Source: Candidatus Micrarchaeota archaeon (GTDB taxonomy: Archaea > Micrarchaeota > Micrarchaeia > Anstonellales > Bilamarchaeaceae). Taken from it: a stretch of 57,391 nt of DNA. The notes beneath the pieces are model-generated. The model had not been told where the DNA came from. It saw only the letters and a program-made list of their open reading frames with translations, and searched no databases. Below, in pieces: positions 1 through 57,391 of the stretch. Position numbers and translations under genes: made by a program. The stretch is taken from positions 1-57,391 of the forward strand of contig JAZDDV010000021.1 of NCBI GenBank assembly GCA_043809425.1, in the 5' to 3' direction. The number at the start of each line of letters is the position of its first letter. Positions within the stretch are counted from its first letter, which is position 1.

Positions 1-1
1 C

Positions 2-403
2 GTCGACGGTTCGCACATCCGCACGCTATTGCTTACGCTGTTCTACCGCTACTTTAAACCGCTTATAGAAAAGGGCCATCTTTACATTGCCCAGCCGCCG
101 CTGTACAAAATGAAAAAAGGCAAGACAATAAAGTATGTTTACAGCGATGAAGAATTGAGGCAGGCGCAAAAGGAAGGCATGGACAACGCAGAAATACAGC
201 GCTACAAAGGCCTTGGTGAAATGAATCCTGACCAGCTCTGGGAAACCACCATGGACCCGGAAAAGAGAACGCTGAAGAAAGTCAACATCAAGGACGTGAT
301 GCTGGCTGACGAGATATTCACAGTGCTGATGGGAGATGAAGTGGCACCGCGCCGCGAGTTCATTGAAAAGCATGCGGCAGAAGTCCGCAATCTTGACGTA
401 TAG
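2..403 (+). CDS. gyrB: DNA gyrase subunit B, C-terminal fragment (5' end outside window)
   Basis: The frame is open from the window edge. The translation [17 protein letters not shown]...[22 protein letters not shown]...REFIEKHA matches the conserved Toprim/C-terminal region of type IIA topoisomerase B subunits. gyrA follows 8 nt downstream. Confidence 0.9.
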
Positions 404-411
404 GTGAAAAC

Positions 412-2832
412 ATGGCAGAAATGATAATCCCCAGGACAATTGAAGACGACATGAGAGAGTCGTACGTGGATTATGCCATGAGCGTTATCATCGGCCGCGC
501 CATTCCAGACGTGCGTGACGGCCTGAAGCCAGTGCACCGCCGCATTCTCTACACAATGTATCAGCTCAGCAATACGCATGACAAGCCGCACAAGAAAAGC
601 GCAAGAGTTGTGGGAGATTGTTTAGGTAAGTTCCATCCGCACGGAGACATTGCGATTTACGATACATTGGTGCGCATGGGCCAGTATTTCAGTTTGCGCT
701 ACATGCTGGTAGACGGCCACGGCAACATGGGCAGCATAGACGGCGATTCGGCTGCTGCTATGCGATACACGGAAGTGCGCATGGGCAAGCTGGCAGAAGA
801 AATGCTTACGGACATTGAAAAAGAAACAGTGCGCATGACAGACAACTTCGACGGCACTTTGAAAGAACCAACTGTATTGCCATCCAAGATTCCGAACCTG
901 CTTATCAACGGCACATCAGGCATCGCAGTGGGCATGGCAACCAACATGCCGCCGCACAACCTTAATGAAATAATTGATGCCTGCATCGGCTACATTGAAG
1001 GCAAGAATGAAGATGAGCTAATCGCCATGGTTAAAGGGCCGGATTTTCCAACAGGCGGCATAATCGTAGGCAGAGGCGGTATTTACAGCGCATTCAAAAG
1101 CGGCCGTGGTTCGCTGAAGATAAGGGCAAAGGCAGAAGTCAACCCGCAGAAAAGAACCATTACCATTAGTGAAATTCCCTACCAGGTAACGAAGACTGCA
1201 CTCATTGAAAGTGTAGTCGAAGCAGCGAAAAACAAGAAGATAGAGGGCATTTCAGGCATTCACGACTACTCGGACAAGCAGGGCCTTGAAGTGGTTATAG
1301 AAACCAAGCGCGACGCCAACGTAGACGTAGTGCTTAACCAGCTTTACGCGCACACGCTGCTGCAAACAAGCATGGGCATAATCAATCTGGCCATCGTAGG
1401 CAACCAGCCGAAAGTACTTGGTTTATACTCACTTATAGGTGAATTCGTTGAGTTCAGAAAAGAAATAGTGCGCAAACGCAGCCAATTTGAGCTTAACGAG
1501 GCCGAGGCAAGGGCGCACATATTGGAAGGGTTGAAAATTGCCTTAGATAACATCGACGCGGTAGTTGCATTCCTGAAGAAAACAAAGGATATGCAGACTG
1601 CCAGGGAAGGCCTGATGAAGAATTACAAGCTTAGCGAAAAGCAGGCAAATGCCATCCTGGACATGAAGATTTCCAAGATAGTTTCGCTGGAGCATGAAAA
1701 GATTGAAAACGAATACAAAGAGCTGCAGCAGAAGATTGCCTGGCTGAAAGAAGTGCTGGCAGACATAAACAAGATACTTGACATCATCAAGAAAGAGCTG
1801 CTGGAAATAAAGCAGAAATACGGCGACGAAAGAAAAACGGAAATCATCGACGCAGAAGATGACGTGCTGACAGAATCGCTTATTCCGAATAAGGATGTGG
1901 TTGTCAGCATAACGAATAAGGGCTACATAAAGCGCGTTGACACCAGCGAGTATAGGGTGCAAAATCGCGGCGGAAAAGGCATGATAGCTGCGGAAACGCA
2001 CGAAGACGACTTTGTGCGGGACATCATAACTACAAAGAATCACAACTACCTGCTTGTATTCACTGACAAGGGCCGCATCCACTGGCTGAAGGCCTACCAG
2101 ATACCTGAAGCAGGCCGCTATGCAGTAGGCCGTTCCATCGTCAACCTGCTTGACCTTAAGGATGAGAAGGTCACTTCCTGGATAAGCGTTTCCGAATTCA
2201 CAGATAAGGAATTCCTGTTCATGGTTACCAGAAACGGCATAGTAAAACGGACTTCCTTAACTGACTTCAGCAACCCAAGAAAAGGCGGCATAATCGCGAT
2301 AACGCTTAAGGAAGGAGACGGCCTCATAGACGTAATCAAGACCAGCGGCTCGGACCAGATATTCATCGCAACGAAAAAAGGGCAGGCAATACGCTTTGAT
2401 GAAAATGATGCGCGCGAGATAGGCAGAACAGGCCAAGGTGTTATCGGCATCCGCATGGACAAGGATGACTTAGTTGTTGGCGCAACCATCTGCCGGAAGC
2501 CGGCTGTACTTACCATCTGCGAAAACGGCTTTGGCAAGCGCACGGCAGTAGACGAGTACCGGCTGCAGGGAAGAGGCGGCTCTGGCGTAATAAACATCAA
2601 GACTGAAGGCCGCAACGGTGCAGTCGTGGGCATAGCTGCAGTGGCAGACGGCGATGAAGTAATTGCCATCGGCTCGCGCGGCAAGTCCATACGCGTACCT
2701 GTTACTGATATGTCGGTTATTGGCAGAAATACGCAGGGCGTACGCATCATAAGGCTTGCTGAAGGAGAAAAAGTATCCAGCTTTGCAGTTATCTCTGCAG
2801 AAGTTAAAAAAGCTGAAGAAACGCAGGCTTAG
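412..2832 (+). CDS. gyrA: DNA gyrase subunit A
   Basis: 806 aa. It has the AAMRYTE active-site tyrosine motif, a C-terminal beta-pinwheel repeat region, and a GyrA-box-like QNRGGKG that favours gyrase over topo IV. It lies immediately after gyrB. Confidence 0.95.
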
Positions 2833-3185
2833 AAGCTGGTGACTGCCCAGGAATCCAGCATGTTGTTTTTATTTTTATTGCGGAAAACCACGACGACTTC
2901 ACGCAATTGAACAAATGGAATTCCAAGGGTCACGATCTTGCCGCACCATCTTACTTTTTCTTTTCCGTAGCCGGTGGTGTCGCCGTATCTTTGCGCGCAA
3001 ATGTTCTGGCACGTACTCTGCAGGCCAGAATGAAGCTGGTCAAAACGTGTTATGTATTTATTCATGATGGGCTCGGACATCCCAAGCTTTTGGGAAGGAA
3101 ATTCAGGCCTTTGGGTATAAGCCTTATTAACGCCTCTGGGTTCGCGGCGCGCAACAGGAGGAACGAAGTTTTCAATCCTTGTCAT
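2829..3185 (-). CDS. hypothetical protein (118 aa)
   Basis: The ORF starts at an ATG exactly 31 nt downstream of a TTTAAAAACACTT TATA box on the minus strand. This is the same box and geometry as at 7458 and 57242. I recognise no domain. Its stop overlaps the gyrA stop (convergent). Confidence 0.4.
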   Translation of the reverse strand: MTRIENFVPPVARREPRGVNKAYTQRPEFPSQKLGMSEPIMNKYITRFDQLHSGLQSTCQNICAQRYGDTTGYGKEKVRWCGKIVTLGIPFVQLREVVVVFRNKNKNNMLDSWAVTSF

Positions 3186-3203
3186 GTGATAATATGTGTA
3201 GCA

Positions 3204-3216
3204 AAGTGTTTTTAAA
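3204..3216 (-). promoter_or_regulatory. TATA box TTTAAAAACACTT (minus strand)
   Basis: The 13-nt core is identical to those at 7458-7470 and 57242-57254. It lies 31 nt upstream of the ATG at 3185. Confidence 0.5.
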
Positions 3217-3250
3217 GGTATTGTCTATGCAGGTAAATTGCAGAAGAGAT

Positions 3251-4123
3251 TTAGCAGCTCGGAAGCTTTCCTGCTGTTTTTTTCACGAATGCATTCTTAG
3301 GCGAAAGACCATGAGCCCGCAGGATTCTGCCCTCAGACTTCACCTTCATCACCTGCAGCAACTTGATGGTATGGTCTAATGCGTTATTGACAGTTCCAAC
3401 TGGCTCGAACCTGCGCCTTTTCTGAAGCGCCTGTTCCACCAGGTTAATGCCAATATGGGTGAGAGACCGATCATCTTTTTCCAGGTCTTCGGCTACCTCG
3501 CCAATAGCCAATGAGACTATTTCTCTGACGTCAAAACGAACATGGTTTATTACTGCTTCGATATTCTCCCAGGCGTTTTTGTGGAAATAGAATCTGGTTA
3601 TGGCTTCTGCGGCACTGCCTCGGATTACCGGCTCCTCATCGTCCAGCATCTTCAGCAGGCAGGGCTCAAATGATTTACGGATGCGGTCTTCACGCGAATA
3701 AATACGAAATGTGTCTGCTACTGCTTTTCGCACAACCACGTCCTTGTGGTTGGCAAGCTCTTCTGCTGAATTGCAATAATTGGTAACGATGTACTGTTCC
3801 GTCAAAGTTTTAGCCGCACTCTCCCTGACTTCTTCCCGCGCATTACCAAGAAGCAAAAACAATTCATTCTTGGCAGGAGAAATGTCAGTCGCAAAAACGC
3901 GGATTGCAACTCCCAGGGCGTCTGCCGAACCAGTCTTAATCACCCAATCTTTGGAGCTGAGGAACGTTTTTACCGGTTCCCAGTCATCGCAGCGGACGTA
4001 GTGAATAGTTAGAGCAGCGGCTGCATTTTTTCTGACGTTTGAATGCCCGTCTTCTAATGCCCTGTAGGCAGGTAACAATGCCCAGCTTATATCCTTTCCT
4101 GATTCAGCTTTCTTGCACAGCAC
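3251..4123 (-). CDS. HEAT-repeat (PBS-lyase-like) protein; true N-terminus probably upstream of 4123
   Basis: Repeated ...D..VR..AA.AL... HEAT-like units (NVRKNAAAALT, VRESAAKTL, VVRKAVADT, VIRGSAAEAI). The frame stays open to 4237 and still encodes HEAT-like sequence (EDPSIRSSAAEV) but has no canonical start there. Confidence 0.6.
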   Translation of the reverse strand: MLCKKAESGKDISWALLPAYRALEDGHSNVRKNAAAALTIHYVRCDDWEPVKTFLSSKDWVIKTGSADALGVAIRVFATDISPAKNELFLLLGNAREEVRESAAKTLTEQYIVTNYCNSAEELANHKDVVVRKAVADTFRIYSREDRIRKSFEPCLLKMLDDEEPVIRGSAAEAITRFYFHKNAWENIEAVINHVRFDVREIVSLAIGEVAEDLEKDDRSLTHIGINLVEQALQKRRRFEPVGTVNNALDHTIKLLQVMKVKSEGRILRAHGLSPKNAFVKKTAGKLPSC

Positions 4124-4275
4124 TTCTGCAGCAGAAGACCGTATGCTGGGATCTTCGGCCTTAAGATAGGTAAGCAGCTCTTCCCGGCCAGCGGTCCAAA
4201 TGGTATTTAGAATCTCTCGAGTAATATGATCACCATGTTATTCTTTATATAAAAAAGTGCTTTTAAATCTATCGC

Positions 4276-5073
4276 CTAAAAGAATTCTCCCAGGCCAATC
4301 TTAATCAGCTGCCCGTCTTTCGGCGCAATCGTTCGAATGCCTGTAGCATCCTGAATAAGCCTGGCCTGTGCCTCAGGCCCTGCCCGTATCATGCTAAGCC
4401 CCATGTGATTAAGCAGTGCGACTTTCGGCTTTGCAACCTTCAGCAATTCAATTGCCTGGGCCGTCTCCAAATGGTCTGGTATGCCGTCGTCTTTTGGCTT
4501 TAGAACGTTGATAAGCAGGTAGTCGCAACCGCTGAAAAGAGTTCCAAGTTCAGGGAAATAGCTGGTATCGCTGGTGCAGCCAATGGTCTTGCCCTCTGCC
4601 ATCAGCTTGAAGCCGAAGCTAGTGGGCTCATCATGCCTTACCTTGATGAATTCCATGTCAAAGCTGCCTTTTTTCGTCGTGAATGAATGCTTTTCCGTAT
4701 TTCCGTCTGCAAAAGCAGGATAAAAAATCTCATTGACATGCTCTTTGTGGTATGTTGTAATGGACCGTTCATCTGCATCCTCCAGCACGTTGCGGCTGCC
4801 GATGAAAATCCCTTTTTTCTTCAGCGCGTAGTTGCTCATCGCTTCTATCATCACGTTCGCATCGCTGCAATGGTCTATATGCGCATGCGTAACAATAAGC
4901 ACGTCTATCTTTTCCGGATTCTGCCTTATTTGCCAGGACCGTAATAGCGCGCCAGGCCCCGGATCCACATGGAAATTGCCAATGGCGGAATTGATTCTAA
5001 AGCCCCCGGTCCAGCGAAGTTGCCTGATTAGATTGATGCGGCCTCCGCCTGTGCCAAGGAACACGATTTCCAT
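4276..5073 (-). CDS. MBL-fold metallo-hydrolase
   Basis: 265 aa with the HxHxDH motif (THAHIDHCSD) and an N-terminal FLGTGGG beta-lactamase-fold start. Confidence 0.8.
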   Translation of the reverse strand: MEIVFLGTGGGRINLIRQLRWTGGFRINSAIGNFHVDPGPGALLRSWQIRQNPEKIDVLIVTHAHIDHCSDANVMIEAMSNYALKKKGIFIGSRNVLEDADERSITTYHKEHVNEIFYPAFADGNTEKHSFTTKKGSFDMEFIKVRHDEPTSFGFKLMAEGKTIGCTSDTSYFPELGTLFSGCDYLLINVLKPKDDGIPDHLETAQAIELLKVAKPKVALLNHMGLSMIRAGPEAQARLIQDATGIRTIAPKDGQLIKIGLGEFF

Positions 5074-5100
5074 GCGATGCTATGGCAAGGGCTGTTTAAA

Positions 5101-6264
5101 TTAGTTGGTTTCGCCAAGAGCATTGCCTATGCTACTGCCGATGGAAGAAGCATCCTGTAAATAAACCTGGTAGCTTTTCCATCTGCCATCCTTGAACTGG
5201 TAAAGGTCATCGTCAGTGATAACGAAACTGATGTATTGCGGCGCCCGGTCGCACCCCGGCTGCCCGTCTTTGCACACTGCCAGCTGCTTGCCGATTTCGC
5301 CCATATAAGCGCCGTTCTGCGGCTCAAACAAACCGGCACCATCTAGCTGCTGCAAATCCGTAATAGAGGAGATGTTGTTCTGCGCTAATGCCACGATGCA
5401 ATGGCCAGAGTTCTGGTCAACGGCAAAACAGACGATGTACGGGTTAAGATCGCCTAACCTACCTATGTTGGTCGCTTCGCCATTAACAAACCACTGAATA
5501 GTCTTGCTGCCGTTCTGTTCTTCGAAAATTATATATTGCCCGGCACCAGGCGTCCAGGCCTGTACCTGGGCAGTAGGCTGCAGTGTTTTCATGGTGTTAA
5601 GCACTGCTTTCAGGAAAAGCGAATAGTCTTCGCAGTCGCCCCCATGCCTTTTCAACATCTCATCAATGGAATAAAGCCTGTCCGGGTCTTCGTAGATATA
5701 GCCGTAATGCAGCTTATCCTGCATCAGGTAGTTTATGCAACCAAGCTTGATCGTGCCGTCAACAACGCAGTAGCTCTCTACGCGGTAGGTGAAAAAATCA
5801 ATTGACGAAGGCAGCAGCGAATTGCTTTTGAACCACTGAATTGACTCGTTGATGGAGCGTTCCATGGAAGAAAGCTCTGTCTTAAGCTCGTTGAACTGGA
5901 CCCGGGTCTGATTAAGCAGGTTTCCCGTAAGCTGCAGCAATCTGTTGCTTTCGTTTAACTGCTGGCTGCGTTCAAACAACTGCTGTTTTGTCGTGTTAAG
6001 TTCTCCGCTTGTGTTTGCCAGCTCATTCTGCGTCTGCTGCAACTGCGTGGTGGTTGAAACAAGCGAGCGATTAAGCGAATGTATATCGTCATTGGCAGTA
6101 GTCAGCATCCTTATGGTAGTATTCAATTGCTTGCCCTGCTCCAGCAGCGAAATCTTCAGGCCTTCATTCTCAAGATAAAGAAATAGCACGCCTGCTGCGG
6201 TGATTAGCCAGCTAAAGCCCAATACTAAAATCACGACGTACAGCAGCTTTTTATCCATCGGCAC
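5101..6264 (-). CDS. membrane-anchored coiled-coil protein with possible transglutaminase-like cysteine-protease-fold C-terminal domain
   Basis: N-terminal TM segment (LLYVVILVLGFSWLITAAGVLFLYL), then about 130 aa of heptad-like sequence with repeated LNxT/S sequons. The C-terminal domain has GGDCEDYSLFLKAVL (candidate Cys) and SGHCIVAL (candidate His). Confidence 0.5.
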   Translation of the reverse strand: MPMDKKLLYVVILVLGFSWLITAAGVLFLYLENEGLKISLLEQGKQLNTTIRMLTTANDDIHSLNRSLVSTTTQLQQTQNELANTSGELNTTKQQLFERSQQLNESNRLLQLTGNLLNQTRVQFNELKTELSSMERSINESIQWFKSNSLLPSSIDFFTYRVESYCVVDGTIKLGCINYLMQDKLHYGYIYEDPDRLYSIDEMLKRHGGDCEDYSLFLKAVLNTMKTLQPTAQVQAWTPGAGQYIIFEEQNGSKTIQWFVNGEATNIGRLGDLNPYIVCFAVDQNSGHCIVALAQNNISSITDLQQLDGAGLFEPQNGAYMGEIGKQLAVCKDGQPGCDRAPQYISFVITDDDLYQFKDGRWKSYQVYLQDASSIGSSIGNALGETN

Positions 6265-6268
6265 ACCG

Positions 6269-7321
6269 CTACGGCTCCAGCACTACTTTCATGGCCTTGC
6301 CGCTATCCAATGCCTCAAAACCCTTTTCTATCTCGCTTAGCTTGAATTTATGAGTAACTAGCTTGGATAGATCTATCTTTCCGCTTCGTAAAAATGCTGC
6401 TGCCTTGTACCAGGTATCATACATCTTTCTGTCATTTATGCCATGCACTCTGGCACCTTTGAATACGATTGCATTGGTGATATCGACTTCAACCGGCTTT
6501 GGGAATACGCCTAAAATGCTTGCTCTGCCCATTGGCCTTAACACTGCCAAACCGTCGTTAAGCGCCGGGCCGGCTCCTGACATCTCAAGAAAAACATCAA
6601 CGCCATGTCCATCTGTTGCTGCCAGCACTTCCTTGCGCACATTTGCATTCATCGCATTAAGCGTGATGTCTGCTCCAAATTTCTTTGCAAAATCAAGCCT
6701 GAAATCGTTTGTATCGGAAATAATAACTTTTTCAGCGCCTGCTGCCTTGCACAAGCCTGCTGCACAAACGCCGATCGGACCTGCGCCGGTGATGAATACG
6801 GTCTTGCCTGCAACTTCTCCGTCAAAAACAGTGTGAACCGCATTGCCCAATGGCTCCTGTGCAGTTGCAACCCAATGCGGCACGTTCTTAGGATTTTTCC
6901 ATGCGTTTTTCCATGGCAAAGCCAGGTATTCTGCAAATGTGCCATTAATATCAACGCCTAGAATTTTGACATTCTCGCAAACGTGTGCATTGCCGGTTTT
7001 GCATTGATAGCAATGGTCACAGGCAATATGCGTCTCTGCCGAGACATGGTCGCCTATGGCCAGGCCCTTGTTCTTTACTTCGCTGCCAAGCTCTACTATT
7101 TCGCCTGCAACCTCATGGCCGAAAATATATGGCAGGGTCTTGGCAACCCGTTCCTGCGCCCAGGGATCCCATTCGTAGATATGCCTGTCTGTGCCACAGA
7201 TTGATGTAGCTTTAACTTTGACAAGCACCTCGTCATGCTTTATCTTAGGAATGTCACTGTCCTTTATCTCCAGGCCTTTTCCAGGCTTGGTTTTCCAGAC
7301 TGATAGCATCTTGTCTCCCAT
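6269..7321 (-). CDS. tdh: L-threonine 3-dehydrogenase (Zn-dependent MDR family)
   Basis: SICGTDRHIYEWDPWAQ...GHEVAGEIVELG, a structural Zn Cys cluster (CDHCYQCKTGNAHVC) and a GAGPIG NAD fold. kbl lies nearby. The start could instead be the ATG at 7309 (MLSVWK). Confidence 0.85.
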   Translation of the reverse strand: MGDKMLSVWKTKPGKGLEIKDSDIPKIKHDEVLVKVKATSICGTDRHIYEWDPWAQERVAKTLPYIFGHEVAGEIVELGSEVKNKGLAIGDHVSAETHIACDHCYQCKTGNAHVCENVKILGVDINGTFAEYLALPWKNAWKNPKNVPHWVATAQEPLGNAVHTVFDGEVAGKTVFITGAGPIGVCAAGLCKAAGAEKVIISDTNDFRLDFAKKFGADITLNAMNANVRKEVLAATDGHGVDVFLEMSGAGPALNDGLAVLRPMGRASILGVFPKPVEVDITNAIVFKGARVHGINDRKMYDTWYKAAAFLRSGKIDLSKLVTHKFKLSEIEKGFEALDSGKAMKVVLEP

Positions 7322-7452
7322 GCGGACTACTCTGCATGATAATATATAAAAATAGCATGCGGTTGCCGCAGAATTTCGCTATTAGACGAACTATTGCCCA
7401 ATCCCCGTACTTGCGCCGACCTACCAACAAGCCAAGTTAAGGTTGCTTTCAG

Positions 7453-7482
7453 ATACATTTAAAAACACTTTTATACACTATA
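7453..7482 (+). promoter_or_regulatory. TATA box plus conserved downstream block (ATACATTTAAAAACACTT..ATACACTATA)
   Basis: 7453-7470 is identical to 57237-57254 (18 nt) and 7473-7482 is identical to 57257-57266 (10 nt). The TATA is 31 nt upstream of the GTG at 7489. Confidence 0.55.
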
Positions 7483-7488
7483 TTAATC

Positions 7489-8820
7489 GTGAAACAACTA
7501 GTCAGTTCCAACGGAAATGAAGCCAAGATGGCTGTCCGATCAGAGACGCCGAGTAAAGTAAAACGATTTATTAGGCGAGCGGCTGATTTAGTAGTCAAAA
7601 CGGGTAGATCCATAGTTGGTAAAAAAGTAGAAGCGCCGGTAAGACCCTCTTTGGAAATGCCACCTCAGATGGAGCCGCTAATTTCAGACCAAATAAATAA
7701 AGAAAGAAACGAAGAACTCAGAATTCAACTTTCCCGCTGGCATCCGGTAATGAAGAACCATGTGAAAAAGATAGTATACTTCGAGCAAGAGGATGCACGC
7801 GGCGTTACAGGCGCAGATGGGGAGGCAGCGGGTCTTCTTGATAGGTATGACACTATATGGTTGTCATTAAAAAATTCTTTTGAAAAAACGCTGCACCATG
7901 AAATGGGCCATCTTGTTTTTAATTATTTGAAGAATGATTCTACCTCAAAAAATAAAGAGCTTGTCCTAGAACTCTGTGAACATCTAATCAAAACAAAAAA
8001 CGTAACTTATGGTCGTATTCAAATATATTATAATTTTGCGCGAACATTTGAGCCTGTTTTTAATTTGGCTGAGATGCTAATTTTAGTTAATACTAAACAA
8101 AAAGAACAACTATACAATCTGTCAACGGTGTTCGGGTATGAAACTCCACTGCGCCACTTCCTCACAGATGCCCGATTAGACTTTGGCAGGATCAATGACG
8201 AGATGAAAGATAGGTATGCAAAATTGAGGCAAATAAGTTTTGAACTGTACGCCATTGGCAGTATAAATTGCTCTGAAAAAGATTGTTTGGATTATTCTGG
8301 TATAATCGAAAGGACAGTACCGCTTTTGAGGAAACGAGATGAAATATTAGAGGATATCACAAGAACAGCAATTATCTACTCGCAGCTATATGGTAAAACA
8401 ATCGAAGCCATTAAAGCGGATAGACGTTGGAGAGAAGATCCAACCATAAGTTTCAATTTTAATGTGCTAACAGAAGAGCTAGACAACCTGACCATTGATT
8501 TAGCAATAGTTTATAAGTCGGTAGACAACCTTAAAAAACTCTTAAGAACCGAAATGTTCGCAGCACTAATTAGTTCATTTATGACGGGATATCACGGAAA
8601 AGATGCTGAACAGGAACTAAATGTTGATGAATTGACATTGGGTTATCTAGAGCGGTTTGAAATAGACGGGCAAAAGATATTCGCAGAGAATGTAAGAAAC
8701 TACCGCGCAGGAACAAATCAACCGACAGTTATTCAATCAGATTGGGACATCTCTAATATTGAATGCTGCGAGCGCTTACCGGTCAATCCTGAATTCAAAA
8801 ATGAGCAACCAAACGAATAA
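7489..8820 (+). CDS. hypothetical protein with HEXXH zinc-metalloprotease-like motif
   Basis: 443 aa, with a GTG start 31 nt after the TTTAAAAACACTT box. It contains LHHEMGHLVF. The gene is visibly more AT-rich than the flanking tdh and kbl. Confidence 0.5.
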   Translation: MKQLVSSNGNEAKMAVRSETPSKVKRFIRRAADLVVKTGRSIVGKKVEAPVRPSLEMPPQMEPLISDQINKERNEELRIQLSRWHPVMKNHVKKIVYFEQEDARGVTGADGEAAGLLDRYDTIWLSLKNSFEKTLHHEMGHLVFNYLKNDSTSKNKELVLELCEHLIKTKNVTYGRIQIYYNFARTFEPVFNLAEMLILVNTKQKEQLYNLSTVFGYETPLRHFLTDARLDFGRINDEMKDRYAKLRQISFELYAIGSINCSEKDCLDYSGIIERTVPLLRKRDEILEDITRTAIIYSQLYGKTIEAIKADRRWREDPTISFNFNVLTEELDNLTIDLAIVYKSVDNLKKLLRTEMFAALISSFMTGYHGKDAEQELNVDELTLGYLERFEIDGQKIFAENVRNYRAGTNQPTVIQSDWDISNIECCERLPVNPEFKNEQPNE

Positions 8821-8909
8821 AAGACGCTGATGTGCAAATTCGTCAATAAATAGATGCAAATCCTAAATCTTTATTAAGGCTGATTGGATAGCTAGTGCGA
8901 GGTGTTTCT

Positions 8910-10097
8910 ATGAATGAGCAGCTTCAGAATGACTTAAAGGCAGAGTTAGAGCAGCTGGAAACGGCAAATCTGCTCTGGAATCCGAAGACCCTTGAAGGGC
9001 CATCAGGCGCAAAGGGACAGGTGGCTGGTAAGAATGTCGTAATCCTATGCTCAAACAACTATCTTGGTCTGGCTAATCACCGCTTGCTGAAGAAAGCTGC
9101 AATTGAGGCAGTAAGAAAATACGGCGCAGGCTCAGGCAGCGTAAGGCCCATCGCAGGCACCATGGATTTGCATCTTAAGTTGGAGGAAACTATTGCAAGA
9201 TTCAAGCACACTGAAGCCGCATTATACTATAATAGCGGATTCACAGCAAACAGCGGTGCAATCCCTGCATTGCTGCGCGAAGGAGACGTTGTCATCTCAG
9301 ATGAGCTTAATCACGGCTCAATCATTGACGGCGTAAGGCTGACAAAAGCAGAACGCATGATTTACAAGCACAAGGATATGGCAGAGCTGGAGCAACGGCT
9401 AAAGGATGCTTCTGCCAAGAACCCAAAACGGATTCTAATCATTACTGACGGCGTTTTCTCCATGGATGGGGATATTGCGCCATTAGATAAAATCGTGCAG
9501 TTGGCCCAGCAGTATAACGCCTGCACCTACGTTGATGATGCACACGGAGATGGCGTTCTAGGCGAAAACGGCAGAGGCATTGTCAACCATTTCAAGCTTG
9601 AAGGCAAGGTTGACATGGATATGGGAACGTTCTCAAAAGGCTTTGGCACCATGGGCGGCTACATCGCAGGCACCGCAACGTTAAAGAAATACTTACTGAA
9701 CAAGTCACGAACATGGCTGCTTACTGGTTCGCACGGCCCGGCAACTGTTGCTGCGTCTATTGCTTCTCTTGAACTGCTTGAGAAAAACGACAAACTTGTG
9801 AAGAAGCTGTGGAGAAATACAAAATACTATAAGAAAGCCCTGAAGAAGCTGGGCTTTGACACTGGCGTTAGTGAAACTCCGATTACGCCTGTCATGACTT
9901 ATGAAGAAGAAAAAGCAGCGAAGATGAGCGCAAGGCTATTCGAAGAAGGCGTTTATGCGCTGCCCATAGTCTATCCGATGGTGGCAAAAGGCAAGGCAAG
10001 GATCAGAACGATGATTACGGCAGAGCATAAAAAAGAAGAGCTTGACTTTGCCCTGGCCGCATTTGAAAAGATCGGCAAGGAGCTGGCAATCCTATAG
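8910..10097 (+). CDS. kbl: 2-amino-3-ketobutyrate CoA ligase (glycine C-acetyltransferase)
   Basis: PLP-dependent alpha-oxoamine synthase pattern: NNYLGL, DELNHGSIIDG, FSMDGDIAPL, DDAHG, and TFSKGFG with the PLP lysine. The ATG at 8910 is preceded by GAGGTG. The ORF track starts at the GTG at 8895. Confidence 0.85.
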   Translation: MNEQLQNDLKAELEQLETANLLWNPKTLEGPSGAKGQVAGKNVVILCSNNYLGLANHRLLKKAAIEAVRKYGAGSGSVRPIAGTMDLHLKLEETIARFKHTEAALYYNSGFTANSGAIPALLREGDVVISDELNHGSIIDGVRLTKAERMIYKHKDMAELEQRLKDASAKNPKRILIITDGVFSMDGDIAPLDKIVQLAQQYNACTYVDDAHGDGVLGENGRGIVNHFKLEGKVDMDMGTFSKGFGTMGGYIAGTATLKKYLLNKSRTWLLTGSHGPATVAASIASLELLEKNDKLVKKLWRNTKYYKKALKKLGFDTGVSETPITPVMTYEEEKAAKMSARLFEEGVYALPIVYPMVAKGKARIRTMITAEHKKEELDFALAAFEKIGKELAIL

Positions 10098-10157
10098 ACT
10101 GTGCCATAGTAATCCAGACTTAGAAACATTTTTATATTTGTCCAGAGATAATACTGT

Positions 10158-10901
10158 ATGGCAAACTGTTCCGATGTAAAGGCTAAGAGACGGACGAAAG
10201 ATGACAGGCCAATGCCAAAGGCAGACTGGCAGAGATACTGGCGCCAGGAGCACCGCTATCATAGCATAAGCGTTTTAGGAGCAGACGGCAGGGAGTACCG
10301 CGCTTCCGAGGCTGTGAAAGCAAAGAAGATAATACTAAACCTTAAAGTTGGCATAGACCCGAGCGTTGTTCCGGTTGTAATGTCCGGCATCAGGGAAATG
10401 ATAACTGATATTGGCGTTTTCGGTTTCACGATCGTTCCGTCAGTTGACCACGCATCGGTAAAACTTCTTGAGGCTGCCACGACGCCGGATGGCAGACTTG
10501 ACTGCTACAAACTCAGGGAACTAATCGTAAGCGAACATGTGAGAGAGCCGCAGCTGTTCGGACCGCATGCTGACGTGATAATAACCGACCAGCGATTCAT
10601 GCATGGGGAAACGGATAGAAGCGAGGATTGGGGTTTTGCTTCATTCCCCTACGGTCTCATGGTCATTACCATTAAGGACAGGAGAGACTTGGATGAAAGC
10701 GCGCTTGAGTTCTTCAAAAAGATGGCCAAGCACGAGACAGGCCATCTGCTTGGATTTGATGAGCATCACGACAGCACGAGCGCAGACGGCTATAGACTGA
10801 CGGAAAAGTGCGTCATGCTCTGGGAAGCGTCTACAAGAGTAGTGTGCGAAAAATGCCTTGACGGCATGAAGCAATTCTGGCGCGGATTCGAAAATTTCTA
10901 G
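10158..10901 (+). CDS. amzA: archaemetzincin-like zinc metalloprotease
   Basis: HETGHLLGFDEHHD...KCVMLWEASTRVVCEKC fits the archaemetzincin pattern HExxHxxG...CxM...CxxC. A TATA-like TTTTTATAT lies about 29 nt upstream. Confidence 0.55.
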   Translation: MANCSDVKAKRRTKDDRPMPKADWQRYWRQEHRYHSISVLGADGREYRASEAVKAKKIILNLKVGIDPSVVPVVMSGIREMITDIGVFGFTIVPSVDHASVKLLEAATTPDGRLDCYKLRELIVSEHVREPQLFGPHADVIITDQRFMHGETDRSEDWGFASFPYGLMVITIKDRRDLDESALEFFKKMAKHETGHLLGFDEHHDSTSADGYRLTEKCVMLWEASTRVVCEKCLDGMKQFWRGFENF

Positions 10902-11422
10902 AGCGAAGACTGGTTCTTGTCCGCAGTGCGGCTTCTTGCATCGTCGACAACCGCAAGCCAGGAGTCGCCTATCTTCATCATGTAATTGCCGTAGGTCTTA
11001 CTAAGCATTATCCGCATCGGCCGGTATTTCCTGCGGCTTTCCTGCGCAACGATTGTTTCCCTTTCTATCTTTATCATGCCAACACGCCTTAGCCGCGGCA
11101 ATACTCGGTTGTAGAACGTTGCCTTGGAGATTTCCTCTGCTGCTATGAATGCGGAGATGTCGCTGCCCTCAAGATTCGCCTTCTCAATAAGCAGCTTCAT
11201 GAATGCAACTGCCACTTCATGGTATTTCTCCTGGTACTGTTTTGGGAAAACGAAATTCAGCACTTCCTCCATGTTCCATAAATTGCGCGTGAGCTGCTCA
11301 TTGTCATCCTGGAACTTGCGCACATCGGAAAACGGAGGAAAGTAAAGCGCTTCTGCAGAGGGCACTCCGCGCGAGGCGATAGTCTTTTTCTCTTCTGATT
11401 TCTCTTCTTTCTGGTCTACCAT
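10898..11422 (-). CDS. hypothetical protein, possible winged-helix DNA-binding domain
   Basis: 174 aa. The segment EEISKATFYNRVLPRLRRVGMIKIERE resembles a wHTH recognition helix plus wing. It overlaps the convergent upstream gene by 4 nt. Confidence 0.4.
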   Translation of the reverse strand: MVDQKEEKSEEKKTIASRGVPSAEALYFPPFSDVRKFQDDNEQLTRNLWNMEEVLNFVFPKQYQEKYHEVAVAFMKLLIEKANLEGSDISAFIAAEEISKATFYNRVLPRLRRVGMIKIERETIVAQESRRKYRPMRIMLSKTYGNYMMKIGDSWLAVVDDARSRTADKNQSSL

Positions 11423-11458
11423 GTCAGTATAATGAAAACAAGAAATAAAATGCTTTGC

Positions 11459-11767
11459 CTAGCCGAACAACGAGCCCAGGCCGCTTTCCGCAGCTTCCTC
11501 TTCTGCCTTTATCTTGCCGACTATGCGTGCAGCCACATCGGCTTTTAGCACTGTTGCTACGTCCTTCAGCCGCTCGTCTGCCTTTTTTACGAATTCCTCG
11601 GATGAGGAAATGTAGATATACATCTTGGTCTTGTCCTCGCTTAGAGAGCCACCGTCCCTAATGCGGTAGCCCACGCGGGCAAAGCTGTCTGCCGCATACG
11701 GTTCTGCTTCAAGTATCTTGGTGACGTCCCCTTTCTTGTCAGTTGCGAATTCGTAGACGCGGTCCAT
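11459..11767 (-). CDS. small protein (102 aa) with ribosomal-stalk-like acidic/hydrophobic C-terminal tail
   Basis: I start it at the internal ATG (MDRVYEF), 4 nt after the stop of the upstream membrane gene. The longer 139-aa ORF would overlap that gene out of frame. The C-terminus is KAEEEAAESGLGSLFG. Confidence 0.55.
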   Translation of the reverse strand: MDRVYEFATDKKGDVTKILEAEPYAADSFARVGYRIRDGGSLSEDKTKMYIYISSSEEFVKKADERLKDVATVLKADVAARIVGKIKAEEEAAESGLGSLFG

Positions 11768-11771
11768 AAAA

Positions 11772-12497
11772 TCACTTTGTGTTGGCGACCATTTCGATGA
11801 GCGCCGCATAAACAATCGGATAGAGCACGAACAGCGAGATAAACTGCAGCAACGGCACGAAGTTAAGCACCCAGACAATCAGGTAAACGAAGTACACGCC
11901 GATGAAGTAAATGTGCTTGGTCTTGAACACCTGGAACGTGCGCTTGAATGCATCAAACGGCGGGTCGCCCAGGCCTGTTGCGATTATGCCAGGCTTGGCA
12001 AGCAGATGAAACAGTACGGCGATTGTAATTACGACTAAACAGAAAATTATATCCATATACTGGTAGTCCTGCAAGTAGAGCACATACACCGCAGCCAGCG
12101 GCGCAATAAGCAGCAGCATGAAGAAATCACGCAGCGCGCCAATTGAAAAGACCATGAGCGAGCGGGAAAGGCCGTAGTTGTAGAATTCAATCATGCTTGT
12201 CTTTCCGCCGGTAAGTGCGCTCTTGAACGTTTTTACTACAGCAGCGGAAACTCCGCCGCTGACAAACAGGTAGAACAACACTGCAATTAACGCAGGCAGC
12301 GCGTACAACGCAATGGCAATGGGTGAAGTGGTTGAGAATTCATAGCCCAGCACAAATGCGATTATCAAACCAATCAGCACCAGGCCAACTGCTGCGAAAA
12401 AGAATACCAGTGAAAAGAAAACATACAGGATAGCTGCCCACATGAACAGAAACGGCTTGTCTCCGTAGGCGGCAAATGCGGTTTTTATTTCGTTCAT
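11772..12497 (-). CDS. polytopic membrane protein (hypothetical)
   Basis: 241 aa with about 6 hydrophobic helices. It sits in an apparent three-gene operon with 12507-12926 and 11459-11767. Confidence 0.6.
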   Translation of the reverse strand: MNEIKTAFAAYGDKPFLFMWAAILYVFFSLVFFFAAVGLVLIGLIIAFVLGYEFSTTSPIAIALYALPALIAVLFYLFVSGGVSAAVVKTFKSALTGGKTSMIEFYNYGLSRSLMVFSIGALRDFFMLLLIAPLAAVYVLYLQDYQYMDIIFCLVVITIAVLFHLLAKPGIIATGLGDPPFDAFKRTFQVFKTKHIYFIGVYFVYLIVWVLNFVPLLQFISLFVLYPIVYAALIEMVANTK

Positions 12498-12506
12498 TTA
12501 GGCACC

Positions 12507-12926
12507 TTATTTCTGCTTTTTCTGCGGTGGCATTTTCTGCGGCGGAAGTATGGCTGGTGGAGAAATATGCGGTGGCAGGTTGAAAACGCGCAGTATGAAT
12601 AGTGCGTTAAGGCTTACGTAGGAATTGATGGTGTTCATTATTATGGTCGCCGGCTCCTCTTCAATCCTGTGCTTTTCCTTCCAGGATTTGACAAGCTTGT
12701 CAATGGCATCAGGCGCGTCGCTGACAAGCACTTCGCCGCCCAGCTGCACCAGTGCCGAATTCGGCGCGTAGATAATGCTGTAGATGAATTTGACGTCTGC
12801 TACGGCCGGATCTTCTGTTTTCGAAATCTTGTCCAGCTTCAGGTCAATGGTTATTTCCTTCGGTGGAGAGTCTTCCTTGATCTTTATTTCTCCCTCATTC
12901 AGCCTTATGCCTACAATGCCAATCAT
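12507..12926 (-). CDS. hypothetical protein with Pro/Gln/Lys-rich C-terminal tail
   Basis: 139 aa and first gene of the three-gene operon. A TATA-like CTTTTTAAA lies about 35 nt upstream on the minus strand. I make no confident domain call. Confidence 0.5.
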   Translation of the reverse strand: MIGIVGIRLNEGEIKIKEDSPPKEITIDLKLDKISKTEDPAVADVKFIYSIIYAPNSALVQLGGEVLVSDAPDAIDKLVKSWKEKHRIEEEPATIIMNTINSYVSLNALFILRVFNLPPHISPPAILPPQKMPPQKKQK

Positions 12927-12985
12927 AGTTGCACCCTAGCTTAGATAAGCATGCTCGGTTTAAAAAGTTTCCGTCGTGCACAGCC

Positions 12986-14194
12986 CTAGCGGCCGTTTTT
13001 GACAGACAGCCAGAACACTGCTGCACCTACTGCAGCTGCGGCCAGTGAAAAAAGAAATGCAACCGGACTGCCGAGCAGCGTTATGCCCCACAGCAAACCT
13101 GCAATGAGATTGGCCGGAAGAGCTGCCATGCCAACTACTGCCCGGTAGAAGCCGATTGAAGCCGCATAGCTTCCATCGCCGGTCTTTTTTGCCAGGAATG
13201 CCAGCGGAATAGTCTCTATTATAGCCATGTAGCAGCCTGCAAGAATGAACGCGATTAAGGCGGCTTCGGCAACTGGCACGAATGCCATAAGCGCCAGCGA
13301 GCACATGAACAGCACCATGCCGAGAAATATCGTTTTCTTTGCGCCTATCTGGTCCATGAGTGCACCTGCCGGAACTGCGAAGAACAGATAGGCTGCATTG
13401 TAGGCAAGATAGATCACTGGTATCATCACCAGCGGCACAAATTCGTTGGCGCGCAGCAGGTAAAACATCATACTGAAGTTTGCCAGCGCGAAAAGTCCCA
13501 TCAGCAGCGCAAAATGCACCGTCTCCTTGTCATCCACTATCTTTTTGATTGACACGGCTGGCATTTTTTTATGCGTCTGGCTGTCCCGCAAAAAGAACAG
13601 TACCAGCACTGACAGCAGCGAAGGCACCAGAGCCACCAGGAAAAGTAGCCGGTAGTTTTCCTCATTAGGCGAATTATTGAAGAAGAAAACAATGATAAAC
13701 GTGGCGATAAGCGGGCCCAGCACAGCACCGCCGTTATCCATTAACTTCCGAAAGCCGAATGCCTGGCCCAGGTGCTCTTTTTTCTCTGACAATGCCATGA
13801 GTGCATCGCGCGGCGGTTCCCTCACTCCCTTGCCTATGCGGTCGGAAATTTTGAAAAGTATTACCTGCGGCCAGCCGGCTGCCAGCACCAGCATGCCCTT
13901 AAAGAACGCAGATATGGAATAGCCGGTTATTATGATGCGCTTTCTCGCGCCTATGTTATCGGAATAAAGGCCGGAAATGAATGCGGAAATGGCCATGGCG
14001 AATTCTCCCAGGCTTTCCATCAATCCCACTGCCAGTACCGGTGCTCCAAGAATGTTGACCAGGAAAAACGGCAGCAGCGGAAAAATCATTTCACTGCTCG
14101 CATCGTTCAGGAAGCTGGCCAGGCCGGATATTTTTGTATTATTGCTTATTTTTTCCAATGCGCCTTTCCTGCGGCGCTTTCTCTCAGGGTGCAT
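12986..14194 (-). CDS. MFS-type transporter
   Basis: 402 aa with about 12 predicted TM helices and an MFS-like loop motif (SDRIGKGVREPPRDA) between TM2 and TM3. Confidence 0.75.
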   Translation of the reverse strand: MHPERKRRRKGALEKISNNTKISGLASFLNDASSEMIFPLLPFFLVNILGAPVLAVGLMESLGEFAMAISAFISGLYSDNIGARKRIIITGYSISAFFKGMLVLAAGWPQVILFKISDRIGKGVREPPRDALMALSEKKEHLGQAFGFRKLMDNGGAVLGPLIATFIIVFFFNNSPNEENYRLLFLVALVPSLLSVLVLFFLRDSQTHKKMPAVSIKKIVDDKETVHFALLMGLFALANFSMMFYLLRANEFVPLVMIPVIYLAYNAAYLFFAVPAGALMDQIGAKKTIFLGMVLFMCSLALMAFVPVAEAALIAFILAGCYMAIIETIPLAFLAKKTGDGSYAASIGFYRAVVGMAALPANLIAGLLWGITLLGSPVAFLFSLAAAAVGAAVFWLSVKNGR

Positions 14195-14234
14195 AACACA
14201 TTATTATGACGGCAATAAAATAAAAAGTAATCGG

Positions 14235-15023
14235 TTATAACGACTGCTTTTTGCCTGGCGTTTTGATGCGGGCTATTAATTCGCGAAATTTATGGATGAG
14301 AGTTCTGTCCGGCTTACACTGCACGCCGTCGCCCTGCAGCGGATTGCCCCGGCCAAGCTTCTGCGAATTTATCACGGCTTCGTCCCGAGCAGCAACCAGC
14401 GCTGCTTTTGTTCCGAATTGAAGCCGTGGTTGCCGGTCCACCACCTGGCCGACAAATGTTTTTTCGCCTTTCTGCACATGGCTGTCTATGGAATTAAGAA
14501 GCATGTTTTCCAGATTTTCCCTTGTTGCATTCTCCAGGTCCATCCGAGCAAGAAGCTCTTCCAGCGCAAAGCTCCTGTTGGTTCTTTCAAATGCCCTGCC
14601 AGCAGCCATGATTACCTTGTTGCTGACATGAGAAAGTGGTTTCAGCGCTGCAGAAACGCCATCAAGAAATGATTCGCTGCAACTGTCGATGGAACCGACC
14701 ATGTTTTGCTCCAGGAGCTTCTTTTCCCCATTTGATTGGAATTCCTTATGCGCCCTGGCCAATGCCCTGAAGCTCATCCCTTTGCGGCTAAGATAGGGCC
14801 TGATTTCTTCCAGCCTGCCTTCGTCCCTGCAGACATCAAATGCGATGAGCAGCCTATCCTCTATGGTCTTCTTGTCTTTTTCATTTGGGCAGGTTGTAAA
14901 TGCCACGGCAAGCGCCCCGAAATCCCCTCTGGCAGCTGCCTCGTTTATAAGTTGCAGAAACGTGTTGCTGGTTAATTTGTCTGTGCTTATGCCCACGTAA
15001 AGGCCATTGAATGAATCCGCCAT
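14235..15023 (-). CDS. hypothetical protein
   Basis: 262-aa soluble ORF with a TTTAAAAACAC box upstream on the minus strand (15053-15060). No recognisable domain. Confidence 0.5.
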   Translation of the reverse strand: MADSFNGLYVGISTDKLTSNTFLQLINEAAARGDFGALAVAFTTCPNEKDKKTIEDRLLIAFDVCRDEGRLEEIRPYLSRKGMSFRALARAHKEFQSNGEKKLLEQNMVGSIDSCSESFLDGVSAALKPLSHVSNKVIMAAGRAFERTNRSFALEELLARMDLENATRENLENMLLNSIDSHVQKGEKTFVGQVVDRQPRLQFGTKAALVAARDEAVINSQKLGRGNPLQGDGVQCKPDRTLIHKFRELIARIKTPGKKQSL

Positions 15024-15052
15024 CGTACCAGTAGGAATAATGTAAGAATGTG

Positions 15053-15060
15053 TTTTTAAA
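15053..15060 (-). promoter_or_regulatory. TATA box (GTGTTTAAAAACACATT on minus strand) for the gene at 14235-15023
   Basis: About 37 nt upstream of the ATG at 15023. It overlaps the 3' end of the upstream gene. Confidence 0.4.
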
Positions 15061-15610
15061 CACGCAGATGCGACCAGAACGGCACAGGCTCAGGATCAGC
15101 AGTTATGCGACCTGTTGCCACCAGCGAATTGACGAACTGGCGGCCGCTTTTAAAGAAGGCTTCTGCCCAGGCCATTGCTTCGATAACTTCCCGCGTCTCA
15201 GCACGATGTGCCTTCCACAGGTTTTTCCTTACGAAAAATAAAAGATCAGGAATGCACTTCTCAGCGAACTTTTGTGGCGTTAGCTCGGCAGTATTGTCCT
15301 TCGGATAGTGGAATTTTACGCCCTGGTGAAGCGCCTCACAGAAAATGCTGAATGCAGCTGCCTCTTCAATCGGGTCAGGCATCCTGATTCGCATGTGCTC
15401 GAACACACACTTGCATACAGCCACATCATTCTGCGCCTCAATTCGCTGGATCTTGTCTCGGTTGTCGACGTTCGCCGTGATGTTATCCATGCGCAGCTTG
15501 AGGGCGTAGAAATCAGAGCCGAGCTGGATCCTGGCCGCCTTGGCAGCGCTTATCAGCGCTCCCCGGTCTCTTGCACCCAGCCTTGGGAGCTTTTCCACCC
15601 TTAGAATCAT
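15056..15610 (-). CDS. hypothetical protein
   Basis: 184-aa ORF. A TATA-like ATTTTTATA lies about 27 nt upstream on the minus strand, within the divergent intergenic region 15611-15718. Confidence 0.5.
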   Translation of the reverse strand: MILRVEKLPRLGARDRGALISAAKAARIQLGSDFYALKLRMDNITANVDNRDKIQRIEAQNDVAVCKCVFEHMRIRMPDPIEEAAAFSIFCEALHQGVKFHYPKDNTAELTPQKFAEKCIPDLLFFVRKNLWKAHRAETREVIEAMAWAEAFFKSGRQFVNSLVATGRITADPEPVPFWSHLRV

Positions 15611-15718
15611 TAATATATTACGCAGCGAAGGTATAAAAATATTTGGTTGGAGATAGTGGAAATACGTTATTTAAAAAAGAGGCGGGTTTTTTATTTATTT
15701 CTGCTTAGATATAGTAGT

Positions 15719-16456
15719 ATGCAAACGAGAGTGCTTCTTCATCCGCGCTTCAAAAAGATAGCAGTGCCGCTTGAGCAACGCTTCTCGCCGTTTCTGGTGT
15801 ATGAACGGACTGGCAAGAATTGGAGCGAACAAAGCGTCAGCCTTAGCGAATACTGGAAACTGCTTAGTCCTAAACAAAAGGAAAGGGCAGTGCAAACTGT
15901 CAGGAAAAGAGCGTTGGTAACGAAGCTCTTGGCTGAGCCGCTTAATGAATGCGCTATAGCAGGGCAGCTCGAAATCAGCAGGGAACGCATACGGCAGTAT
16001 AAAAACGTGCTAACGCCGGAACGGCCGGCTTACGGGCCTGCTTCTGGCAAAGAACACGCCGAATTCCTGGTTTCTGCCGTCAGAGCAGACCCGACAATCA
16101 AAAATGAGGACTTGGCCATGGCAGCAGGCCTGAACAGAAAAACAGTAAGCAAGATACTGGTAAAGGCAGGAGTAAACAAGCGGCAGCTCATAGCAGAACG
16201 AATAGTGAAACTTGCGCTGGCGCATCCGGAGTGGACCAGGGCAAGAATAGGCCAGGAAGTCGGCTACGACTATAACGCAATCTCCCGGGCGCTGAAAAAA
16301 GCAGGTATTGATATGCGGCAGCTGTTGCATGCGAAAATAAACGAATTGATAAGTGTCCACCCGAAATGGACAAATGTTCTGGTGGCTCAGGTCGTAAGCG
16401 TGAGTGATGAGACTGTGAGACGGCACAGAAACAACAATGGCCAGGCAGTTACCTGA
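15719..16456 (+). CDS. DNA-binding protein with sigma-70-region-4-like HTH plus three tandem HTH repeats
   Basis: I chose the ATG at 15719 because a TTTTATTTAT box lies about 25 nt upstream. The ORF track begins at 15647. It contains ECAIAGQLEISRERIRQYKN, followed by three roughly 45-aa repeats (P..KNEDLAMAAGLNRKTVSKILVKAGV / HPEWTRARIGQEVGYDYNAISRALKKAGI / HPKWTNVLVAQVVSVSDETVRRH). Confidence 0.5.
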   Translation: MQTRVLLHPRFKKIAVPLEQRFSPFLVYERTGKNWSEQSVSLSEYWKLLSPKQKERAVQTVRKRALVTKLLAEPLNECAIAGQLEISRERIRQYKNVLTPERPAYGPASGKEHAEFLVSAVRADPTIKNEDLAMAAGLNRKTVSKILVKAGVNKRQLIAERIVKLALAHPEWTRARIGQEVGYDYNAISRALKKAGIDMRQLLHAKINELISVHPKWTNVLVAQVVSVSDETVRRHRNNNGQAVT

Positions 16457-16504
16457 GTGCTGCAAAATAAAAAGGGATTTAAAACGCAGCTGGAAAATAC
16501 TGTT

Positions 16505-17278
16505 ATGAATAGAGCCGGGCTATTTGCATTTTTGCTAGTGCTCAGCTTCATCGCCGGCTGCGTGATGCAGCAGATTCAAACCCCGGCCAACAGCAACGTA
16601 AGCAGCAGATGGATTCTAAATGCACCGGAAGTAAAAAACAGCGGAAAATGGATTGCCCAGGCGCCTCAAGCAAGAGACAATGTAACTGCGCTAGTGATTA
16701 CTGCGCCGAATTGCGAAAAATGCGTCGGAGCAGACCTGGTGCTGGCTAACTATGAGCAGGAAATCGCCGGCTCTGAAAAACTGGATAAACGTCGAATTGA
16801 TCCGGGCAGCGACCAGGGAAAAGAACTTATCCAACGCTACCGGATAGAAAAACTGCCGACCCTGTTGCTCATGAGAAACGACGCCTGGGACTACATAACG
16901 TTTAGCAACTGGTTGAACGGCAGCGGCACCATGGAAGCAGATAACACGCTGGTGCTGCGGAAAGTACAGCTGCCTTACTACGACGTAAAAACAGGACAGG
17001 TGCAGGGAATGGTGCATATCATGCTGCTGGTAAACGGCAGCAATTCAGCTGCATCGGCAACAGCAGATGCAATGGCTGCGAGCTACAATCTGGTTTATAC
17101 GAAATTAGAACTCAATGCGTCGAGCATAGAAGCGCAGCAGGCTATGACGACGTATAACATTGCAAAACTTCCTGCAATTCTTATTTCGCCTGAGGCAGCA
17201 GTCTACCCGGGCTTTACCCAGGCCTGGCTTGCCGCCAATAATACAATCGAAAAAGACGGAACCTTCGTGCTGAGGTGA
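16505..17278 (+). CDS. secreted or lipid-anchored thioredoxin-fold protein (CxxC)
   Basis: Signal peptide with a lipobox-like SFIAGC. It has a CEKC motif and two thioredoxin-like KLPTLLL / KLPAILI segments. The ORF track starts at 16457; the ATG at 16505 (MNRAGLF) gives a normal signal peptide. Confidence 0.5.
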   Translation: MNRAGLFAFLLVLSFIAGCVMQQIQTPANSNVSSRWILNAPEVKNSGKWIAQAPQARDNVTALVITAPNCEKCVGADLVLANYEQEIAGSEKLDKRRIDPGSDQGKELIQRYRIEKLPTLLLMRNDAWDYITFSNWLNGSGTMEADNTLVLRKVQLPYYDVKTGQVQGMVHIMLLVNGSNSAASATADAMAASYNLVYTKLELNASSIEAQQAMTTYNIAKLPAILISPEAAVYPGFTQAWLAANNTIEKDGTFVLR

Positions 17279-17286
17279 CTGGATGA

Positions 17287-17430
17287 AAAAAGCAGCTGAA
17301 AAAATCAAAATACGGCGGCAGAAAGATAGCTACGGAACTAGTTGCTGCTGACAGATTTTATCCAGCTGAAAAGTACCATCAGAAGTACAACCAGAAGCAC
17401 AAGCTTGGCATAGGGATCTGCGGTCTTTGA
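17287..17430 (+). pseudogene. msrA: remnant of methionine sulfoxide reductase A (C-terminal ~45 codons only)
   Basis: A start-less frame reads ...KIATELVAADRFYPAEKYHQKYNQKHKLGIGICGL*, which matches the conserved C-terminal FYPAEDYHQ.Y motif of MsrA. The frame is closed by a TGA at 17284-17286 and the catalytic N-terminal part is absent. Confidence 0.45.
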
Positions 17431-17481
17431 CTGAGTTATGCAGCCGTCAAATGTTATAAATTTTGCCATTAATATTATTAC

Positions 17482-20400
17482 ATGCAAAATGAAAGCTTTA
17501 TTTTGAAAGCTTCCACTACAAGGTTCTTCATCCTACTTCTTGTGTTGTTGTGCAGCGCTTCTTTGGCTTCTGCTGCGCAGAACATATCAGAATGCGCAAA
17601 TCTCACTTCAGCAAACACAGAATATGTACTTAACCAGTCTATTTCAGGAATCCAGGCAGGCAGGAGCATGTGCATTGACATCCAGAACACTAACATAACG
17701 CTGGACTGCGCAGGCTATTCGATAAACGGCGCAAACGTTACAAGTACTTCGGCAGTCTACTCAAATGCAACAAAGACTACGGTGCGCAACTGCCAGATAG
17801 CTGATTACTACACTGGGGTGTGGTTTGCAGGCAGCAACAGCAATGCATTTGACAATAATATAACTTCATTAATGAAAGGAGGGCAGGGAATATTCATTGG
17901 GAATCCTTTTGTCAGTACGCCAACATCTGGCCGTGCTGCTTTCTGGAGCTTTGACAGTAACGTTTCTACTAATGCAACCGGGGCTGTGCCTGATGATTCT
18001 GGAAACAATAACAACGGCACGCTTGGCGGAGGGAACTCAAGCAGGATGCCTATATGGGGAATCGGAATAGTCAACGGCGCCTACACTTTTGACGGCATAA
18101 ACGATTACATAGACTTTGGAAACAGCAGCAGCCTTAATCAGCCGAGCATTACCATATCCATGTGGATATACCCTAATGTTGACTCTGACTGCGACGCGCA
18201 GAACAACTGGCGCTCCATACTGCGGACCGGCACGGCGACTTGGGGCACCCCGAACGGCTATGACATCATCCTTGAGGAAGACCGCTCCATAACCTGGGAT
18301 GTGGGAACAAACTCGCCCAGCAGGCTCTTCTCCTGGGGGAAAAGCATCCAGGTAAAAACCTGGACGCATCTCGCCTTCACTTATAACGCTGCCACCGGCG
18401 CCCAGAAGACATATCAAAACGGCATGCTTATCGCAAGCAAATTCTCCTCAGGTCCGGCACTGCCGGGTGACGCCACCTTCGTGCTCTCAAAGGGCCTCAA
18501 CGCAGTTGCCTGCCCAGTAGGCGACGGTTTCCTAAACGGTTCACTGGACCAGGTGTACGTATATAACTACGCATTCTCCGAATCGCAGATAGGCGCGCTC
18601 TACTCAAATTCTATCTCCTCCTTCAACATCACCCGCAACAACGTGAGCGCAGATTCCTACGGGGTAAGGCTCCTCTCCTCCAAAAACTCCTACATCACCA
18701 ACAACAGTTTCCGCTCCGCAAACACTTCCAACATCTCCCTGGTATACATGGATTCATCCTCCAGCCCGAATGTTTTCCTGCTGAACAATCTCACTGCTAA
18801 CTACTGGATGAACAATCTTGGCTCTGCCAACACGTTCAACGATTCCACAATGGGCAATATCTATTATTTCTCCAATGAAAGCGGCGCATGGACTGTTTAC
18901 AACATCACAGACTCAAACGCCAATAACTGGGCTGATGGCGGACGCTCCAGGCCCTTCAGCGCCACCACGCTCGGCAGCAGGTGGGCTGGCTCCGGCTCGG
19001 ACTGGCACCCCTACACGCTTGTTCCTGGCCCGCCGTTCGGCATAGATGAGTTCTATCTCCTTCCGGAGAACACCGTGAGAAAGAACGAGGTGTTAAACTG
19101 CACGCTACGCGTTTCAAATGACGGGAACAACTCAGATGTCCTGTTCGAATGGTACAAGAACGGCGTCAATCAGAGCCCGCTGGCTGGCACCTATGCGAAC
19201 CTGCGCCCGGACGTTCTCACCTCCATCACATCAGTCACATCCGCTTATCTTTCAGCAGGCGATGTCTGGTACTGCAAAATCCTGGCGCAGTTCACGCCAA
19301 CAAACTCATCCGGCTGGATGGCCTCCAACAACGTCACCGTTACGGCCTGCATGGCCTTCACCACGCCCAACACCGAATATGACATGACCTCGGATGTCTA
19401 TGTCAACGGCTCCAGCTGCATGGACATTCTGGCATCTGACGTCACCCTGGATTGTGCCGGCCACAAGATAATAGGCAACGGCACGGCAGGCACCTCAGGC
19501 GTCTATGCCAACAAGTCCGGCACCATCATCAGGAACTGCGTGGTGGAGGGATTTGACAAGGCCATATATCTGGACCAGGGTTCCACTAATGCGCAGCTGA
19601 GGAATAATAGCCTGCACACCAACACTTCGCTTGGCTACGGGGTTTATTCCGGGGGCAGCCATGGCATAAGCATAATCAACAATACCATCCTCTCAGACAA
19701 CGGCATTTCCCTTTTGCTGCTGGAAGGCTTCTCGAACAGTGTGGAGCACAACCTGATAAACTCCTCCAACTATTCCGCAATATACGTGGCCGGCTTCATG
19801 CAGGACTTCGACCTTTCCTACAATATCATAGGAGGGAACCGGAGCCTGGGTCTTGACGTCATAGACCTACAGACGGGCATCGCCAGGAACGCCTCCGTGC
19901 TAGGCAACATAGTGTATGGCGGGATGATACCCTGCGGCAACAACTATCTAATAAGGGACAACTATTTCATCGCACGCGACAGGGTGCTGGAGACCTGGTG
20001 CGGCTCCAGGAACCACGTCTATATCAATAACACTGTGATAGCAACAGCAGGCATGGCCTACTGGTGGGGCGACGTTGCAGGAGGCAGCACTACAACCGCG
20101 CCCAACATAACCTACATAAACAACACGTTCAACGCAACAGGAATAGCATTCTACTCACCCTACCCTAACTCCGGGGGAATAAATCTCACTGGCAACAGGT
20201 TCATCAGCTCAACCTCATACGGGCTTTATCTTGTTGGCTTTGGAATCCCAGCCTCAGGCAATTCATTCTATTCAGGCACGTCCAGCCCGCTATACATGGT
20301 AGGCGCAAGGAACAACACATTCGTGAATAACACCTTCTCTTCAAATTCTGCTCTTCCGCTGGTTGACATCACTGCAACATCCTACAACAACCTGTTTTAC

Positions 20401-21798
20401 TGGAACAACTTTACAAATGCAACCGGCTTCTACGCGCGGGACCTGAACGGGAACAATTATTACAATAATACTAATCCGTTAGCTTTCACAAACCTGGCAA
20501 ACATAAGCATAAGGGAGGGCGCACCGCTGTCCTACGTGATTAATGCAACGCCGACAAGGTCAGAGGGAAATCTCTGGTATAATGTGCTTAACGGCAACGT
20601 GCAGATAAATGGATCGGCAGTCTCTCTTTACAGCCCTGCATTTTACATCGGCTCAGCAGGTTCAGGCTATCCTTACAACACCGCAAATTCAGCAGGCAAG
20701 CTTTCCGGAACTATTGCTGACTACGCGCCCCTCACTCCTTTCTATACCAATGCAACAACGCCAGCTGCAATCAGCTGCTTCACTGTGAACGATTCTAATT
20801 TCAGCATCAGCTGCTCAGGCAATCTTACGAATGCTACGAAGCTGAGGCCAGGCACCTATTCGCTTAATATAACTGTTAATGATACGCTTGGCCAGATAAA
20901 GTCAGGGATAATCGTCGTGAGGGTGTTCACTCCGTCAAGCGGAGGATCGAATCAAAGACCGTTGAGGGCTTCCTACCAGACAAGATGCCCTGATAACAAA
21001 CTCGTTGTCACAGTCACTACGGCAGAGAGTACTGTACCTGGTGCTGCTGTTAAGCTGTTCAAAAGCGGTCTGCCGCTTCAGCTGATCGCTGAACAGGAAA
21101 CTGATGACAACGGAAACGCTTACTTCACGCTGGATAATGCAGGAGATTATGAGATAGACGTCAGTAGTCTTGGTTATGAGCCGGTAGACACGATTTATTT
21201 TTCCTACGCTTTGTGCGAGGCAAAGCCTGAGTGTAATTCAGATGCTGCATGTGCTGCAGACCAGTACTGCAGCAATGGAAACTGCACGATCGTACTTGGC
21301 AGCTGCGGTTATGCTGATGCGCACAAATGGGTAAGCTACGAATGCTGCGCTGACAGCGACTGCGCAGGCTACTGCCAGGAGCATAAATGCCTGCAGGCGC
21401 AGCAAAATCAGACGCCTCCAGCTCCACCTCAGCAGAACACAACAAACCAGGATGCTGGAAATTCGTTAAGCGCAGCACAGGATGCGATCGCAGCTGCAAA
21501 GGCAGCTGGCAAGGACACATCTGCTGCAGAAGCTGATTTTGCAGAAGCGCAGGCAGCCTATGAGGCAGGAAACTATGAACTTGCGAAGCAGCTTGCAGAG
21601 CAAGCAAAAATCCTGGCATTAAATTCAAAGGCGGCTGCAAATGCAACCCAGCCTGTAACCCCATCTGCAGGACAGCAAAAAGGGCCTGACCTGGGGCTTC
21701 TTCTGCTTTTGCTTGCAATAGCCGGATCAATTGTCATAGGCGGCATAATTCTTTTTTTCATTTTCTGGAGAAGGCGCAGCCGCGGGCTTAAAGATTAA
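17482..21798 (+). CDS. giant surface protein: signal peptide, right-handed beta-helix (PbH1-like) repeats, LamG/concanavalin-like domain, Ig-like and CarboxypepD_reg-like domains, C-terminal TM anchor
   Basis: 1438 aa. The LamG_3-like region spans about aa 152-375 (GNNGTL...YTFDG.NDYIDFG...FSESQIGALY). There are many NN/IxxN beta-helix rungs and dozens of N-x-S/T sequons. The C-terminus is a TM helix plus RRRSR (LLLLLLAIAGSIVIGGIILFFIFWRRRSRGLKD). Confidence 0.85.
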   Translation: MQNESFILKASTTRFFILLLVLLCSASLASAAQNISECANLTSANTEYVLNQSISGIQAGRSMCIDIQNTNITLDCAGYSINGANVTSTSAVYSNATKTTVRNCQIADYYTGVWFAGSNSNAFDNNITSLMKGGQGIFIGNPFVSTPTSGRAAFWSFDSNVSTNATGAVPDDSGNNNNGTLGGGNSSRMPIWGIGIVNGAYTFDGINDYIDFGNSSSLNQPSITISMWIYPNVDSDCDAQNNWRSILRTGTATWGTPNGYDIILEEDRSITWDVGTNSPSRLFSWGKSIQVKTWTHLAFTYNAATGAQKTYQNGMLIASKFSSGPALPGDATFVLSKGLNAVACPVGDGFLNGSLDQVYVYNYAFSESQIGALYSNSISSFNITRNNVSADSYGVRLLSSKNSYITNNSFRSANTSNISLVYMDSSSSPNVFLLNNLTANYWMNNLGSANTFNDSTMGNIYYFSNESGAWTVYNITDSNANNWADGGRSRPFSATTLGSRWAGSGSDWHPYTLVPGPPFGIDEFYLLPENTVRKNEVLNCTLRVSNDGNNSDVLFEWYKNGVNQSPLAGTYANLRPDVLTSITSVTSAYLSAGDVWYCKILAQFTPTNSSGWMASNNVTVTACMAFTTPNTEYDMTSDVYVNGSSCMDILASDVTLDCAGHKIIGNGTAGTSGVYANKSGTIIRNCVVEGFDKAIYLDQGSTNAQLRNNSLHTNTSLGYGVYSGGSHGISIINNTILSDNGISLLLLEGFSNSVEHNLINSSNYSAIYVAGFMQDFDLSYNIIGGNRSLGLDVIDLQTGIARNASVLGNIVYGGMIPCGNNYLIRDNYFIARDRVLETWCGSRNHVYINNTVIATAGMAYWWGDVAGGSTTTAPNITYINNTFNATGIAFYSPYPNSGGINLTGNRFISSTSYGLYLVGFGIPASGNSFYSGTSSPLYMVGARNNTFVNNTFSSNSALPLVDITATSYNNLFYWNNFTNATGFYARDLNGNNYYNNTNPLAFTNLANISIREGAPLSYVINATPTRSEGNLWYNVLNGNVQINGSAVSLYSPAFYIGSAGSGYPYNTANSAGKLSGTIADYAPLTPFYTNATTPAAISCFTVNDSNFSISCSGNLTNATKLRPGTYSLNITVNDTLGQIKSGIIVVRVFTPSSGGSNQRPLRASYQTRCPDNKLVVTVTTAESTVPGAAVKLFKSGLPLQLIAEQETDDNGNAYFTLDNAGDYEIDVSSLGYEPVDTIYFSYALCEAKPECNSDAACAADQYCSNGNCTIVLGSCGYADAHKWVSYECCADSDCAGYCQEHKCLQAQQNQTPPAPPQQNTTNQDAGNSLSAAQDAIAAAKAAGKDTSAAEADFAEAQAAYEAGNYELAKQLAEQAKILALNSKAAANATQPVTPSAGQQKGPDLGLLLLLLAIAGSIVIGGIILFFIFWRRRSRGLKD

Positions 21799-21887
21799 GA
21801 GAGTTGATGAATTTCTGGCGCGAAGCAGAAGAGTACCATCAAAAATATTTGGAGAAAATGAAAGAGAAAAAATTCTGCGGAATTTGA

Positions 21888-22283
21888 TTATTTTTTCTTC
21901 TGGTTTTTGAAATCCAATGCAAGCGAATTAATGCAGTAGCGCAGGCCGGTTGGTTTAGGCCCGTCTGGAAAAATGTGACCCAGGTGGCTGCCGCAACGGG
22001 CACAAGTCACTTCAATGCGCTTCATGCCAAAGGTGATATCCTCATGCTGCACTACATTAGCAGACTTAAGCGGAGCATAGAAACTTGGCCAGCCGCAGGA
22101 CGAATCGAATTTCGTGTCAGAAGTAAATAGCTCTAAACCGCAGGCTGCGCAGGCGTACATTCCCTTTTCCTTATTCAAAAGCAGGCGGCCGCTAAACGGC
22201 AATTCAGTACCTTTTTTTCTCAGGACGAAAAACTGCTCAGGGGAAAGCTGCTTTTTCCATTCTTCCTCTGATTTTTTTATCAT
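21888..22283 (-). CDS. msrB: peptide-methionine (R)-S-oxide reductase
   Basis: 131 aa with two CxxC pairs (CAACG, CARCG), GWPSF, and RYCINS containing the catalytic Cys. Confidence 0.9.
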   Translation of the reverse strand: MIKKSEEEWKKQLSPEQFFVLRKKGTELPFSGRLLLNKEKGMYACAACGLELFTSDTKFDSSCGWPSFYAPLKSANVVQHEDITFGMKRIEVTCARCGSHLGHIFPDGPKPTGLRYCINSLALDFKNQKKK

Positions 22284-22513
22284 GGGCCATCCCTTAGGGA
22301 GACTACTTTTCCTGCTTTATATTCCTTAATCGCCTTCTTGAGGTCTTTGATGTCCTCGTTTGTCATTTTGTCATCCTCCCGGTCAAGATGGTGGTGCTTG
22401 TAATCCAATACGGTGATGCGGATTGCCTCTGTTTTGTTGGCAGCATAGCCTTTTCTAATCATCTCATTGATTACGTGCTCGGCGAAGCCGGAAAGCTTTA
22501 GATTTATGTTCAT
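22280..22513 (-). CDS. small ribbon-helix-helix/antitoxin-like protein
   Basis: 77 aa. The N-terminus (LKLSGFAEHVINEMIRKGYAANKTEAIRITVL) resembles RHH. It overlaps the msrB start by 4 nt. Confidence 0.4.
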   Translation of the reverse strand: MNINLKLSGFAEHVINEMIRKGYAANKTEAIRITVLDYKHHHLDREDDKMTNEDIKDLKKAIKEYKAGKVVSLRDGP

Positions 22514-22620
22514 ACAATCACTGTAGATTATATGTACAGATAATGCATATAAAGCTTGTGTTGGCTACTAATTTTCGCACCCGCTGCGCTGGCAAATGGA
22601 ATGGAGTTGGGTGCACAGAA

Positions 22621-22645
22621 AGAAAATAAAAAGAAAAAAAAGAAA
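22621..22645 (-). terminator. oligo-T tract (minus strand) after ftsZ
   Basis: The plus strand reads GAAAATAAAAAGAAAAAAAAGAAAT, which is T-rich on the minus strand immediately after the ftsZ stop. Confidence 0.35.
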
Positions 22646-23737
22646 TCAGCCGAGGACTTCCAAGTCGTCGCTGTAGGTTGGGATGCTGTGGGATTCGTCC
22701 TCAGTGGAGAACTGGTTCCCTGCTACGGATGCACCCTTCACGCCGGTTACGATGGCAACGATTTCGAGCTTGCCCTCGTAGTTCTGCATGATTCTTGCGC
22801 CCCATTTAACGTTGGCCTCTGCGTCCATCTTCTCGGTAATCATTTCGCCTGCCTTAATGGCATCGCCGAGTGTCAAGTCGCTGCCGCCGCTAATGTGGAT
22901 AAGTGCGCCCTTTGCCCCTTCGAAGTCAACATCGAGCAGCCTGTTCTTTATCACGCCTTCGGATGCTGCGCGGACTTTGTCGTTGCCCTTGCCTTCGCCG
23001 ACTGCGATGAAGCCTACGCCGCCGCCTTCCATGATTGCGCGCACGTCTGCAAAGTCGATGTTAATCAACGATGGCTGGGTAATTGTCCACACCAGGCCTG
23101 AAATGGCTCTGGAGAGAATTTCGTCTGCCACAGAGAATGCCTCTGTCATCGGCAGGTTTGGAACCAACTGAACCAACCTGTTGTTATCTAATATAATAAC
23201 CGAGTCGCAGCTCTTTTTCAGGAGCTTAATGCCCTCGTCTGCCTTTTTCTTTCTCGCCCTTTCCAGAGCGAACGGGTAGGTTACCATGGCCACAACGATT
23301 GCGCCCTGCTCCTTTGCAATCTGTGCAACGATTGGTGCTGCGCCGCCGCCTGTACCACCGCCCATACCACCGCATATGAAAACAAGGTGTGCGTTCTCGA
23401 GCTCCTTTTCAATCAATGGCCTGTCAACTTCCGCTGACTTGGCACCGATTTCCGGGTAGCCGCCTGCGCCGAGACCCTTGGTAACGCTCTTACCAATCAG
23501 AATCTTCTTTGCGCGTTCATGAACGATGCCCAAGTGCTGTTTATCAGTGTTTATAGCCACAAGTTCAGTGCCCTTGACACCAGACTTAATCAGCCTGTTG
23601 ATAGTGTTGTTACCAGCACCACCCACACCGATAGTGACGATCTTAATCGTCTCAGAGCTTAAGCTCTCATTCTCTTCCTTAGCCGGGGAGGAGGATTCTC
23701 CCATTACTGATTTTACCAAATCTTCCATATTTTTCAC
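22646..23737 (-). CDS. ftsZ: cell division GTPase FtsZ
   Basis: GVGGAGNN and the tubulin signature GGMGGGTGGGAAPIVA, plus an NDKVRAA-type T7 region and an acidic C-terminal tail. Confidence 0.95.
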   Translation of the reverse strand: MKNMEDLVKSVMGESSSPAKEENESLSSETIKIVTIGVGGAGNNTINRLIKSGVKGTELVAINTDKQHLGIVHERAKKILIGKSVTKGLGAGGYPEIGAKSAEVDRPLIEKELENAHLVFICGGMGGGTGGGAAPIVAQIAKEQGAIVVAMVTYPFALERARKKKADEGIKLLKKSCDSVIILDNNRLVQLVPNLPMTEAFSVADEILSRAISGLVWTITQPSLINIDFADVRAIMEGGGVGFIAVGEGKGNDKVRAASEGVIKNRLLDVDFEGAKGALIHISGGSDLTLGDAIKAGEMITEKMDAEANVKWGARIMQNYEGKLEIVAIVTGVKGASVAGNQFSTEDESHSIPTYSDDLEVLG

Positions 23738-23918
23738 CTGGTCGCATTACCTCCGTCGGGCATTTACCCAAAGGGGTAATATAGACGGGCGTTCGGCCAT
23801 TTAAAAAGGTTTTCTTTTACCTCGAAGAGTGTTATACGCTGTAGAGAAGTTTCTACCACTAAAAATTAGGACGCCTCGATAAATTTAAATACATTGACTA
23901 AATACATTTATTGATCCC

Positions 23919-24125
23919 ATGGTAAAAGTCATCACGATAATGGATGACGTATATTCGGAGTTGTACAAACTCAAGAAGGCCAAAGGCCTGAGCTTCACCG
24001 GCGCCATACGTCATTTGTTGAACGAGCGTACGACAAATGAACAGTCCATAATCTCCTTTGCAGGCAGCATATCAGAAGAGGATATAGACCGGCGTTCTGT
24101 TGCCAAGATAAGGCGGGTGCTGTAA
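23919..24125 (+). CDS. VapB-like antitoxin
   Basis: 68 aa, immediately upstream of a PIN gene with a TAATG stop/start overlap. An AAATTTAAATAC box lies about 30 nt upstream. Confidence 0.5.
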   Translation: MVKVITIMDDVYSELYKLKKAKGLSFTGAIRHLLNERTTNEQSIISFAGSISEEDIDRRSVAKIRRVL

Positions 24126-24496
24126 TGGAAAAAATATTCCTTGACTATCAGACTGCATTGGATTTTCTCCGGGGCGACCCGCAGATAGTGGAAAAACTCA
24201 ATTACTATGCTAATGTCGAGGAGATTTGCATCTCTTCGCTGACGCTTATGCATCTGCTTTTCACCATCAAAAAAAGCGAGGCCATACTTTCATTTGCAAA
24301 CAACGTTACTGTGCTGCCTATTGACAAAAAAGTGGGCATCATCGCATCGAAGATAAAACGGGAGCTAGATGAAAAGATGCTTGAGCTGCCGCAGGAAACG
24401 ATGATAACTGCCGCAGTATGCATGTCCAATGATGCATTTCTCTTCACTCGCAAACCAAGCGACTTCGAAGGAATAAAAGGGCTGAAAAGAGTTTAG
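24125..24496 (+). CDS. PIN-domain toxin (VapC-like)
   Basis: 123 aa with an N-terminal IFLDYQ acidic residue and a C-terminal FLFTRKPSDFEGI pattern, as in PIN nucleases. It is paired with the upstream antitoxin. Confidence 0.55.
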   Translation: MEKIFLDYQTALDFLRGDPQIVEKLNYYANVEEICISSLTLMHLLFTIKKSEAILSFANNVTVLPIDKKVGIIASKIKRELDEKMLELPQETMITAAVCMSNDAFLFTRKPSDFEGIKGLKRV

Positions 24497-24550
24497 CTCT
24501 TTGCCTGCCGTTTCAGAAAGGAATAAAAATCTCAAGCGAGCAGCAGCTTC

Positions 24551-25039
24551 ATGAAAAATACGTTTGTAATTTTCAGTTTCGTAGTTATCGCAGCACTGCT
24601 TATTTCCGGCTGCATCCTTCCGCCGCCCATGAGCGATGCTGTGCCCAAGGACCTGGAGATTACCTACAGCTATGGCGCCTGCCACGCAGAATGGGGCCGG
24701 ACTAACATTCGCATAGACGCAACCGGCAATGGGATTTATGAAAGCGGACGCGGTATGCTACTGCCGAACAACCGAATGGCAGAAGAAAAATTCTACAAGA
24801 CATTCAGGATGAATGAGACAGAACTGCTGAGCCTGCTTAACACCATAGAAAAAAGCGGATTCTATTCGCTGCAGGACAGCTATAGCGATACGCTTATCAT
24901 GGATGGCAGCTGCGAATACATTTCTGTAACGAAGAACAATGTCACGAAAAGCGTTTCAGTTTCCAACACGCAACCGCCTGATGCCTATGCGACCGCGGCA
25001 GATGCAATAAACGCAGTTGCCGAGGCAAAGACAAAATAG
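24551..25039 (+). CDS. secreted/lipoprotein-like hypothetical protein
   Basis: 162 aa with a signal peptide and a lipobox-like LISGC. Confidence 0.5.
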   Translation: MKNTFVIFSFVVIAALLISGCILPPPMSDAVPKDLEITYSYGACHAEWGRTNIRIDATGNGIYESGRGMLLPNNRMAEEKFYKTFRMNETELLSLLNTIEKSGFYSLQDSYSDTLIMDGSCEYISVTKNNVTKSVSVSNTQPPDAYATAADAINAVAEAKTK

Positions 25040-26242
25040 CTAACCCATTACTTTCTTGAATTCGTCTTTTCCATAGCCGTCTATGAACGCATCCAGGCAT
25101 TCATTGGGAAGATGACCATTATGGATTTCCTGCATGATTCGCATCATGCCGAGCTTTCTTTCACTGTGGGGAATCGGATCCAGCGTGGGCTGCAGCCACA
25201 GGTCTTCATAGTCAATGAGCCTGAGTTCCGGATACTGGTTGCCAAGGATTTTCACCACCACATTCCGCGGCGCTGGGTCATCATGGCCGACTCCTCTCCA
25301 ATGCATGATGTAGATTAGCTTTCCATATTGCTGGTACAATGGAAGAATAGCTGGCTTATCAGCATTATCCCGCGTAACCGAAAAGAGATCCTTGCCCTCA
25401 TCAGTCATCACTAGGAAATCAATGGAATCTATGGTAAGCACGGCAATTGGCTTGGCAACTGGCACCCGACGCAGATTTGCATAGTAAAGCTTCTCGATGA
25501 AGTTGGAATCCCATGGAAAGAGACGACTGATTACCACTGCCAGCGTCTCCGCATATTTCTTTATGGTGGTCTTCCCCACGTATCTTGGCTCAAGCACCGG
25601 AACTCCGGTTATATGGGACTGGAACCTGAATGCGCTGTGCGTCTTCAATTCAGAAAGATACCTTCTTATGAGCATCCGCGGGCCTGAGAAATCAAAGTCC
25701 CGGTAGATCGGAAACGCAAGCTGCTCAGCTGTTTCGCTATCATGCGGAACCGAATTCAGGAATTGCTTGAAACTGCTGATATGCTCGCGGGCAACATCAG
25801 GTCTTTCAAGGAAATTCAAGGTGCAGACCGGATCAACGCAACCGCGCCTTGTGAGGTTGCCGCCCCTTCCTATGTAATTTTTCATGACATCGTGCGGCTC
25901 GCCCATCCGCCAGAAAAAGCAAAGGTCATCGGCCCAGAGCCTGTTGAGTAAAACATTCCAAACAGGCAGCGGCACCATCGTCTTCGTATTACGCTCGTCA
26001 AAGGTTTCAATCTCAACAGAAGCAGTGCTGCGGAATATATTATGAGCCACTGCACCGAGCTTAACCAGCGAACCTTCTGTTGGAGGGAAGCGCACTTCTG
26101 CCTTGCCCACGGTGTCAACATAAAATCTTTCAAAGAATACGTTGTTCATTCTGCCTGGGATTTGAAGCACAGAACGCCGCTCGGACAAAGGCGGCCTGGG
26201 AGGCAGATGCCCTTTTATGAAACGCTGTGCTAGCGTATTCAT
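25040..26242 (-). CDS. atypical protein-kinase-like fold protein (paralog of 50521-51750)
   Basis: The C-terminal region HWRGVGHDDPAPRNVVV...LRLIDYEDL...LDAFIDGYGK resembles a kinase catalytic loop (HxD....N) plus a DFG-like DYE. It shares DPAPRNV, D[YF]E and DAF.xGY motifs with the ORF at 50521-51750. Confidence 0.5.
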   Translation of the reverse strand: MNTLAQRFIKGHLPPRPPLSERRSVLQIPGRMNNVFFERFYVDTVGKAEVRFPPTEGSLVKLGAVAHNIFRSTASVEIETFDERNTKTMVPLPVWNVLLNRLWADDLCFFWRMGEPHDVMKNYIGRGGNLTRRGCVDPVCTLNFLERPDVAREHISSFKQFLNSVPHDSETAEQLAFPIYRDFDFSGPRMLIRRYLSELKTHSAFRFQSHITGVPVLEPRYVGKTTIKKYAETLAVVISRLFPWDSNFIEKLYYANLRRVPVAKPIAVLTIDSIDFLVMTDEGKDLFSVTRDNADKPAILPLYQQYGKLIYIMHWRGVGHDDPAPRNVVVKILGNQYPELRLIDYEDLWLQPTLDPIPHSERKLGMMRIMQEIHNGHLPNECLDAFIDGYGKDEFKKVMG

Positions 26243-26283
26243 AGCAAACAGCCTGCCTGTTTAGATTTTTTCATGCCATCAGC

Positions 26284-27195
26284 TCAATGTTTGATTAGGA
26301 ACTCGTAAAGGTCCTGATTGAATCGTTTTGGTTGCTCTATCTGCGGATAGTGGGAAAGCCCTTCGTAGATATTTATCATTGCGCTGGGAACCCGTTCTCT
26401 TATCAGCTCAACTGATTTTTCATTTACCAGCGAATCGCTGCCGCCGCGGACAACAAACACAGGCACCTTCACCTCACTCAGCAATGCTCCGATGTCATTG
26501 CCTGTCTCGAACATCGCGCGCAGAGAAAGAAGCGACGCCTGTGCGTTAAGGTCAAGCGACTCGTTGAGATACTTGGCGAATTCCGCGAATTTCATGTCCT
26601 TGCGAAGATGCTTCAGGTAAAGATAAAGTGGCGCGACTGCCGGGTCAGTTTTTGCAAGCTTGGCAATTATGCGCAGACCGCCAAAAAGACTGGTGACACC
26701 CTGTGTTCTCTCAAGAACAATCATCAACGGCTGCACAAGATGTGCAAAGCGGAATGTTTCCAGCGGGCTGGAAACTGCCGGGCTTACAAATGACATGGAA
26801 CGTACGGCTGCTTGCATCTCATGATGAAACGCCGTTGCTATCAGACCGCCCATGCTGAATGCAACGGTATCTGGGTTTGTTATGCGAAGATGCGCCAGCA
26901 ATTCCGCGTTATCCCTGGCACAGCTGTAAAGATAGGTGGAAGGCTTGTCACCGTCCAGAGTTGACTGGCCATAGCCGCGGTTATTGGTGAAAAGCAAGTT
27001 GAAATCCCAGAGGCTTTTCTCCTGCAATTTCCAGATGCCGTTTTTGGTCATCCAGCCATTGAAGAAAACAATTGTCCTGGGCTTCCCTCTGTCCAGATGA
27101 ATATATTCAAGAAGAGTTCCGGAGGACGTAGAAAACTTTTTCTGAGGGGCTGCTGCTGCCTCTGCCAGTTTCGCATTTTTGGGTGCAAACCGCAT
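26284..27195 (-). CDS. alpha/beta-fold hydrolase
   Basis: 303 aa with the nucleophile elbow AFSMGG, a late GGSD acid region and GLSHYP histidine. It has its own TTTTATATATTT box about 25 nt upstream. Confidence 0.75.
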   Translation of the reverse strand: MRFAPKNAKLAEAAAAPQKKFSTSSGTLLEYIHLDRGKPRTIVFFNGWMTKNGIWKLQEKSLWDFNLLFTNNRGYGQSTLDGDKPSTYLYSCARDNAELLAHLRITNPDTVAFSMGGLIATAFHHEMQAAVRSMSFVSPAVSSPLETFRFAHLVQPLMIVLERTQGVTSLFGGLRIIAKLAKTDPAVAPLYLYLKHLRKDMKFAEFAKYLNESLDLNAQASLLSLRAMFETGNDIGALLSEVKVPVFVVRGGSDSLVNEKSVELIRERVPSAMINIYEGLSHYPQIEQPKRFNQDLYEFLIKH

Positions 27196-27499
27196 AATAT
27201 ACTAGGAATAGTTAAATATATAAAACTAACGAAAATACATCTTTGAACACCGTATTATACCCATCTAAGGATTTAGATGCAAAATTACCATGGTGATGGG
27301 ATGGCCGGACTATCGTTGAAAGCAGTTAAGGAGGATGAATTGGCGTTGCTGAAAAAGTTTACTGTACAGCTTGGCAAGGTCAATGGTGAACTGGAGCAGG
27401 TCTTGGCTAACCTGAAACACCCTGAGGAACTGAAGGATAAAAAGGGGCTCACTCCAGCTGAAAATGTCACGCTGATCGTGGAAATAAAAAAGAAAAAAA

Positions 27500-30400
27500 T
27501 TATCTTTTCGTTACGCAACGATCCCTGGTGTCATGTATGTCACACACCAGGCCGTACTGTCTGCAGTCTATTTCTTCATACTTCACAGTGCCGTCTGGGC
27601 TGCTGCAGGTTGCCTCAATCAGGATGTTTTCATCCTTGCATTTGTCATAATATTTGACCTGATGCCCTGCTGGCCCGACAATGACTGGCTGCCTGCTGTA
27701 GAGCCAGCTGCCCCCCTGCAGGTTGGCATCTGTATCTGTGCAGTTGCCTGAAGGAATGTTGTCGCATTTTCCATCAAGACAGCCGCATGGCTCGTAATCA
27801 GCAGTAACTGGGTTCACGCACTCATAGGTGCTGCAGTCAACGATCTCATGGCCATAGGCCTGGCCGTTGAGTATGCAGGTCATCTCATCCAGCTTAACAA
27901 TATCCAGGCACTGGTCGCTTCTGGTCACCTTGTTGCCATTCTCGTCATCAAAGGTTATGGAGCCCTTTACGAACACCCCGTTATTTGGTTGGCCGTAATC
28001 GCTCTCAACGCAATTGAAGTTCTTATAGGCGCAGGCACCTCCGGTACCACCTCCGGAAAAACAGACGCACGGCCCTGTTGAGCCAGTGGTCGCGTCCGTG
28101 CAGGACTGGGCACCGCAGTCGACCTTTAGCTTCTCAATCTCGAAATTATCCTTGCAGGCAGCTTCTGAAAGCTCCGTGACACTATCGCAAGAATCATATT
28201 CCATGTAGCTTGGGAAACCTGCAAAGGTCGAATTGAAAATCCCTCTGGAAGGCTGGGTCACATCTGCATCAAAACAATAGGCATAGGCAGCGCTTTCATT
28301 GCAGGCGCTGTTGTTGCAATCGCAGGGAACGTAGACTGGCTTGGGTTGGCCGTTTTCGTCGCATCTCCATTCCTTCAGCATCTTACTCTTTTCCTGCTCG
28401 GTTCCGCCTGCCCCGTCCACGCAGAAGTCTTTGTAGACAGTTATGCTACTGCTTATTTGGTCCTTCATCAGCACAGTCGACGCCATAAAGATATCCTTGC
28501 CGCTTTTCATGAGCTCAGCATCGCGGTCATTGCAGCCAATGGCAACAGGCTTCAAATCACAGGAGCCGTTGGCACAAACGCAGGATTCATAGGCATCTGT
28601 GGGGCCCACACGGCAAGTGGACTTGGTGCAATCATAGGGCCTGATGAAAGGCTGGGAGCCAAATGGCGGAACATCGCGGCAAGCATACTCCTTAAGCATC
28701 GTAGAAGAGGAGCAGTTATCCGTATAGACTTTTTGAAGAAGAATCTGCAATGGGTCTGCCCCATAGACATTATAGACAACATAGGATTGGTAGAACATGT
28801 AATCCGGGCCAGGGTCATAGTCATTGCACTTTTCAGTCACCGCTGTAAAATCATAATCAAGTTCTGCCTTTTCAACAAGGTCCTTGGCAATCACAATCCC
28901 GCAGAATGGCGCGCCGGTTGCAATAAACGGATTAAGGATTCCGCAGTCCTGCTGCGGGTTCATGGTTGACGAGAAGATGACGGGAAGATTATTTGAAAGC
29001 TGGATCTGCTTGGCACTATAGGTATACCTGTTTCCGCTGCTCTCATTAAGGCAGCATTTTACAGGCAACGCTGCGATTATATCTGCATCAGCATCGCTAA
29101 GATTTGCAGTTGGATACAGTCTTTCATAGGTTTCTCCTGAACTGGCATTCCTGTAGGTGGCATTTGTCATGCCACTAAGCTGGGAACAAAGATAGCAGGC
29201 AGAAGATATCACATCCTTCGGGCATTGCTGGCCAGTTGTTCCTGCAATACAGATGGAACCATCATCGCAAATCATGTCCTGGGCAACACAGCCAAGTTCT
29301 TTCTGGCACTGGACACAGCGAATCTTGCCAGTTGCCTGGTCAATGGCAGGATTTGTCTCATTAACCGCGGCTACCCTTATTGTCATTTTTATCGGCTCGC
29401 CCTGGACAGCTGTACGGCTGCCAAGCTCAAATGCACAGAATTTGGGCCCAAAGGAAAACTGATTTTGCATCAAATTACTACCAACCGTACTACCTGTGCC
29501 CTCTACGCCGACATACTGAATGCCCATCACGCCAGCCTGCCTGAGAGCATCCTTGTTCTTGTAGAATTCAGTGAAAAAGTCCTGATAAAATGCTCTATCG
29601 TTTTCTGGGTCTGGCCAATTGCCGCCCTGTCTGACGTTCAGGAGCACAAGCACTGGCAGGGTGCCGGCGCCCTGAACTTTCTGTATTTCCAGTATTGCCT
29701 TTTTGGATTCGTTTGCAATATCGCTGGCAATGGTTGCTGCACGCTCGATGCTTGTCATTCTGGCCCATTGAAGACTTGCAACATTAGGGCCGACTACGCT
29801 GTTATTGCCCAAATCATAGCGAAGAACTAGAACTTTAGCGTTGTAAGCGAGCATCGGCTCATTCCAGCCTGTTGAGCCTATGGTCACTGCGGGAAGACAC
29901 TTGTCGCATTCAACCCGTACATCACCTAGCTTGTCAGCAGGGACGATTGTTATCACCGGACCAAGGTTATTTGGAAAGCCGCGGCTGTTGGTCGCATAGC
30001 CAGGTCCATATTCATTCTCCTGGTAATTAAGCATGTCCATCCGGTTTTCATAGTCAACTACTGGGATTACACCATTCTCAAGATAATTTATCATGCTTAC
30101 ATCCAAGGTTATTCTTGACTGGGAAGGCATATATTCCTCCTTACAGTAACTACCATAAACACCCATGCCAGGATTTTCTTCGCAATATTTCTTCTGGTCT
30201 TCTATGTTCTTGTCAAATGTCGAGCCGTTTTCATAGGCAAGCGTCTGGTAGGTGCAGGGCTCACACCAGCCGTATTCTTTTATCTCAGGAAGTTTGCCTT
30301 CATTGTCAAGCTTGCAGTCCCCGACGCTGTAAATTTCATAGAAATAGCGGGTGCGCAGTGCGTAAACAGTATTATACGCATTGTCGCCTGCAGAAGAGAT

Positions 30401-32524
30401 TTTATACCAGTCCTCGGGCTGCACTATTTTAATGTCTTCTGTGTCCTGCTGGCCATAGACATTCCGATTTTCAAGAAGGCGATAGGGCGCGCCAAGCACA
30501 AGGGGTATGTTTCCATAGGTGGAACGTTCATCTTCGATATTGATGTCCTCCTTGTTTTTGATGTAGGCCAGAACCCAGGGGCTTCCTGCCATTATTATGT
30601 CAAGATCGCCAACCTCCCGCTCGTCGCCGTCTGAATCTGTTTGAATATGCGTAAGCGCTTCCTTTGCTGCATCAAGGACAAAGAAGTCAAATACGCGCAG
30701 CGCAAAGCCATCATTGTAGTTTCTGACGTCGCGCTTTACATAGTCAACATCTTCCTGCATGTTGCAGTTTTTCACAAACTCCCAATCGCTTATGCTCTTA
30801 TCTGCAACAGCATAGCCGATTACACGCCTGCTGCCATCAGAAACGTCACGGCCAAAGAAATACATGTAGGCTGCAGGAGGATAGGGATTCTGGTCGCCTC
30901 CGCCGGCGAGATTTGTAGCATAACACATGCCACCGCCACCTTGGGTAAATCCTCCGGGGCATTTGCCATCATTTGATGCTACCCTGTTGGCATCAAAGCT
31001 TGTTGGAATCATCTCTATGGGATACCATGAGTCGCTGGGTATGAGGTAATCCTTTATGTTGTCTTCAGGGTACGCTCTTTCATCCGGAGTCCAATCAGTT
31101 GGGCCAAGCATCACCGAGCTTTCCTCTTTACTGCACCAGCCAGTTGGTTCACAACCAGAAGCCAGTGTTTCGGGTTGTGTTGCCTGATGCGCTGGGTTAT
31201 CGTTACAGAATAAACCTCTTCTGAATTGCCAGGCCTCAATCGCCAGTACGCCCAAATTATCTTCGCCTGAGCCCTCGCCGCAATCTCGAGACAATTCTTC
31301 CGTATCATAGGCATCTGAGTCAAGAACGTAGCGTGTTGGGTAGACATCCACAGAATCATAGGTGAGCTTAAGGCTATCACCGTCATGCGATACTTTTGTA
31401 ACCGGCAGACAGATCACGACCTTGTGTCCCTGCTGGAACTCAACATAGCAGTAGGAAGGCACCTCTGCATTGCTATCGTTTTTGATTGCAAAGCCGCGTT
31501 TGTAGGAATCCCGGCTGCAATAGGCCGAGAGGCATTCCGCGCCTCCGCATTCAAATGGCGCTGCCTTGTCTTCCTTGAACATGGTATCAAAATAGGAAGC
31601 TGAGAGTGCATTGGCATAATAGCCGGTGGAAGCGCCACCCCAGGGAAACAGCCTATAGCTTGTGAATTCTTCGTGCCAGTCATCATCAAGACCATAGAGG
31701 AAAGGATAAGTATTGCGGTCGACGGTGCCGGCCGTGGCATTGTCCAGGCAATCGCTTGGAGGAATAACATCCAGAGGTTTGTAATTCACATCATTATATA
31801 GCATGTCAGCATTGCAGTGCTCGGAATTGGCAGCGCAGGGCAGATAATAATTCATATACCTGTCAATGGAACCGCCACTGTTCAGACCGCAGAACTTGTC
31901 GCTGATGGGGAAATAATACTCGTAGGTGTTATACTCGTTAAAAGATGAGCCTGCACCGAAGCGAATGTTGTTTATGGCAACGCCAGAGCGTTTCATGATT
32001 TTCTTCAGCTCCTCATCCATCGCACGCATCCGACAATCAGCATGGTAGAGGTTTATGCTGATTTCCTGCGTCTGTATTGTTGGTCCGCCACCAGAACCCT
32101 CTTCCAGCTCTTCCTTTGTAGGCATTGGCGGAGGGAACCTTGGCCGGTAGAGGAAATCTCCGCAGACCATGGCAACGCAGTCAGGACGCACGCACTCCAG
32201 GTCTTTTTTCTCACCGCAGACAGGAACGACCATGTACTCTGTTACCGGTACGTCGAAGGTCTTTACTGTTCCGTCAGGCAGAACACGCGGTACTTTCATT
32301 GTTCCTTTATCAATGGCAATGGTGCATGTCCAGTTTGTCTTGTCACAGGATTCGGTGGTGTAGGAGTAAGTGGGGCTTTTGCTCAGAACGCATTTTCCTG
32401 TTCCGCTTGCCGGAAACGCCGCATCGCGCTCGCAGCAGGTTGTTTTCTCCGCCTCATTCAGACAGCCTGCCAGAAGCAGCAGGGAAATGAAGGCAGCTAG
32501 GAAAATAATCGTTGTTTTTTTCAT
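27500..32524 (-). CDS. giant secreted cysteine-rich protein (1674 aa), last gene of the membrane-paralog operon
   Basis: The signal peptide ends at a lipobox-like LLLAGC. Cysteine content is very high throughout. The C-terminal 443 aa consist of five tandem Cys modules. Its ATG overlaps the stop of the upstream gene (TAATG). Confidence 0.85.
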   Translation of the reverse strand: MKKTTIIFLAAFISLLLLAGCLNEAEKTTCCERDAAFPASGTGKCVLSKSPTYSYTTESCDKTNWTCTIAIDKGTMKVPRVLPDGTVKTFDVPVTEYMVVPVCGEKKDLECVRPDCVAMVCGDFLYRPRFPPPMPTKEELEEGSGGGPTIQTQEISINLYHADCRMRAMDEELKKIMKRSGVAINNIRFGAGSSFNEYNTYEYYFPISDKFCGLNSGGSIDRYMNYYLPCAANSEHCNADMLYNDVNYKPLDVIPPSDCLDNATAGTVDRNTYPFLYGLDDDWHEEFTSYRLFPWGGASTGYYANALSASYFDTMFKEDKAAPFECGGAECLSAYCSRDSYKRGFAIKNDSNAEVPSYCYVEFQQGHKVVICLPVTKVSHDGDSLKLTYDSVDVYPTRYVLDSDAYDTEELSRDCGEGSGEDNLGVLAIEAWQFRRGLFCNDNPAHQATQPETLASGCEPTGWCSKEESSVMLGPTDWTPDERAYPEDNIKDYLIPSDSWYPIEMIPTSFDANRVASNDGKCPGGFTQGGGGMCYATNLAGGGDQNPYPPAAYMYFFGRDVSDGSRRVIGYAVADKSISDWEFVKNCNMQEDVDYVKRDVRNYNDGFALRVFDFFVLDAAKEALTHIQTDSDGDEREVGDLDIIMAGSPWVLAYIKNKEDINIEDERSTYGNIPLVLGAPYRLLENRNVYGQQDTEDIKIVQPEDWYKISSAGDNAYNTVYALRTRYFYEIYSVGDCKLDNEGKLPEIKEYGWCEPCTYQTLAYENGSTFDKNIEDQKKYCEENPGMGVYGSYCKEEYMPSQSRITLDVSMINYLENGVIPVVDYENRMDMLNYQENEYGPGYATNSRGFPNNLGPVITIVPADKLGDVRVECDKCLPAVTIGSTGWNEPMLAYNAKVLVLRYDLGNNSVVGPNVASLQWARMTSIERAATIASDIANESKKAILEIQKVQGAGTLPVLVLLNVRQGGNWPDPENDRAFYQDFFTEFYKNKDALRQAGVMGIQYVGVEGTGSTVGSNLMQNQFSFGPKFCAFELGSRTAVQGEPIKMTIRVAAVNETNPAIDQATGKIRCVQCQKELGCVAQDMICDDGSICIAGTTGQQCPKDVISSACYLCSQLSGMTNATYRNASSGETYERLYPTANLSDADADIIAALPVKCCLNESSGNRYTYSAKQIQLSNNLPVIFSSTMNPQQDCGILNPFIATGAPFCGIVIAKDLVEKAELDYDFTAVTEKCNDYDPGPDYMFYQSYVVYNVYGADPLQILLQKVYTDNCSSSTMLKEYACRDVPPFGSQPFIRPYDCTKSTCRVGPTDAYESCVCANGSCDLKPVAIGCNDRDAELMKSGKDIFMASTVLMKDQISSSITVYKDFCVDGAGGTEQEKSKMLKEWRCDENGQPKPVYVPCDCNNSACNESAAYAYCFDADVTQPSRGIFNSTFAGFPSYMEYDSCDSVTELSEAACKDNFEIEKLKVDCGAQSCTDATTGSTGPCVCFSGGGTGGACAYKNFNCVESDYGQPNNGVFVKGSITFDDENGNKVTRSDQCLDIVKLDEMTCILNGQAYGHEIVDCSTYECVNPVTADYEPCGCLDGKCDNIPSGNCTDTDANLQGGSWLYSRQPVIVGPAGHQVKYYDKCKDENILIEATCSSPDGTVKYEEIDCRQYGLVCDIHDTRDRCVTKR
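27503..28831 (-). repeat. five tandem ~80-99-aa cysteine-module repeats within the giant protein
   Basis: Each unit begins C-x-[DE]-x-D (CNDYD, CNDRD, CFDAD, CVESD, CTDTD), followed by D-x-C, C, and [VIYP]-[DP]-C. Units 4 and 5 have identical Cys spacing (positions 1, 35, 46, 60). I count about 36 Cys in 443 aa. Confidence 0.7.
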
Positions 32525-33600
32525 TAGACCACCTTGGAAACCATGCGCAGTATGTCATAGGCCTCTTCGCCGAAAAGATACATGAAATATCTTATGGAGA
32601 CAATGGTAACAAAAAGCGCGACCAGCGGATGGATGAGCAGGGAGGTATAGGTTCTGCCAAGCTGCTGCCCGAGTCCTCCGCTTGAAGTCGAACCGGGGGC
32701 GCCGCCCTCCTCTTCGACAACATAGTTGACATAGGCAACTGCAGATGAATAGGTCGGGTAGCAGAAGTTTCCTCCTGTAATCGCAGGCCTGGGCTGCGCT
32801 GGCGGAAGCTTCACAAAACCCGGGTCGGTTACAATAAACACATAGGGAAACACAAGGTAAAAGCCAATTGCAATGGAGATGAAAAGCGAACCTATGGCGC
32901 GCGTTGGCTGGATGGCACGCAGCACAATGCCAACGGGAAGGAAAAGCGAAAGCATGTTTGCATCAATGTAGGAGAGGAAGAATATCTGGGCATTGAGAGC
33001 AATCAGTGCGTTTGTGGCAAAGGTGTTTATGAACCTGGCTGATTCCATGGCCTTGTAAAGATCGCTGACATAGGAACCGGAGAATACCGGGAAACCAAGA
33101 AGGTTGAAGTTGAGGTTCAGCAGATTGAAGTACCAGTTGGCATTGTTAACCATGTCAGCCTGAAGCTCCGCGATGCTGTTTGCCTTGTCCATGAGCTTGC
33201 ATTTTGCAACTGAAATGGCAGAATGGAAATCAGATGTGGGTATCACAATCTTGCCGCAGGAAACCGTACCGCTGATCATTTGATTCATCATTACTGTGGC
33301 GCCGCCGACTATGATAACGAAAAACACTATGAACACGACTGTTGCCATGGACTGGTACATCTCGGTTTTTGCAGAAGTCTCAAGCTCCCTGAGATTGAAT
33401 GCCTTCCCGATGCTATAGAGCGTGCCGTTGAATATCAATGCCACGAAAAGCGCAAGGGCAACAAACGGAAGCCAGGTCATCACACCAAAGACGTCCGCAA
33501 CAAACGTGCTGATCTGCTGCTGGGTGCTTTCCTCTGCCTGCGCTGCCGGCAGGAACAGTGCCAGAAGCAACAGCACCAGTACCAAACGTCTTGTATTCAT
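32524..33600 (-). CDS. polytopic membrane protein, paralog family member 6 (358 aa)
   Basis: Signal peptide, and the shared motifs NLRELETSAKTEMYQ, PVGIVLRAIQPTRAIGSLFISIAIGFYLVFP and a C-terminal FGEEAYDILRMVSKVV. Confidence 0.8.
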   Translation of the reverse strand: MNTRRLVLVLLLLALFLPAAQAEESTQQQISTFVADVFGVMTWLPFVALALFVALIFNGTLYSIGKAFNLRELETSAKTEMYQSMATVVFIVFFVIIVGGATVMMNQMISGTVSCGKIVIPTSDFHSAISVAKCKLMDKANSIAELQADMVNNANWYFNLLNLNFNLLGFPVFSGSYVSDLYKAMESARFINTFATNALIALNAQIFFLSYIDANMLSLFLPVGIVLRAIQPTRAIGSLFISIAIGFYLVFPYVFIVTDPGFVKLPPAQPRPAITGGNFCYPTYSSAVAYVNYVVEEEGGAPGSTSSGGLGQQLGRTYTSLLIHPLVALFVTIVSIRYFMYLFGEEAYDILRMVSKVV

Positions 33601-33602
33601 AG

Positions 33603-34688
33603 TTACACCATTTGCGATAGTTTGCTTAAATCTATCTCCTCACCATACATCCTTGCAAAGAATCTCACCGAAGCAATGGCCCCTGCCAGGGCCAGGCTCG
33701 GAAGCAGGAATGCCCCTACAAAGCTGCGGGCAGTAAGCTCAAGAACATCGAAAAAATCCCTTGGCTCATTATCAAAGAAATCATTCACGAGCCGAGTATC
33801 ATCTGTGTAGACAGAAGTGCCAAGCGCTCCGAAAACAGAGCCATAGCCAAACTCGCTCATGCCTGAAACTTCCTGGAATTTGTCCTTTTCCTTTGCGGCA
33901 TACTCCACGAAAAGCCCGGCATCCCCGGGCTTGTGGATACCCGGGTCATGGAAAATGTCTGCACCGCTGGAAACTATGGAAAACATGGAAAGCAGCAGCG
34001 GATAGACGATGAAGAAAGAAAGGCAGACGGCAATGAGCAGCGAGCCAAGCGGCCTCAGGTAGGGAAGCGAACGAACGATGATTGCGGCAGGAAGGAAGAA
34101 AATTATAAAACCGCGTACTGCAAAAAGGAAAATGAAAAGCGAGTTAAGCGCAGACATGAGATAGAATATGGTTGTGCCGAAAAGCATGTTCATCGTTCCC
34201 ATGCGACCGCCATAGTTTGCAAGCGAGGAGGAAATGGTCCCGCTGAAACCGAATACGCACCAGAGGTCGCAGTGAAATTGGTTTCTGTGCGACAGTATCG
34301 TATAGGCAGAGGCAAAATAGCGCACCACCCTTACCGTATTATGCGAATAGGAAACCGCATTTATAAGATAGTTATGGCCTTCCTCGAAAATGTTTGCCGC
34401 CCCGGTAGGCGGCTGGTCAACCAGCTCGCGCACGCTGTCCACATTAATACCGCAGAAGAAATTAATGCAGGTAAAGAGAAGCGCGATGGACATTATGGAG
34501 ATGACGACCTGAACAACTTCTGTCTTCACCCAGGCAAGCATTTTTGGGTTGTTGGTCACGGTTGCAAAGTAATATACCAGCACAAAAACTATGACTGCAA
34601 AAAATGTCGCGGTACCGGTGATCTGGAGAACCGGACCGTAGAGAAAGCCGTTCAGGAAGCTGGCCTGGCAGACGTCCACGATCATCAC
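33603..34688 (-). CDS. polytopic membrane protein, paralog family member 5 (361 aa)
   Basis: Shared motifs MLAWVKTEVVQ, PAAIIVRSLPYLRPLGSLLIAVCLSFFIVYP and a C-terminal YGEEIDLSKLSQMV. It has a 4-nt overlap with the upstream gene. Confidence 0.8.
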   Translation of the reverse strand: MMIVDVCQASFLNGFLYGPVLQITGTATFFAVIVFVLVYYFATVTNNPKMLAWVKTEVVQVVISIMSIALLFTCINFFCGINVDSVRELVDQPPTGAANIFEEGHNYLINAVSYSHNTVRVVRYFASAYTILSHRNQFHCDLWCVFGFSGTISSSLANYGGRMGTMNMLFGTTIFYLMSALNSLFIFLFAVRGFIIFFLPAAIIVRSLPYLRPLGSLLIAVCLSFFIVYPLLLSMFSIVSSGADIFHDPGIHKPGDAGLFVEYAAKEKDKFQEVSGMSEFGYGSVFGALGTSVYTDDTRLVNDFFDNEPRDFFDVLELTARSFVGAFLLPSLALAGAIASVRFFARMYGEEIDLSKLSQMV

Positions 34689-35698
34689 ATCAGCCTCCCC
34701 AGTGCACTGGCATCGATTTCAGCACCTGCTGCCATTGACAGGTACTTTATGCTTGTAGAAAATATGAACAGGTAGATGATGCTGAAAAGCGTGCCTTTCA
34801 CAAGAACAAGGAATAGTGGTTTTTTGATATGGGCAGCCATATCATTCAGAAGACCAAGCGCGGCATCATCATTGCTGCTAAGCCCGGTCATGCTGCCAAG
34901 GGAATTCGGAGTGTCACCTGGGCTGCATCCGGCGAATTTAGATTGGGGTTCTCCGATACTAAATGAGGGTGAGAGGAAACCAGTTTTAGAATTGAACTCG
35001 TCTAGGTAATTGTAGTCGCTATTCTTTTCCGCAAACGCGTCTGCCGTGGGGTCTATGAAAACAATTGACAGGGGCAGGATAAGGTAAAGCGCTGCACCGA
35101 TGGCAAGCAAAAGGCCGCCTGCTGCCCGGGTGATCTTGAATGTCCTGAGAATTATGCCTATGGGCATTATTATCGTAAGCGCAACATCCGAGATGCTAAG
35201 CAGGGTTTTGAGCGTGTTTAATTCCACGATGCCGATGCTGACCACTGTCTCGGTCGTCGTCACGGCAGGCGAAAGCGCTGAATAGCCGCCGCAGCCAGAC
35301 ATTGTAACCGTGATCATCATTATGTTGCAGGAAAGGGTTTTGGAACCTTCAATCGATACCTTCTCAAGTTCGGTAAGTTTGGTAAAGTATGCCTGCAGCA
35401 TCGTAATGTCTGTGCTTATCTTGGCCTTGGCATCGCTTTGCAAAGTATCTCCAACCGTAACTGTCAGGCCTGCGAATACGCTCAGCATCACTATGAGAAA
35501 CGCAATCTGGTAGACCTCGTCTTTTGCAGTTATCTGAAGCTCCTGGATACCGAAACCCATGCCCACTGCATAGAGAATGGCAATGAATACAACTGCTGCA
35601 ACTATGGCTATGGCGGCAGTGGTCATCCAGCTGCCTGCCGCAAATGATAGCGAGGAAAGCAAAATCACTGCCAGCAGGATTATTTGGATTCTCATCAT
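34685..35698 (-). CDS. polytopic membrane protein, paralog family member 4 (337 aa)
   Basis: Signal peptide, with motifs IQELQITAKDEVYQ, PIGIILRTFKITRAAGGLLLAIGAALYLILP and a C-terminal AGAEIDASALGRLM. It has 4-nt overlaps on both sides. Confidence 0.8.
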   Translation of the reverse strand: MMRIQIILLAVILLSSLSFAAGSWMTTAAIAIVAAVVFIAILYAVGMGFGIQELQITAKDEVYQIAFLIVMLSVFAGLTVTVGDTLQSDAKAKISTDITMLQAYFTKLTELEKVSIEGSKTLSCNIMMITVTMSGCGGYSALSPAVTTTETVVSIGIVELNTLKTLLSISDVALTIIMPIGIILRTFKITRAAGGLLLAIGAALYLILPLSIVFIDPTADAFAEKNSDYNYLDEFNSKTGFLSPSFSIGEPQSKFAGCSPGDTPNSLGSMTGLSSNDDAALGLLNDMAAHIKKPLFLVLVKGTLFSIIYLFIFSTSIKYLSMAAGAEIDASALGRLM

Positions 35699-37821
35699 AA
35701 CACCTTTGCCAGGCCAGGTATCTCTATATCGCCGCCGAGCATCTTTGAGAAAGATCTGATGAACATCACCACCACAAGTGTGTTGAAGATTGGGAGAAGG
35801 TAGGCAGGAACCATGAGTTTCGCAACGTTTATCACCTCTGGTTTTCCAACATTTCCTTCAATTATTGTTGAGAAACCAGCCTCACCCCCCTTCGGCTGAG
35901 GCGACTTGGAACAAACCGTTGGGCAATCAACCCTTAGGGGCGGGTCGTAAAGGTAGGCCTCTTCAGCCACCGCGCACCTAACACAACCCTCGGGGTCACT
36001 CGGGTAGTAATAGACGCAAGACTCAAGGGGATCGGCTATGTTAACCGGACAGGAATAGGCATTGTCGCATTTTTCATGGGCAAGGTCTGATGCCGCCTCA
36101 ACGATGTCTACCTTTTCCAAGCCGCGCAGGCCTGGCAACACAACTCTGCAATCAAAACGGGAATAAAGGCAATTATAGCCAGTGACCGCTTCCCTATACT
36201 GGTGACTCAGGAACTCGGAATAGGAATCAGGATCAGTTGCCTCCAGATCACTACTGCATACGCCGAGGAAATTGGCATCGCCCTTGCAGGATGTGTAATG
36301 ACCTGGTGCCTGGGAAGTGACCTCGTCGCTTACCCAATAACCCGCCAGAGGATGATAGAAATTCCATGAACCGATATAATCGCAATTGCTCTTAAGCGCT
36401 GGTTTTATCTTGCATGCTGTCGGGCAGTTTGCCATTTCGGTAGTTTTTATCTGGTATTCGGCGGGTTTGGACGAATCTATGGGAACAAACCTGTAAAGTT
36501 TGCAATCCTGGCGAAGCCAGCTGCACGCCCTTTGCACATCCTTGCTTCCGCAAAGAGGCGAACCATAGGGGTAGGGAAGTTCGCGGCATTCTGCCGGACA
36601 GACAACTGGCTTTGTAAAATCGATTTTGAGATTGCCGTCCTTATCATAGCTGTAAGGGCTTGCATCTCCCCCTGTGAGCGAAGGAGTCATGGCAAGCCAT
36701 TGACAGGACTGGAAAACGTCTCCGTTCGGAGCTGTAACTTCAGGAACCCGGCCGCTTGCAAGGTCGTCGGCCCACCCTGTTGCATACTGGCTGCAGCCTG
36801 AAGCCGAAAGGGCGTTAACAAGGTCGTTTTGCAAAAAGTACTGCTCACCGGAAGACGGGTCTATGAACCCCCTGTTGCCGGCTCCGGCGACAGGTTCAAT
36901 CTTTGGGACGATTGTGCCCTTATAGGCATAGGGCGCTTTAAGCGCGCATTCTTCAGGGCAGTCCGCACCACCGGCGGCGAAAAGCTTATCGCCATAGAGC
37001 GTAAGCTTCAGCGAAGCCATGTCAAACACGTACATCATTGGCATGGCAAACATTATGCCAAAGGCAATGGCAATCAGCAGGCCGCCAAGCTTGCGCGAAA
37101 AGAAAAATGAGCGCAGGAATATTCCGAAAACGAGAATGAGCGGACCGACGTTGAAGGCGAATTTTTCCATGAAAAATTTCTGCGCGTTCATGGATGCGAG
37201 AAGGTTCTGGTACTGCTCAAACACAACACCGTGGCGCTCTGCATCCAGAAGAGACTCGGCACCGGTTGTGAATGAAAGCGATGCCTGGAGACAGGGCCAT
37301 GGCAGGATCATCGCGGAGCAGGAGGTTGTGAAACGCCGGCTGGCGTCCTCCAGGCTGTCAACCATTGTGTTAAGCGACTCCTTGGCACCTTGTTTGGAAA
37401 CGTCAATCATGTTCTGCAGGTAAACAGTCGTAACAGTCTGCATGCAGTCATCGCCGCAGTTTGCGAGCGCATCTATGCGGCTGCTCTTTGCTATTTCCAC
37501 AAGGGCGACATTTGTTGCGGTTAGGACGCTAACGGCAACAACAACGATTATGGCTGTTGCGATGACCTGCGAGAGCTCTGTTGTTGCCCAGCTCTTCAAG
37601 TCAGGCATGTCAAAGCCGATGGAAAGGGCATAGACAAGGGCGATTAAAACAATGGAGAAACCAATGACGAGCAGGATGGCTGACTGCCAGTTGCCTATCA
37701 AACGTTTTGATTCCTGGATGAATTTTGGTTCTGACGAATCTCCCGGGTTCGTGGTGCAGCTCACCGCGTAGACCGAGGAAACGAAGAAAATGAGCAGCAG
37801 CAGTAATGCAAGTTTTCTCAT
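35695..37821 (-). CDS. polytopic membrane protein, paralog family member 3 (708 aa) with ~390-aa Cys-rich ectodomain insertion
   Basis: Signal peptide, with motifs MPDLKSWATTELSQ, FGIFLRSFFFSRKLGGLLIAIAFGIMFAMP and a C-terminal LGGDIEIPGLAKVL. The insertion at about aa 271-660 has four CPxxC motifs (CPEEC, CPAEC, CPTAC, CPTVC). Confidence 0.8.
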   Translation of the reverse strand: MRKLALLLLLIFFVSSVYAVSCTTNPGDSSEPKFIQESKRLIGNWQSAILLVIGFSIVLIALVYALSIGFDMPDLKSWATTELSQVIATAIIVVVAVSVLTATNVALVEIAKSSRIDALANCGDDCMQTVTTVYLQNMIDVSKQGAKESLNTMVDSLEDASRRFTTSCSAMILPWPCLQASLSFTTGAESLLDAERHGVVFEQYQNLLASMNAQKFFMEKFAFNVGPLILVFGIFLRSFFFSRKLGGLLIAIAFGIMFAMPMMYVFDMASLKLTLYGDKLFAAGGADCPEECALKAPYAYKGTIVPKIEPVAGAGNRGFIDPSSGEQYFLQNDLVNALSASGCSQYATGWADDLASGRVPEVTAPNGDVFQSCQWLAMTPSLTGGDASPYSYDKDGNLKIDFTKPVVCPAECRELPYPYGSPLCGSKDVQRACSWLRQDCKLYRFVPIDSSKPAEYQIKTTEMANCPTACKIKPALKSNCDYIGSWNFYHPLAGYWVSDEVTSQAPGHYTSCKGDANFLGVCSSDLEATDPDSYSEFLSHQYREAVTGYNCLYSRFDCRVVLPGLRGLEKVDIVEAASDLAHEKCDNAYSCPVNIADPLESCVYYYPSDPEGCVRCAVAEEAYLYDPPLRVDCPTVCSKSPQPKGGEAGFSTIIEGNVGKPEVINVAKLMVPAYLLPIFNTLVVVMFIRSFSKMLGGDIEIPGLAKVL

Positions 37822-38804
37822 GCGAACGCCCTCAGAGCCTTGTTAATGGCAGACATGAATGTCACTATCAGCGCTATGGAAAGATTGGGCAGGAAAAACG
37901 CCATGGGCAGGATTTTTCCGACATCCCAGAGCGAAACCCCAAAACCCGTTGAATCGCAAACAGGAGCGCCAAGTTCTGTGTTGATTGGCTTATCCTCAAG
38001 AATGCCCTGGTAGGAGGTGCAGTCTGCCAGCGAGATTGAATCATACATCAAAAAGCTGAAGTTTACGAAGAACGGCAGCAGAGCATAGAAAGCAATGCAG
38101 AGCGCAATCAGCAGGTTGCCGCTGTTTCTTGTGGGCGGAAAAAAACGGAGCAGGAACGCAGCAGGAAGGATAAATTTTATTACGAATTCCTTTGTAAACT
38201 GGAGCATCAGGCTTTGGATTGAAATGCTCACCAGCGCGGGGATGGCATAGGTATTGGAAAGGGTCTCGAGCTGCATTGCATAGACCTTTTTGTAGGCCTC
38301 CATCATTGTCGTGAAGGTGCCTTCAAGTATCGCTCCGGCGGTGTAGGCCCAGCCAGAATCCATTGTCATTTTTATCTGGCCATCGACATAGAAGGAAATC
38401 ATGGAGGCTGTTTTTGCCTGAAGCGTTTTTGTGCAGGAGATCGCGTTGTCGACTGGGCCAAAGGCTGAAGAATAACACGTGCCGGTGACAGGGAAATTGC
38501 TGCGGGAAAGATCTATCAGTTCGGTGGAAAGCAGACAGGAAAAACCGACAAGGCTTGCAAAAGTCACCAGCAGCGCAATTGAAATCGCAAGATGATAGGC
38601 CTCGTCTTTTGCAAGCATGCTGAGCTGTGCATTGTGAAAACCGGTTCCAAAAACATAGGCAATGGTGATTCCAAGAACCGAGATCGCTATGAGAACATAG
38701 AGAAGGGTGGCCTGGTCTCCAAGAATGTCTGCAGTGGTGACCAGGCAGGACTGGGCAAAGGCAATGAATGAAAACAGTAAAAGTGCCAATAGTATTTTTC
38801 TCAT
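37818..38804 (-). CDS. polytopic membrane protein, paralog family member 2 (328 aa)
   Basis: Signal peptide, with motifs NAQLSMLAKDEAYH and PAAFLLRFFPPTRNSGNLLIALCIAFYALLP. Its C-terminus diverges (no GGE motif). Confidence 0.8.
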   Translation of the reverse strand: MRKILLALLLFSFIAFAQSCLVTTADILGDQATLLYVLIAISVLGITIAYVFGTGFHNAQLSMLAKDEAYHLAISIALLVTFASLVGFSCLLSTELIDLSRSNFPVTGTCYSSAFGPVDNAISCTKTLQAKTASMISFYVDGQIKMTMDSGWAYTAGAILEGTFTTMMEAYKKVYAMQLETLSNTYAIPALVSISIQSLMLQFTKEFVIKFILPAAFLLRFFPPTRNSGNLLIALCIAFYALLPFFVNFSFLMYDSISLADCTSYQGILEDKPINTELGAPVCDSTGFGVSLWDVGKILPMAFFLPNLSIALIVTFMSAINKALRAFA

Positions 38805-40021
38805 ATCAACCTCTCCATTCCTGAGATATAGGCTTCGCCGCCAAGTGCAACGGCCACAGACCTGGTTGCTGTCACAGTCATCAGCCCTATGAGCAAGACG
38901 TCAATGTAGGATATGACCACAAGCGAATTGACCTGGTAGAGGAAATCAAACACTGCCTCATAGGCGGCATCAACACTAAAGCCTGCACCGGCAGAGGCAA
39001 GAATTTGGTCAAGGGCAAGAAGCCCGATGCTTGTTACGGTGCCAAAGAAGGCGACCATAAGCTGGTAAATCCAAATGCTGAGGAAGAAACAAACTTCGAA
39101 AAACGGGCCGCAGGGGATTGACTGGATGGTGGCATAGATGATTTCGCCCATGGAAAGCAGGACGCGGATTACAGGATATTCGCAGATGGACTCTATTATT
39201 GTATTGGCATTGTACTTTGGCGGAGAAACCGCGTCAAGGTCCAGGGTTGGAACCTCGATGCCTCCCATCTGGCCGTGGAATATGCTTATGATGATAATCG
39301 AAAGGGGAAAGAACAGGTAGACGCCAAGGGAAATGGCGATGAGCGTGGTGCCGACCTGCCTTGAAAATGGAATGACCCTTAGTATGAAACCCAGGGGCAA
39401 CAGCACCGAAAGCCCATAGGCCTTGAAAAAGGCAAGCAGCACGCCTATTGATTCATAGATAAGAATCACGTTTATCAGGCCGCTGGCGCCTGCCTGAAGC
39501 GCCGAGCTAAGCGGGTAGAGGCCGCCATAGCGCGTAAAGCCATAGCCGAACATAAGTAGGAAACCAAATGAGTAGGAAACGCCATAGGTTGATACCGCAC
39601 GAAGACGGCTCATCCCCTTGATGACGTATTCGTAGGCAGTCACCGCGGCTGCCTGCTGCTCTGCGACGGTTGAAGCAGCATAGTCAAAATAATCAGCGCT
39701 CTGCGAAACGACCTGTTTCTCTGCAAGCGCAGACGTTATGATTTCCACAATATAACCCGATGCCCCTACCACCGAGATTACGATTGCCAGCAGCAGTATG
39801 GCTGCTATGAGCTCGCGCGTCTCAATCTTTACCCAGGCATCAAGCTGGGGCATGGAAAAGGAAACCGCCGCCATCTTTGTAGCCGCAAGCATTATTACAA
39901 CAAGCATAACGACAACGGGGAATGCCTTGAAATAATCAGACTGCAGAAAATCATCAGCAGATATTGAAAAAACTAAAGGCGCAAGTAGCAGCAAGAACAG
40001 TGGGATAAGCGACAGGCGCAT
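38801..40021 (-). CDS. polytopic membrane protein, paralog family member 1 (406 aa from ATG 40021), first gene of operon
   Basis: I chose the ATG at 40021 (MRLSLIPLFLLLLAPLVFS signal peptide) because an ATTATATAC TATA box lies 30 nt upstream. The 467-aa ORF-track version would run through the promoter and into the divergent gene. Motifs: MPQLDAWVKIETRE, PLGFILRVIPFSRQVGTTLIAISLGVYLFFP and a C-terminal LGGEAYISGMERLI. Confidence 0.75.
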   Translation of the reverse strand: MRLSLIPLFLLLLAPLVFSISADDFLQSDYFKAFPVVVMLVVIMLAATKMAAVSFSMPQLDAWVKIETRELIAAILLLAIVISVVGASGYIVEIITSALAEKQVVSQSADYFDYAASTVAEQQAAAVTAYEYVIKGMSRLRAVSTYGVSYSFGFLLMFGYGFTRYGGLYPLSSALQAGASGLINVILIYESIGVLLAFFKAYGLSVLLPLGFILRVIPFSRQVGTTLIAISLGVYLFFPLSIIIISIFHGQMGGIEVPTLDLDAVSPPKYNANTIIESICEYPVIRVLLSMGEIIYATIQSIPCGPFFEVCFFLSIWIYQLMVAFFGTVTSIGLLALDQILASAGAGFSVDAAYEAVFDFLYQVNSLVVISYIDVLLIGLMTVTATRSVAVALGGEAYISGMERLI

Positions 40022-40116
40022 AGCAAAAGATACGGCCAGAATGTATATAATCTTTCTGTTGATCTGAAGCGGCGGCAGGCATAATGATTTAAATTTGAAG
40101 CAGTCCAAATTCATAC
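40022..40116. promoter_or_regulatory. 95-bp bidirectional promoter region between the membrane-paralog operon and the 1127-aa gene
   Basis: The minus-strand TATA ATTATATAC (40043-40051) is 30 nt from the ATG at 40021. The plus-strand TATA TTTAAATT (40088-40095) is 29 nt from the ATG at 40117. Both transcripts would be leaderless. Confidence 0.55.
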
Positions 40117-43100
40117 ATGAAAAGGCTATTGTTCGCATTGCTTCTAATTGGTGTGTTGCTTGCACAGGAATGCCCTGAATGCAAGCAGGTTGCCACATTC
40201 CCAAAATCCAAGCTTGTCAGCGTGATGGATGAGCAACAACATCTGATAAGGGTATTTCTGATTAATGATACTATAAATAGGGAAAGGCTGGCAAATGCAA
40301 CCCTGATAGTATATATCTATAATGAAAGCTTTGGCGATTTTGAAAAAATCTACAGTGATAACAATGGAACTGCCTTTTATGATTTTTCAGACCATATGAA
40401 AGACTGCAGGCAGTACAAGTTTATCTATTGCTACTGCCCGACAGGAACAGGATGCCTGCTGAGCCACTGCCTAAACGCAACAGGAGTAACTGTTGGAACT
40501 TTGCCTACAGACATAAACAGCATAAAAGAGGGCAAATCTCCTGTGCCAGCACCTGCAGCGATAGCGCACCCGGCAAACCTGCCGTCTTTTGACATCCAGG
40601 CCTACTGTCCGCCGCCCGAAACAGGGTTGGGGGTTCCGACTTTCTGCATCCCTCTTGCAATACTCTTTGCAATGCTAAGCGGGGCAATGTATGCAAGCGG
40701 AAGAAACCCGTTTCAGGGATTTGACATGTCTGGCCTGCGCAGCGGCAGACACATAAAATACGAGGCCCGCGGAAGAGGCGCCGGCTTTGATTTTTCACAG
40801 CACCTTATGGCTGCAGGAATGCAGGTCGGGATGTATGCTGCGGCAACTGCAGTGGCAGGCGTAGCTGCGGCTGGAGGAAAGGCTGAGTTTGCTAAAGACG
40901 TTAGGGACTACAGGGGTGGTGCAGCAGACATGGGAAAAAGGGCAGGTCTTGCTGTTCTTGGCCCTGGAATTTCAAGGCTCGTTATGGATTATGGCAGGGT
41001 AAAAGGAAAGCAGGCACAGATGCAAGCAGAGGCAAACAAGGCACCAAAGCATGGATTATGGAGTAAACAAGCTGAAAAGATAGGCTTCTGGGGTGCACGC
41101 GGGGCAGCAGAAAGCGACTATTGGAAAGGCATCAGCATCTCTGATAAAAGAAAGGAGCTTGCGGAGAAGCAGGAGATGGGCCGAACAGGATCTGAAGCAG
41201 GCGTAAAAACCGGATTCTGGTCTCCTGCAGGAGTTGTCCTGGCAGGAATTTTCGAATCAAGCATTTTCGGAAGGGCTTACATGAGCGTTCCGACAATGGA
41301 TGTTGCAGGCGCAAAGCAGATTGCACGCGATAGCAAGGAAGTTGAAAAACAAAAAGGAGAAGGGCAGCAACAGGAACAGATGGGACAACGCCTGGGTTAT
41401 GATCTTTTTAGTATCTTCGGAGTAAAAAGAAGCGATTTTGAAAACAAGGGCAACATGAATCGTGCGCAGGCGGCTTACCAGAATCAAAAATTACAGGAGC
41501 TGGCAACCAAAACCGGAGCAACTATTGTTACTTTCAAACAACCTGGCCAGCCAGATGGTATAGCACTCCAATACGTGGTCAAAGGTGCAGACGGAAAAAA
41601 CGTAAATATTTACTGTGAATTCAGGCAAACAGAAAGAGGCATGGAACCAAGATTCATGCTGGTAGACTCACAGGGCAAAATAAGTAACATTGAAACAGTA
41701 TATGAAAGGGGTAAAGGAACCATAGACGGTCATGGTGTAGAAATAGCTCGTGCTAAAGTCGGAGAGTATGATGCAATTATAGGAGGAAAAATCATAAAAC
41801 AAGCGATGATGGACGACATTGTAAAGGTCGATGGAAAACTCATTTATGACCCAATGCAAAAACAGGAAATAATCCAGAAGGCAAAAATCACTGAGGGAGA
41901 TATCGTAGGCCTAACGTTAACTGGCACTACTCTGCAGATTGGAAAACCAGGAGAGGTAGGCACCAAGGGAGATGTGCTTGGTCTTTTTAAGGGGGGAGAA
42001 GCAGCCCTAAATGATGCGCTTAAGAATGGCAGCGATATGGGAGCTGCAAAACTACAATACAACGAAGCAATATATTTAGTTAAACAGGCTCTTGAGACAC
42101 AAGCAGTGGAAGAGAGAAAGGATGAAATTGGAAAACAGAAGCAACAGCTGGAAAAGGATTTGCTTCAGAATACCCCAGAACAAAAACTCTGGGTCAGTTT
42201 AAAAGAAGAAGGAGAAGCGCAGGAGCACATAAAGGAAGCGAATAAGGCTAAGGCAGCTGCAGACCAGGCAAGGGCAGCGGGCGATGCCGATACGGCTGCT
42301 GCATACATAAAGGTTTACAAGGAAAACATTGCTGAAGCACAGAAACACTTGGATGAGTCTGCCAAGCACATGCAGATGTATGGTGACCGAGTACTTCAGA
42401 CACATGGCGATTCGATAACTTTACAGACAATAGATGCTGTGGCAGTTAGAACACAGCAGCAGATGGGCCAGCTTGACCTACAACTGGCTGCTGGAGCTAT
42501 AAGTAAAATGACCCATGAGGATGAGATGGCTAACCTGGAGAATCGCATGGAAAAACTGAGACAATCACAGGAAGCAGTACAAGCTAATCTAGAGAATACG
42601 GGCACCATAGTTGCAATCTATAGAAATGTTGAGGGGATTGCTAAGGAAGCTGGAGTAGACACTAGTGCAGCTGCACGCACTGGTATTGTTTCCACCGCAG
42701 TCCATGAAAAAGCTTACGAGCAAACGACAGGATTTTTAGAAGAAGCCCAGCAGAGAGTCCAGGCAGCCAGGGAAGACCTTGATAAAAGATTCAAAGAAGG
42801 AAAATTAGATCTGGATGGTTACAGGCACGAGACAGAGAGAATGAATAAAACTGAAGATGATCTGACTAGGATGCAAAGGGACACGAAAAGGATCGAAGAA
42901 AATGCAAGCAGGGTGCCGCCGCACGTGCAACAAGAATACCTGGCGCAGATGCATGAGCATTTTGTGAAGACCAATGCTCCTACAGTGGTGGCAGTTTCAG
43001 AGGCCTACCAAACCACAACAACGGCAAAGGAACTTTATGGCAATGCCAGTAGAATTGATAACGCGGTAATACTTGCCAAGGAAGACTCAGTTGGCCAAGG

Positions 43101-43500
43101 AATGGCAATTCTGAATCATGCAAATCGCGACGGAGCAGATTTCGCTGCACCAAAAACAGGAGGACCGAGTTATTTTGCCGCAATGATTTACGAACGTGAG
43201 CTGCAGAGAATGAACGAAACAGGAGACCCTGCGGAGTATCAGAAGATCCACTCAAACCTCATGCAAACAAGCCTTTTGGCGCAATATGCTGCTGAAGGCG
43301 GGAAACAGGCAAAGATGGTAGATGAAGCCCTAAAAGATTCCTACAGAATGCTGAATGAAAGGGAACAAGTCAAAGGAGAAAGGGAAGCTGCCAAGGAGCA
43401 GGATGAGGAAATCAAGAGGACGCATGCAGAAGAAAGGGCAAGGAAACAAGCGGCGATGAACGAGGCTGCAAGAAAGATGAGGCACGGGCCAAAAGACTGA
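40117..43500 (+). CDS. membrane-anchored giant coiled-coil protein (1127 aa)
   Basis: The signal peptide is followed by CPEC, a CarboxypepD_reg-like beta domain with Cys cluster (about 150 aa in total) and a TM helix at about aa 172-194 (VPTFCIPLAILFAMLSGAMYASG). About 930 residues then follow, including a Gly/Ala-rich hydrophobic patch, a beta-rich domain and a long Glu/Lys/Ala/Gln coiled coil from about aa 640. Confidence 0.8.
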   Translation: MKRLLFALLLIGVLLAQECPECKQVATFPKSKLVSVMDEQQHLIRVFLINDTINRERLANATLIVYIYNESFGDFEKIYSDNNGTAFYDFSDHMKDCRQYKFIYCYCPTGTGCLLSHCLNATGVTVGTLPTDINSIKEGKSPVPAPAAIAHPANLPSFDIQAYCPPPETGLGVPTFCIPLAILFAMLSGAMYASGRNPFQGFDMSGLRSGRHIKYEARGRGAGFDFSQHLMAAGMQVGMYAAATAVAGVAAAGGKAEFAKDVRDYRGGAADMGKRAGLAVLGPGISRLVMDYGRVKGKQAQMQAEANKAPKHGLWSKQAEKIGFWGARGAAESDYWKGISISDKRKELAEKQEMGRTGSEAGVKTGFWSPAGVVLAGIFESSIFGRAYMSVPTMDVAGAKQIARDSKEVEKQKGEGQQQEQMGQRLGYDLFSIFGVKRSDFENKGNMNRAQAAYQNQKLQELATKTGATIVTFKQPGQPDGIALQYVVKGADGKNVNIYCEFRQTERGMEPRFMLVDSQGKISNIETVYERGKGTIDGHGVEIARAKVGEYDAIIGGKIIKQAMMDDIVKVDGKLIYDPMQKQEIIQKAKITEGDIVGLTLTGTTLQIGKPGEVGTKGDVLGLFKGGEAALNDALKNGSDMGAAKLQYNEAIYLVKQALETQAVEERKDEIGKQKQQLEKDLLQNTPEQKLWVSLKEEGEAQEHIKEANKAKAAADQARAAGDADTAAAYIKVYKENIAEAQKHLDESAKHMQMYGDRVLQTHGDSITLQTIDAVAVRTQQQMGQLDLQLAAGAISKMTHEDEMANLENRMEKLRQSQEAVQANLENTGTIVAIYRNVEGIAKEAGVDTSAAARTGIVSTAVHEKAYEQTTGFLEEAQQRVQAAREDLDKRFKEGKLDLDGYRHETERMNKTEDDLTRMQRDTKRIEENASRVPPHVQQEYLAQMHEHFVKTNAPTVVAVSEAYQTTTTAKELYGNASRIDNAVILAKEDSVGQGMAILNHANRDGADFAAPKTGGPSYFAAMIYERELQRMNETGDPAEYQKIHSNLMQTSLLAQYAAEGGKQAKMVDEALKDSYRMLNEREQVKGEREAAKEQDEEIKRTHAEERARKQAAMNEAARKMRHGPKD

Positions 43501-43571
43501 ACTTAAACAGGCTGCATCCTAGGACTATTTTGAACCAGTTGAACCAAAAGCCATGCTGCAAAAACCGAAAA

Positions 43572-43621
43572 CTATTTATAGTGGGAAACGCCTCAGTAGA
43601 AAGCTTTAAATAGTGGGAAAC
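43572..43621 (+). promoter_or_regulatory. tandem TATA-plus-ATAGTGGGAAAC repeats upstream of the AbrB-family gene (candidate promoter/operator)
   Basis: CTATTTATAGTGGGAAAC (43572-43589) and CTTTAAATAGTGGGAAAC (43604-43621) share the 12-nt core ATAGTGGGAAAC, repeated exactly 32 nt apart. The second copy ends 10 nt before the ATG at 43631. Confidence 0.45.
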
Positions 43622-43630
43622 TTCCAATAG

Positions 43631-43915
43631 ATGTGTAATAAAGGTGTTAATGATGGTGAAAACGGAAAGGGGTTTCCTTCACAGGAAGGGATTTACTTCA
43701 TTTGCCTTGATTCCAAGGCGCGGTTAGTTCTACCATTAGAAATACGCGACGCACTCGACATCAAAACAAATGGAAAAATCCTCATTAGCGTAAGCGTTGC
43801 GAAAGACGGAGAGGTTATTCTACGGCTAGCGAAAGCTCCGGCTGAAATCAAATCACGCGCATGCTCGCGAAATGCGGGCTATGTAGAAAAAAAACGAGGT
43901 GGAAAAAATGAATAA
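43631..43915 (+). CDS. AbrB/MazE/SpoVT-family DNA-binding protein
   Basis: 94 aa. LDSKARLVLPLEIRDALDIKTNGKILISV...GEVILR matches the swapped-hairpin SpoVT-AbrB pattern. Confidence 0.65.
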   Translation: MCNKGVNDGENGKGFPSQEGIYFICLDSKARLVLPLEIRDALDIKTNGKILISVSVAKDGEVILRLAKAPAEIKSRACSRNAGYVEKKRGGKNE

Positions 43916-43923
43916 AATGAAAA
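43891..43923 (+). repeat. direct repeat copy A: AAAACGAGGTGGAAAAAATGAATAAAATGAAA (SD + ATG cassette)
   Basis: 32 of 33 nt are identical to copy B at 44744-44775. It contains the Shine-Dalgarno-like GAGGTGG followed 5 nt later by ATGAATAA(A/G)ATGAAA. Confidence 0.7.
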
Positions 43924-43956
43924 TAGAAGGAAAGGGGGTTGTAGGCGAAAGCCGAG

Positions 43957-44703
43957 GTGTTAGAGGCACGGAGGGACCGGAAAGGGGTTTACTTCACTGC
44001 CGAAGGCAGCAGTAGAAGGCAGCTTAGCTTTGCCAAGTATAAAGAGATAAAAGGTACAATAAAAAAGCTCGAAGGCATCGTGAAAGAGTACTCGATGGAG
44101 TATTCTGAATCCTTGTCTAGAGCACAAGGCGGAGCTAGAAGAAAAATCTACGAAGAAACGAAGAAGCTCTATGTAGAGGAATGCGAAGCTAAGATCGAAC
44201 CAGTTAAGGATAGTGCAAGCAAACTTAGCGTAGCTCTGATGTGTGCCAACCAAGATCCCGGCAATAGGCCATTTGACTATGCCTTTGGCGAAGCGATGGC
44301 TCTTGCAGAAAAAGGAGACTTTCTTAGTGCCGGGGCACTTCTCAGGGATGTTGGCAGTTTTAAGCCTGCCAACGCGGGGGGGACAGAAAGGTGCGAGAAG
44401 CTTGCTGACCGTTCTATGGGCGAGTTAGTTCAACGTGTGTTTGAGGCGCAGGGCGCAAATGCTGCTGAAGAACTGATTCGTCTGCTGACTTGGAACGGTA
44501 CAGGAATAGAACTCAATCGTTTGCCAGGCGCAGACCGTATCATAAATACGGCCATCGATAGTCTTGAACAAGCGGGTGATCTCCGAAGAGCATTCGAAAT
44601 AGGCGCCTACTGGCAAAGGGACTATCTATTCTACATAGGTTACAGATCTCCTGTAGAGACTGATAGGACCGAATGCTTGTTCGCAGCCTGGAGGGGGCTA
44701 TAA
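43957..44703 (+). CDS. hypothetical protein (248 aa) flanked by the SD/ATG direct repeats
   Basis: The long ORF has only a GTG start, located inside a GAGGTG. The SD-preceded ATG at 43908 is in the +1-shifted frame. No recognisable domain. Confidence 0.45.
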   Translation: MLEARRDRKGVYFTAEGSSRRQLSFAKYKEIKGTIKKLEGIVKEYSMEYSESLSRAQGGARRKIYEETKKLYVEECEAKIEPVKDSASKLSVALMCANQDPGNRPFDYAFGEAMALAEKGDFLSAGALLRDVGSFKPANAGGTERCEKLADRSMGELVQRVFEAQGANAAEELIRLLTWNGTGIELNRLPGADRIINTAIDSLEQAGDLRRAFEIGAYWQRDYLFYIGYRSPVETDRTECLFAAWRGL

Positions 44704-44705
44704 CT

Positions 44706-44724
44706 CTTCTTTTTTCTTTTTTAT
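44706..44724 (+). terminator. oligo-T tract after the 248-aa gene
   Basis: CTTCTTTTTTCTTTTTTAT lies directly after the stop at 44703. Confidence 0.3.
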
Positions 44725-44743
44725 GAGATTGCAATGAAAAACA

Positions 44744-44775
44744 AAAACGAGGTGGAAAAAATGAATAAGATGAAA
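44744..44775 (+). repeat. direct repeat copy B: AAAACGAGGTGGAAAAAATGAATAAGATGAAA
   Basis: See copy A. It lies 853 nt downstream of copy A and immediately upstream of the hisG reading frame. Confidence 0.7.
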
Positions 44776-44878
44776 GGAAGGGGTTTACTTCACCGGCAAA
44801 AAAAGGCCGGATGAAGAGGACAGGAAACAATTCAGGAAATGGTTTGAAAAGTTCGGACCTGCGGTCAAAAAACTTGCA

Positions 44879-45517
44879 GTGCCGAATAAAGGTGAGCTGT
44901 TCGAACCAACCGCAGAACTGTTCCTTGATTTAGGAGTTGATTTGCGAGACTTAAAGGCATCGCGAAAGCTTCGGACAACGGTCAGAAACGTCGATGTATT
45001 TCTCATGAACGTCTTTGACATTCCCATGGCCGTGGCAGACCGCTATGTAGGCGCAGGATTAACCGGCGGAGACGTATTTGCTGAGGAATTGGCAAAACGG
45101 CCCACATTCCCCGCTAGAGATATAATCACACAGAAATACAATTTTGGTGAATGCCGCCTTGTTCTTGCAGCATCTCCTGAAACTGTACCCAGGATAACGC
45201 GGGTTATAGCTCCGAATGGGCGGGCCGAGTGGCGAGCGGATAATCCGCTGCGAATAGCAACGAGGTACCCGAAACTTGCCGAGCTCTACATGAATGCATT
45301 TGATCCAAGTTTTGGCTGGGGAGGAGAAATGCCGCCACTCAGGATCAGTTCACTTAACGGCGCAATTGAAACTGCCGTTGCAATGGGTATGGCAGATGCG
45401 ATAATAGATCTTGTGGCGAGCGGCGAAACTCTGAGGGCAAATGGGCTTGTGGAGGTCTATTCATTCAGCAAATATTCTGCAATGATGCTATGGAAGGGCG
45501 AGTTTCAGGCCAGGTGA
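44879..45517 (+). CDS. hisG: ATP phosphoribosyltransferase, short form (N-terminus unresolved)
   Basis: PNKGELFEPTAELFLDLGVDL... and the overall ~210-aa architecture match short-form HisG. The frame is open upstream to 44774 and already encodes the conserved first strand KKLAVPNKG, but it has no in-frame ATG/GTG/TTG before 44879. Confidence 0.7.
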   Translation: MPNKGELFEPTAELFLDLGVDLRDLKASRKLRTTVRNVDVFLMNVFDIPMAVADRYVGAGLTGGDVFAEELAKRPTFPARDIITQKYNFGECRLVLAASPETVPRITRVIAPNGRAEWRADNPLRIATRYPKLAELYMNAFDPSFGWGGEMPPLRISSLNGAIETAVAMGMADAIIDLVASGETLRANGLVEVYSFSKYSAMMLWKGEFQAR

Positions 45518-45607
45518 ATGCGACTAGCGGGCAGAATGGCCGGGCAGGCTGCGTTGCCTGCGGGTGATGCCCTTTTTATTTTTTCTTTTTCATAAGAAAC
45601 TAGCGAG

Positions 45608-46846
45608 ATGATACTTATGAAGCTTACACCAAAAGGAATGCGGGATTTTCTTCCGGAAGAGGCTGCGGTACGTGAGGAAGTGCGGGATCGCCTGGCAACA
45701 GTTTACAAACGCTACGGATTCCTGCCGATGGAAACGCCTGCGCTGGAATATCTTGAAACTCTGCAGGCAAAAGCAGGCGACGAAATTGACAAGCAGATTT
45801 TCGTGCTTAACGACGAGCGATTAGCGTTGCGCTTTGACATGACTGTGCCTTTGGCGCGCATAGCAGCGTCGTTGGAAGCCCCGCGGCCTTTCAAGCGCTA
45901 TGTAATCGGACCTGTGTGGCGAAAAGAAGAGCCGCAAAAAGGCCGCTTCAGAGAATTCTGGCAGGCTGATGCAGATATCATCGGCTGCCCGGGAATGCGC
46001 GCTGAAGCAGAATTGCTAACTATGGCAAAGGAAATTTGCAGCGATTTCGGATTCAAGAAGCCGAAGATGCTGATTAACAACAGGAAAATACTTGACGGCA
46101 TGGCAAAGCGTATCGGATTCGAAGATAAGAAAAACGAAACTCTGCGGTTGCTGGATAAGATAGACCGGGTGGGCCGCAAGCCAGTGGAAGAGGAACTGAT
46201 CAAGCTTCTTGGCCAGAGAGGCGAGGAACTGCTGGCTATTATTGCAGCTGGAAAAACAAATGATGACAAGCTGGAAGCAATAGAAAAAATATCACCAGAA
46301 GGCGCAACAGAACTACGCGAGCTGCTTGCGCTCTGCGACTTTGAACTACAGATTGACCTTACCATGGTCCGCGGCCTTGGCTACTACACCGGCCCGGTTT
46401 ACGAGGTAAAATTAAGCGATGATATGGGCACCATAATGGCAGGCGGCAGATATGACAACCTGCTTTCAACCTATGGCAGAAGCGATTTCGCAACAGGCAT
46501 TTCAATAGGCATAGAACGGCTTATTACGCTGGCGGCGGAAAAGAAAAAAGAAAAGCCAACAGCCACAACAGACGTATTCATTGCGAATGTAAAAGATGAA
46601 TTCTACGAAGCTGCAACACGGCTTGCCAGTAGTTTAAGAGCTGCGAAAATCCGCTGCGAAACAGACCTGAATAAACGTAATTTACGCAAGCAGCTGGATT
46701 ATGCATCCGTAAGGAAAATCCCATTCGTAATAGTAATCGGCCAGCGGGAAGTGGAAACAGGCCTGTACAAAATAAAGAATATGGAAACAGGCGAGGAAAG
46801 CGAAATGGGCGAAGAGCAGCTGATTGCAGATTTGGGGGAGAAATAA
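45608..46846 (+). CDS. hisS: histidine--tRNA ligase
   Basis: Class II motifs are present: PKGMRDFLP, WRKEEPQKGRFREFWQADADIIG, GGRYDNLL and GISIGIERL. A C-terminal anticodon-binding domain is also present (FVIVIGQREVETG). Confidence 0.9.
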   Translation: MILMKLTPKGMRDFLPEEAAVREEVRDRLATVYKRYGFLPMETPALEYLETLQAKAGDEIDKQIFVLNDERLALRFDMTVPLARIAASLEAPRPFKRYVIGPVWRKEEPQKGRFREFWQADADIIGCPGMRAEAELLTMAKEICSDFGFKKPKMLINNRKILDGMAKRIGFEDKKNETLRLLDKIDRVGRKPVEEELIKLLGQRGEELLAIIAAGKTNDDKLEAIEKISPEGATELRELLALCDFELQIDLTMVRGLGYYTGPVYEVKLSDDMGTIMAGGRYDNLLSTYGRSDFATGISIGIERLITLAAEKKKEKPTATTDVFIANVKDEFYEAATRLASSLRAAKIRCETDLNKRNLRKQLDYASVRKIPFVIVIGQREVETGLYKIKNMETGEESEMGEEQLIADLGEK

Positions 46847-47331
46847 TGCTTAAGGTGCCTGTTGTTTATCTGAAAGACAAGCAGGCGTTTGAGAAGCGGA
46901 CAGGTGCGATGCGGCTATTGGGCAGCGCAGTGGAAGTGGTGAAAAAGCTTGGCAAAAAGCATGAGCTGGTGCACCTGATAGACCTGGAACTGCAAAAAGG
47001 CAGCATGGCGAATTTTGATACTTACGATAAGCTTACTTACTTCACCCACATCCAGGTGGAATGCGAAGATCGGATAGCAGTAGAACGGTTGCTTGCGCTG
47101 AAAGCGCGCGTAGTGGTGCAGCTGCCAAGCAAGCTGCCGCTGGAAAAATACAATAAAAAGCTGCTGGTTGGCATTGCCTCAGGCACCGAAGACGCGTCTG
47201 CAGTTGGCGATGTGCTGCTGGAAAATCCGTCTATTGCAAAAATCGCATTATATGAAAAACAGGGAAAGAGAATAATGCTGCACGAAAAAGAGTGGGATAA
47301 AAAAACAAAAGTATGGGCGCTTATTTTGTGA
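46846..47331 (+). CDS. truncated, degenerate HisA/HisF-like (beta/alpha)-barrel fragment protein (161 aa)
   Basis: MLKVPVVYLKDKQAFEKRTG...AVEVVKKLGKKHELVHLIDLE...HIQVECEDRIAVERLLALKARVVV parallels HisA's MxxPAIDLxxGKxVRLxxG...LHxVDLDGA...xQxGGGIR. The catalytic Asp is replaced (PVVYL) and the GGG phosphate loop is lost (ECEDR). The ATG overlaps the hisS stop. Confidence 0.5.
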   Translation: MLKVPVVYLKDKQAFEKRTGAMRLLGSAVEVVKKLGKKHELVHLIDLELQKGSMANFDTYDKLTYFTHIQVECEDRIAVERLLALKARVVVQLPSKLPLEKYNKKLLVGIASGTEDASAVGDVLLENPSIAKIALYEKQGKRIMLHEKEWDKKTKVWALIL

Positions 47332-48031
47332 GGATAGTGAACCCGCTCTCGTCCATCTTGACCGGATAGGTCCGCATGGAATGATGGACTCCCTTCATCT
47401 TAAGCACTTCCAGCACGCGGACACGCTCGCTTTTCTTGCTGTTGTACTTGAAGCCGATGTTTATCCAGCCGTCTGTGAAGCTTTCGATGCCTGATGCTGT
47501 TGAAGGCAGCGCATCTGCCGTTGAAACTGAAGTGTCTTCGGAGATGATCATCGTTGTCGCGCCCCAGCTGCGCACGTTGTCTATGAATTTCATGAAACCC
47601 TTCTTGCGTTCCTCGTCGTTCTTGAAAAACAAGGCAATAGGCATGATGGAGTCTATTACAACGCGCTTGACATTGAACGTATTGATTATTTCCTTTACCG
47701 CGCCGGACTGCTGCAGGAACTGGTCCACTTCGTAGACTGGATAATCCAGGAACACCAGCTTCTGTTTTTTCTCGATGTCCTCCAGCTGCCAGTTGTAGCC
47801 GCTCATGTTGAACAGCATGGAATCCTTGCTTTCTTCGATGGCAACGTACATGCCTGCTTCGCCGTACTGCTTGGCGCCTTCGTACAGGAACTGCATGCCA
47901 AACGTGCTCTTGCCTGCGCCCGTGGGCCCGCCGATGGTGACCACGCTGCCTTCAAGCAAACCGCCGCCGCTGACTTTGTCCAGGCCTGCTATGCCGCTTT
48001 TGACAAATTTCCTTTCTCGCATAAAAATCAC
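47321..48031 (-). CDS. KaiC/RadA-like RecA-superfamily ATPase
   Basis: 236 aa with Walker A GGPTGAGKST and Walker B VVIDSI. This is the typical single-domain archaeal KaiC-like layout. Confidence 0.8.
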   Translation of the reverse strand: MIFMRERKFVKSGIAGLDKVSGGGLLEGSVVTIGGPTGAGKSTFGMQFLYEGAKQYGEAGMYVAIEESKDSMLFNMSGYNWQLEDIEKKQKLVFLDYPVYEVDQFLQQSGAVKEIINTFNVKRVVIDSIMPIALFFKNDEERKKGFMKFIDNVRSWGATTMIISEDTSVSTADALPSTASGIESFTDGWINIGFKYNSKKSERVRVLEVLKMKGVHHSMRTYPVKMDESGFTILTK

Positions 48032-48534
48032 TCCTTTTTGTCCTTGCGCTCCAGCACCCGCTTACCCAATTCAGCTCTCGCGGAAAGCTGCCTATGGAAA
48101 TTGGCAAGCTCTTCCGGTGTCGCAAGTTTTGTGAGCACCGTTTTCTTGTATTCCGAAGTCGTTGCAGCCAGCTGCCCGAGCAGCTCGTGCGCCGCATGCA
48201 GCGAAAGCTTAATTTCGTCGGGCCGCAGTATCTCTGCGGTAAATGGCGAGTTCGCCAGGCTGATGTTTGCCAGCACCAGGAAATTGCGCGTGAGAATCTT
48301 AACCACGATGGACGAGGAAAAGTTCTTGCCATCTTCTCCGCCAATAGGCTCTTCTATCTCTCCCAGCGCATAGACTACGCCGGGCATTTTGATCAGATGG
48401 CCTATGAAACCAGCGCCCAGATTCTGCACGTCCTCTTTAGTAGCCGCATGAATGTCGAAATAAAGCAGCGCTAACACTCCGCCTTCTTTCACTACCTTGT
48501 CTGTAATCTTTCTTATATCCGGTTTTTGTTCCAT
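48028..48534 (-). CDS. hypothetical protein co-transcribed with KaiC-like ATPase
   Basis: 168-aa ORF with a 4-nt overlap onto the downstream ATPase gene. Confidence 0.5.
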   Translation of the reverse strand: MEQKPDIRKITDKVVKEGGVLALLYFDIHAATKEDVQNLGAGFIGHLIKMPGVVYALGEIEEPIGGEDGKNFSSSIVVKILTRNFLVLANISLANSPFTAEILRPDEIKLSLHAAHELLGQLAATTSEYKKTVLTKLATPEELANFHRQLSARAELGKRVLERKDKKE

Positions 48535-48572
48535 GTTTCTGGTTAGGAAAGGATTGATTTTAAATCCCTTTT

Positions 48573-48971
48573 ATGCAAACGGGCATCATGAACCTTGTTT
48601 TCAATGAAGATTCTCTCAACTGGCTAAGGCAAAAGGGTTTCAGCGACAGCGATATCGAAGACTCGCAGCGCTGCATTTCCATAGCTGCGAAGAGCGCAAA
48701 AAACGGCGAACTGACCTTCCGGCTTCCGGTTGACACCACGCTGAAGGTGGCCGCACTTGCCTACGCAGTGGTTCTGACCATGGATGAGGAAACGATTACC
48801 GGCACTCTGGTCTCCATGTCCGAAGAGGCGCGGGATGCGTTCAACGAGGAAATGGAAATCGGTGAACTGGAGCAGGTTACTGCAAAAATAGGCAAGATAA
48901 AGCTTGGCCGACGGTATTCTGACGCAAGAACGAAAACAAGCATCAAGAAAGACCGGACCAGCTTCGAGTAG
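48573..48971 (+). CDS. hypothetical protein
   Basis: 132-aa ORF with no recognisable domain. Confidence 0.4.
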   Translation: MQTGIMNLVFNEDSLNWLRQKGFSDSDIEDSQRCISIAAKSAKNGELTFRLPVDTTLKVAALAYAVVLTMDEETITGTLVSMSEEARDAFNEEMEIGELEQVTAKIGKIKLGRRYSDARTKTSIKKDRTSFE

Positions 48972-49475
48972 CTACAGCTTAATTTCTAAAAAACTGCCGT
49001 AGTCCAGCAGCACTTTCTTATGGCCAAGCATTTGGCTGAGCAATTTTATCTGCGGCGCATGCGTTACCACGATAATGACTTCTTCTTTTGAGCGTTTTAT
49101 GCTGGCGAGCAGTTTCTTTAACTCGGGCAGCTCGGTGGTTTCAAGCAGCTGCTTCCGCTCGTTTATTTTTGCCAGTCCTAGAGATACGGCGATTATGGCT
49201 GCAGTCTGCTTGGTTCTTGGCACAGGCGAAGTGATGAGCGCAACACGCTTGCCGCGTATCCCTTTTGCTATCTGCCTTGCGGCAGCAATAACCGGTACGT
49301 TTGATTCTGGCAACAGCCTGCCGTTGCTACGATCGTAAGCGCCATGCCTGAAGATAAATAGTTTTTTCTGGATTTTTTTCTGCAGGCCTTCAATTTTGCC
49401 TGCGCGAATGCAGGCTTTTCTTACCATATCTCTGGCTTTAACTCCCGAATTGATTATGTGCGTGCCTGGCATCAT
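48972..49475 (-). CDS. histidine-phosphatase-superfamily protein (SixA-like)
   Basis: LFIFRHGAYD (RHG motif) and VVTHAPQI (second His). Its small size is typical of SixA-type phosphohistidine phosphatases. The start may be the internal ATG at 49427. Confidence 0.55.
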   Translation of the reverse strand: MMPGTHIINSGVKARDMVRKACIRAGKIEGLQKKIQKKLFIFRHGAYDRSNGRLLPESNVPVIAAARQIAKGIRGKRVALITSPVPRTKQTAAIIAVSLGLAKINERKQLLETTELPELKKLLASIKRSKEEVIIVVTHAPQIKLLSQMLGHKKVLLDYGSFLEIKL

Positions 49476-49483
49476 GCAAAAAC

Positions 49484-50026
49484 CTACAGCAGCTCTCCTC
49501 TTGCCTGCTCAATCTGCATTCTTGCCACGTCCTGCTTCCTGCGGAAGTCAGGCAGTACTGAATTGGAAAATCGAATTGGTAACAATGAATCGTAAACCTC
49601 TTCCATGAGAGCAAAATATTTTTCCGCATCTTTCTTTTTGCCTTGCCGCAGACACTCGTACATTTCTCTCTTTAACTCGCCTGTGGCGTCTAGCAAGCCA
49701 TTGAGATAGGAGACTTCACCTACTGGCAATTCGCTATAGCCCAGTATGCGCTTCTTCTCCACTGCCTCCAGCACTATTCTTGCTTCGGCGTATTCCTGCA
49801 GTATGTGATTTATCTGGTTTGGAAATTCAGTGCGGTATTTCTCAAACTTCTTTAGGCCGTCTTCTGCTTCCTGCAGGCTCTTGGCAGCTGCCTTCATGTC
49901 TTTTGCATGAATCGCCTTTATGGCGTTGGAGCAGGCGCGGACAATGGTGCGGTTCTCTGCAGTTATCTTATCCGTAGCCTCTTCTTTCTTCATGAACTTT
50001 TTTTCGATATCAGAAATGTCGATCAT
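49484..50026 (-). CDS. translin-family protein
   Basis: 180 aa and all-helical. YLNGLLDATGELKRE matches the translin signature YL.G..D..GEL.R. An AACATTTAAAAATG box lies 29 nt upstream. Confidence 0.65.
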   Translation of the reverse strand: MIDISDIEKKFMKKEEATDKITAENRTIVRACSNAIKAIHAKDMKAAAKSLQEAEDGLKKFEKYRTEFPNQINHILQEYAEARIVLEAVEKKRILGYSELPVGEVSYLNGLLDATGELKREMYECLRQGKKKDAEKYFALMEEVYDSLLPIRFSNSVLPDFRRKQDVARMQIEQARGELL

Positions 50027-50047
50027 AAGCTGTTTTCCGTTTCCGCA

Positions 50048-50055
50048 TTTTTAAA
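50048..50055 (-). promoter_or_regulatory. TATA box (AACATTTAAAAATG on minus strand) for the translin-like gene
   Basis: It lies 29 nt upstream of the ATG at 50026. Confidence 0.45.
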
Positions 50056-50236
50056 TGTTTCGTTATGTGGTAGAAGGCATATTTTGTGGATATTACACAT
50101 TAAACCGGCTTTTCTGCCAACTTTTTTGTTATTTTAACCCTATAAACTACATTAAAATGTATATTTAATACAGATTTCAACCAATCTTAAAGTAATAAAC
50201 ACAAGATATTTAAATAAGTATGTGTCAATACTAATC

Positions 50237-50524
50237 ATGAAAACCAGCATAGATGCAAGAAAATACAGGTTCATGCTTACCATAGCAAGGCGCGATGGCA
50301 TAGAGGATATCCGCGTTAGAGCTTTAGTCAACAGCGGCAAGCTCATAGAAGTGCGGCTGCCGCCTGGTATAGACGGCTGTGACATGGAGCAGCATATCAA
50401 GAAGGAGCTGCAAAAATCAGGCCTTGCCAAGCCGGCACTACGCTATCTGGGCAGCAAGCTGAAGCAGAATGGCAATGACCTAGTACGCTTCTTTGATTTT
50501 GAATGCAGCTGTAAGGCAAGCTAA
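50237..50524 (+). CDS. hypothetical small protein
   Basis: The ATG at 50237 is about 28 nt downstream of ATATTTAAATAAG. 95 aa, with no domain call. Confidence 0.4.
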   Translation: MKTSIDARKYRFMLTIARRDGIEDIRVRALVNSGKLIEVRLPPGIDGCDMEQHIKKELQKSGLAKPALRYLGSKLKQNGNDLVRFFDFECSCKAS

Positions 50525-51750
50525 TTCTTTCCTGAGCCGGACTTGTAGCCGCGAAGAAATGCATCGTGAAGTCCGTCCGTAAGCTCCCATTCCATGCTTT
50601 CCAGTGATTTTTCCCGCTGCTCTTTTGTAAGCGGCCTTGCCTGTTCTGTGAAAAACACATGCTCAAAGTCAAACAGCACCAGCCGCCTTCCGGTCCAGTT
50701 TACATTCCGCGGTGCCGGATCCATAAGCATTATTCCCTTATCATGGCATTCCCTAACAAGTGCGCCATAGCGCTCGTAAAGTCCCCGGTCAAGCAGATGC
50801 ATAAGCGATTTACCTTCCACCCACTTGAACAGTGCGATCTCAAAATCATCTACGAACATCCGACCAACTGGCTTGGCAACAGGAATGCCGCGGGCAGCCA
50901 TCTCCTTTGCCTTTTCCAGATGGTCTGCCTCCCAGGGAAACATGGCAATCAGGGCCATGCTGCCTTCTCGGATTGTCAATGAACTTTCACGGTACTTCCG
51001 GTCATCATCAAAATCTTTGCCGCTGACAAAGCTGTTCTCAGTCATGGCAGCAATCAACCGCAGCCTGAAATAGGGATACATTATCGGAGATTCAAATGAA
51101 AACATTTCACGCACGTGCTGCTGCAGGTGCAGAACTGCTGCCTCGGAGAAGCCCACATCTGATTGGAAATCAAAGCGCTGGGAAACTTCGCAATATCTAT
51201 TGTACAACTTGGCAAAAAGTTCTCTTGGATTTGAATGGCCAGACAACGCTTCGTGGCAATCTTTTGAGTTATACAGCGCGTTCAGCCAATTGCCACTGGT
51301 AAATGTTCTCTTGCCACGTACCCTTTGAAAAGGAAGGTCGTCGTCTTTTATGAGGCTGCTTACGGTTTCAACTGCCGCATCCAGAACCTTGTTTTCATCA
51401 AGACCACAGTGGCTGAAAACATCGTAGGCGATGAGAAGACTAGCGACAAGAACATTGGCATATGCAGACCTGGCCATAAACTGATGCCTTGAAGCTATGC
51501 TAACCTCTAGAAAAGAATCGTTAATAGAACAGCTTTCAAATGATTTGGCAATGCAGCGGTTGATCTCTGGGATATCAAGTGGATCTCTTGGTTTTGCGGT
51601 TTCCAAGAGCTTTGCAGCGAACTGCCTTAATCTGGCCTTGTCGAACTGGTGCTTATTATCCAGATAGCTGCGTATAAGCGGTTTTTTCTCAGGAACGAAG
51701 ATGCTCGGCCTTTCGGCTCGTGCTTTGTCCCAATAGCGCAATCTCTGCAT
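50521..51750 (-). CDS. atypical protein-kinase-like fold protein (paralog of 25040-26242)
   Basis: CHDKGIMLMDPAPRNVNWTGRRLVLFDFEHVF...LHDAFLRGYKSG shares DPAPRNV, the D[FY]E motif and the C-terminal DAF.xGY with the 400-aa ORF at 25040-26242. Confidence 0.5.
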   Translation of the reverse strand: MQRLRYWDKARAERPSIFVPEKKPLIRSYLDNKHQFDKARLRQFAAKLLETAKPRDPLDIPEINRCIAKSFESCSINDSFLEVSIASRHQFMARSAYANVLVASLLIAYDVFSHCGLDENKVLDAAVETVSSLIKDDDLPFQRVRGKRTFTSGNWLNALYNSKDCHEALSGHSNPRELFAKLYNRYCEVSQRFDFQSDVGFSEAAVLHLQQHVREMFSFESPIMYPYFRLRLIAAMTENSFVSGKDFDDDRKYRESSLTIREGSMALIAMFPWEADHLEKAKEMAARGIPVAKPVGRMFVDDFEIALFKWVEGKSLMHLLDRGLYERYGALVRECHDKGIMLMDPAPRNVNWTGRRLVLFDFEHVFFTEQARPLTKEQREKSLESMEWELTDGLHDAFLRGYKSGSGKN

Positions 51751-51873
51751 GGTTATTTATGTGTAGAGAAAAGTATAAAAATGGATTCGTTGGAACTGCG
51801 GCTTGTGACAGTGTGTGCAACGGCAAAAAGCGTTAAGGAATGTTTTTAAACTATTACCACCTAAAGAGATAAT

Positions 51874-52491
51874 ATGAAACAACTACATTCAACACAGCAC
51901 AAGGAATCGATGAGAATAAGCGTAATGCCAACTGGTTTTAGGAACATGCCTTTTGCCACGCCTAAACCGCTTGGTGAATTGCCGTACTCGGAAGTGAAAA
52001 AGCTGCTTGCTTTTGAAAGCATTGAAGGCGGCGATGCGAAAGAGCGCATAAAGGCGCTTAGATACCTGACGAGGTTCCCTGAACTTCCGGCAGTACGATG
52101 GAATGTCGTCAACTGCATGATGGACTATAAGCCGGAAGTGCGAAATGCAGCAGTGAAAGTCGCAACGGAGATAAAGCTCAACGAAAGCGACATATGCAGA
52201 ATCGAGGCAGTCCTACTCGGCAGAGACACGGCAAAGCAAATTCGGCTTATTGAATGCATGGAGCAGCTGGGAGAACAAAGAGTTGCAGAAGCTCTCGTAG
52301 AACTTACCCGTAACGCAGTGAAGAACAACTACGAACTATTCTACGGACCGCTGGGAAAAGCATTTGAGAAAATAAGGCTCATCCTGGTGAAACCTGAAAC
52401 CATGAGACAGCTCATAGACGCCCATCTGAATGACGACAGGCTGCAGACAGTGGACGGCAAAGCCGCACGAATCATTTTCGGCAGCCATTAA
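51874..52491 (+). CDS. hypothetical protein, possible HEAT-like repeats
   Basis: 205 aa with KPEVRNAAVKVATEI and RVAEALVELT helical-repeat-like segments. A GTTTTTAAACTA box lies about 28 nt upstream. Confidence 0.4.
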   Translation: MKQLHSTQHKESMRISVMPTGFRNMPFATPKPLGELPYSEVKKLLAFESIEGGDAKERIKALRYLTRFPELPAVRWNVVNCMMDYKPEVRNAAVKVATEIKLNESDICRIEAVLLGRDTAKQIRLIECMEQLGEQRVAEALVELTRNAVKNNYELFYGPLGKAFEKIRLILVKPETMRQLIDAHLNDDRLQTVDGKAARIIFGSH

Positions 52492-52547
52492 AACACATAT
52501 TTCCACTAAAAAGCACTATTTAAAAACCCTTTGATGCATATATATTA

Positions 52548-53003
52548 TTGGTGATATTGATGAGAAAGCAGTATGGAAAAATATTCGCAGGTGCTGGTCA
52601 GGGTGAAAAGGTTGCTAGATATACTAGATGGAAAGACCATTTTGGTACCACTATTTCAGAACATCTTGCACCTGCGCTTGATTCCAAGGCCGGAAAAAAG
52701 CTAGTTCTTGAAGCTAAAGATGCGGGCGGAAACGTTGTTGCAACAAAGGTTATAGAAGAGAGAAAAGAGAATAAGAAATTTTGGATTGCAACAGCCACGG
52801 CGCTAATTGGCGCAACTGTAGTGGCTTCTGCTGAACGCATTATTCAAGCTACTGGCAGTTTCACGTTTGGAATGGTCGTCGCAGCTGTAGGCACAACAAT
52901 AGTCGTAGGTGGCTTTATCATGTCAATAGTAACTGGCCACAGACTGAGTAGAATCGAAGAGGCAGAAAAAAGATTGAGAGATTCGGAAACTAAAGAACAG
53001 TAA
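52548..53003 (+). CDS. small membrane protein (2 TM)
   Basis: 151 aa with two hydrophobic helices (FWIATATALIGATVVA, FGMVVAAVGTTIVVGGFIMSIV). The start is ambiguous (TTG 52548, GTG 52551 or ATG 52560). A CTATTTAAAAACC box lies about 30 nt upstream of 52548. Confidence 0.45.
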   Translation: MVILMRKQYGKIFAGAGQGEKVARYTRWKDHFGTTISEHLAPALDSKAGKKLVLEAKDAGGNVVATKVIEERKENKKFWIATATALIGATVVASAERIIQATGSFTFGMVVAAVGTTIVVGGFIMSIVTGHRLSRIEEAEKRLRDSETKEQ

Positions 53004-53091
53004 TTCTTTTCTGATTTTTATATTTTTAATTTCAAGTGAGCGTCAGCATTATAAAACTTTTTGACAGATAGACTACAAGAGGTTGGGTTAG

Positions 53092-54015
53092 ATGGCACTA
53101 AACTTAAAAGGAAAACATTTGCTGACGGATTTTGATTTTACGAAAGAGCAGTATGAAGAGCTGCTGCAGCTGGCATTGAAGATGAAAAAAGGCGAAGTGA
53201 AAAAACAGCTGCCAGGCAAGTCATTGATAATGATGTTCCAGAAGCCGTCCACGCGCACGCGACTTTCTTTTGAAATAGGAATGACGCGGCTTGGCGGCCA
53301 TGCAGTATTCCTTGATTTGGGCACAACGCAGCTTGGACGCGGCGAAACGATTGCTGATACGGCCCGCGTCATGGCAAGGTATGCTGATATAGTAATGGCA
53401 AGGCTGAACTCCCAAAAAGACCTGGAAGAAATAGCGAAATATTCGAAAGTGCCTGTAATTAACGCGCTGACAGACATGTACCATCCGTGCCAGATAATGG
53501 CTGATTTGCTGACTGTACTTGAGCACAAGGGCAAGATTGCAGGCTTGAAAGTAGTATTCCTTGGCGACTGCGGCTTCAATATGTTTAATTCAACGGCAAT
53601 CGGCTTCAGCAAGCTTGGCGCAGACGTCTATGGCGGCTGCCCAGACAAGCCGGAATACAGGATGAAACCGGAACTGCTGGAAAAAGCAAGAAAGCAAGGC
53701 AGTGGAAAAATAGTACTCACAGCAGATGCAATTGAAGCGATAAAGGATGCAGATGTCGTAATGACTGATACCTGGGTTTCCATGGGCCAGAAAGACGAGG
53801 ATAAGCGAATCAAAGAGCTTATGCCTTACCAGGTTAATCCTGAGCTTATGAAGCATGCGAAGCCTGATGCGGTATTCATGCACTGCCTGCCTGCACACCG
53901 CGGCCAGGAAGTGCTTGACGCAGTAGCCGATTCTAAACAATCAGTAATCTTCGACCAGGCTGAGAACAGGCTTCATGCGCAGAATGCCATAATGGTTGCT
54001 TTGCTTGGTGTATAA
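53092..54015 (+). CDS. argF: ornithine carbamoyltransferase
   Basis: STRTRLSFE, HPCQ, TDTWVSMG and FMHCLPA motifs. 307 aa. Confidence 0.9.
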   Translation: MALNLKGKHLLTDFDFTKEQYEELLQLALKMKKGEVKKQLPGKSLIMMFQKPSTRTRLSFEIGMTRLGGHAVFLDLGTTQLGRGETIADTARVMARYADIVMARLNSQKDLEEIAKYSKVPVINALTDMYHPCQIMADLLTVLEHKGKIAGLKVVFLGDCGFNMFNSTAIGFSKLGADVYGGCPDKPEYRMKPELLEKARKQGSGKIVLTADAIEAIKDADVVMTDTWVSMGQKDEDKRIKELMPYQVNPELMKHAKPDAVFMHCLPAHRGQEVLDAVADSKQSVIFDQAENRLHAQNAIMVALLGV

Positions 54016-54112
54016 AAAGAACTCTACGATCGGGGTAGCAACAGACGGCATCAGAATATTTAAATAACATGTGTTATTTTAAAATAACAAATCTAAACAA
54101 AAAGATTTATAA

Positions 54113-54694
54113 ATGACATATGTTATATATAAAAATATGATTGAAAAATACGCCCTTCTTCTGGCAATGAGAGAGGTGTTGCAAAATCCGCAAAAGGATT
54201 ATTCGGTGCGTGAGCTTGCCAGAGCAACCGGCCTTAGCGTTTTTGCCAGCAAGCAAACATTGGATTATCTTCTGCAGAAAAAGATGATAACACTTAAAAA
54301 AATAGGGAAAACCTACCAATATAGAGCTGTCCTTGAAAATTTCTTGACAAGGCAATGGAAGGTCATATTCTCCTTAGAAGAGTTGGACAAATCAATGATA
54401 GTAGAGAGAATTCTGAAAACAAACAAAGGCATATTGAGCATAGTGCTCTATGGAAGCGCTGCCATAGGAAGGGATGACGGGGACAGTGATATTGACATGC
54501 TTGTGATAGCTGATACTACGGCAGAAGGGAAAAAGGCAATAGCTTCCCAGGCGAGGGGAACCGTGAAGGAAGTAAACATCTCTGTTTACACCCCTGAGGA
54601 ATGGAGAAAAAAAGCAGCCATTGATAAAATTTTCTATGAAAATGTAATAATAAATTCCATACCGCTTTATGGTGAAAAGCCGGTGGCGCTATGA
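54113..54694 (+). CDS. nucleotidyltransferase (MNT-like) with N-terminal wHTH
   Basis: LYGSAAIGRDDGDSDIDMLVI matches the GSx(n)DxD minimal nucleotidyltransferase motif. It is paired with the downstream HEPN gene by a 4-nt overlap. Confidence 0.7.
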   Translation: MTYVIYKNMIEKYALLLAMREVLQNPQKDYSVRELARATGLSVFASKQTLDYLLQKKMITLKKIGKTYQYRAVLENFLTRQWKVIFSLEELDKSMIVERILKTNKGILSIVLYGSAAIGRDDGDSDIDMLVIADTTAEGKKAIASQARGTVKEVNISVYTPEEWRKKAAIDKIFYENVIINSIPLYGEKPVAL

Positions 54695-55137
54695 CAGACC
54701 TGAATGAAAATGTCAGAAAAATACCTTCGGACAGGAAAAGGGCCCTTAACTCACTTAAAATGGCAGAGCACAAGCTTGAGAGGGCAAAAGCAGACTTGGG
54801 CAATAACTGCTATGAAGACTCGCTGATCAACGCCTACACTTCCATGTTTCATTCGGCTAGGGCTCTGCTCTTCAGGGACGGCTACAAGGAAAAAAATCAT
54901 TATGGCCTTTGCATGTACATACGGGAAAAATACCATGGCCTGCTTGAAATGAGATACATAAACGAATTGAATACTCTCAGAACAATACGGCATAAAATAA
55001 TATACGGCGATGAAGACGTTAACATCAGGGAAGTTCAGGAAGCTGAAACCAAAAGTGCCATAGAACTTGCAGCTGGTTTCCTGAATGCTGTCAAAAAACT
55101 GATAGAAGGAAATCCCCAGAAGAATGAGCAGGAATAG
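54691..55137 (+). CDS. HEPN-domain protein
   Basis: 148 aa and all-helical. It has a YYEDS-like N-terminal HEPN helix (CYEDSLINAYTSMFHSARALL) and an R-x-x-x-H-type motif (LRTIRHKIIYGD). It is adjacent to the MNT gene. Confidence 0.65.
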   Translation: MTDLNENVRKIPSDRKRALNSLKMAEHKLERAKADLGNNCYEDSLINAYTSMFHSARALLFRDGYKEKNHYGLCMYIREKYHGLLEMRYINELNTLRTIRHKIIYGDEDVNIREVQEAETKSAIELAAGFLNAVKKLIEGNPQKNEQE

Positions 55138-55195
55138 GGCAGAACGAAACCTATTTATTCTTATTTATGGTTATAGAGATGAAGAGGGTGGTAAT

Positions 55196-56560
55196 TTGAG
55201 TTCTATAGACGATGTTTTGAAGTATATAGCCACAAACGAAATCAGATGGATTGACTTCCAGTTCCTTGGCATGGACGGCGCGCTGCACAGGACTACTGTT
55301 TCCAACAGGAAGCTTGATGAAAGCAGCTTTGGCAAGGGCATTCGGACAGCTGACCTGCGCGAAGTATTCGGTGAAACGGCACAAGGCGAGCTAGTACTGC
55401 TGCCGGATCCGGATACGCTGGCAAGGCTGCCGTGGGAGCCGTCTACCGTAAGACTGCTCTGCGACGTAATAGCAATGCCGAGCGCAGAAAAATACGCAAA
55501 GGATTCAAGGACTATTTCAGACCGCATTGAAACAAACCTGCAGGCTGCAGGCATCAATGAAGCGAAAATCGGCGTTGATGCAGACTGCTACGTTTTCGAT
55601 ACAGTCACCATGGAAAAGATAAGCATCGGAAGAGGCGCCGGCGCTTTGCTCGATTCAAGGGAAGCCAAGTGGGGCCCATCTCCATTGACATTCGACAATG
55701 GCGCTTACGTAAGCCAGCCCTATGATTCGCTTTATGCGGCACGCGGCCAGATTGCAGAAACGCTGGAAGACAACTTCGGCGTAATGGTTGACGGCCACTG
55801 GCACGGCACTGGCTCTACTGGGCAACAGACATTCCAGCTGGGCGAACGCGGTGTGAAGTCGGCAGCAGATGCCTTCAACACATTGAAATTCGTAGTAAGG
55901 AACCTGGCCAGCGCAGTCAACGTATCAGCCACGTTCATGCCCTACCCGGTGGAAGGCGAAAAAGGCAATGACCTGGAGATGTCGCTCAGCCTTTGGAAAA
56001 CTTCTGAAAACAATTTGTTCTACGATGCAGAAGACAAGTACGCGCAAATAAGCCAGAACGGCAGGTACTTCATCGGCGGATTGCTGGAGCATGCAAGATC
56101 TCTTGCCCTATTCACTTCGCCATTGCCGAATTCCTACAGAAGGCTTGCAGCTGCAAACTTTACTGTCGGCTGGAGCGCAACCAAAAGCAACGCACTCGTA
56201 TTCGTTCCGTTCTCGAGGAAGAATGCCAAGGAGCTTAAGCGCGTGGTTTACCGCGGCTCAGACTCATCTGTCAACGCGCATCTTGCCTATGCGGCAGTGC
56301 TCGCAGCAGGCCTTGACGGCATAAAAAGCAAGATAGACCCGGGCGACCCGAGCGAGGAAGAAGGCAAGAAGAAAAAGGAAATCGCACTGCCTGAGAACCT
56401 CTACGAAGCAATAGAATCGCTGGAAAGCGACATAAAATTCATCAAGGGCATTGCGCCTCCTGAATATCTGGAGAGCTACCTGGAGATGAAGCTCAGGCAG
56501 CACAAGGAAGACAAAACTGCGGTCAGCATGGACGACCACAGGCGGTATTACAACATCTAG
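55196..56560 (+). CDS. glutamine synthetase-like protein with substituted catalytic motifs
   Basis: GS fold landmarks are present: IRWIDFQF, NSYRRL, and AHLAYAAVLAAGLDG (NPYLA...AGLDG-like). I chose the TTG at 55196 because GAGGGTGG lies 5 nt upstream. The ORF track begins at 55124, overlapping the HEPN gene. Confidence 0.7.
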   Translation: MSSIDDVLKYIATNEIRWIDFQFLGMDGALHRTTVSNRKLDESSFGKGIRTADLREVFGETAQGELVLLPDPDTLARLPWEPSTVRLLCDVIAMPSAEKYAKDSRTISDRIETNLQAAGINEAKIGVDADCYVFDTVTMEKISIGRGAGALLDSREAKWGPSPLTFDNGAYVSQPYDSLYAARGQIAETLEDNFGVMVDGHWHGTGSTGQQTFQLGERGVKSAADAFNTLKFVVRNLASAVNVSATFMPYPVEGEKGNDLEMSLSLWKTSENNLFYDAEDKYAQISQNGRYFIGGLLEHARSLALFTSPLPNSYRRLAAANFTVGWSATKSNALVFVPFSRKNAKELKRVVYRGSDSSVNAHLAYAAVLAAGLDGIKSKIDPGDPSEEEGKKKKEIALPENLYEAIESLESDIKFIKGIAPPEYLESYLEMKLRQHKEDKTAVSMDDHRRYYNI

Positions 56561-56589
56561 TTTTTTCTTTTTCTTATTTTTTCTTATTT
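56561..56589 (+). terminator. oligo-T tract after the GS-like gene
   Basis: TTTTTTCTTTTTCTTATTTTTTCTTATTT lies directly after the stop codon. Archaeal terminators are typically oligo-T runs. Confidence 0.4.
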
Positions 56590-56629
56590 CAACACATTTA
56601 AAAACTCATTTTACCATAGTATAAATCAG

Positions 56630-57220
56630 GTGGTTAGGATGAAGGCAATAAATTATCATGACCTAAGGACTGAAAATAGGATTCAACTTGGCGTCCATAA
56701 AGGACTATTATTCGGGAAAAAACTCAAGGCCAGCACAGAGATTGGCGGAGTAGCCTTGAATGTTTATGCATCAGGAAAATTTTTCACCACGTATACGGTG
56801 ATGGTAGATTCAAGAGGACTTTGCGGCAAACTTAACAACATAGCTAAGGGTAAAAAAGAGTGGGCGGAAGAAAAGACCGATCCGGGCAGCATACCATCTC
56901 CGTTTCCGTATACCACGGCCCCGACTAAAGTGGATATGTCATTCGAGACCGCTTACATCAGAGGCCTAGCATTCAGAACAAATGGCAAAATGGATGCCGT
57001 ACTTCTTGAAACCAGGGAAAAAGCAGAGAAAATCGTTAAGGAACTAAAAGAAAACGGCGAAATAACAGATGCCGTGACGGAAAGCATAACCAGGGCGAAT
57101 CTGAATAACGCACTTTTCAAGCTTATTGATGCGCTTCAAATGATTTCATTGGGATACGGGCGGGATGTAAGCAAGGATAAACTGATTGCAGCTGCAGGCC
57201 TGGACAAGCAACTAATATGA
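56630..57220 (+). CDS. hypothetical protein
   Basis: 196-aa ORF. An ACATTTAAAAACTC box is at 56594-56607. The likely start is the ATG at 56639, preceded by AGGTGG. Confidence 0.45.
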   Translation: MVRMKAINYHDLRTENRIQLGVHKGLLFGKKLKASTEIGGVALNVYASGKFFTTYTVMVDSRGLCGKLNNIAKGKKEWAEEKTDPGSIPSPFPYTTAPTKVDMSFETAYIRGLAFRTNGKMDAVLLETREKAEKIVKELKENGEITDAVTESITRANLNNALFKLIDALQMISLGYGRDVSKDKLIAAAGLDKQLI

Positions 57221-57236
57221 CGGCAAGTCCATAAAC

Positions 57237-57266
57237 ATACATTTAAAAACACTTACATACACTATA
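57237..57266 (+). promoter_or_regulatory. TATA box plus conserved downstream block, second copy
   Basis: See 7453-7482. The TATA is 30 nt upstream of the ATG at 57272. Confidence 0.55.
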
Positions 57267-57271
57267 ATAGT

Positions 57272-57391
57272 ATGGCTGCCGTAAATGTTTTATCGGGAAG
57301 CGACCAAGTTCGTAACCGGCTGATTGAGCAGAGAAACGTGCAGCCACAAAAACCTTCTCTTGGAAAACACAAAACGGTTACAGATGCAAGA
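57272..57391 (+). CDS. hypothetical protein, 5' fragment (continues beyond window)
   Basis: The ATG is 30 nt downstream of a TTTAAAAACACTT box and the frame is open to the window end. Confidence 0.3.
   Translation, partial: MAAVNVLSGSDQVRNRLIEQRNVQPQKPSLGKHKTVTDAR

Follow-up and report, generated by a model that had tools for sequence, protein, structure and literature searches.

An eight-gene cluster conserved across Micrarchaeota contains six paralogous membrane proteins and probably encodes an undescribed cell-surface machine

Introduction

How DPANN archaea attach to their hosts and take up material from them is a long-standing open question, and in Micrarchaeota no genes have been linked to an apparatus on the symbiont side (PMC8975820, PMC11329633). 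A stretch of 57,391 nucleotides (hereafter the window), from a contig deposited in NCBI as a "Candidatus Micrarchaeota" MAG, poses this question in a specific form: what might be built by six related membrane proteins, a giant cysteine-rich protein and a long protein with a single TM helix, all encoded side by side? The first-pass annotation of this DNA had proposed an undescribed, co-ordinated set of envelope genes in a reduced-genome archaeon. The organism does belong to the DPANN, and the eight proteins gave zero matches in Pfam, NCBIfam, PHROGs and PDB. The cluster probably encodes an undescribed cell-surface machine and, as a phylum-wide, operonic, wholly unannotated and envelope-located module, it is a concrete candidate for such an apparatus.

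Results and Discussion

Organization of the gene cluster

The open reading frames on the minus strand are exactly as first described, seven genes joined by overlaps of 1-4 nt or a 2-nt gap. The leading gene, g1 (38801-40021, 406 aa), encodes a polytopic membrane protein with a signal peptide and is followed by g2 (37818-38804, 328 aa), g3 (35695-37821, 708 aa), g4 (34685-35698, 337 aa), g5 (33603-34688, 361 aa, starting with GTG), g6 (32524-33600, 358 aa) and g7 (27500-32524, 1674 aa). Overlaps of 4 nt are found at g1/g2, g2/g3, g3/g4 and g4/g5, a gap of 2 nt at g5/g6 and an overlap of 1 nt at g6/g7. In NCBI, g5 is V1492_01955 (361 aa) and g1 is V1492_01975, a hypothetical protein of 435 aa starting 29 codons earlier; we prefer the 406-aa start because the orthologues are about 400 aa long and the signal peptide begins there.

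The eighth gene, g8 (40117-43500, 1127 aa), lies on the plus strand and is separated from g1 by a 95-bp spacer (40022-40116) in which the sequence reads as two outward-facing TATA-like boxes. The box facing g1, TATATAAT at 40044-40051, is centered ~26 nt from the g1 ATG on the minus strand and the one facing g8, TTTAAAT at 40089-40095, ~25 nt from the g8 ATG. Both are predicted promoter elements whose distances of ~25-27 nt fit the TATA spacing of archaeal leaderless mRNAs, as the first-pass annotation had implied.

The cluster has housekeeping genes as neighbors and occurs once per genome, as a core feature of the chromosome. A gene for a Laminin_G/NosD/beta-helix surface protein is present in the same window, 6 kb from the cluster. 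The S-layer gene was not syntenic at the other loci.

Six paralogous membrane proteins with a long extracellular bundle

The products of g1 to g6 are true paralogs, members of one five-TM family with a long extracellular helical bundle. BLASTP aligned 14 of the 15 pairs with E-values of 5e-20 to 6e-6 over about 220-330 residues, the exception being g4/g5, where just 26 residues were matched (E 8.8). Residues E67, R215, R221, G224 and P239 are invariant across the six proteins, which have the motif LPxGxxLRxxPxTRxxGxLLIA in common, and hydropathy gave each of them about five TM segments and a signal peptide, the latter lacking in g5. The earlier assignment of these genes to one polytopic family is borne out.

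The orientation in the membrane was deduced from the Cys-rich stretches, either loops or inserts, that follow TM2 and TM4, together with the Arg-rich TM3-TM4 turn, and the topology predicted from hydropathy and an AF2 model is N-out, five TM, with a large TM2-TM3 loop and C-in. The modeled subunit was g4 (pLDDT 85, pTM 0.78), in which long TM helices run on into an extracellular helical bundle with a beta-hairpin cap; Cys124 and Cys136 are invariant in the alignment of g4 orthologues. An invariant Glu lies beside TM2, invariant cytoplasmic Arg residues are located at the TM3-TM4 turn, and the cytoplasmic tail is conserved. The largest paralog, g3, has the five-TM core and, inserted between TM4 and TM5, a Cys-rich ectodomain of roughly 400 aa; the whole protein contains 28 Cys and four CPxxC motifs. 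Its orthologues span 645-1683 aa; in the 29 that were surveyed, all of 645-890 aa, each protein contains between 22 and 50 Cys and between 2 and 8 CPxxC motifs.

Neither profile nor structure searches (Pfam, NCBIfam, Foldseek against PDB) placed the six paralogs with confidence in a characterized family. Foldseek found no significant fold in PDB for the g4 model (best E 0.32, TM 0.24), and the top 50 matches contained no VirB6 chain; in BFVD, a TrbL-annotated phage protein came sixth with a match that was not significant (E 0.86, TM 0.25). As anticipated from the sequence, signatures of transporters, prepilins or SecY/YidC did not appear: ABC, MFS, RND, Sec and YidC domains were not found in the Pfam, NCBIfam or PDB searches, Pfam gave no matches to type IV pilus or archaellum parts (PilB/ArlI ATPase, PilC/ArlJ platform), and the N-termini of the cluster proteins are Sec-type signal peptides or a lipobox, not class III (prepilin) signals.

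The giant protein g7 and the membrane-anchored protein g8

The 1674-aa product of g7 has the signal sequence and the abundance of cysteines (83) first ascribed to it and, more specifically, carries the lipobox LLAG-C21. A hydrophobic h-region followed by x-G-C was found in 29/29 orthologues, with G20 and C21 invariant, and g7 is thus a lipobox lipoprotein whose lipidation is predicted. Its conserved part covers ~1200 residues with more than 30 invariant or near-invariant Cys, followed by a variable Cys-rich repeat region at the C-terminus; identity to a Bilamarchaeaceae orthologue is 29% over 1230 aligned columns (E 8e-121). The AF2 model of g7 was unusable (pLDDT 36). The possibility that g7 is an archaeal S-layer protein was rejected on the basis of its 83 Cys and the lack of an S-layer Pfam domain, as S-layer proteins (SLP_Mh) contain almost no sulfur amino acids (10.1101/2021.04.28.441871).

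In g8, a signal peptide precedes an ectodomain of ~170 aa that opens with CxxC, and a single TM spans about residues 173-195, with 9 of the 10 Cys lying within the first 177 residues. A conserved cytoplasmic motif, (S/T)G(R/K)NPFxGF...RxG(R/K)HI(R/K)YxA(R/K)GRG, is followed by ~900 charged, poorly conserved residues; conservation is confined to the first roughly 225 residues. The Cys-containing ectodomain and the lone TM helix had been called correctly. As for the putative coiled coil of the tail, residues 640-1127 are charged and low in Pro/Gly, a composition that would fit a helical or coiled-coil structure, and the sole hint from the search was a match to a myosin coiled coil in PDB at E 0.46.

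The cluster is conserved across deeply diverged Micrarchaeota

Recurrence of the neighborhood in related genomes had been set beforehand as a test, which the cluster passes decisively: the eight-gene layout was found in ~37 Micrarchaeota species-level genomes with differing flanks. Such a layout is not due to chance, since it recurs in dozens of genomes. The order of g1-g6 and their one-to-one orthology by position were retained in 31/31 complete arrays from deeply diverged genomes (~20-35% identity), with a wide gap between best and second-best assignments (for example 194 versus 26 bits). Junctions in 28 arrays were mostly -4, -1 or 0-3 nt, and g7 follows g6 in nearly all arrays. The g8 gene is placed in one of two ways, either upstream and divergent or downstream of g7 and in the same direction; in array L054, the downstream gene presumed to be g8 encodes 1824 aa and shares 4 nt with g7. 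In L038 and L044, both of them divergent arrays, g7 is missing, yet a long, divergently transcribed upstream gene is retained, which in L038 is recognizably g8-like.

No matches to the array were found in the viral contigs and plasmids searched, and neither integrase, relaxase nor ATPase genes were found near the cluster. The claim that no ATPase is encoded in or near the cluster held for the window and for 10 kb around ~37 arrays, where no homologues of the pilin, 246-aa protein and ATPase described below were found either; a Pfam scan of the ORFs next to the cluster and of those in the 5' part of the window showed no P-loop family.

Single-copy relatives occur in conjugation-like clusters

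In 11 other Micrarchaeota genomes, one member of the paralog family is located between a gene for a VirB2-like pilin and a gene for a CedB/VirB4-like ATPase, in the order pilin, family member, 246-aa protein, ATPase, with a second ATPase at 7 of these loci. Among the 11 adjacent pilins, nine match the Pfam family T4SS_pilin (PF18895, best E 5e-7) and five match TrbC/VirB2 (PF04956). The best model for the ATPase is CedB (8e-22), with further matches to CedD, VirB4/TraC and the VirB4 entry 4ag5 in PDB; its plasmid matches come from 1027 plasmids, of which 967 are conjugative. When the T4SS-linked singles were compared with the six window paralogs by hhalign, a probability of 99.35% was obtained (E 5.7e-21, 294 columns), the singles being equidistant from all six. 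By this profile alignment, the array paralogs are homologous to a protein of T4SS clusters. The earlier view that the array has no direct match to known machinery stood, but its apparent unconnectedness did not, given this family member in a VirB2-pilin/VirB4-ATPase cluster. No genome in our sample had both an array and a T4SS-linked single, and for this reason the array may work quite differently from a T4SS.

The cited literature describes the Ced and Ted systems as a VirB2-like pilin (CedA1/TedC), a polytopic VirB6-like channel (CedA/TedA) and a VirB4-like ATPase (CedB/TedB), with negligible identity between systems (PMC9905601). The lack of recognizable similarity between our family and characterized components is thus of the kind seen between Ced and Ted themselves. 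The Ced genes are arranged cedA1-cedA-cedA2-cedB, and the pilin, polytopic protein, small protein and ATPase of the single-member loci mirror this order. This shows in part that the single-copy member serves a conjugation-like (Ced/Ted/type IV secretion-like) cluster as its polytopic membrane subunit, in the CedA/TedA/VirB6 slot, and the family would fill the missing polytopic channel slot of a previously undescribed Ced/T4SS-like system of Micrarchaeota. The window module, in contrast, has six paralogs rather than one, no pilin or ATPase within 10 kb, and in g7 and g8 two components without counterpart in Ced or Ted.

VirB6 reportedly (Jakubowski et al., 2004) is N-out with five TM, a large TM2-TM3 loop and C-in, and the topology predicted for the paralogs is the same, with a periplasmic N-terminus, a large extracytoplasmic TM2-TM3 loop and a cytoplasmic C-terminus; they differ, however, in having no detectable profile or fold similarity to VirB6/TrbL. 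Neither the six paralogs nor the T4SS-linked singles matched TrbL/VirB6 models (PF04610) in Pfam or NCBIfam, the NCBIfam scan of the singles gave nothing relevant to CedA or TedA, and when A2 and A5 were aligned by hhalign to a TrwI/VirB6 profile of 20 sequences, probabilities of 0.7% and 0.2% were obtained; this profile is shallow (members at least 51% identical to TrwI) and could miss very remote homology.

Proposed role of the module and alternatives

Our preferred reading, to which we give an even chance, is that a T4SS/Ced-type membrane subunit was multiplied sixfold into a putative hetero-oligomeric envelope platform. The gene anatomy, the paralogy, the synteny across the phylum and the homology with the protein of the T4SS clusters are established. 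The eight genes would specify one conserved chromosomal envelope complex of Micrarchaeota, with a core of six anciently diverged, non-interchangeable paralogs; the array may descend from a T4SS subunit, or that subunit from the array. The one-to-one orthology seen for every paralog is in keeping with a hetero-oligomer whose subunits are non-redundant. A single mRNA with translational coupling could supply the six paralogs in fixed ratio, and in the cytoplasmic membrane they could build a hetero-oligomeric channel or platform, with their extended helices forming a disulfide-capped stalk that points to the S-layer. The distal, outward-facing part would consist of the Cys-rich g3 ectodomain and the lipid-anchored g7, and bitopic g8 may use its conserved basic motif next to the membrane to couple the platform to the cytoplasm. 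Power might come from an ATPase encoded elsewhere in the genome, or no dedicated ATPase may be used. Such a complex could serve contact-dependent attachment to a partner cell and/or transfer of macromolecules or metabolites, in parallel with the T4SS-derived systems of other reduced-genome symbionts. A bolder version, which we regard as less likely than not, is a categorically new ATPase-less envelope-spanning machine: a hetero-hexameric ring of six fixed paralogs, derived from or ancestral to an archaeal conjugation-like channel subunit, with a giant disulfide-/metal-stapled lipoprotein cap and a cytoplasmic coiled-coil anchor, acting in this DPANN phylum as an organelle by which the symbiont makes contact with its host and carries out cytoplasmic exchange.

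A different role, structural and without transport, is unlikely in our opinion. The paralogs would be membrane stalks that anchor or space the S-layer, with g7 as a lipoprotein of the pseudo-periplasm and g8 as a brace on the inside. SlaB-type stalks anchor the S-layer in Sulfolobales, and the TM helices prolonged into a long extracellular bundle in the AF2 model, the single-copy chromosomal position among housekeeping genes, the absence of an ATPase nearby and the surface protein gene 6 kb away would all suit such a scaffold; how the S-layer protein of Micrarchaeota is anchored is explicitly stated to be unknown (PMC8975820; 10.1101/2021.04.28.441871). However, the only informative homologue is found in a pilin/VirB4-ATPase cluster and not beside S-layer genes, and the S-layer gene is not syntenic at other loci. 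Six conserved non-redundant paralogs with invariant cytoplasmic Arg residues and a conserved cytoplasmic tail are not obviously needed by an anchor, and g7 with its 83 Cys is unlike S-layer proteins, which are nearly devoid of sulfur amino acids (10.1101/2021.04.28.441871).

We also think it improbable that the array forms a hetero-oligomeric channel or uptake system which is complete in itself, handles small molecules, lipids or ions and is functionally unrelated to type IV secretion, with the T4SS-cluster homologue an independent recruitment of this membrane fold. Such a channel would agree with the lack of sequence or fold similarity to VirB6, of an ATPase or pilin by any array, and of genomes shared by arrays and T4SS-linked singles in the sample; the invariant Glu by TM2 and the invariant Arg residues between TM3 and TM4 might form the lining of a pore or gate, and Micrarchaeota, which have few recognizable transporters, are thought to draw metabolites and lipids from hosts (PMC8975820). 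Yet six distinct paralogs together with a 180-kDa disulfide-rich lipoprotein and an 1100-aa cytoplasmic partner are seldom required by a transporter, and the Pfam, NCBIfam and PDB searches returned no transporter family. Least of all do we favor a lineage-specific accident or cargo of a mobile element (an integrated conjugative element, for instance) that lacks a core cellular role. Relatives in acid-mine Micrarchaeota do sit in conjugation-like clusters, and genomic islands of Mia14 carry membrane proteins and putative conjugative elements (PMC5498576), but order and one-to-one orthology in 31/31 arrays of deeply diverged genomes (~20-35% identity), housekeeping flanks that differ by genome, and the absence of nearby integrase, relaxase and ATPase genes and of matches in viral contigs and plasmids leave this highly improbable; the synteny largely refutes it.

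If a platform of T4SS/Ced type is indeed what the array encodes, there are bacterial precedents for its multiplication. The obligate intracellular Anaplasma has tandem VirB6 paralogs with huge extensions (PMC7648143), and Bartonella Trw comprises multiple TrwI proteins per genome. The Micrarchaeota arrays resemble these Rickettsiales/Bartonella expansions in tandem multiplication, in one hugely extended paralog (g3 orthologues of up to 1683 aa) and in occurring in reduced-genome, host-dependent organisms. They differ in that the bacterial expansions retain VirB4 and further T4SS genes, frequently next to them, while no such genes were found near the arrays, and in being six strictly ordered orthologues phylum-wide rather than a lineage-specific amplification. 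The evolutionary tie to conjugation-type machinery matters here, as epibiotic growth of an analogous patescibacterium requires a T4SS that has VirB6 among its components (PMC12102498).

The paralogs belong to a large new membrane-protein family of about 2800 clusters at 50% identity (2845 at E<=1e-3), in which every named member found was a "hypothetical protein" of Micrarchaeota, and the array is a rare case of an ancient six-fold paralog set kept in strict order. The top Foldseek matches of the model were to TTYH (Tweety-homologue) proteins, which are eukaryotic; these matches (E 0.3-1.4, TM 0.15-0.21) are not significant and no relationship is claimed, although both have five TM helices continuing into a long disulfide-stabilized extracellular helical bundle, N-out and C-in.

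Gene map and promoter spacer

Open reading frame listing and translation reproduced exactly the seven-gene minus-strand operon, running from 40021 down to 27500, that the first-pass annotation had described. It encodes six membrane paralogs (g1 to g6) followed by a giant Cys-rich protein (g7), and neighbouring genes overlap by 4 nt at four junctions and by 1 nt at one, the remaining junction being a gap of 2 nt. The divergent gene g8 (1127 aa, plus strand) begins at 40117, leaving a spacer of 95 bp to g1. The two outward-facing TATA boxes claimed for this spacer were located, by sequence reading only, as the A/T boxes TATATAAT (40044-40051, centre ~26 nt from the g1 ATG) and TTTAAAT (40089-40095, centre ~25 nt from the g8 ATG). 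Such box-to-ATG spacing is the expectation for archaeal TATA boxes of leaderless mRNAs, and both candidate boxes appear to conform to it. In the NCBI annotation, g1 (V1492_01975) has 435 aa and spans 38801-40108 of the window, with 8 bp left before the g8 ATG. Since the g1 orthologues are ~400 aa long and the signal peptide of g1 starts with the ATG of position 40021, NCBI has probably placed the start 29 codons too far upstream.

Six membrane paralogs of one family

The six membrane proteins do belong to one family, as had been proposed, with 14 of the 15 pairs aligning over ~220-330 residues (E values from 5e-20 to 6e-6) and g4/g5 as the exception (a 26-residue match, E 8.8). Residues E67, R215, R221, G224, and P239 (g1 numbering) are invariant in the multiple alignment. 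The proteins also have the motif LPxGxxLRxxPxTRxxGxLLIA in common, and their C-terminal tails are conserved as R...G(G/E)E.(D/Y). For g4, AF2 with a family alignment of 65 sequences gave an all-helical model (pLDDT 85, pTM 0.78) whose TM helices reach far beyond the membrane (H52-82, H85-118, H143-185, H191-228, and H276-323). Its tip is a beta-hairpin (residues 121-134) flanked by Cys124 and Cys136, both invariant among g4 orthologues. Signal peptides, Cys-rich loops, and an Arg-rich turn between TM3 and TM4 lead us to infer an N-out, C-in topology with five TM segments, in which TM4 and TM5 are separated by a variable insert that is often rich in Cys. In g3 (35695-37821, minus strand), this insert reaches ~400 aa; the whole protein contains 28 Cys and four CPxxC motifs, located in the ectodomain (CPEEC, CPAEC, CPTAC, and CPTVC), and the surveyed orthologues have 22-50 Cys and 2-8 such motifs.

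The first reading had recognised no known family in the module, and the searches agreed: all eight proteins were without a significant match in Pfam, NCBIfam, and PHROGs. No PDB sequence matched the paralog profile, g7, or a 29-member g7 orthologue profile. Foldseek of the g4 model found nothing below E 0.3 in the PDB (TM ≤0.24), the best non-significant matches being designed helical proteins and TTYH channels, and nothing significant in BFVD; neither profiles nor structures from these collections placed the paralogs in a characterised family. A word-indexed homologue search gave 3 matches to the paralogs and 7 to g7. Every family member or g7 homologue with a source name is a “hypothetical protein” from Micrarchaeota. 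A literature search retrieved no paper on a VirB6-like or comparable module in DPANN.

Conservation of the eight-gene layout

Among 1.84 billion representatives, the six-paralog profile matched 2845 clusters (50% identity) at E ≤1e-3, of which 200 reached E ≤1e-30. The layout recurs in Bilamarchaeaceae, where a 1078-aa gene is divergent from genes of 425, 323, 683, 320, 347, 328, and 1507 aa, and in two further metagenomic/MAG contigs, where the “long” family matches, of 1265 and 1683 aa, proved to be g3 orthologues. The complete Micrarchaeota chromosome OY970229.1 also carries the array. With a narrow g4-orthologue alignment as query, a scan of GTDB that covered each species by one genome yielded 49 loci, nearly all labelled Micrarchaeota, which were annotated by local HMM and phmmer. 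The recurrence of gene order suggested for checking was found in 31 complete arrays (counterparts of the g1-g6 set), all with the order g1-g2-g3-g4-g5-g6 and with each position orthologous by a wide margin to the same-position paralog of the window. In nearly all arrays g7 directly follows g6, and the junctions are mostly -4, -1, or 0-3 nt (28 arrays). In one clade g8 is divergent and upstream, as in the window; in a second (L029-L037 and L041) it is co-directional and directly downstream of g7, so g8 is linked to the array in two independent arrangements. On the metagenomic contig L054, a 1824-aa gene presumed to be g8 lies downstream of g7 and overlaps it by 4 nt.

The flanking genes vary between genomes, and this, together with the one-to-one ordered orthology, indicates that the sixfold duplication is ancient and that each paralog has been retained. 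The array comparison is strong comparative evidence that the products would form one multi-subunit complex. Six fixed paralogs and a giant predicted lipoprotein make up an operon that is translationally coupled and occurs throughout the phylum, and a bitopic partner is genomically tied to it; the module is real, robustly conserved, and undescribed.

Two divergent arrays, L038 (303-11682, from “uncultured archaeon LFW-35”) and L044 (1-11558, from a Micrarchaeia MAG), contain six family members without one-to-one correspondence to g1-g6. Neither has g7, but each keeps a long upstream gene in divergent orientation, which in L038 can be recognised as g8-like and in L044 is 1370 aa long. This suggests that the core consists of the six paralogs and g8, with g7 a later addition. 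One MAG carries two separate partial arrays from g3 to g7 (L009 and L019; JBDRIM010000038.1 and JBDRIM010000005.1), so that either the genome has the module twice or the bin is mixed. Directly upstream of the L054 array, and divergent from it, are a Thioredoxin_4/DsbA-like gene and a PadR regulator (6319-7585), which could have a bearing on how the Cys-rich ectodomains fold oxidatively. Neither gene adjoins the array of the window.

The giant proteins g7 and g8

That g7 is a signal-peptide-bearing, Cys-rich protein was borne out in its orthologues. It shares 29% identity with the Bilamarchaeaceae orthologue over 1230 aligned columns (E 8e-121), and more than 30 Cys are invariant or near-invariant across 29 orthologues. 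In all 29 the signal peptide ends in x-G-C, a lipobox, which predicts that g7 is an exoprotein anchored by lipid and stabilised by disulfides or metal. The C-terminal Cys-rich repeats are variable, and this region differs in length among orthologues. By eye, the last ~440 aa (window 27500-28830) contain about five repeats of ~90 aa with the pattern C-x-D-x-D ... C ... C-x-C, which a BLASTP self-comparison of g7 did not report. AF2 of residues 1-1200 on a 7-sequence alignment gave a pLDDT of 36. As a candidate S-layer protein, g7 was rejected because of its Cys content.

The description of g8 stood as regards its Cys-containing ectodomain, single TM segment, and long cytoplasmic part; the coiled coil was reduced to a matter of compatible composition. 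Conservation among orthologues is limited to the first ~225 residues. These comprise an ectodomain with six invariant Cys and a CxxC at its start (CPEC at the mature N-terminus, window 40117-40200), the TM segment, and then a basic cytoplasmic motif, (S/T)G(R/K)NPFxGF...RxG(R/K)HI(R/K)YxA(R/K)GRG. The remaining ~900 residues are charged and, from about residue 640, poor in Pro and Gly, which is compatible with a coiled coil; the sole match among PDB sequences was a myosin coiled-coil chimera (E 0.46). Whether the CPxxC motifs of g3 and the CxxC of g8 have a disulfide or a metal role matters for organisms of anoxic habitats.

Single-copy relatives in conjugation-like clusters

At 11 of the 49 loci (L040, L042, L043, and L045-L052), a single family member occurs in a different but mutually conserved context. 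These clusters, exemplified by L046:8909-16799, encode in turn a protein of 102-158 aa (signal peptide and two hydrophobic helices), the family member (~345 aa), a protein of 246 aa, and an ATPase of 354-465 aa, followed at 7 of the 11 loci by a second, HerA/CedB-like ATPase of ~750 aa. The small protein matches Pfam T4SS_pilin in 9 of the 11 (best E 5e-7) and TrbC/VirB2 in 5, and is a VirB2-type pilin. Among NCBIfam models the cluster ATPase fits CedB best (8e-22), followed by CedD and VirB4/TraC, all below the curated equivalog cut-offs; it also matches HerA and VirB4 structures, and in tblastn it matched 1027 plasmids, 967 of them typed conjugative. The cluster is apparently an undescribed Ced/T4SS-like system. 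The single members carry the family motifs and align with the six window paralogs in hhalign at 99.35% probability (E 5.7e-21, 294 columns). The window paralogs are homologous to the membrane subunit of this conjugation-like cluster.

The initial statement that the module lacks a VirB4/HerA-type ATPase survived a wider search, as no homologue of either cluster ATPase, of the pilin, or of the 246-aa protein was found in the window or within 10 kb of any array. Assemblies bearing arrays and those bearing the T4SS-linked singles did not overlap in the 49-locus sample, an observation limited by MAG incompleteness and narrow search patterns. The family had no match in a scan of viral contigs or in tblastn against plasmids.

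Genomic islands designated “conjugative element” have been noted for Mia14 (PMC5498576), and the T4SS-like cluster may correspond to them. The isolate-name series FK, YF, and MAS recur among these clusters. Adjoining the cluster of L046 is an RtcB tRNA ligase gene with an intein (16834-19749, minus strand; Pfam RtcB and Intein_splicing).

Comparison with known systems and interpretation

A polytopic protein is encoded with a pilin and a VirB4-like ATPase in the Ced (CedA) and Ted (TedA) archaeal DNA-import systems and in bacterial T4SS (VirB6). Since the single family member has the same company, the family by gene position fills the VirB6/CedA slot, and its predicted topology is VirB6-like. 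A relationship between the pilin and the N-terminus of the polytopic protein has been reported for CedA1/CedA and VirB2/VirB6; here, hhalign of the cluster pilin against the family N-terminus gave a weak match (E 0.038, 1.4% probability). Against the VirB6 protein TrwI, used both as a single sequence and as a shallow profile, hhalign gave no signal, and neither this comparison nor Foldseek against the PDB nor NCBIfam placed the family with VirB6. Ced, Ted, and bacterial T4SS are themselves mutually without recognisable sequence similarity (PMC9905601). The window array differs from Ced and Ted in its six subunit copies, its added g7 and g8, and the lack of a local pilin or ATPase. The sixfold set can be likened to the multiplication of VirB6-type subunits in the host-dependent reduced genomes of Anaplasma/Rickettsiales (PMC7648143) and to Bartonella, where several TrwI proteins come from one genome. 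In an epibiotic patescibacterium, VirB6 is among the T4SS components that are essential (PMC12102498).

In our view the module is a T4SS/Ced-type membrane subunit multiplied to six copies, accompanied by novel partners but by neither an ATPase nor a pilin nearby. That it is instead a machine of a categorically new sort, working independently of an ATPase, we consider less likely, though by no means remote. A rival reading is that of a self-contained channel with no relation to T4SS. The module might instead be an S-layer anchor or envelope scaffold; according to the literature, how the S-layer of Micrarchaeota is anchored has yet to be established (PMC8975820; 10.1101/2021.04.28.441871). A lineage-specific accident or a mobile element is essentially excluded by the synteny of the array across genomes, the layout being conserved phylum-wide; the mobile-element reading was also rejected because the flanks are housekeeping genes and an integrase is absent. 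Under the preferred reading of a multiplied T4SS/Ced-type subunit, the six paralogs would make up a hetero-oligomeric platform or channel in the membrane, from which a helical stalk would extend outside the cell. The outer part of this assembly would consist of g7 and the g3 ectodomain, and g8 would couple the platform to the cytoplasm. Such a machine might serve contact-dependent attachment or exchange.

Genomic setting of the window

The contig belongs to an NCBI MAG named Candidatus Micrarchaeota archaeon (locus tags V1492_019xx). Around the module lie genes of an ordinary chromosome (GyrA, FtsZ, MsrB, HisG, HisRS, an MFS transporter, and an aminotransferase), and Rfam and tRNA scans of the window gave no matches. 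The gene for DNA gyrase subunit A is at 412-2832 (plus strand), that for FtsZ at 22646-23737 (minus strand), and that for a PIN-domain protein at 24125-24496 (plus strand). The proximity of FtsZ to the module is not conserved, since it is seen in the window but not in other genomes. Six kb from the module, a 1438-aa protein (17482-21798, plus strand) with Laminin_G_3, NosD/right-handed beta-helix, and CarboxypepD_reg domains is a candidate surface, adhesin, or S-layer-type protein. Laminin-G proteins have been noted as enriched in DPANN, and the published Micrarchaeum S-layer protein reportedly also has a copper-binding-like domain.

What the first reader, a model, noticed from the sequence alone, without database searches (positions are those of the whole stretch)
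27500..32524. 1674-aa secreted cysteine-rich giant protein with five C-terminal tandem Cys modules
The protein starts with a signal peptide ending in a lipobox-like LLLAGC and is densely populated with Cys. The last 443 aa (nt 27503-28831) resolve into five consecutive modules. Each opens with C-x-[DE]-x-D and then has three further Cys at conserved spacing: D-x-C, then about 10-19 aa to the next C, then 12-16 aa to [VIYP]-[DP]-C. Modules 4 and 5 have identical Cys positions (1, 35, 46, 60). I count about 36 Cys in these 443 residues. So many paired Cys imply an extracellular disulfide-bonded array, which is unusual for archaeal surface proteins. The N-terminal ~1200 aa have no motif I recognise. 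Being last in the operon suggests it is the exported cargo or tip of the membrane complex.
Basis: seen in the sequence. Interest (0 to 1): 0.75.

Follow-up and report, generated by a model that had tools for sequence, protein, structure and literature searches.

The report
Giant cysteine-rich archaeal surface lipoprotein
This is a 1,674-residue, probably disulfide-rich, membrane-anchored surface protein of a tiny symbiotic archaeon (Micrarchaeota); it closes an uncharacterised operon of six related membrane proteins found widely in Micrarchaeota genomes, and it alone carries a tail of five copies of a small six-cysteine module found on surface proteins of other ultra-small archaea and at least one ultra-small bacterium.

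Summary
The ORF at 27500-32524(-) encodes 1,674 aa with an N-terminal hydrophobic leader, a canonical lipobox (L-A-G-C21) and 83 Cys. The last 442 aa form five tandem modules: a profile of 232 modules from other proteins scores 120.5 bits, against at most -0.4 bits in 300 shuffles.

The modules are not EGF, knottin or dockerin. They are divergent copies of an unnamed six-Cys, all-beta module (consensus CTDSDGG...YTDxC...LxEYxC...C...CxxGxC). It occurs in 2-12 copies in most of at least 95 other protein clusters, from DPANN archaea and one CPR bacterium. It has no Pfam, NCBIfam or PDB match.

Residues 1-1232 belong to a separate, equally unannotated family seen in about 70 further loci (49 in GTDB genomes, nearly all titled Micrarchaeota). 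In 44 of 48 loci the gene follows six paralogous polytopic membrane-protein genes in a fixed order. None of the 68 other family ORFs examined has the module tail.

Best reading: an archaeol-anchored ectodomain subunit of a Micrarchaeota-specific envelope complex, extended here by a disulfide-stapled stalk or adhesion array. The biochemical function remains unknown. The "exported cargo" idea is unlikely, and Cys-rich surface proteins are common among the DPANN module proteins.

The parts
27500..32524 (-). Gene for the 1674-aa Cys-rich lipoprotein (stop codon at 27500-27502)
   Evidence: ORF listing and translation. Identical to NCBI V1492_01945, annotated as a hypothetical protein.
32462..32524 (-). 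N-terminal hydrophobic leader plus lipobox (aa 1-21, ...LLLAGC)
   Evidence: Sequence and hydrophobic segment 1-26. G20 and C21 are kept in at least 90% of 37 homologues. Lipobox definition taken from PMC12462473.
28829..32461 (-). Conserved core (aa 22-1232) of an unnamed Micrarchaeota family. It has 46 Cys, including four CxxC pairs (754/757, 873/876, 1070/1073, 1110/1113), and the motifs CxAMVCGDF, DRYMNY and GWCEPC.
   Evidence: 49 genome loci and 34 metagenome loci. Alignment A6. No Pfam, PDB or NCBIfam hit. The AF2 model was unusable, pLDDT 33.
28535..28828 (-). Module 1 (aa 1233-1330, 8 Cys)
   Evidence: Foreign-module profile, iE 5e-12; Cys map.
28277..28534 (-). Module 2 (aa 1331-1416, 6 Cys, canonical pattern including C-x-C-N-N-S-A-C)
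   Evidence: iE 2.2e-10; all six canonical Cys columns occupied.
28013..28276 (-). Module 3 (aa 1417-1504, 8 Cys)
   Evidence: iE 6.8e-7; 27% identical to module 4 by blastp.
27743..28012 (-). Module 4 (aa 1505-1594, 8 Cys). This is the module that was modelled.
   Evidence: iE 1e-10. AF2 gave pLDDT 76.7 and pTM 0.65, with seven beta strands.
27503..27742 (-). Module 5 (aa 1595-1674, 6 Cys, canonical pattern)
   Evidence: iE 2.8e-12; all six canonical Cys columns occupied.
27482..27499 (-). Oligo-T tract (TTTTTTTCTTTTTTATTT) directly after the stop codon; likely the archaeal terminator that ends the operon
   Evidence: Sequence read. That oligo-T tracts terminate archaeal transcription is general knowledge, not tested here.
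32524..33600 (-). Membrane paralogue 6 (358 aa). Its stop overlaps the giant gene's ATG (TAATG).
   Evidence: Positional orthologue in 44 of 44 loci.
33603..34688 (-). Membrane paralogue 5 (361 aa)
34685..35698 (-). Membrane paralogue 4 (337 aa)
35695..37821 (-). Membrane paralogue 3 (708 aa), with a roughly 400-aa ectodomain between TM4 and TM5 that holds most of the protein's 28 Cys
37818..38804 (-). Membrane paralogue 2 (328 aa)
38801..40021 (-). Membrane paralogue 1. The likely true start is the ATG at 40021 (406 aa, MRLSLIPLFLLLL...). The ORF finder's TTG start at 40204 would overlap the divergent gene.
   Evidence: Orthologues are about 400 aa.
40022..40116 (.). 95-bp divergent intergenic region with A/T-rich TATA-like boxes (tttaaat, attatatac); presumed to hold the promoters
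   Evidence: Sequence read. The promoter function is inferred.
40117..43500 (+). Divergently transcribed 1127-aa gene: N-terminal hydrophobic leader, small ECxxC ectodomain, one TM (aa 169-195), then about 930 aa rich in K/E/A/Q that look like cytoplasmic coiled coil. It is a syntenic companion of the operon.
   Evidence: A long divergent ORF sits at the same place in 29 of 37 loci, and many start with a hydrophobic leader followed by an EC[IV]xCE motif.

Best explanation
The gene encodes a lipid-anchored surface protein. It is presumably exported by the Sec pathway and attached by archaeol at Cys21.

Its 1,211-residue core is the extracytoplasmic subunit of a Micrarchaeota-specific envelope complex. 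The membrane part of that complex is made from six different but paralogous five-TM proteins encoded just upstream. The non-lipobox Cys of the core are probably nearly all in disulfides.

In this lineage only, a C-terminal array of five six-Cys (or eight-Cys) all-beta modules has been added to the core. The same module builds tandem arrays in many DPANN proteins and one CPR protein that look secreted or surface-bound. Here the array most likely acts as a rigid, disulfide-stapled stalk or adhesive extension. It would carry the distal end of the complex toward or through the S-layer, to contact a partner such as a host surface, a glycan or a matrix.

Shown: the leader and lipobox, the Cys content and parity, the five modules and their family membership, the operon and its conservation, and the uniqueness of the fusion.

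Inferred: lipidation, disulfide formation, physical association with the six paralogues, and the stalk or adhesion role.
For: 1. Export and anchoring. The N-terminal hydrophobic leader and the L-A-G-C lipobox are conserved across the family. The lipobox definition, and the report that the AliA lipidation enzyme occurs in DPANN, come from PMC12462473.
2. Disulfides. The protein has 83 Cys, that is 1 plus 82. 37 of 40 family ORFs have an odd Cys total (naive binomial 1e-8). The modules have 8, 6, 8, 8 and 6 Cys. Two otherwise conserved Cys columns (36/37 and 35/37) are both Ala here, which looks like co-loss of a pair. There is no CxxCH motif in the translation.
3. Complex. In 44 of 48 loci exactly six paralogue genes precede the family gene. 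Position k best matches window paralogue k in 41-44 of 44 loci. Start and stop codons overlap through the operon. An oligo-T tract follows the giant gene. Predicted topology puts the Arg-rich loops inside and the Cys-rich loops outside.
4. Modules. The foreign-module profile scores 120.5 bits against at most -0.4 bits in shuffles. 95 other clusters carry the module in up to 12 copies. 82 of the 91 module proteins that start with Met have an N-terminal hydrophobic segment. A minority also carry surface or adhesion-type domains: PKD, CARDB, SLH, dockerin, Mucin2_WxxW, Kre9_KNH, T9SS sorting domain. The AF2 model is all-beta at pLDDT 76.7.
5. Add-on. The 68 other family ORFs examined end 0-45 aa after the core, against 460 aa here. 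Base composition of the module region matches the rest of the contig. In L058 and L062 a stand-alone lipoprotein with a Kazal domain and six modules lies on the same strand, three genes downstream of the family gene in L062.
Against: - No fold or biochemical activity could be assigned to the core. The AF2 model failed (pLDDT 33) and profiles hit nothing in Pfam or PDB.
- No direct evidence links the giant protein physically to the six paralogues; co-operonic does not mean co-complex.
- The adhesion or stalk role of the module rests only on its domain context. Most module proteins carry no other recognisable domain, and the module model has no structural neighbour.
- The add-on is seen in a single MAG contig with no close relative, so selection for it cannot be shown.
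- Conserved CxxC pairs could bind metal instead of forming disulfides.
- Archaeal lipidation has been demonstrated only in Haloferax (PMC12462473).
Confidence: 0.5

Rival explanations
1. The core is an extracytoplasmic enzyme, for example a glycan- or peptide-processing alpha/beta-domain hydrolase acting on envelope or host polymers. The six paralogues would be a transporter for its substrates or products, and the modules would be substrate-binding or spacer domains.
For: - The segment around aa 800-1040 alternates hydrophobic beta-like stretches ending in acidic residues (GVIPVVD, VITIVP, VLVLRYD, PVLVLLNV, GIQYVG). The low-confidence AF2 model shows beta/alpha alternation there, with pLDDT up to about 64.
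- Some module proteins carry enzyme or carbohydrate-related domains: Peptidase_M64, NPCBM_assoc, dockerin.
Against: No Pfam, NCBIfam or PDB similarity, even with a 37-sequence profile. No catalytic motif was identified. The model confidence is too low to call a fold.
Confidence: 0.2
2. One reading: the giant protein is the exported cargo (secreted substrate) of a dedicated secretion machine formed by the upstream membrane proteins.
For: It is the last gene of an operon of membrane proteins.
Against: - It has its own N-terminal leader and a conserved lipobox, so it should need no dedicated exporter and should stay membrane-anchored.
- No ATPase or other energising component is conserved in the cluster.
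Confidence: 0.08
3. Many of the Cys coordinate metals (Zn knuckles, or Fe-S or Cu sites) rather than forming disulfides, which would make this a metal-binding or redox protein.
For: Four conserved CxxC pairs in the core (754/757, 873/876, 1070/1073, 1110/1113), invariant in 37 sequences except C1073, which is kept in 35 of 37.
Against: - The location is extracytoplasmic.
- Even Cys parity holds across a family whose totals range from 37 to 77.
- The canonical module has no His and its Cys spacings are unlike zinc ribbons.
- There is no CxxCH haem motif.
Confidence: 0.1
4. It is the S-layer protein or its membrane anchor.
For: It is a large, acidic, exported protein with 17 N-x-S/T sequons.
Against: The identified Micrarchaeota S-layer protein SLP_Mh carries the PF05123 S-layer domain and has almost no sulfur-containing residues (bioRxiv 10.1101/2021.04.28.441871). 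The giant protein has no PF05123 hit and is 5% Cys.
Confidence: 0.03

Closest known systems
Unnamed six-Cys 'CxDSDGG' tandem module of DPANN archaea and a CPR bacterium (examples: P0013, 6 copies; P0008, 12 copies; Ca. Bilamarchaeum dharawalense VVC04524.1 with 10 matched stretches)
   Same: - Shared signature: C-x-[DE]-x-D, then D-x-C, then L-x-E-x-x-C, then C, then C-x-x-G/S-x-C.
- Tandem head-to-tail arrays in proteins that look secreted or lipid-anchored.
- Profile E-values of 5e-12 to 7e-7 per module.
   Different: - The window's copies are divergent: the G-G after D-S-D is lost.
- They are longer, 80-98 aa against about 66-78 aa.
- Three of the five carry an extra Cys pair (C-x-C).
- They are fused to a large unrelated core instead of forming the whole protein.
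Unnamed Micrarchaeota Cys-rich lipoprotein family (P0002-P0007; 49 GTDB loci; all annotated 'hypothetical protein')
   Same: Lipobox, about 40 conserved Cys columns, the motifs CxAMVCGDF, DRYMNY and GWCEPC, and the same position after six paralogous membrane-protein genes.
   Different: - It is the only member with a C-terminal extension: 460 aa, against 0-45 aa in the 68 others.
- It lacks the family's conserved Cys at two columns (A1122 and A1228).
- It is at most 36% identical to any other member over the best-matching segment.
EGF-like, knottin and dockerin / thrombospondin type-3 repeats
   Same: Small extracellular modules with six Cys. The acidic C-x-D-x-D(-G) start is reminiscent of DxDxDG calcium loops; this resemblance is recalled from memory and was not tested.
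   Different: - No Pfam hit to EGF, dockerin or TSP_3, even at E<=10.
- The module is 2-3 times longer and is predicted as a seven-strand beta structure.
- No Foldseek match in PDB or BFVD.
Mycobacterial Mce transporters (six Mce paralogues MceA-F in one operon forming a heterohexamer); analogy from general knowledge only
   Same: Six paralogous envelope proteins encoded in a fixed order in one operon, together with accessory exported proteins. This suggests a hetero-hexameric envelope assembly.
   Different: - No sequence similarity: no MCE Pfam hit.
- The paralogues here are polytopic (about 5 TM), not single-pass.
- No permease or ATPase genes lie in the cluster.
- The organism is an archaeon.
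Haloferax-type archaeal lipoproteins (AliA/AliB-dependent archaeol thioether anchoring; PMC12462473)
   Same: A canonical lipobox after a hydrophobic leader. AliA is reported to be present in DPANN.
   Different: Lipidation has not been shown in any DPANN archaeon. AliA was not looked for on this contig.

Membership tests
DPANN/CPR six-Cys 'CxDSDGG' module (unnamed, no Pfam model) | Significant match to a profile built from modules of other proteins | tested here: met
   Five domains with iE 5e-12 to 7e-7. Total 120.5 bits, against at most -0.4 bits in 300 shuffles. An independent P0013-only HMM hits the same five places.
DPANN/CPR six-Cys 'CxDSDGG' module (unnamed, no Pfam model) | Six conserved Cys columns (present in 386 of 426 reference copies) | tested here: met
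   Modules 2 and 5 occupy all six columns. Modules 1, 3 and 4 occupy five in the HMM alignment, with the sixth displaced by an insertion that carries C-x-C...C.
DPANN/CPR six-Cys 'CxDSDGG' module (unnamed, no Pfam model) | Head-to-tail tandem arrays in proteins with an N-terminal export signal | tested here: met
   Five contiguous copies. The reference proteins carry up to 12 copies, nearly all at least 2. 82 of the 91 that start with Met have an N-terminal hydrophobic segment.
Micrarchaeota Cys-rich lipoprotein family (unnamed) | Full-length homology of aa 1-1232, including the conserved Cys scaffold and motifs | tested here: met
   The family HMM aligns from residue 1 to residue 1214 of the window protein, covering profile positions 1-1242 of 1254. 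29 invariant Cys in 37 sequences.
Micrarchaeota Cys-rich lipoprotein family (unnamed) | Lipobox at the end of the N-terminal leader | tested here: met
   L-A-G-C21. G20 and C21 are at least 90% conserved.
Micrarchaeota Cys-rich lipoprotein family (unnamed) | Gene lies immediately downstream of six paralogous membrane-protein genes in a fixed order | tested here: met
   Window layout. 44 of 48 loci show the same arrangement, with positional orthology.
EGF-like / knottin | Match to EGF-type profiles, and a module of about 30-40 aa with three disulfides | tested here: not met
   No Pfam hit at E<=10. The modules are 80-98 aa with seven predicted strands. No Foldseek hit.
Dockerin / thrombospondin type-3 calcium-binding repeats | Match to Dockerin_1 or TSP_3 profiles (paired DxDxDG loops) | tested here: not met
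   No Pfam hit on any module. Only the C-x-D-x-D start resembles such a loop. Calcium binding was not tested.
Archaeal S-layer protein (PF05123 type, as in SLP_Mh) | S_layer_N domain and low content of sulfur-containing amino acids | tested here: not met
   No Pfam hit. 5% Cys. The properties of SLP_Mh are taken from bioRxiv 10.1101/2021.04.28.441871.
Archaeal lipoprotein (AliA/AliB pathway) | Thioether-linked archaeol on the lipobox Cys | not testable with these tools
   Only the sequence motif can be checked (met). Lipidation needs Triton X-114 partitioning or mass spectrometry.
Multihaem cytochrome | CxxCH haem-binding motifs | tested here: not met
   The four CxxC motifs are CEPCT, CDKCL, CVQCQ and CYLCS. 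None is followed by His.

The most novel reading that the evidence does not exclude
The eight-gene locus encodes a previously undescribed Micrarchaeota (Microcaldota) envelope machine. Its components would be a divergent coiled-coil membrane protein, six paralogous 5-TM proteins and the giant disulfide-rich lipoprotein.

In this reading the six paralogues form a pseudo-sixfold ring in the membrane. The lipoprotein forms the large extracytoplasmic body beneath the S-layer. Together they would be the symbiont-side docking or exchange complex used to take lipids and metabolites from the host.

A candidate counterpart is the unidentified 21-nm barrel seen by cryo-ET in the envelope of the cultured relative ARM-1 (PMC11329633). 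In that case the five-module tail of this protein would be a lineage-specific host-recognition tip.
Probability: 0.12. Interest if true: 0.85.

Novelty: new variant of a known kind. Interest (0 to 1): 0.55.

Why it matters
DPANN archaea depend on physical contact with hosts, yet almost none of the envelope proteins that mediate this contact are known.

This finding identifies three things:
- A six-Cys beta module that recurs in surface proteins of DPANN archaea and at least one CPR bacterium. It has no Pfam model and no structure, so it is a good target for a new domain family and for structure determination.
- A conserved, completely unannotated seven-gene operon (eight genes with its divergent partner) found widely in Micrarchaeota genomes. 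Its fixed set of six paralogues points to a hetero-oligomeric envelope complex.
- A natural fusion that places the module array on that complex's giant lipoprotein. This gives a hypothesis for which end of the complex faces outward.

If the complex proves to be the host-contact or uptake machine, a long-standing question about DPANN symbiosis becomes directly testable. If not, the result is still a clean annotation of three 'hypothetical' families.

Tried and rejected
- **Pfam, NCBIfam and PHROGs.** Scans of the giant protein, its single modules, the six paralogues and the divergent gene gave nothing significant. Scanning 37 family members individually against Pfam gave no consistent hit.
- **PDB sequence and profile searches.** Searches with the canonical array P0013, the 37-member family profile and the paralogue profile gave nothing.
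- **Word-indexed homologue searches.** The search with the C-terminal 443 aa found nothing. The search with the family profile found no new members. Both were superseded by the exhaustive profile search and the genome and metagenome scans.
- **AlphaFold2 of the core.** With 1200 aa and a 7-sequence alignment the model reached pLDDT 33 and is unusable, so no fold search was run on it.
- **Foldseek with the module model.** Best E was 2.4 against PDB and 1.5 against BFVD (TM 0.35 or lower among the 50 best-ranked matches shown for each library), so there is no structural neighbour. The cyanovirin and jacalin-like lectin rows are noise.
- **Search for a close relative carrying the same fusion.** None was found in the metagenome contigs.
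- **Rejected readings.**
  - S-layer protein.
  - Multihaem cytochrome, because there is no CxxCH.
  - Assembly chimera or recent foreign insertion, because GC and GC3 of the module region lie within the contig's range.
  - DNA-level repeat artefact.
  - The fungal 'CysRRep' repeats of bioRxiv 10.64898/2026.06.07.730663, which are a different thing.
- **Literature.** Searches of the held library found no description of this operon or of the module.
Full report
**1.

The ORF at 27500..32524(-) is a 1674-aa ORF with an ATG start. It is identical to an NCBI entry, 'hypothetical protein V1492_01945 [Candidatus Micrarchaeota archaeon]', on a contig of 57,391 bp, so the window is that whole MAG contig. 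The other genes on the contig are ordinary chromosomal ones: GyrA, FtsZ, HisRS, GlnA and a KaiC-like ATPase.

The N-terminus MKKTTIIFLAAFISLLLLAGC has a hydrophobic leader and ends in L-A-G-C21. This fits the lipobox consensus [LVI][ASTVI][GAS]C quoted in PMC12462473.

The protein has 83 Cys (4.96%), and 36 of them lie in the last 443 residues. The five modules start at residues 1233, 1331, 1417, 1505 and 1595. The modules hold 8, 6, 8, 8 and 6 Cys, not four each.

**2. The periodicity is far beyond chance**

- An HMM made only from the six modules of an unrelated protein (P0013) hits the giant at exactly the five module positions.
- A profile of 232 modules from 94 other proteins finds five domains (iE 5e-12 to 7e-7). 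The total is 120.5 bits, against a maximum of -0.4 bits in 300 composition-preserving shuffles of the C-terminal region.
- There is no DNA-level tandem repeat. Module pairs are at most about 27-41% identical over the aligned stretches, so the copies are old.
- GC and GC3 of the module region (0.51 and 0.595) lie within the range of the other genes on the contig. This argues against a chimera or a recent foreign insertion.

**3. What the module is**

It matches no Pfam model, even at E<=10, so it is not EGF, knottin, dockerin or TSP-3.

An exhaustive profile search of 1.84 billion cluster representatives found 95 other proteins at E<=1e-3. Matched stretches per protein reached 12. Re-scanning them with the foreign-module profile found 446 copies in 94 proteins, nearly all with at least two.

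Their consensus is CTDSDGGKNIYTKGTVTV...YTDSC..STTLKEYYC....ETYDCPSGYGCKNGAC. Six Cys columns are all present in 386 of 426 copies, and C4 and C6 are missing together in 12 copies, which hints that they pair.

The named members come from Woesearchaeota, Nanoarchaeia/Nanoarchaeota, Bilamarchaeaceae and Ca. Bilamarchaeum dharawalense (Micrarchaeia), and from one CPR bacterium (Peribacteraceae, with an SLH domain).

Of the 91 module proteins that start with Met, 82 have an N-terminal hydrophobic segment, and the median Cys content of the 95 proteins is 5.9%. A minority also carry surface or adhesion-type domains: PKD, CARDB, SLH, dockerin, Mucin2_WxxW, Kre9_KNH, a T9SS sorting domain, PG_binding_1.

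Even the clean canonical array P0013 hits nothing in Pfam, NCBIfam or PDB.

AlphaFold2 of module 4, using the five window modules as the alignment, gives a seven-strand all-beta model (pLDDT 76.7, pTM 0.65). It has no Foldseek neighbour in PDB (best E 2.4) or BFVD (best E 1.5).

The window's copies are divergent members. Modules 2 and 5 keep the six-Cys pattern. Modules 1, 3 and 4 have an insertion with an extra C-x-C...C.

**4. The N-terminal 1,232 residues are a second, separate family**

The word-indexed search found only six relatives. All end where the module array begins.

Pattern scans then found 49 loci in GTDB species genomes. Nearly all are titled Micrarchaeota, Micrarchaeia, Anstonellales or Bilamarchaeaceae; a few are titled only 'archaeon', and one 'Candidatus ainarchaeum sp.'. 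A further 34 loci came from JGI metagenomes.

Family ORFs are 1131-1762 aa with 37-77 Cys. In a 37-sequence alignment, 29 Cys are invariant and about 40 columns are at least 80% Cys, including the lipobox Cys.

No Pfam, NCBIfam or PDB similarity exists, even at profile level. The AF2 model of the core failed (pLDDT 33), so its fold is unknown. A beta/alpha-alternating stretch near residues 855-1040 is only a hint.

**5. Evidence for disulfides**

- 37 of 40 family ORFs have an odd Cys total (naive binomial 1e-8). This is what one lipid-modified Cys plus paired others predicts, and the totals move mostly in steps of two between 37 and 77. The window protein has 1 plus 82. The sequences are related, so the P value overstates independence.
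- The window protein lacks Cys at two otherwise conserved columns: Ala1122 where 36 of 37 have Cys, and Ala1228 where 35 of 37 have Cys. This looks like co-loss of one disulfide at the core's C-terminal end. It also shows that C1233 is module 1's own first Cys.
- None of the four conserved CxxC motifs is followed by His, so this is not a haem protein. Metal binding by some CxxC pairs remains possible.

**6. Genomic context**

The giant gene is the last gene of a 12.5-kb operon (40021 to 27500, minus strand). Start and stop codons overlap along it (TAATG, ATGA), and an oligo-T tract follows the stop directly.

The six upstream genes encode paralogous membrane proteins (18-24% identical to paralogue 6 in alignment A3). 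Each has a hydrophobic leader, about five TM segments, an invariant Glu at the start of TM2, an Arg-rich LPxGxxLR...TR..G.LLIA loop, and in five of the six a C-terminal G-[GE]-[ED] tail. Paralogue 3 has a roughly 400-aa ectodomain that holds most of its 28 Cys.

None of them hits Pfam, NCBIfam, PHROGs or PDB.

In 44 of 48 loci exactly six such genes precede the family gene. Position k best matches window paralogue k in 41-44 of 44 loci. So there are six distinct orthologous groups in a fixed order.

A divergently transcribed gene encodes a protein of about 1100-1370 aa where full-length products were called: a hydrophobic leader, an ECxxC motif, one TM and a long charged cytoplasmic region. 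A long divergent ORF accompanies the operon in 29 of 37 loci. At least two MAGs carry two copies of the family gene, each preceded by six paralogue genes.

**7. The module tail is unique to this protein**

All 40 GTDB family ORFs end 0-38 aa after the core profile, and all 28 metagenome family ORFs end 0-45 aa after it. The window protein continues for 460 aa. No close relative carrying the fusion was found.

In two related metagenome loci (L058 and L062), a separate lipoprotein of 470-471 aa lies about 1.1 kb downstream of the family gene on the same strand, three genes downstream in L062. The L062 copy has an L-S-G-C lipobox, a Kazal domain (Pfam E 1.8e-8) and six canonical modules. Stand-alone module-array lipoproteins therefore exist in Micrarchaeota next to this operon, and a gene-fusion origin is plausible. 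Two of 86 loci is too few to claim a functional link.

**8. Interpretation**

The best-supported reading has two parts.
- The protein is an archaeol-anchored, disulfide-rich ectodomain subunit of a Micrarchaeota-specific envelope complex built from the six paralogues.
- In this lineage it is extended by a stalk or adhesion array of five DPANN-type modules.

What is shown: the leader and lipobox, Cys parity, module homology, operon conservation, and the uniqueness of the fusion. What is inferred: lipidation, disulfide formation, physical association with the paralogues, and the adhesion or stalk role.

The rivals fare as follows.
- An extracytoplasmic enzyme cannot be excluded, because the core fold is unknown.
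- Metal-binding Cys are possible for the CxxC pairs.
- The S-layer reading is rejected. The known Micrarchaeota S-layer protein has the PF05123 domain and almost no sulfur-containing residues (bioRxiv 10.1101/2021.04.28.441871).

**9. Novelty**

Neither the module, nor the core family, nor the operon is described in the databases searched or in the held literature.

As a kind of object, a lipid-anchored, disulfide-rich, repeat-bearing surface protein is familiar. I therefore rate it a new variant of a known kind.

The most novel reading not excluded is that the locus encodes the symbiont-side docking or exchange machine of Micrarchaeota. NCBI taxonomy now places Micrarchaeia in phylum Microcaldota, named after the cultured ARM-1. 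An unidentified 21-nm barrel was seen by cryo-ET in ARM-1's envelope (PMC11329633). Nothing here links the two, and the pattern scan returned no locus titled as ARM-1 or Microcaldus, which is weak evidence. I put that reading at about 0.12.

Noticed in passing
window 32524-40021 (-) and 40117-43500 (+): Six paralogous 5-TM membrane-protein genes in a fixed order, plus a divergent gene for a 1127-aa protein with a hydrophobic leader, one TM and a long charged (coiled-coil-like) region. Together with the giant gene they form an eight-gene locus conserved across most Micrarchaeota loci examined. None of the genes hits Pfam, NCBIfam, PHROGs or PDB.
   Followed up: yes
L062 8131-9543 (+) and L058 8107-9522 (+): A stand-alone lipoprotein of 470-471 aa lies about 1.1 kb downstream of the family gene on the same strand. 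The L062 copy has an L-S-G-C lipobox, a Kazal-type inhibitor domain (Pfam E 1.8e-8) and six canonical six-Cys modules, and sits three genes downstream of the family gene, after a double zinc-ribbon gene and a 188-aa gene.
   Followed up: partly
window 27277-27657 (+): A 126-aa ORF (MAGLSLKAVKEDELALLKKF..., charged and coiled-coil-like) runs convergent to the giant gene and overlaps its last 52 or so codons by about 158 nt. It has no Pfam hit. It may be a real small gene whose ORF is over-extended into the giant gene, or it may be spurious.
   Followed up: partly
window 17482-21798 (+): A second large predicted surface protein (1438 aa) with Laminin_G_3, NosD / right-handed beta-helix and CarboxypepD_reg-like domains. 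This is the type of LamG surface protein I recall (from memory, not checked here) being proposed for host interaction in ARMAN-like Micrarchaeota.
   Followed up: no
L011/L034 (MAG JAKEGJ01) and L018/L027 (MAG JBNLBN01): Two MAGs each carry two copies of the giant-lipoprotein gene on different contigs, and each copy is preceded by six paralogue genes. The locus can therefore be duplicated within one genome.
   Followed up: partly
window 38801-40204 (-): The mechanical ORF start (TTG at 40204, 467 aa) of paralogue 1 overlaps the divergent gene's start. The ATG at 40021 gives a 406-aa protein that begins with a hydrophobic leader and matches the orthologues' length of about 400 aa.
   Followed up: yes
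L001-L003, downstream of the family gene: In three other loci the giant gene is followed by a double zinc-ribbon (DZR) gene, a gene of about 190 aa and a Lon_C protease gene. In the window the downstream genes are instead an alpha/beta hydrolase (26284-27195) and an unannotated 400-aa ORF.
   Followed up: no
window 5101-6264 (-): A 387-aa ORF gives a weak, sub-threshold Pfam hit to the formin FH2 domain (E 8.6e-4, 19 bits against a cutoff of 34.8). This is probably a low-complexity or coiled-coil artefact.
   Followed up: no

Follow-up and report, generated by a model that had tools for sequence, protein, structure and literature searches.

The window analysed here, a stretch of 57,391 nucleotides, is a contig of a Candidatus Micrarchaeota MAG. 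Six ORFs occupy positions 32524-40021 of its minus strand, in agreement with the positions given by an earlier, sequence-only reading, which had described their products as six tandem paralogous polytopic membrane proteins; the ORFs themselves, BLASTP, phmmer and a family HMM all bear out this description. We refer to the products as subunits A to F. Subunit A, encoded by the first gene of the set (38801-40021; 406 residues), has a signal peptide, five TM helices and the C-tail ...LGGEAYISGMERLI. The mechanical ORF reaches position 40204 and the NCBI model is 435 residues long; we set the start at 40021 because the 406-residue form has the signal peptide of the orthologs, which start at MR(L). 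Subunit B (37818-38804; 328 residues), also with a signal peptide and five TM helices, ends in ...NKALRAFA. Subunit C (35695-37821; 708 residues) combines a five-TM core with an extracellular insert and has the C-tail LGGDIEIPGLAKVL. Subunit D (34685-35698; 337 residues) has a signal peptide, five TM helices and the C-tail AGAEIDASALGRLM. Subunit E (33603-34688; 361 residues; C-tail YGEEIDLSKLSQMV) is made without a signal peptide, as are the E orthologs displayed, and subunit F (32524-33600; 358 residues) has five TM helices and the C-tail FGEEAYDILRMVSKVV. Neighbouring genes of the six overlap at their stop and start codons or are separated by 2 nt, and therefore form one operon.

Only two genes, G and H, are conserved neighbours of the six-gene set. 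G (27500-32524, minus strand; 1674 residues) begins at the F stop codon and is co-transcribed with F. Its product carries a lipobox-type signal (LLAGC) and, besides this signal, no TM helix; it contains 83 Cys (about 5%), many of them invariant in orthologs. Residues 1-1200 are conserved, and residues 1200-1674 are particular to this genome. G is predicted to be a giant extracellular lipoprotein. A search with 18 G orthologs against Pfam and PDB returned zero matches, and structure prediction gave no usable model (pLDDT 33.9). G was also considered as the Micrarchaeota S-layer protein (PF05123, S_layer_N) and rejected, since the 18 orthologs had no Pfam match and G has 5% Cys, whereas the S-layer protein of Micrarchaeota is a Cys-poor PF05123 protein (bioRxiv 10.1101/2021.04.28.441871).

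H (40117-43500, plus strand; 1127 residues) is divergent from A and codes for a protein with a signal peptide and one TM helix (residues ~173-193). A Cys-containing ectodomain of ~150 residues is followed, across the membrane, by a basic and strongly conserved juxtamembrane segment (SGRNPF..FD.S..R.G...Y.ARGRG) and a cytoplasmic region of ~930 residues that is rich in A, E, K and Q and coiled-coil-like. The H sequence has no Walker A motif, and neither Ig nor ATPase domains were found in G or H. The 95 bp between A and H (40022-40116), which we read directly, form a divergent control region. There, TATATAAT at 40044-40051 lies ~26 nt from the A start codon and TTTAAAT at 40088-40094 lies ~26 nt from the H ATG; both are candidate archaeal TATA boxes that may act as promoters of two leaderless transcripts. 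G and H had been overlooked in the sequence-only reading, as had the wider family and its ATPase-linked sister clusters.

Nearly all pairs among A to F were linked by BLASTP, with 30-63 bits and 22-28% identity across 160-265 residues; phmmer connected every pair directly except D-E. The homology of A to F is real and not an artefact of TM composition. The three motifs first noted as shared by the six proteins were confirmed. Among 127 family members, the Glu of the loop-1 motif (E80) is conserved in at least 90%, and R228, R234, G237 and P252 of the core motif, LPxGxxLRx5Rxx G...P, are invariant. Five of the six subunits end in the third motif, an acidic G-[GAE]-[ED] tail. The individual motif instances first reported are also real, but had been listed in scrambled gene order. 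The tail is missing from B and from the eight B orthologs displayed; its absence is therefore a conserved trait. The F orthogroup has three invariant Cys (C115, C134, C280). In C, an extracellular insert of ~400 residues between TM4 and TM5 holds 21 of the 28 Cys, and long relatives have CxxCPxxCR-type repeats there.

When applied to the window, the family HMM detected exactly six members, A to F; a full HMMER scan found 2845 representative proteins. The family architecture (TM1, AKxE loop, TM2, ectodomain, TM3, R-x5-R-xxG turn, TM4 with Pro, ectodomain, TM5) was found in all six proteins of the window. Nothing matched the family in Pfam, NCBIfam, PHROGs, PADLOC, PDB sequences or by Foldseek on PDB, and none of A to F had a Pfam match at E<=1. 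The initial failure to recognise the motifs from any named family was thus no oversight, and we define A to F as a new, undescribed family of 5-TM proteins.

Hydropathy indicated five TM helices per subunit. Cys makes up 2.3% of ectodomain 1 and 6.4% of ectodomain 2, but only 0.03% of loop 1 and 0% of the C-tail; K and R together account for 20% of the TM3-TM4 loop. We propose a topology in which the N-terminus of each subunit would be outside, the cytoplasmic loop after TM1 would bear the conserved Glu (AKxE), and a helical-hairpin ectodomain of ~100 residues would follow TM2. TM3 and TM4 would form a hairpin with both invariant Arg (LR-x5-R-xxG) in its short cytoplasmic turn; a variable, disulfide-rich ectodomain would follow TM4, and TM5 would lead into a short acidic amphipathic tail in the cytoplasm. 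The AlphaFold2 model of F, of moderate confidence (pLDDT 66.9, 14 sequences), is all-helical, with long extramembrane helices at 125-167 and 175-229. Its best local matches in Foldseek, all weak (E >1), were alpha-hairpins of hexameric adaptor tubes (e.g. 9tg4_D, 77 residues, rmsd 2.9 A).

The relatives suggested at the outset, VirB6/TrbL, TadB/C and FlaJ, did not hold up. For VirB6/TrbL (PF04610) there was no Pfam match, hhalign of the 127-sequence profile against VirB6 of A. fabrum pTiC58 gave a probability of 0.7%, and the Foldseek comparison with 8rtd_L gave E=2.8 and a TM-score of 0.17-0.20. Likewise, A to F had no Pfam match to the T2SSF platform (TadB/TadC, PilC, FlaJ/ArlJ; PF00482).

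In other genomes, each paralog has an orthogroup of its own, with scores of 150-350 bits within the type and of 40-60 bits to the next type. The order A-B-C-D-E-F-G is strict in ~30 Micrarchaeota loci. We distinguish three types of cluster. Type 1 consists of H, the six genes and G, and includes the window, where G lies right after F and H is divergent from A; type 2 consists of H and the six genes; in type 3, the six genes are joined by two 2-TM adaptors, a HerA/VirB4-family ATPase and giant secreted proteins. G directly follows F in 29 loci, and H accompanies the six-gene set in 23, of both types 1 and 2. With position-specific HMMs, the genes of the type-2 clusters, which are older, could be assigned to A, B, C, (D), E and F, and the arrangement therefore predates the duplication of the cluster. 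These data indicate that A to F are ancient, distinct paralogs and not recent duplicates, which agrees with the initial proposal of distinct subunits and is further borne out by their fixed number (below).

The ectodomains vary greatly in size, with lengths from 328 to 708 residues in the window and up to ~1700 in relatives, as in diversified receptors. This could suggest that the six paralogs act separately, as transporters, receptors or anchors of adhesins, and that the array is a lineage-specific expansion. Such an expansion should vary in copy number and order, yet complete runs have exactly six members in 50 of 62 cases and never more, and the order is fixed. That every position is an ancient orthogroup, that start and stop codons overlap and that transporter families in Pfam and NCBIfam gave zero matches also make independent proteins very improbable.

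Complete type-3 runs (sixteen from the metagenome scan and two from other sources) have the genes for the polytopic and 2-TM proteins immediately upstream of the HerA/VirB4-family ATPase gene. This ATPase matches the DUF87/HerA, AAA_10 and TraG P-loop profiles, TrwB and FtsK weakly, and HerA and VirB4 chains in PDB; 3' of it lie genes for a small helical protein and for a protein with a weak winged-helix-like match. Both the ATPase matches and the two downstream proteins would suit a DNA-transfer machine akin to conjugation or to crenarchaeal Ced/Ted import, with the ring as DNA channel and, as its motor, a HerA/VirB4-like ATPase from the cluster itself (type 3) or from another locus. However, neither a relaxase nor a pilin nor a homolog of VirB6 was found (see the hhalign result above), and giant Cys-rich surface proteins are not a known part of Ced. 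Furthermore, the clusters lie among housekeeping genes, and a search for family relatives on viral contigs found none. The cluster in the window has no HerA/VirB4/FtsK-superfamily ATPase, and when all ORFs of the 57 kb were searched by BLAST with the ATPase and adaptors of type 3, nothing was found; a scan of 37 ORFs of the window, up to ~49.5 kb, revealed no secretion-ATPase or pilin domain. We thus consider a role in DNA transfer quite improbable.

Clusters of types 1 and 2 have no ATPase gene, as might be expected of a static complex for building or anchoring the envelope, in which A to F and H together would be a membrane scaffold, not a conduit, and would tether G or the S-layer/pseudo-periplasm, or help disulfide-rich surface proteins to insert and fold. 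A giant lipoprotein in G, a large disulfide-rich ectodomain in C and the resemblance of H, which has no NTPase motif, to a structural coiled-coil protein are all consistent with this idea, as is the pseudo-periplasm of 20-25 nm beneath the Micrarchaeota S-layer (bioRxiv 10.1101/2021.04.28.441871). A purely static anchor would, however, have no need of the translocase-family ATPase to which type 3 couples the six-gene set, and the known S-layer protein, being the Cys-poor PF05123 protein, differs from G. On these grounds an anchoring complex seems unlikely.

We favour a different explanation, which starts from what was observed directly: the homology of A to F, six ancient orthogroups in fixed order and number, the conserved partners and the topology signals. 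A to F are, on balance, probably non-interchangeable subunits of one complex, presumably a pseudo-sixfold heterohexameric ring. This ring would be the base of an apparatus for translocation or contact that spans the envelope of these obligate symbionts and is specific to Micrarchaeota. Six ancient versions kept as a set together with giant partners make a six-part ring the most likely arrangement, and the link to an ATPase in type 3 makes the ring best read as a membrane conduit or base; its 1:1 stoichiometry and shape are suggested by gene counts and by analogy with hexameric ATPases. A minimal locus, L042, consists of one family member, equidistant to the six orthogroups, with one adaptor and the ATPase. 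This single example has the pattern expected if one gene gives a homo-hexamer and six genes a hetero-hexamer.

With one copy of each subunit, the ring would place 30 TM helices in the cytoplasmic membrane, and the ectodomain hairpins would bundle into a stalk or tube within the pseudo-periplasm. G would be the extracellular part of the apparatus. The basic juxtamembrane segment of H would lie where it can contact the acidic tails of the ring and its conserved Glu, and the coiled-coil tail of H may serve as a scaffold on the cytoplasmic side. In the sister clusters, the 2-TM adaptors would wire the six-gene set to a hexameric HerA/VirB4-type ATPase. The contacts of the ring with G and H, and a role in transport or host contact, are proposed by inference. 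The lack of an ATPase gene in type 1, and so in the cluster of the window, counts against this explanation, as does the fact that no substrate, effector or pilin-like gene was identified.

Taken further, the ring, G and H might be the symbiont-side gateway, a docking or conduit complex for host material. A 21-nm barrel that receives host nanotubes is present in the ARM-1 Micrarchaeon (PMC11329633), and the complex would be a candidate for it. It would represent a new archaeal class of trans-envelope machine built on a 30-TM heterohexameric ring and derived from a one-gene homo-hexamer with a HerA/VirB4-type motor. We regard this extension as speculative and unlikely to hold in full.

DPANN archaea, including Micrarchaeota, live attached to hosts and lack most biosynthesis and known transporters. 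The locus may bear on their supply of lipids, nucleotides and amino acids, and on the molecular make-up of the contact structures that cryo-tomography has revealed. It offers a candidate of eight genes: six putative ring subunits, a disulfide-rich giant lipoprotein and a membrane-anchored coiled-coil giant, conserved across the phylum and with no detectable relative among described systems. If the gateway reading is true, this machine would serve transporter-poor cells auxotrophic for lipids and nucleotides. Were the hexamer confirmed, the cluster would also be a natural example of a homo-oligomer turned by gene duplication into a fixed-order hetero-hexamer.

In AcrA, EmrA and HlyD, hexameric periplasmic adaptors, six alpha-hairpins make a tube. 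The F model resembles them in its long antiparallel helical hairpins, a generic resemblance with E-values that are not significant; the adaptors have a single TM helix or lipid anchor and, in addition, lipoyl and beta-barrel domains that are not present in A to F. The type-3 relatives share their gene arrangement with the T4SS inner-membrane complex (VirB3/VirB6/VirB8 and the VirB4 hexamer) and with Ced (CedA/A1/A2 and CedB). However, six paralogs stand in for one VirB6, the family profile matches neither VirB6 (see above) nor any Pfam T4SS family, and the Foldseek TM-scores of the F model are below 0.3; pilin, VirB8-like and relaxase genes are absent, and the window cluster has G and H but no ATPase.

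The mycobacterial Mce1 and Mce4 systems (MceA-F, YrbEA/B and MceG) are alike by analogy only, in having six tandem paralogs in fixed order and in separate orthogroups. The six paralogs of Mce1 reportedly form, by cryo-EM, a pseudo-sixfold assembly with a helical tube that starts at the cytoplasmic membrane and crosses the envelope. Homology to the Mce/MlaD heterohexamer was rejected: Mce subunits have a single N-terminal TM helix and an MCE domain, whereas A to F have five TM helices and no match to MCE (MlaD, PF02470). The window cluster is also archaeal, lacks the ABC permease and ATPase, and has no detected sequence or fold similarity to Mce. Also comparable are the SPEARE-type proteins of Nanohaloarchaeota, also DPANN, which are giant, membrane-anchored and extracellular, with a VirB4/TraG-like ATPase, and have been proposed to act in host contact or secretion (PMC10266531). 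Both cases involve a DPANN symbiont and giant extracellular proteins together with VirB4-family ATPases. SPEAREs, however, are single giant Ig-repeat proteins with the ATPase fused, whereas here G and H are free of Ig and ATPase domains and the core consists of six 5-TM paralogs.

The six tandem genes on the minus strand between 32524 and 40021 encode homologous proteins, with BLASTP scores of 30-63 bits and 22-28% identity over 160-265 residues. The three motifs that the sequence-only reading had seen in all or most of them can be aligned across the proteins, and its count also holds, as a search of the window with a family HMM gave these six and no others. In an alignment of 127 family sequences, R228, R234, G237 and P252 (numbering of F) show no variation and E80 almost none. 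The genes A (38801-40021, 406 aa), B (37818-38804, 328 aa), C (35695-37821, 708 aa), D (34685-35698, 337 aa), E (33603-34688, 361 aa) and F (32524-33600, 358 aa) follow each other with stop and start codons that overlap or lie 2 nt apart. The start of G, a 1674-aa ORF for a giant Cys-rich lipoprotein (27500-32524), overlaps the stop codon of F. H, a single-pass protein (40117-43500, plus strand, 1127-aa ORF), is divergent from A, and the 95-bp spacer between them carries the boxes TATATAAT and TTTAAAT, each at a distance of about 26 nt from a start codon.

Hydropathy profiles gave a common plan for the subunits. A signal peptide (not in E) is followed by TM1, a 23-residue loop with the AKxE motif, TM2 and a domain of about 100 aa; then come TM3 (LPxGxxLR), an 8-residue turn (x5-R-xxG) and TM4 (LLIAxxxGxYxxxP). 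The variable domain that follows TM4 spans about 60 aa in F and some 400 aa in C, where it contains 21 of the subunit's 28 Cys; it leads to TM5 and a tail of about 15 aa, G-[GAE]-[ED]-x...[RKQ]-hydrophobic-hydrophobic. Across the 127 sequences, Cys makes up 2.3% and 6.4% of the two large domains, as opposed to 0.03% of loop 1 and none of the tail. N-glycosylation sequons are distributed like Cys, and K+R reach 20% in the TM3-TM4 turn. This composition fixes the predicted topology, with both large domains outside and three parts in the cytoplasm: the loop with the Glu, the turn with the two Arg, and the acidic tail. Subunit-specific traits are kept in the orthologs: the Cys-rich insert in those of C, the lack of a signal peptide in E and most F, and the lack of the acidic tail in the eight B orthologs displayed, as in B itself. 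In long C-type relatives, such as P0047 (1683 aa) and P0070 (1555 aa), the extracellular TM4-TM5 insert reaches more than 1000 aa and consists of repeated Cys motifs of the CxxCPxxCR/K type. Inserts of 700-1060 aa are also found in subunits D and E of three loci (L024, L026 and L028). The TM4-TM5 loop is a hot spot for domain accretion.

Word-indexed homolog searches yielded only 3, 10 and 7 proteins, and hence shallow alignments for structure models. The AlphaFold2 model of F (14 sequences, pLDDT 66.9, pTM 0.61, with 80-90 in the TM core) is all-helical, and its helices 125-167 and 175-229 reach well past the membrane as a predicted hairpin of about 6 nm. A Foldseek search with this model against the PDB returned nothing significant (best E=1.2, TM 0.35). 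The core of G, modelled over residues 22-1200 from an alignment of 7 sequences, gave an unusable result with a pLDDT of 33.9. That the family has no name, as first read, was borne out: A-F, G and H had no match in Pfam, NCBIfam, PHROGs or PADLOC, nor in sequence and profile searches of the PDB. Pfam likewise gave no match for 18 G orthologs and 30 long C-type relatives. The known families proposed as possible relatives did not hold up; VirB6 gave an hhalign probability of 0.7%, and TrbL and T2SSF no Pfam match. No family relatives were found in viral contigs.

Among 1.84 billion representatives, a filter-only HMMER scan recovered 2845 proteins at an E-value threshold of 1e-3 and 1846 at 1e-10. 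For each of the top 150 matches, one of A-F was the clear best partner, at 150-350 bits against 40-60 for the runner-up; A-F are orthogroups of ancient origin. A search of GTDB species genomes with F-type patterns gave 55 loci, 46 of them titled Micrarchaeota or Micrarchaeia; the rest were Anstonellales/Anstonellaceae, Bilamarchaeaceae, one 'ainarchaeum' MAG and five unclassified archaeal MAGs. The order A-B-C-D-E-F-G is kept in about 30 of the 55, with H divergent from A or after G. When all flanking ORFs were clustered, only G, in 29 loci, and H, in 23, emerged as conserved partners. Over all loci, exactly six members were present in 50 of the 62 runs away from contig ends, and more than six in none. 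The C-terminal 475 residues of G (27500-28924, residues ~1200-1674) are missing from almost every ortholog, with an alignment occupancy of about 0.1; at 5-11 Cys per 100 aa, and with several Cys-patterned modules of about 95 aa apparent by eye, they look like a lineage-specific extension of a surface protein.

Two further types of cluster were found. A more distant one (type 2) has six members and an H-like gene upstream, without G, and shares genomes with the type found in the window (type 1), L001 being paired with L039 and L024 with L029. With position-specific HMMs, the members of type 2 map onto A, B, C, (D), E and F; thus, the six-gene order is older than the duplication of the cluster. 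Type 3, discovered via P0160, starts with a polytopic 250-aa protein, six family members and a pair of paralogs (the adaptors), each with 2 TM helices plus a cytoplasmic domain. These are followed by an ATPase of about 505 aa, proteins of 100, ~140 and ~250 aa, a single-pass protein of about 790 aa and a secreted Cys-containing giant of 1500-1970 aa. The ATPase matches DUF87/HerA (4.6e-14), AAA_10 and the TraG P-loop, as well as HerA and VirB4 chains in the PDB. The adaptor profile had no match in the PDB, H showed no similarity to the adaptors (probability 0.8%), and the G and H profiles found no match in type-3 loci. In one type-3 cluster (L106), a DDE transposase (19987-20943; PF01609, 1.6e-25) directly follows the giant last gene, the only mobile-element signal seen near any cluster.

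A metagenome scan with the type-3 ATPase gave 217 relatives, of which 80 were kept. Among these, nearly all loci with at least 58% identity and enough upstream DNA have six members, the exceptions being L079 (five detected) and L064. In a Micrarchaeota MAG (JAFGPA010000015.1; locus L042, 7614-11002), one family member, one 2-TM adaptor and a HerA/VirB4-like ATPase are followed by proteins of 252, 704 and 1034 aa. The family member is equidistant to all six orthogroups (53-76 bits), and this single example may represent the unduplicated ancestral state. More distant ATPase modules have no adjoining six-gene set; a protein of about 380 aa beside them is glycosyltransferase-like by eye and not a family member. 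At the metagenome loci L121-L137, an adaptor and an ATPase about 55% identical to that of type 3 precede proteins of ~100, 140, 260 and 890 aa, with no family members upstream, and the module adjoins an apparent GT4-like glycosyltransferase. Either the six-gene set lies elsewhere in these genomes or the module can function without it.

The fixed number and order of the genes, the ancient orthogroups with their subunit-specific features, translational coupling, and the one-gene version that stands beside an ATPase of a hexameric family fit a 1:1:1:1:1:1 heterohexamer of A-F derived from a homo-hexamer. The feature described in the sequence-only reading is genuine, and the interpretation given there, distinct subunits of one assembly, is supported. 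Contacts between subunits or with H may involve the invariant Glu in the cytoplasm, the pair of Arg and the acidic tails; the best-conserved part of H is a basic juxtamembrane segment. The helical ectodomains would form a stalk, with G on the outside. From the link to the ATPase, we infer that a translocation or contact apparatus is the most likely function. A structural role for the type-1 cluster remains a serious rival, because the cluster in the window has no motor in cis; no Walker A motif is conserved in H.

The surroundings of the cluster, on a contig of an NCBI 'Candidatus Micrarchaeota archaeon' MAG (locus tags V1492_019xx), are ordinary chromosomal genes, including gyrA, ftsZ, hisG, hisS and an MFS transporter, and no tRNA or Rfam features were found in the window. 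The gyrA gene (412-2832, plus strand) encodes a full-length DNA gyrase subunit A in a DPANN archaeon, with DNA_topoisoIV and six GyrA C-terminal blades. About 6 kb from the cluster lies another large putative surface or adhesin protein (17482-21798, plus strand, 1438 aa) with Laminin_G_3 (concanavalin-like lectin), NosD/right-handed beta-helix and weak CarboxypepD_reg matches; apart from a weak match in L055, this position is not kept in other genomes. A 236-aa single-domain KaiC/RadA-like ATPase (47321-48031, minus strand; PF06745, 1.1e-48), whose ORF overlaps an unannotated 168-aa ORF (48028-48534, minus strand), lies about 7 kb from the cluster and is probably unrelated to it, since it is not kept nearby in other genomes. 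A 400-aa protein without a Pfam match (25040-26242, minus strand) shows, over its C-terminal third, weak similarity to Bud32/RIO-like kinases (NCBIfam E ~1e-3) and adjoins an alpha/beta hydrolase (26284-27195).

The finding widens to an eight-gene, phylum-wide system without a described counterpart; neither the literature searched nor the archaeal dark-matter surveys describe the A-F family, and no description of the cluster was found. Transporters are few in Micrarchaeota, which are believed to depend on cell-cell contact (PMC8975820). In the ARM-1 co-culture, a 21-nm barrel of unidentified make-up in the envelope of the Micrarchaeon receives host nanotubes, its components being 'subjects of ongoing research' (PMC11329633). 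The S-layer protein of Micrarchaeota is Cys-poor and differs from the proteins of the cluster. The nearest conceptual parallel is found in the nanohaloarchaeal giant proteins with VirB4-like domains.

Follow-up and report, generated by a model that had tools for sequence, protein, structure and literature searches.

TolA has an N-in membrane anchor, a periplasmic helical domain II and the TolA_C domain III, and its partners TolQ and TolR are of the MotA/ExbB type. Ala/Glu/Lys-rich helical stalks such as TolA domain II are typical extracytoplasmic spacers. A second arrangement is found in the attachment organelle of Mycoplasma pneumoniae (the P1 adhesin complex and HMW2), where different proteins supply the adhesin and the coiled-coil rod. 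Micrarchaeota are tiny, ectosymbiotic archaea; no symbiont-encoded machinery for host contact was identified for them in the literature searched.

Here we describe an eight-gene cluster in a stretch of 57,391 nucleotides from Candidatus Micrarchaeota archaeon (contig JAZDDV010000021.1; the window). The cluster comprises the target gene, six paralogous 5-TM proteins and a giant Cys-rich lipoprotein:

27500..32524, minus strand: giant Cys-rich protein, 1674 aa with 83 Cys; lipobox-type signal peptide (LLLLAG followed by C)
32524..33600, minus strand: paralog 6, 358 aa; modelled by AF2
33603..34688, minus strand: paralog 5, 361 aa; paralog alignment, positional ortholog in relatives
34685..35698, minus strand: paralog 4, 337 aa; paralog alignment, positional ortholog in relatives
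35695..37821, minus strand: paralog 3, 708 aa; large ectodomain (28 Cys) inserted ahead of the last TM helix
37818..38804, minus strand: paralog 2, 328 aa; paralog alignment, positional ortholog in relatives
38801..40021, minus strand: paralog 1, 406 aa, 5-TM, start ATG 40021; aligns with the other five paralogs, positional ortholog in relatives
40022..40116, no strand: divergent intergenic region of 95 bp; TATA-like tatataat at 40044-40051 and tttaaattt at 40088-40096
40117..43500, plus strand: target gene, an ORF of 1127 aa; family of 382 clusters at 50% identity, conserved synteny

The target ORF, which had been annotated initially as a type I membrane protein with a very long coiled coil, is real. 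The juxtamembrane motif of the target protein (see below) was used as a pattern and retrieved 23 genomic loci. The paralogs are adjacent to the target gene in 22 of 23 informative loci; together with three of three loci retrieved independently via paralog 6 this gives adjacency in 25 of 26 informative loci. In one genome (L011) the target gene is present with no paralogs within 10 kb. Synteny is confined to the eight cluster genes: paralogs 1-6 are anciently diverged from one another, yet each has its own positional ortholog, while the genes flanking the cluster are ordinary housekeeping genes that are not conserved between genomes. Homologs of the giant protein were found at 19 related loci; it has no match in Pfam, NCBIfam or PDB. 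None of the eight proteins matched Pfam, NCBIfam, PHROGs or PDB sequences, the sole exception being a weak PDB sequence match of the target protein to a myosin-rod chimera (E 0.46). The AF2 model of paralog 6 (pLDDT 65, pTM 0.60; helices of 28-54 aa in its confident parts) had no Foldseek match in PDB or BFVD.

In half of the lineages the target gene closes the operon of its neighbours; in the others it is divergent. The co-directional layout leaves 7-63 bp between the target and the giant gene in most loci, and the divergent one has a gap of 80-113 bp with two conserved TATA boxes. The 95-bp gap claimed for the window is exact if ATG 40021 (MRLSLIPLF..., a signal peptide) is taken as the start of the upstream gene in place of the listed TTG 40204. 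Comparison of 12 loci with the divergent layout (the window and 11 relatives) placed the centre of a TATA-like box 26 nt from the ATG of the upstream gene in 12 of 12 loci and 24-26 nt before the target ATG in nine of 12 by regular expression, with a similar A/T-rich sequence recognized by eye in two more; transcription from this region may thus be leaderless. The adjacency, the same-operon layout and the conserved TATA-like boxes strongly support the functional link to the membrane-paralog operon that had been proposed.

The target protein itself was resolved into the following features, all on the plus strand:

40117..40167, plus strand: signal peptide, aa 1-17 (MKRLLFALLLIGVLLAQ); hydrophobic core (KD 1.8) after MKR, cleavage presumed
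40168..40626, plus strand: ectodomain, aa 18-170; CPEC, predicted beta strands aa 31-108, Cys cluster, five N-X-S/T sequons
40633..40695, plus strand: TM helix, aa 173-193; KD 1.94, invariant C177, near-invariant P179, F184 and L187
40696..40791, plus strand: basic juxtamembrane motif, aa 194-225; SGRNPFQGF....R.GRH.KY.ARGRG, net charge +3
40807..40878, plus strand: Gly/Ala-rich, weakly hydrophobic stretch, aa 231-254; KD 1.27
41212..41289, plus strand: second weak hydrophobic segment, aa 366-391 (FWSPAGVVLAGIFESSIFGRAYMSV); KD 1.26
41521..41796, plus strand: region of predicted beta strands, aa 469-560; AF2 DSSP, pLDDT < 40, sequence unconserved
41998..43497, plus strand: helix-rich, A/E/Q/K-rich C-terminal region, aa 628-1127; AF2 and composition, no Cys
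42289..42939, plus strand: three heptad-periodic patches, aa 725-761, 789-837 and 862-941; above the 99th percentile of 200 shuffles

A profile built from residues 1 to ~300 retrieved 382 protein clusters at E<=1e-3 and 146 at E<=1e-30; all named clusters are "hypothetical protein" from Micrarchaeota. Information content is highest at aa 176-225 and drops sharply beyond aa 225, and only the ectodomain Cys, the TM helix (C-x-P...F..L) and the basic juxtamembrane motif are conserved in the family. The TM helix and the motif form the most conserved block of the protein (3.3 bits per column). In the motif, G195 and P198 are invariant and N197, F199, F202 and R220 are retained in at least 90% of members; the window protein conforms to the family pattern (S/T)GRNPF..F...R.G.H.RY..RGRG. 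It likewise shares the other family traits: the ectodomain Cys pattern, the C-x-P TM helix, the long non-conserved tail and the adjacency to the paralog operon.

Most N-terminal elements of the initial annotation were confirmed. The signal-peptide-like N-terminal segment (MKRLLFALLLIGVLLA) is present, and its Met-basic-hydrophobic pattern is common across homologs. CPEC lies at aa 19-22, with C19 and C22 retained in 95% of 107 family members, and the Cys cluster at aa 97-118, with C105 and C118 invariant and C97, C107 and C113 retained in 76-98%, so that the conserved ectodomain Cys are C19, C22, C97, C105, C107, C113 and C118. The five sequons of the ectodomain compare with 1.1 expected. The assignment of a CarboxypepD_reg-like beta-sandwich fared less well: strands are predicted at aa 31-108, albeit with low confidence (AF2 pLDDT ~45-50), but PF13620 had no match at E<=0.1 in the window protein or in 31 family members, and no beta-sandwich family of any kind in Pfam matched the window protein at this threshold. 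Ig-like or MG-type matches among the 31 scanned members were limited to single members, all above E 0.001. Modules of an extracellular type (beta-helix, DUF7107 or Dickkopf-like) are present in at most nine of these 31; in members with such extra N-terminal modules the conserved module begins 220-1040 residues in.

The conserved part of the family is a ~150-aa, disulfide-type ectodomain followed by the TM helix and the basic juxtamembrane motif. Our preferred reading, to which we give a little less than an even chance, is that the target belongs, as its single-pass (type I) subunit, to an unannotated eight-gene envelope complex that is specific to Micrarchaeota and possibly involved in host contact. 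The TM helix and the RGRG-type juxtamembrane segment would dock the target into a hetero-oligomeric membrane core of the six paralogs. In five of these the C-terminus is an acidic G-(G/E)-(E/D)...L..(L/V) tail, a possible partner of the basic motif. Paralog 3 and the giant lipoprotein would make up a Cys-rich outer layer, with the ectodomain as a further part of it. A scaffold of an envelope machine, as had been claimed, is still the most reasonable reading, though an inferred one and with no continuous rod. The weakest step is the function: the module would most likely be a surface adhesion or host-contact apparatus, a role that is suggested specifically only by how members of the phylum live and by Cys-rich ectodomains that resemble adhesins. 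Neither an ATPase nor another energy source was found among the cluster genes (Pfam, NCBIfam, related loci), and a more specific version, in which the eight genes form an ATPase-less trans-envelope host interface for attachment, possibly also for lipid or metabolite exchange, with the target coupling this interface to the cytoplasm by its flexible tail, is speculative and rather unlikely as a whole.

The same complex could instead serve a housekeeping role such as S-layer or envelope anchoring, membrane shape, division, or lipid or metabolite uptake, the tail linking the envelope to cytoplasmic structures. We consider this possible but unlikely. The cluster is chromosomal, occupies a single locus, is widespread in the phylum and is flanked by housekeeping genes, FtsZ is encoded at a distance of 17 kb in the window, and the Micrarchaeota S-layer protein has no proven anchor (bioRxiv 10.1101/2021.04.28.441871). 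However, since the flanking genes vary between genomes, the proximity of FtsZ is probably due to chance, and the variable adhesin-like N-terminal add-ons along with fast evolution suit surface interaction better.

The claimed layout of a Cys-rich N-terminal ectodomain, one TM helix and a long tail held up in several respects. The TM helix at aa 173-193 is strong (Kyte-Doolittle 19-residue mean 1.94; family median 2.24, minimum 1.80), whereas all other segments beyond the N-terminus (KD 1.8) do not exceed 1.27 in a hydrophobicity scan of the window protein. The Arg/Lys-rich stretch directly past the helix is a positive-inside segment. Across the family, Cys density is 4.6% in the ectodomain vs 0.15% in the tail (30-fold), and the ratio of observed to expected N-X-S/T sequons is 2.17 vs 0.91. 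As the tail is almost Cys-free and not enriched in sequons, it is probably cytoplasmic. The Gly/Ala-rich hydrophobic stretch that had been noted after the TM helix is indeed present at aa 231-254; it falls within the first decile of the tail, whose basic, Gly/Ala-rich composition is found family-wide.

If aa ~366-391 spanned the membrane as well, the ~730-aa helical C-terminus would be extracellular and form a fibrous, TolA- or M-protein-like stalk beside the giant lipoprotein. This would agree with the use of Ala/Glu/Lys-rich helices as extracytoplasmic spacers, and the second hydrophobic segment recurs ~161 aa past the motif, its KD being at least 1.6 in 23 of 120 homologs, 1.2-1.6 in 60 and below 1.2 in 37. 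But the window protein has this segment only in a weak form, one family is unlikely to vary in topology, and the tail has neither sequon enrichment nor the 4-5% Cys that all clearly extracellular parts of the cluster carry, making a second TM helix improbable. The segment may be a membrane-peripheral or re-entrant helix.

Where the N-terminal modules of two members are 50-60% identical, the tails can be aligned in 61% of pairs and show ~26% identity; where these modules are 30-40% identical, the alignable share is 1% of pairs. The tail evolves at two to three times the rate of the membrane module, and aa 628-1127 show no similarity to any of ~180 relatives and no internal repeats; nor did a recurrent Pfam domain account for the tails of the 31 members scanned. 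Conserved is a compositional gradient, from a basic Gly/Ala-rich membrane-proximal part through an acidic helical middle to a highly charged end. The ~900-aa tail retains length and composition but not sequence and behaves as a constrained spacer. Selection would act upon these two properties, and the tail would be a flexible, partly coiled or disordered spacer or scaffold. The full-length AF2 model of the target is poor (pLDDT 35.8), and its secondary structure is therefore only indicative. Of the beta-rich middle domain that had been claimed, it shows only strands at aa 469-516 and a few short ones up to ~560, all at pLDDT < 40.

The C-terminal ~480 aa had been read as one SMC- or intermediate-filament-like coiled-coil rod acting as a rigid scaffold or ruler. 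The claimed composition is borne out (A 14.4%, E 11.3%, Q 8.2% and K 7.8% in the last ~490 aa), the region aa 628-1127 is predicted to be ~87% helical, the heptad patches exceed the 99% shuffle null, and the myosin-rod chimera is matched, if weakly. A heptad sustained over the whole ~480 aa was nevertheless rejected. By a custom register score compared with 200 shuffles (not COILS, MARCOIL or DeepCoil), significant periodicity covers ~165 aa in total, all in the three patches, or ~9% of tail windows, and the helix is broken into ~16 helices of 6-58 aa (AF2, low pLDDT). The window protein ranks among the highest in the family in this respect: the share of windows above the 99% null has a median of 3% across members and exceeds 10% in only two of 118, so that a very long coiled coil is not a family trait. 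Patchy heptads and broken helices do not fit an SMC- or intermediate-filament-like rod or a strict ruler, and a tail length ranging from 684 to 1884 aa across the family would make the tail a poor ruler. Membership in the SMC family was rejected, with no SMC_N, hinge or AAA match in Pfam or NCBIfam at E<=0.1 and an N-terminus made of a signal peptide and an ectodomain; so was an intermediate filament protein, a class marked by a ~310-aa central rod with conserved IF motifs, with no Pfam match and a tail sequence unconserved within the family. A rod of this kind is hence quite unlikely and a coiled-coil ruler too simple a reading; the models and composition describe the tail as a fast-evolving, helix-rich spacer, not one continuous coiled-coil rod.

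An origin of the cluster from a virus or mobile element, for example an integrated element with entry or fusion proteins, is highly improbable: archaeal viruses and integrated elements often encode orphan membrane proteins and large Cys-rich surface proteins that evolve fast, and the genomic neighbourhood differs between genomes, but 2.9 million IMG/VR contigs contain no relative of the cluster, none of the eight proteins has a PHROG match, GC content is unremarkable, no integrase or tRNA gene lies nearby, and the cluster occupies one locus per genome in most Micrarchaeota sampled.

In summary, the module is widespread, syntenic and restricted to the phylum, with no component assigned to a family, with a predicted subunit topology and with conserved motifs open to mutation or modelling. 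It offers a concrete candidate for the attachment of DPANN archaea to their hosts, and should host contact prove not to be its role, it would still be a clean target in the few Micrarchaeota in culture.

Compared with known systems, the tail resembles SMC and intermediate filament proteins in having a long, charged, helix-prone region, but the target has an N-terminal membrane anchor and discontinuous heptads and lacks Walker A/B heads, a hinge and the IF rod consensus. The paralogs are similar to VirB6/TrbL (R388 TrwI) in being polytopic, with very long helices that extend out of the bilayer. Rank 5 of the Foldseek list for paralog 6 is an R388 T4SS chain, but the match is not significant (E 0.84, TM 0.20-0.25); VirB6/TrbL identity was rejected (hhalign probability of 0.06% against TrwI, no Pfam TrbL match), and T4SS genes, such as those for a VirB4-type ATPase or a VirB2 pilin, are absent from the cluster. 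TolA is comparable by analogy: it is a single-pass protein, mostly a long Ala/Glu/Lys-rich helical spacer, encoded with polytopic partners of an envelope-spanning complex. The target differs in its extracellular Cys-rich N-terminus and in its probably cytoplasmic tail that ends in a charged disordered stretch; identity with TolA was rejected, since the orientation is opposite and no TolA, TolQ, TolR, TolA_C or MotA_ExbB match was found in Pfam or NCBIfam. The M. pneumoniae attachment organelle has no sequence or fold relationship to the cluster, for which no polar organelle is known and whose heptads are limited to the three patches of the target. The analogy is a functional one: in these reduced-genome, surface-attached cells, too, membrane adhesins are coupled to long helical cytoplasmic proteins, as might be the case in the proposed complex.

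The ORF at 40117-43500, which encodes the 1127-aa single-pass membrane protein of the initial annotation (hereafter the target), is present in the window, and it is near-obligately linked with the genes for six membrane paralogs and a giant lipoprotein rich in Cys. The eight genes are:

27500-32524, minus strand: giant protein of 1674 aa and 83 Cys, its signal peptide of the lipobox type (LLLLAG|C)
32524-40021, minus strand: six 5-TM paralogs, from paralog 6 (32524-33600) to paralog 1, nearest the target
40117-43500, plus strand: target, 1127 aa

We scanned 27 related loci with HMMs built from the window sequences. A target homolog adjoins four to six paralogs and a giant Cys-rich protein in all loci with enough flank except L011, and the same arrangement recurs in three more loci that were found independently via paralog-6 homologs, the target homolog there (1057-1078 aa) being divergent. 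In L011 a 973-aa target copy (9917-12838) has no paralog genes within 10 kb; this is the sole exception to the linkage. Another locus, L014, carries two target homologs in tandem (6559-9918 and 9974-12126). Synteny is limited to the eight cluster genes, each paralog having its own positional ortholog, and homologs of the giant protein (about 1400-1575 aa, 53-96 Cys) were found in 19 related loci. Relatives show two layouts, either divergent as in the window or co-directional, the target then being the last gene; the space between it and the giant-protein gene before it is mostly 7-63 bp.

The 95-bp gap between the divergent genes (40022-40116) is recovered if paralog 1 starts at ATG 40021. A mechanical ORF call (38801-40204, minus strand) places this start at TTG 40204, giving an 88-nt overlap with the target. 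A typical signal peptide (MRLSLIPLFLLLLAPL) follows the internal ATG 40021, and a TATA-like box lies 26 nt upstream of that codon; this is the biologically plausible start, and translation probably does not include the extra 61 residues. Gap lengths in the 12 divergent loci run from 80 to 113 bp. All 12 have a TATA-like box whose centre lies 26 nt from the ATG of paralog 1, and in about ten a second box precedes the target ATG by 24-26 nt. In the window sequence these boxes are:

40044-40051: TATA-like box, tatataat
40088-40096: TATA-like box, tttaaattt

With transcription starts placed from the TATA positions by general archaeal promoter architecture, the gap fits two putative back-to-back archaeal promoters giving leaderless mRNAs.

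Sequence comparison shows the target to be a member of a large, Micrarchaeota-restricted family. A profile built from the N-terminal ~300 residues, run exhaustively with HMMER, retrieved 382 target-family clusters with E<=1e-3, of which 146 reach E<=1e-30; members are typically 1000-1400 aa long, and all named ones are hypothetical proteins of Candidatus Micrarchaeota, Micrarchaeia or a MAG labelled 'ainarchaeum'. A word-indexed search with the full-length target gave only three homologs, alike over the first ~250 residues only, and one with the N-terminal alignment gave none; given the 382 clusters of the profile search, these low numbers reflect a limitation of the tool. Orphan status derived from word-indexed searches (three or zero homologs versus 382 clusters) is unreliable for proteins with low-complexity tails. 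Among 31 members scanned for extra modules, three have a right-handed beta-helix (NosD), nine DUF7107 and four a Dickkopf_N-like Cys-rich module. In some homologs, 1600-2650 aa long (P0132, P0135, P0114, P0146 and others), the conserved module lies far from the N-terminus; in members with extra modules it starts 220-1040 residues in, and so the extras are probably N-terminal to it. The pattern is one of modular, adhesin-like diversification.

Several features read by the initial annotation are borne out in the translation. The target begins with Met-Lys-Arg and a hydrophobic stretch resembling a signal peptide, followed by CPEC at aa 19-22, a Cys cluster at aa 97-118 (CRQYKFIYCYCPTGTGCLLSHC), a single strongly hydrophobic TM helix spanning aa 173-193 (mean Kyte-Doolittle score 1.94 over 19 residues) and a Gly/Ala-rich stretch at aa 231-254 (KD 1.27); the last ~490 aa are rich in A/E/Q/K. 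In the family alignment the ectodomain cysteines C19, C22, C97, C105, C107, C113 and C118 are kept, C177 in the TM helix is invariant, and P179, F184 and L187 are near-invariant. Just after the helix the family keeps a basic juxtamembrane motif, G195-R-N-P198-F..F202...R208.G.H.(K/R)Y..RGRG221, and aa 176-225 form the best-conserved block of the protein (2.7-3.3 bits per column), conservation falling away beyond aa 225. Strands are predicted at aa 31-108 by AF2, in a poor model read for secondary structure only. No BLAST similarity was detected between the target ectodomain and either the giant protein or the ectodomain of paralog 3.

The segment past the TM helix is rich in Arg and Lys, which places it, as predicted from composition, inside. 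The asymmetries in Cys and sequons agree with this placement. Family-wide, Cys makes up 4.6% of ectodomains versus 0.15% of tails (~900 aa in the target); it makes up 4-5% of clearly extracellular cluster proteins (28/708 in paralog 3 and 83/1674 in the giant protein) and 0.5-2% of cytoplasmic housekeeping proteins of the window. N-X-S/T sequons occur at 2.2-fold the expectation in ectodomains and at 0.9 in tails. A second hydrophobic segment recurs about 161 aa past the motif, with a KD of 1.26 in the window protein; among 120 members the KD is at least 1.6 in 23, 1.2-1.6 in 60 and below 1.2 in 37. As a true span it would give a two-TM topology, a caveat to the single-pass reading; we read it as a probable peripheral or re-entrant membrane-associated helix.

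The initial annotation described the C-terminal ~480 aa as heptad sequence, an SMC- or intermediate-filament-like rod that would make the protein a plausible scaffold or ruler. The full-length AF2 model of the target (a 4-sequence alignment, pLDDT 35.8) was too poor for a fold search and was read for secondary structure only. It shows the TM helix, further helices over aa 226-306, a small number of strands within aa 469-516 and, from aa 628 to 1122, about 16 helices of 6-58 residues each. A home-made heptad-register score, compared with 200 shuffles, flags only aa 725-761, 789-837 and 862-941. Windows above the 99% null cover a median of 3% of the tail in the family, the window protein being in the top six of 118. 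The C-terminal region is thus helical and locally coiled-coil-like, but with patchy heptads and broken predicted helices a continuous 480-aa coiled coil and a rod are unsupported, as is a strict ruler, the tail length being 684-1884 aa across the family (mean 965 aa, interquartile range 818-1051).

Four segments of the target tail found no match by phmmer among ~180 relatives, and self-BLAST revealed no internal repeats in the tail. Where the N-terminal modules are 50-60% identical, 61% of the tail pairs can be aligned and show ~26% identity; where they are 30-40% identical, only 1% can. Because of this drop, the unmatched tail of the window protein, whose N-terminal module is 39% identical to that of its closest relative, is best read as an effect of evolutionary rate and not of independent origin. 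A gradient of composition is kept in the family: the tail starts with a basic, Gly/Ala-rich first decile, turns acidic in the middle and closes with a very highly charged, Pro-containing part that has few hydrophobic residues.

The six minus-strand membrane proteins are true paralogs sharing one order: signal peptide, a TM helix on either side of a short K.E loop, helical ectodomain, TM pair (LP.G..LR....(T/S)R..G.L(L/F)IA....Y...P), variable ectodomain and last TM helix. Five of the six have an acidic C-terminal tail past the last TM helix, G(G/E)(E/D)x(I/Y)(D/E)..L..(L/V/M), and in paralog-6 orthologs the C-terminal peptide LFGEE[AS]YD[IL]LRM is conserved very well. In the AF2 model of paralog 6 (14 sequences, pLDDT 65, pTM 0.60) helices of 28-54 residues exceed the bilayer thickness. 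A 134-aa ORF antisense to paralog 3 (37019-37423, plus strand) is 46-56% identical in five loci; this is most likely no gene but a shadow cast by conserved coding sequence on the sense strand.

The window is otherwise an ordinary archaeal chromosome with GyrA, FtsZ, HisG, HisRS and an MFS transporter and with even GC content; no tRNA genes or Rfam families were found in it. A PadR-family gene lies 3' of the target in the three relatives with gene calls on that side; in relatives L001, L002, L003 and L004 it is ~104 aa long and holds a position occupied in the window by a 94-aa AbrB/MazE-like (SpoVT-AbrB) ORF (43631-43915, plus strand); either could be a cluster regulator. Outside the syntenic cluster, a 1438-aa protein (17482-21798, plus strand) with Laminin_G_3, NosD/beta-helix, a weak CarboxypepD_reg match and 29 Cys is probably another surface protein. 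At 44879-46846 (plus strand) a short-form HisG (212 aa) is followed directly by a HisRS-type gene of 412 aa with an anticodon-binding domain, whose product may be HisRS or the HisZ regulatory partner of short HisG.

Since the TM helix is conserved far beyond the needs of a passive anchor, we propose that it and the basic juxtamembrane motif dock the target into a hetero-oligomeric paralog core, possibly via the acidic paralog C-termini, for which the RGRG motif could be the docking partner. The target ectodomain would join a disulfide-rich outer layer, and the tail would be a cytoplasmic, flexible, helix-rich spacer or scaffold. Our preferred guess for the eight-gene module is a surface adhesion or host-contact apparatus, because cultured Micrarchaeota are ectosymbiotic, the ectodomains are adhesin-like and variable, and evolution is fast; the main rival is a housekeeping role in the envelope. 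A viral origin was rejected, as the eight proteins have no PHROGs match and an IMG/VR scan gave no relatives.

The coiled-coil and ruler idea is weakened, but the object beneath it is a clearly delimited envelope module that is widespread and entirely dark. Neither the target, the six paralogs nor the giant protein matched Pfam, NCBIfam or PHROGs, or had a significant match among PDB sequences: the best for the target was a myosin-rod chimera (E 0.46), and no match came up for the paralog profile or the giant protein. The giant protein also lacks internal repeats by self-BLAST. A Foldseek search of PDB and BFVD with the paralog-6 model gave nothing significant (best E 0.29). An R388 type IV secretion system chain ranked fifth (E 0.84), and this lead was rejected, as hhalign of R388 TrwI/VirB6 with the paralog profile gave a probability of 0.06%; the cluster contains no ATPase. 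The cluster goes unmentioned in work on the S-layer of Micrarchaeota, DPANN cryo-ET and attachment organelles; cryo-ET of Micrarchaeota shows unexplained membrane-proximal filaments and cage-like assemblies (PMC11329633), and nothing ties them to it. The searchable literature holds no description of the eight-gene cluster, and its proteins have no family assignment in Pfam, NCBIfam or PHROGs.
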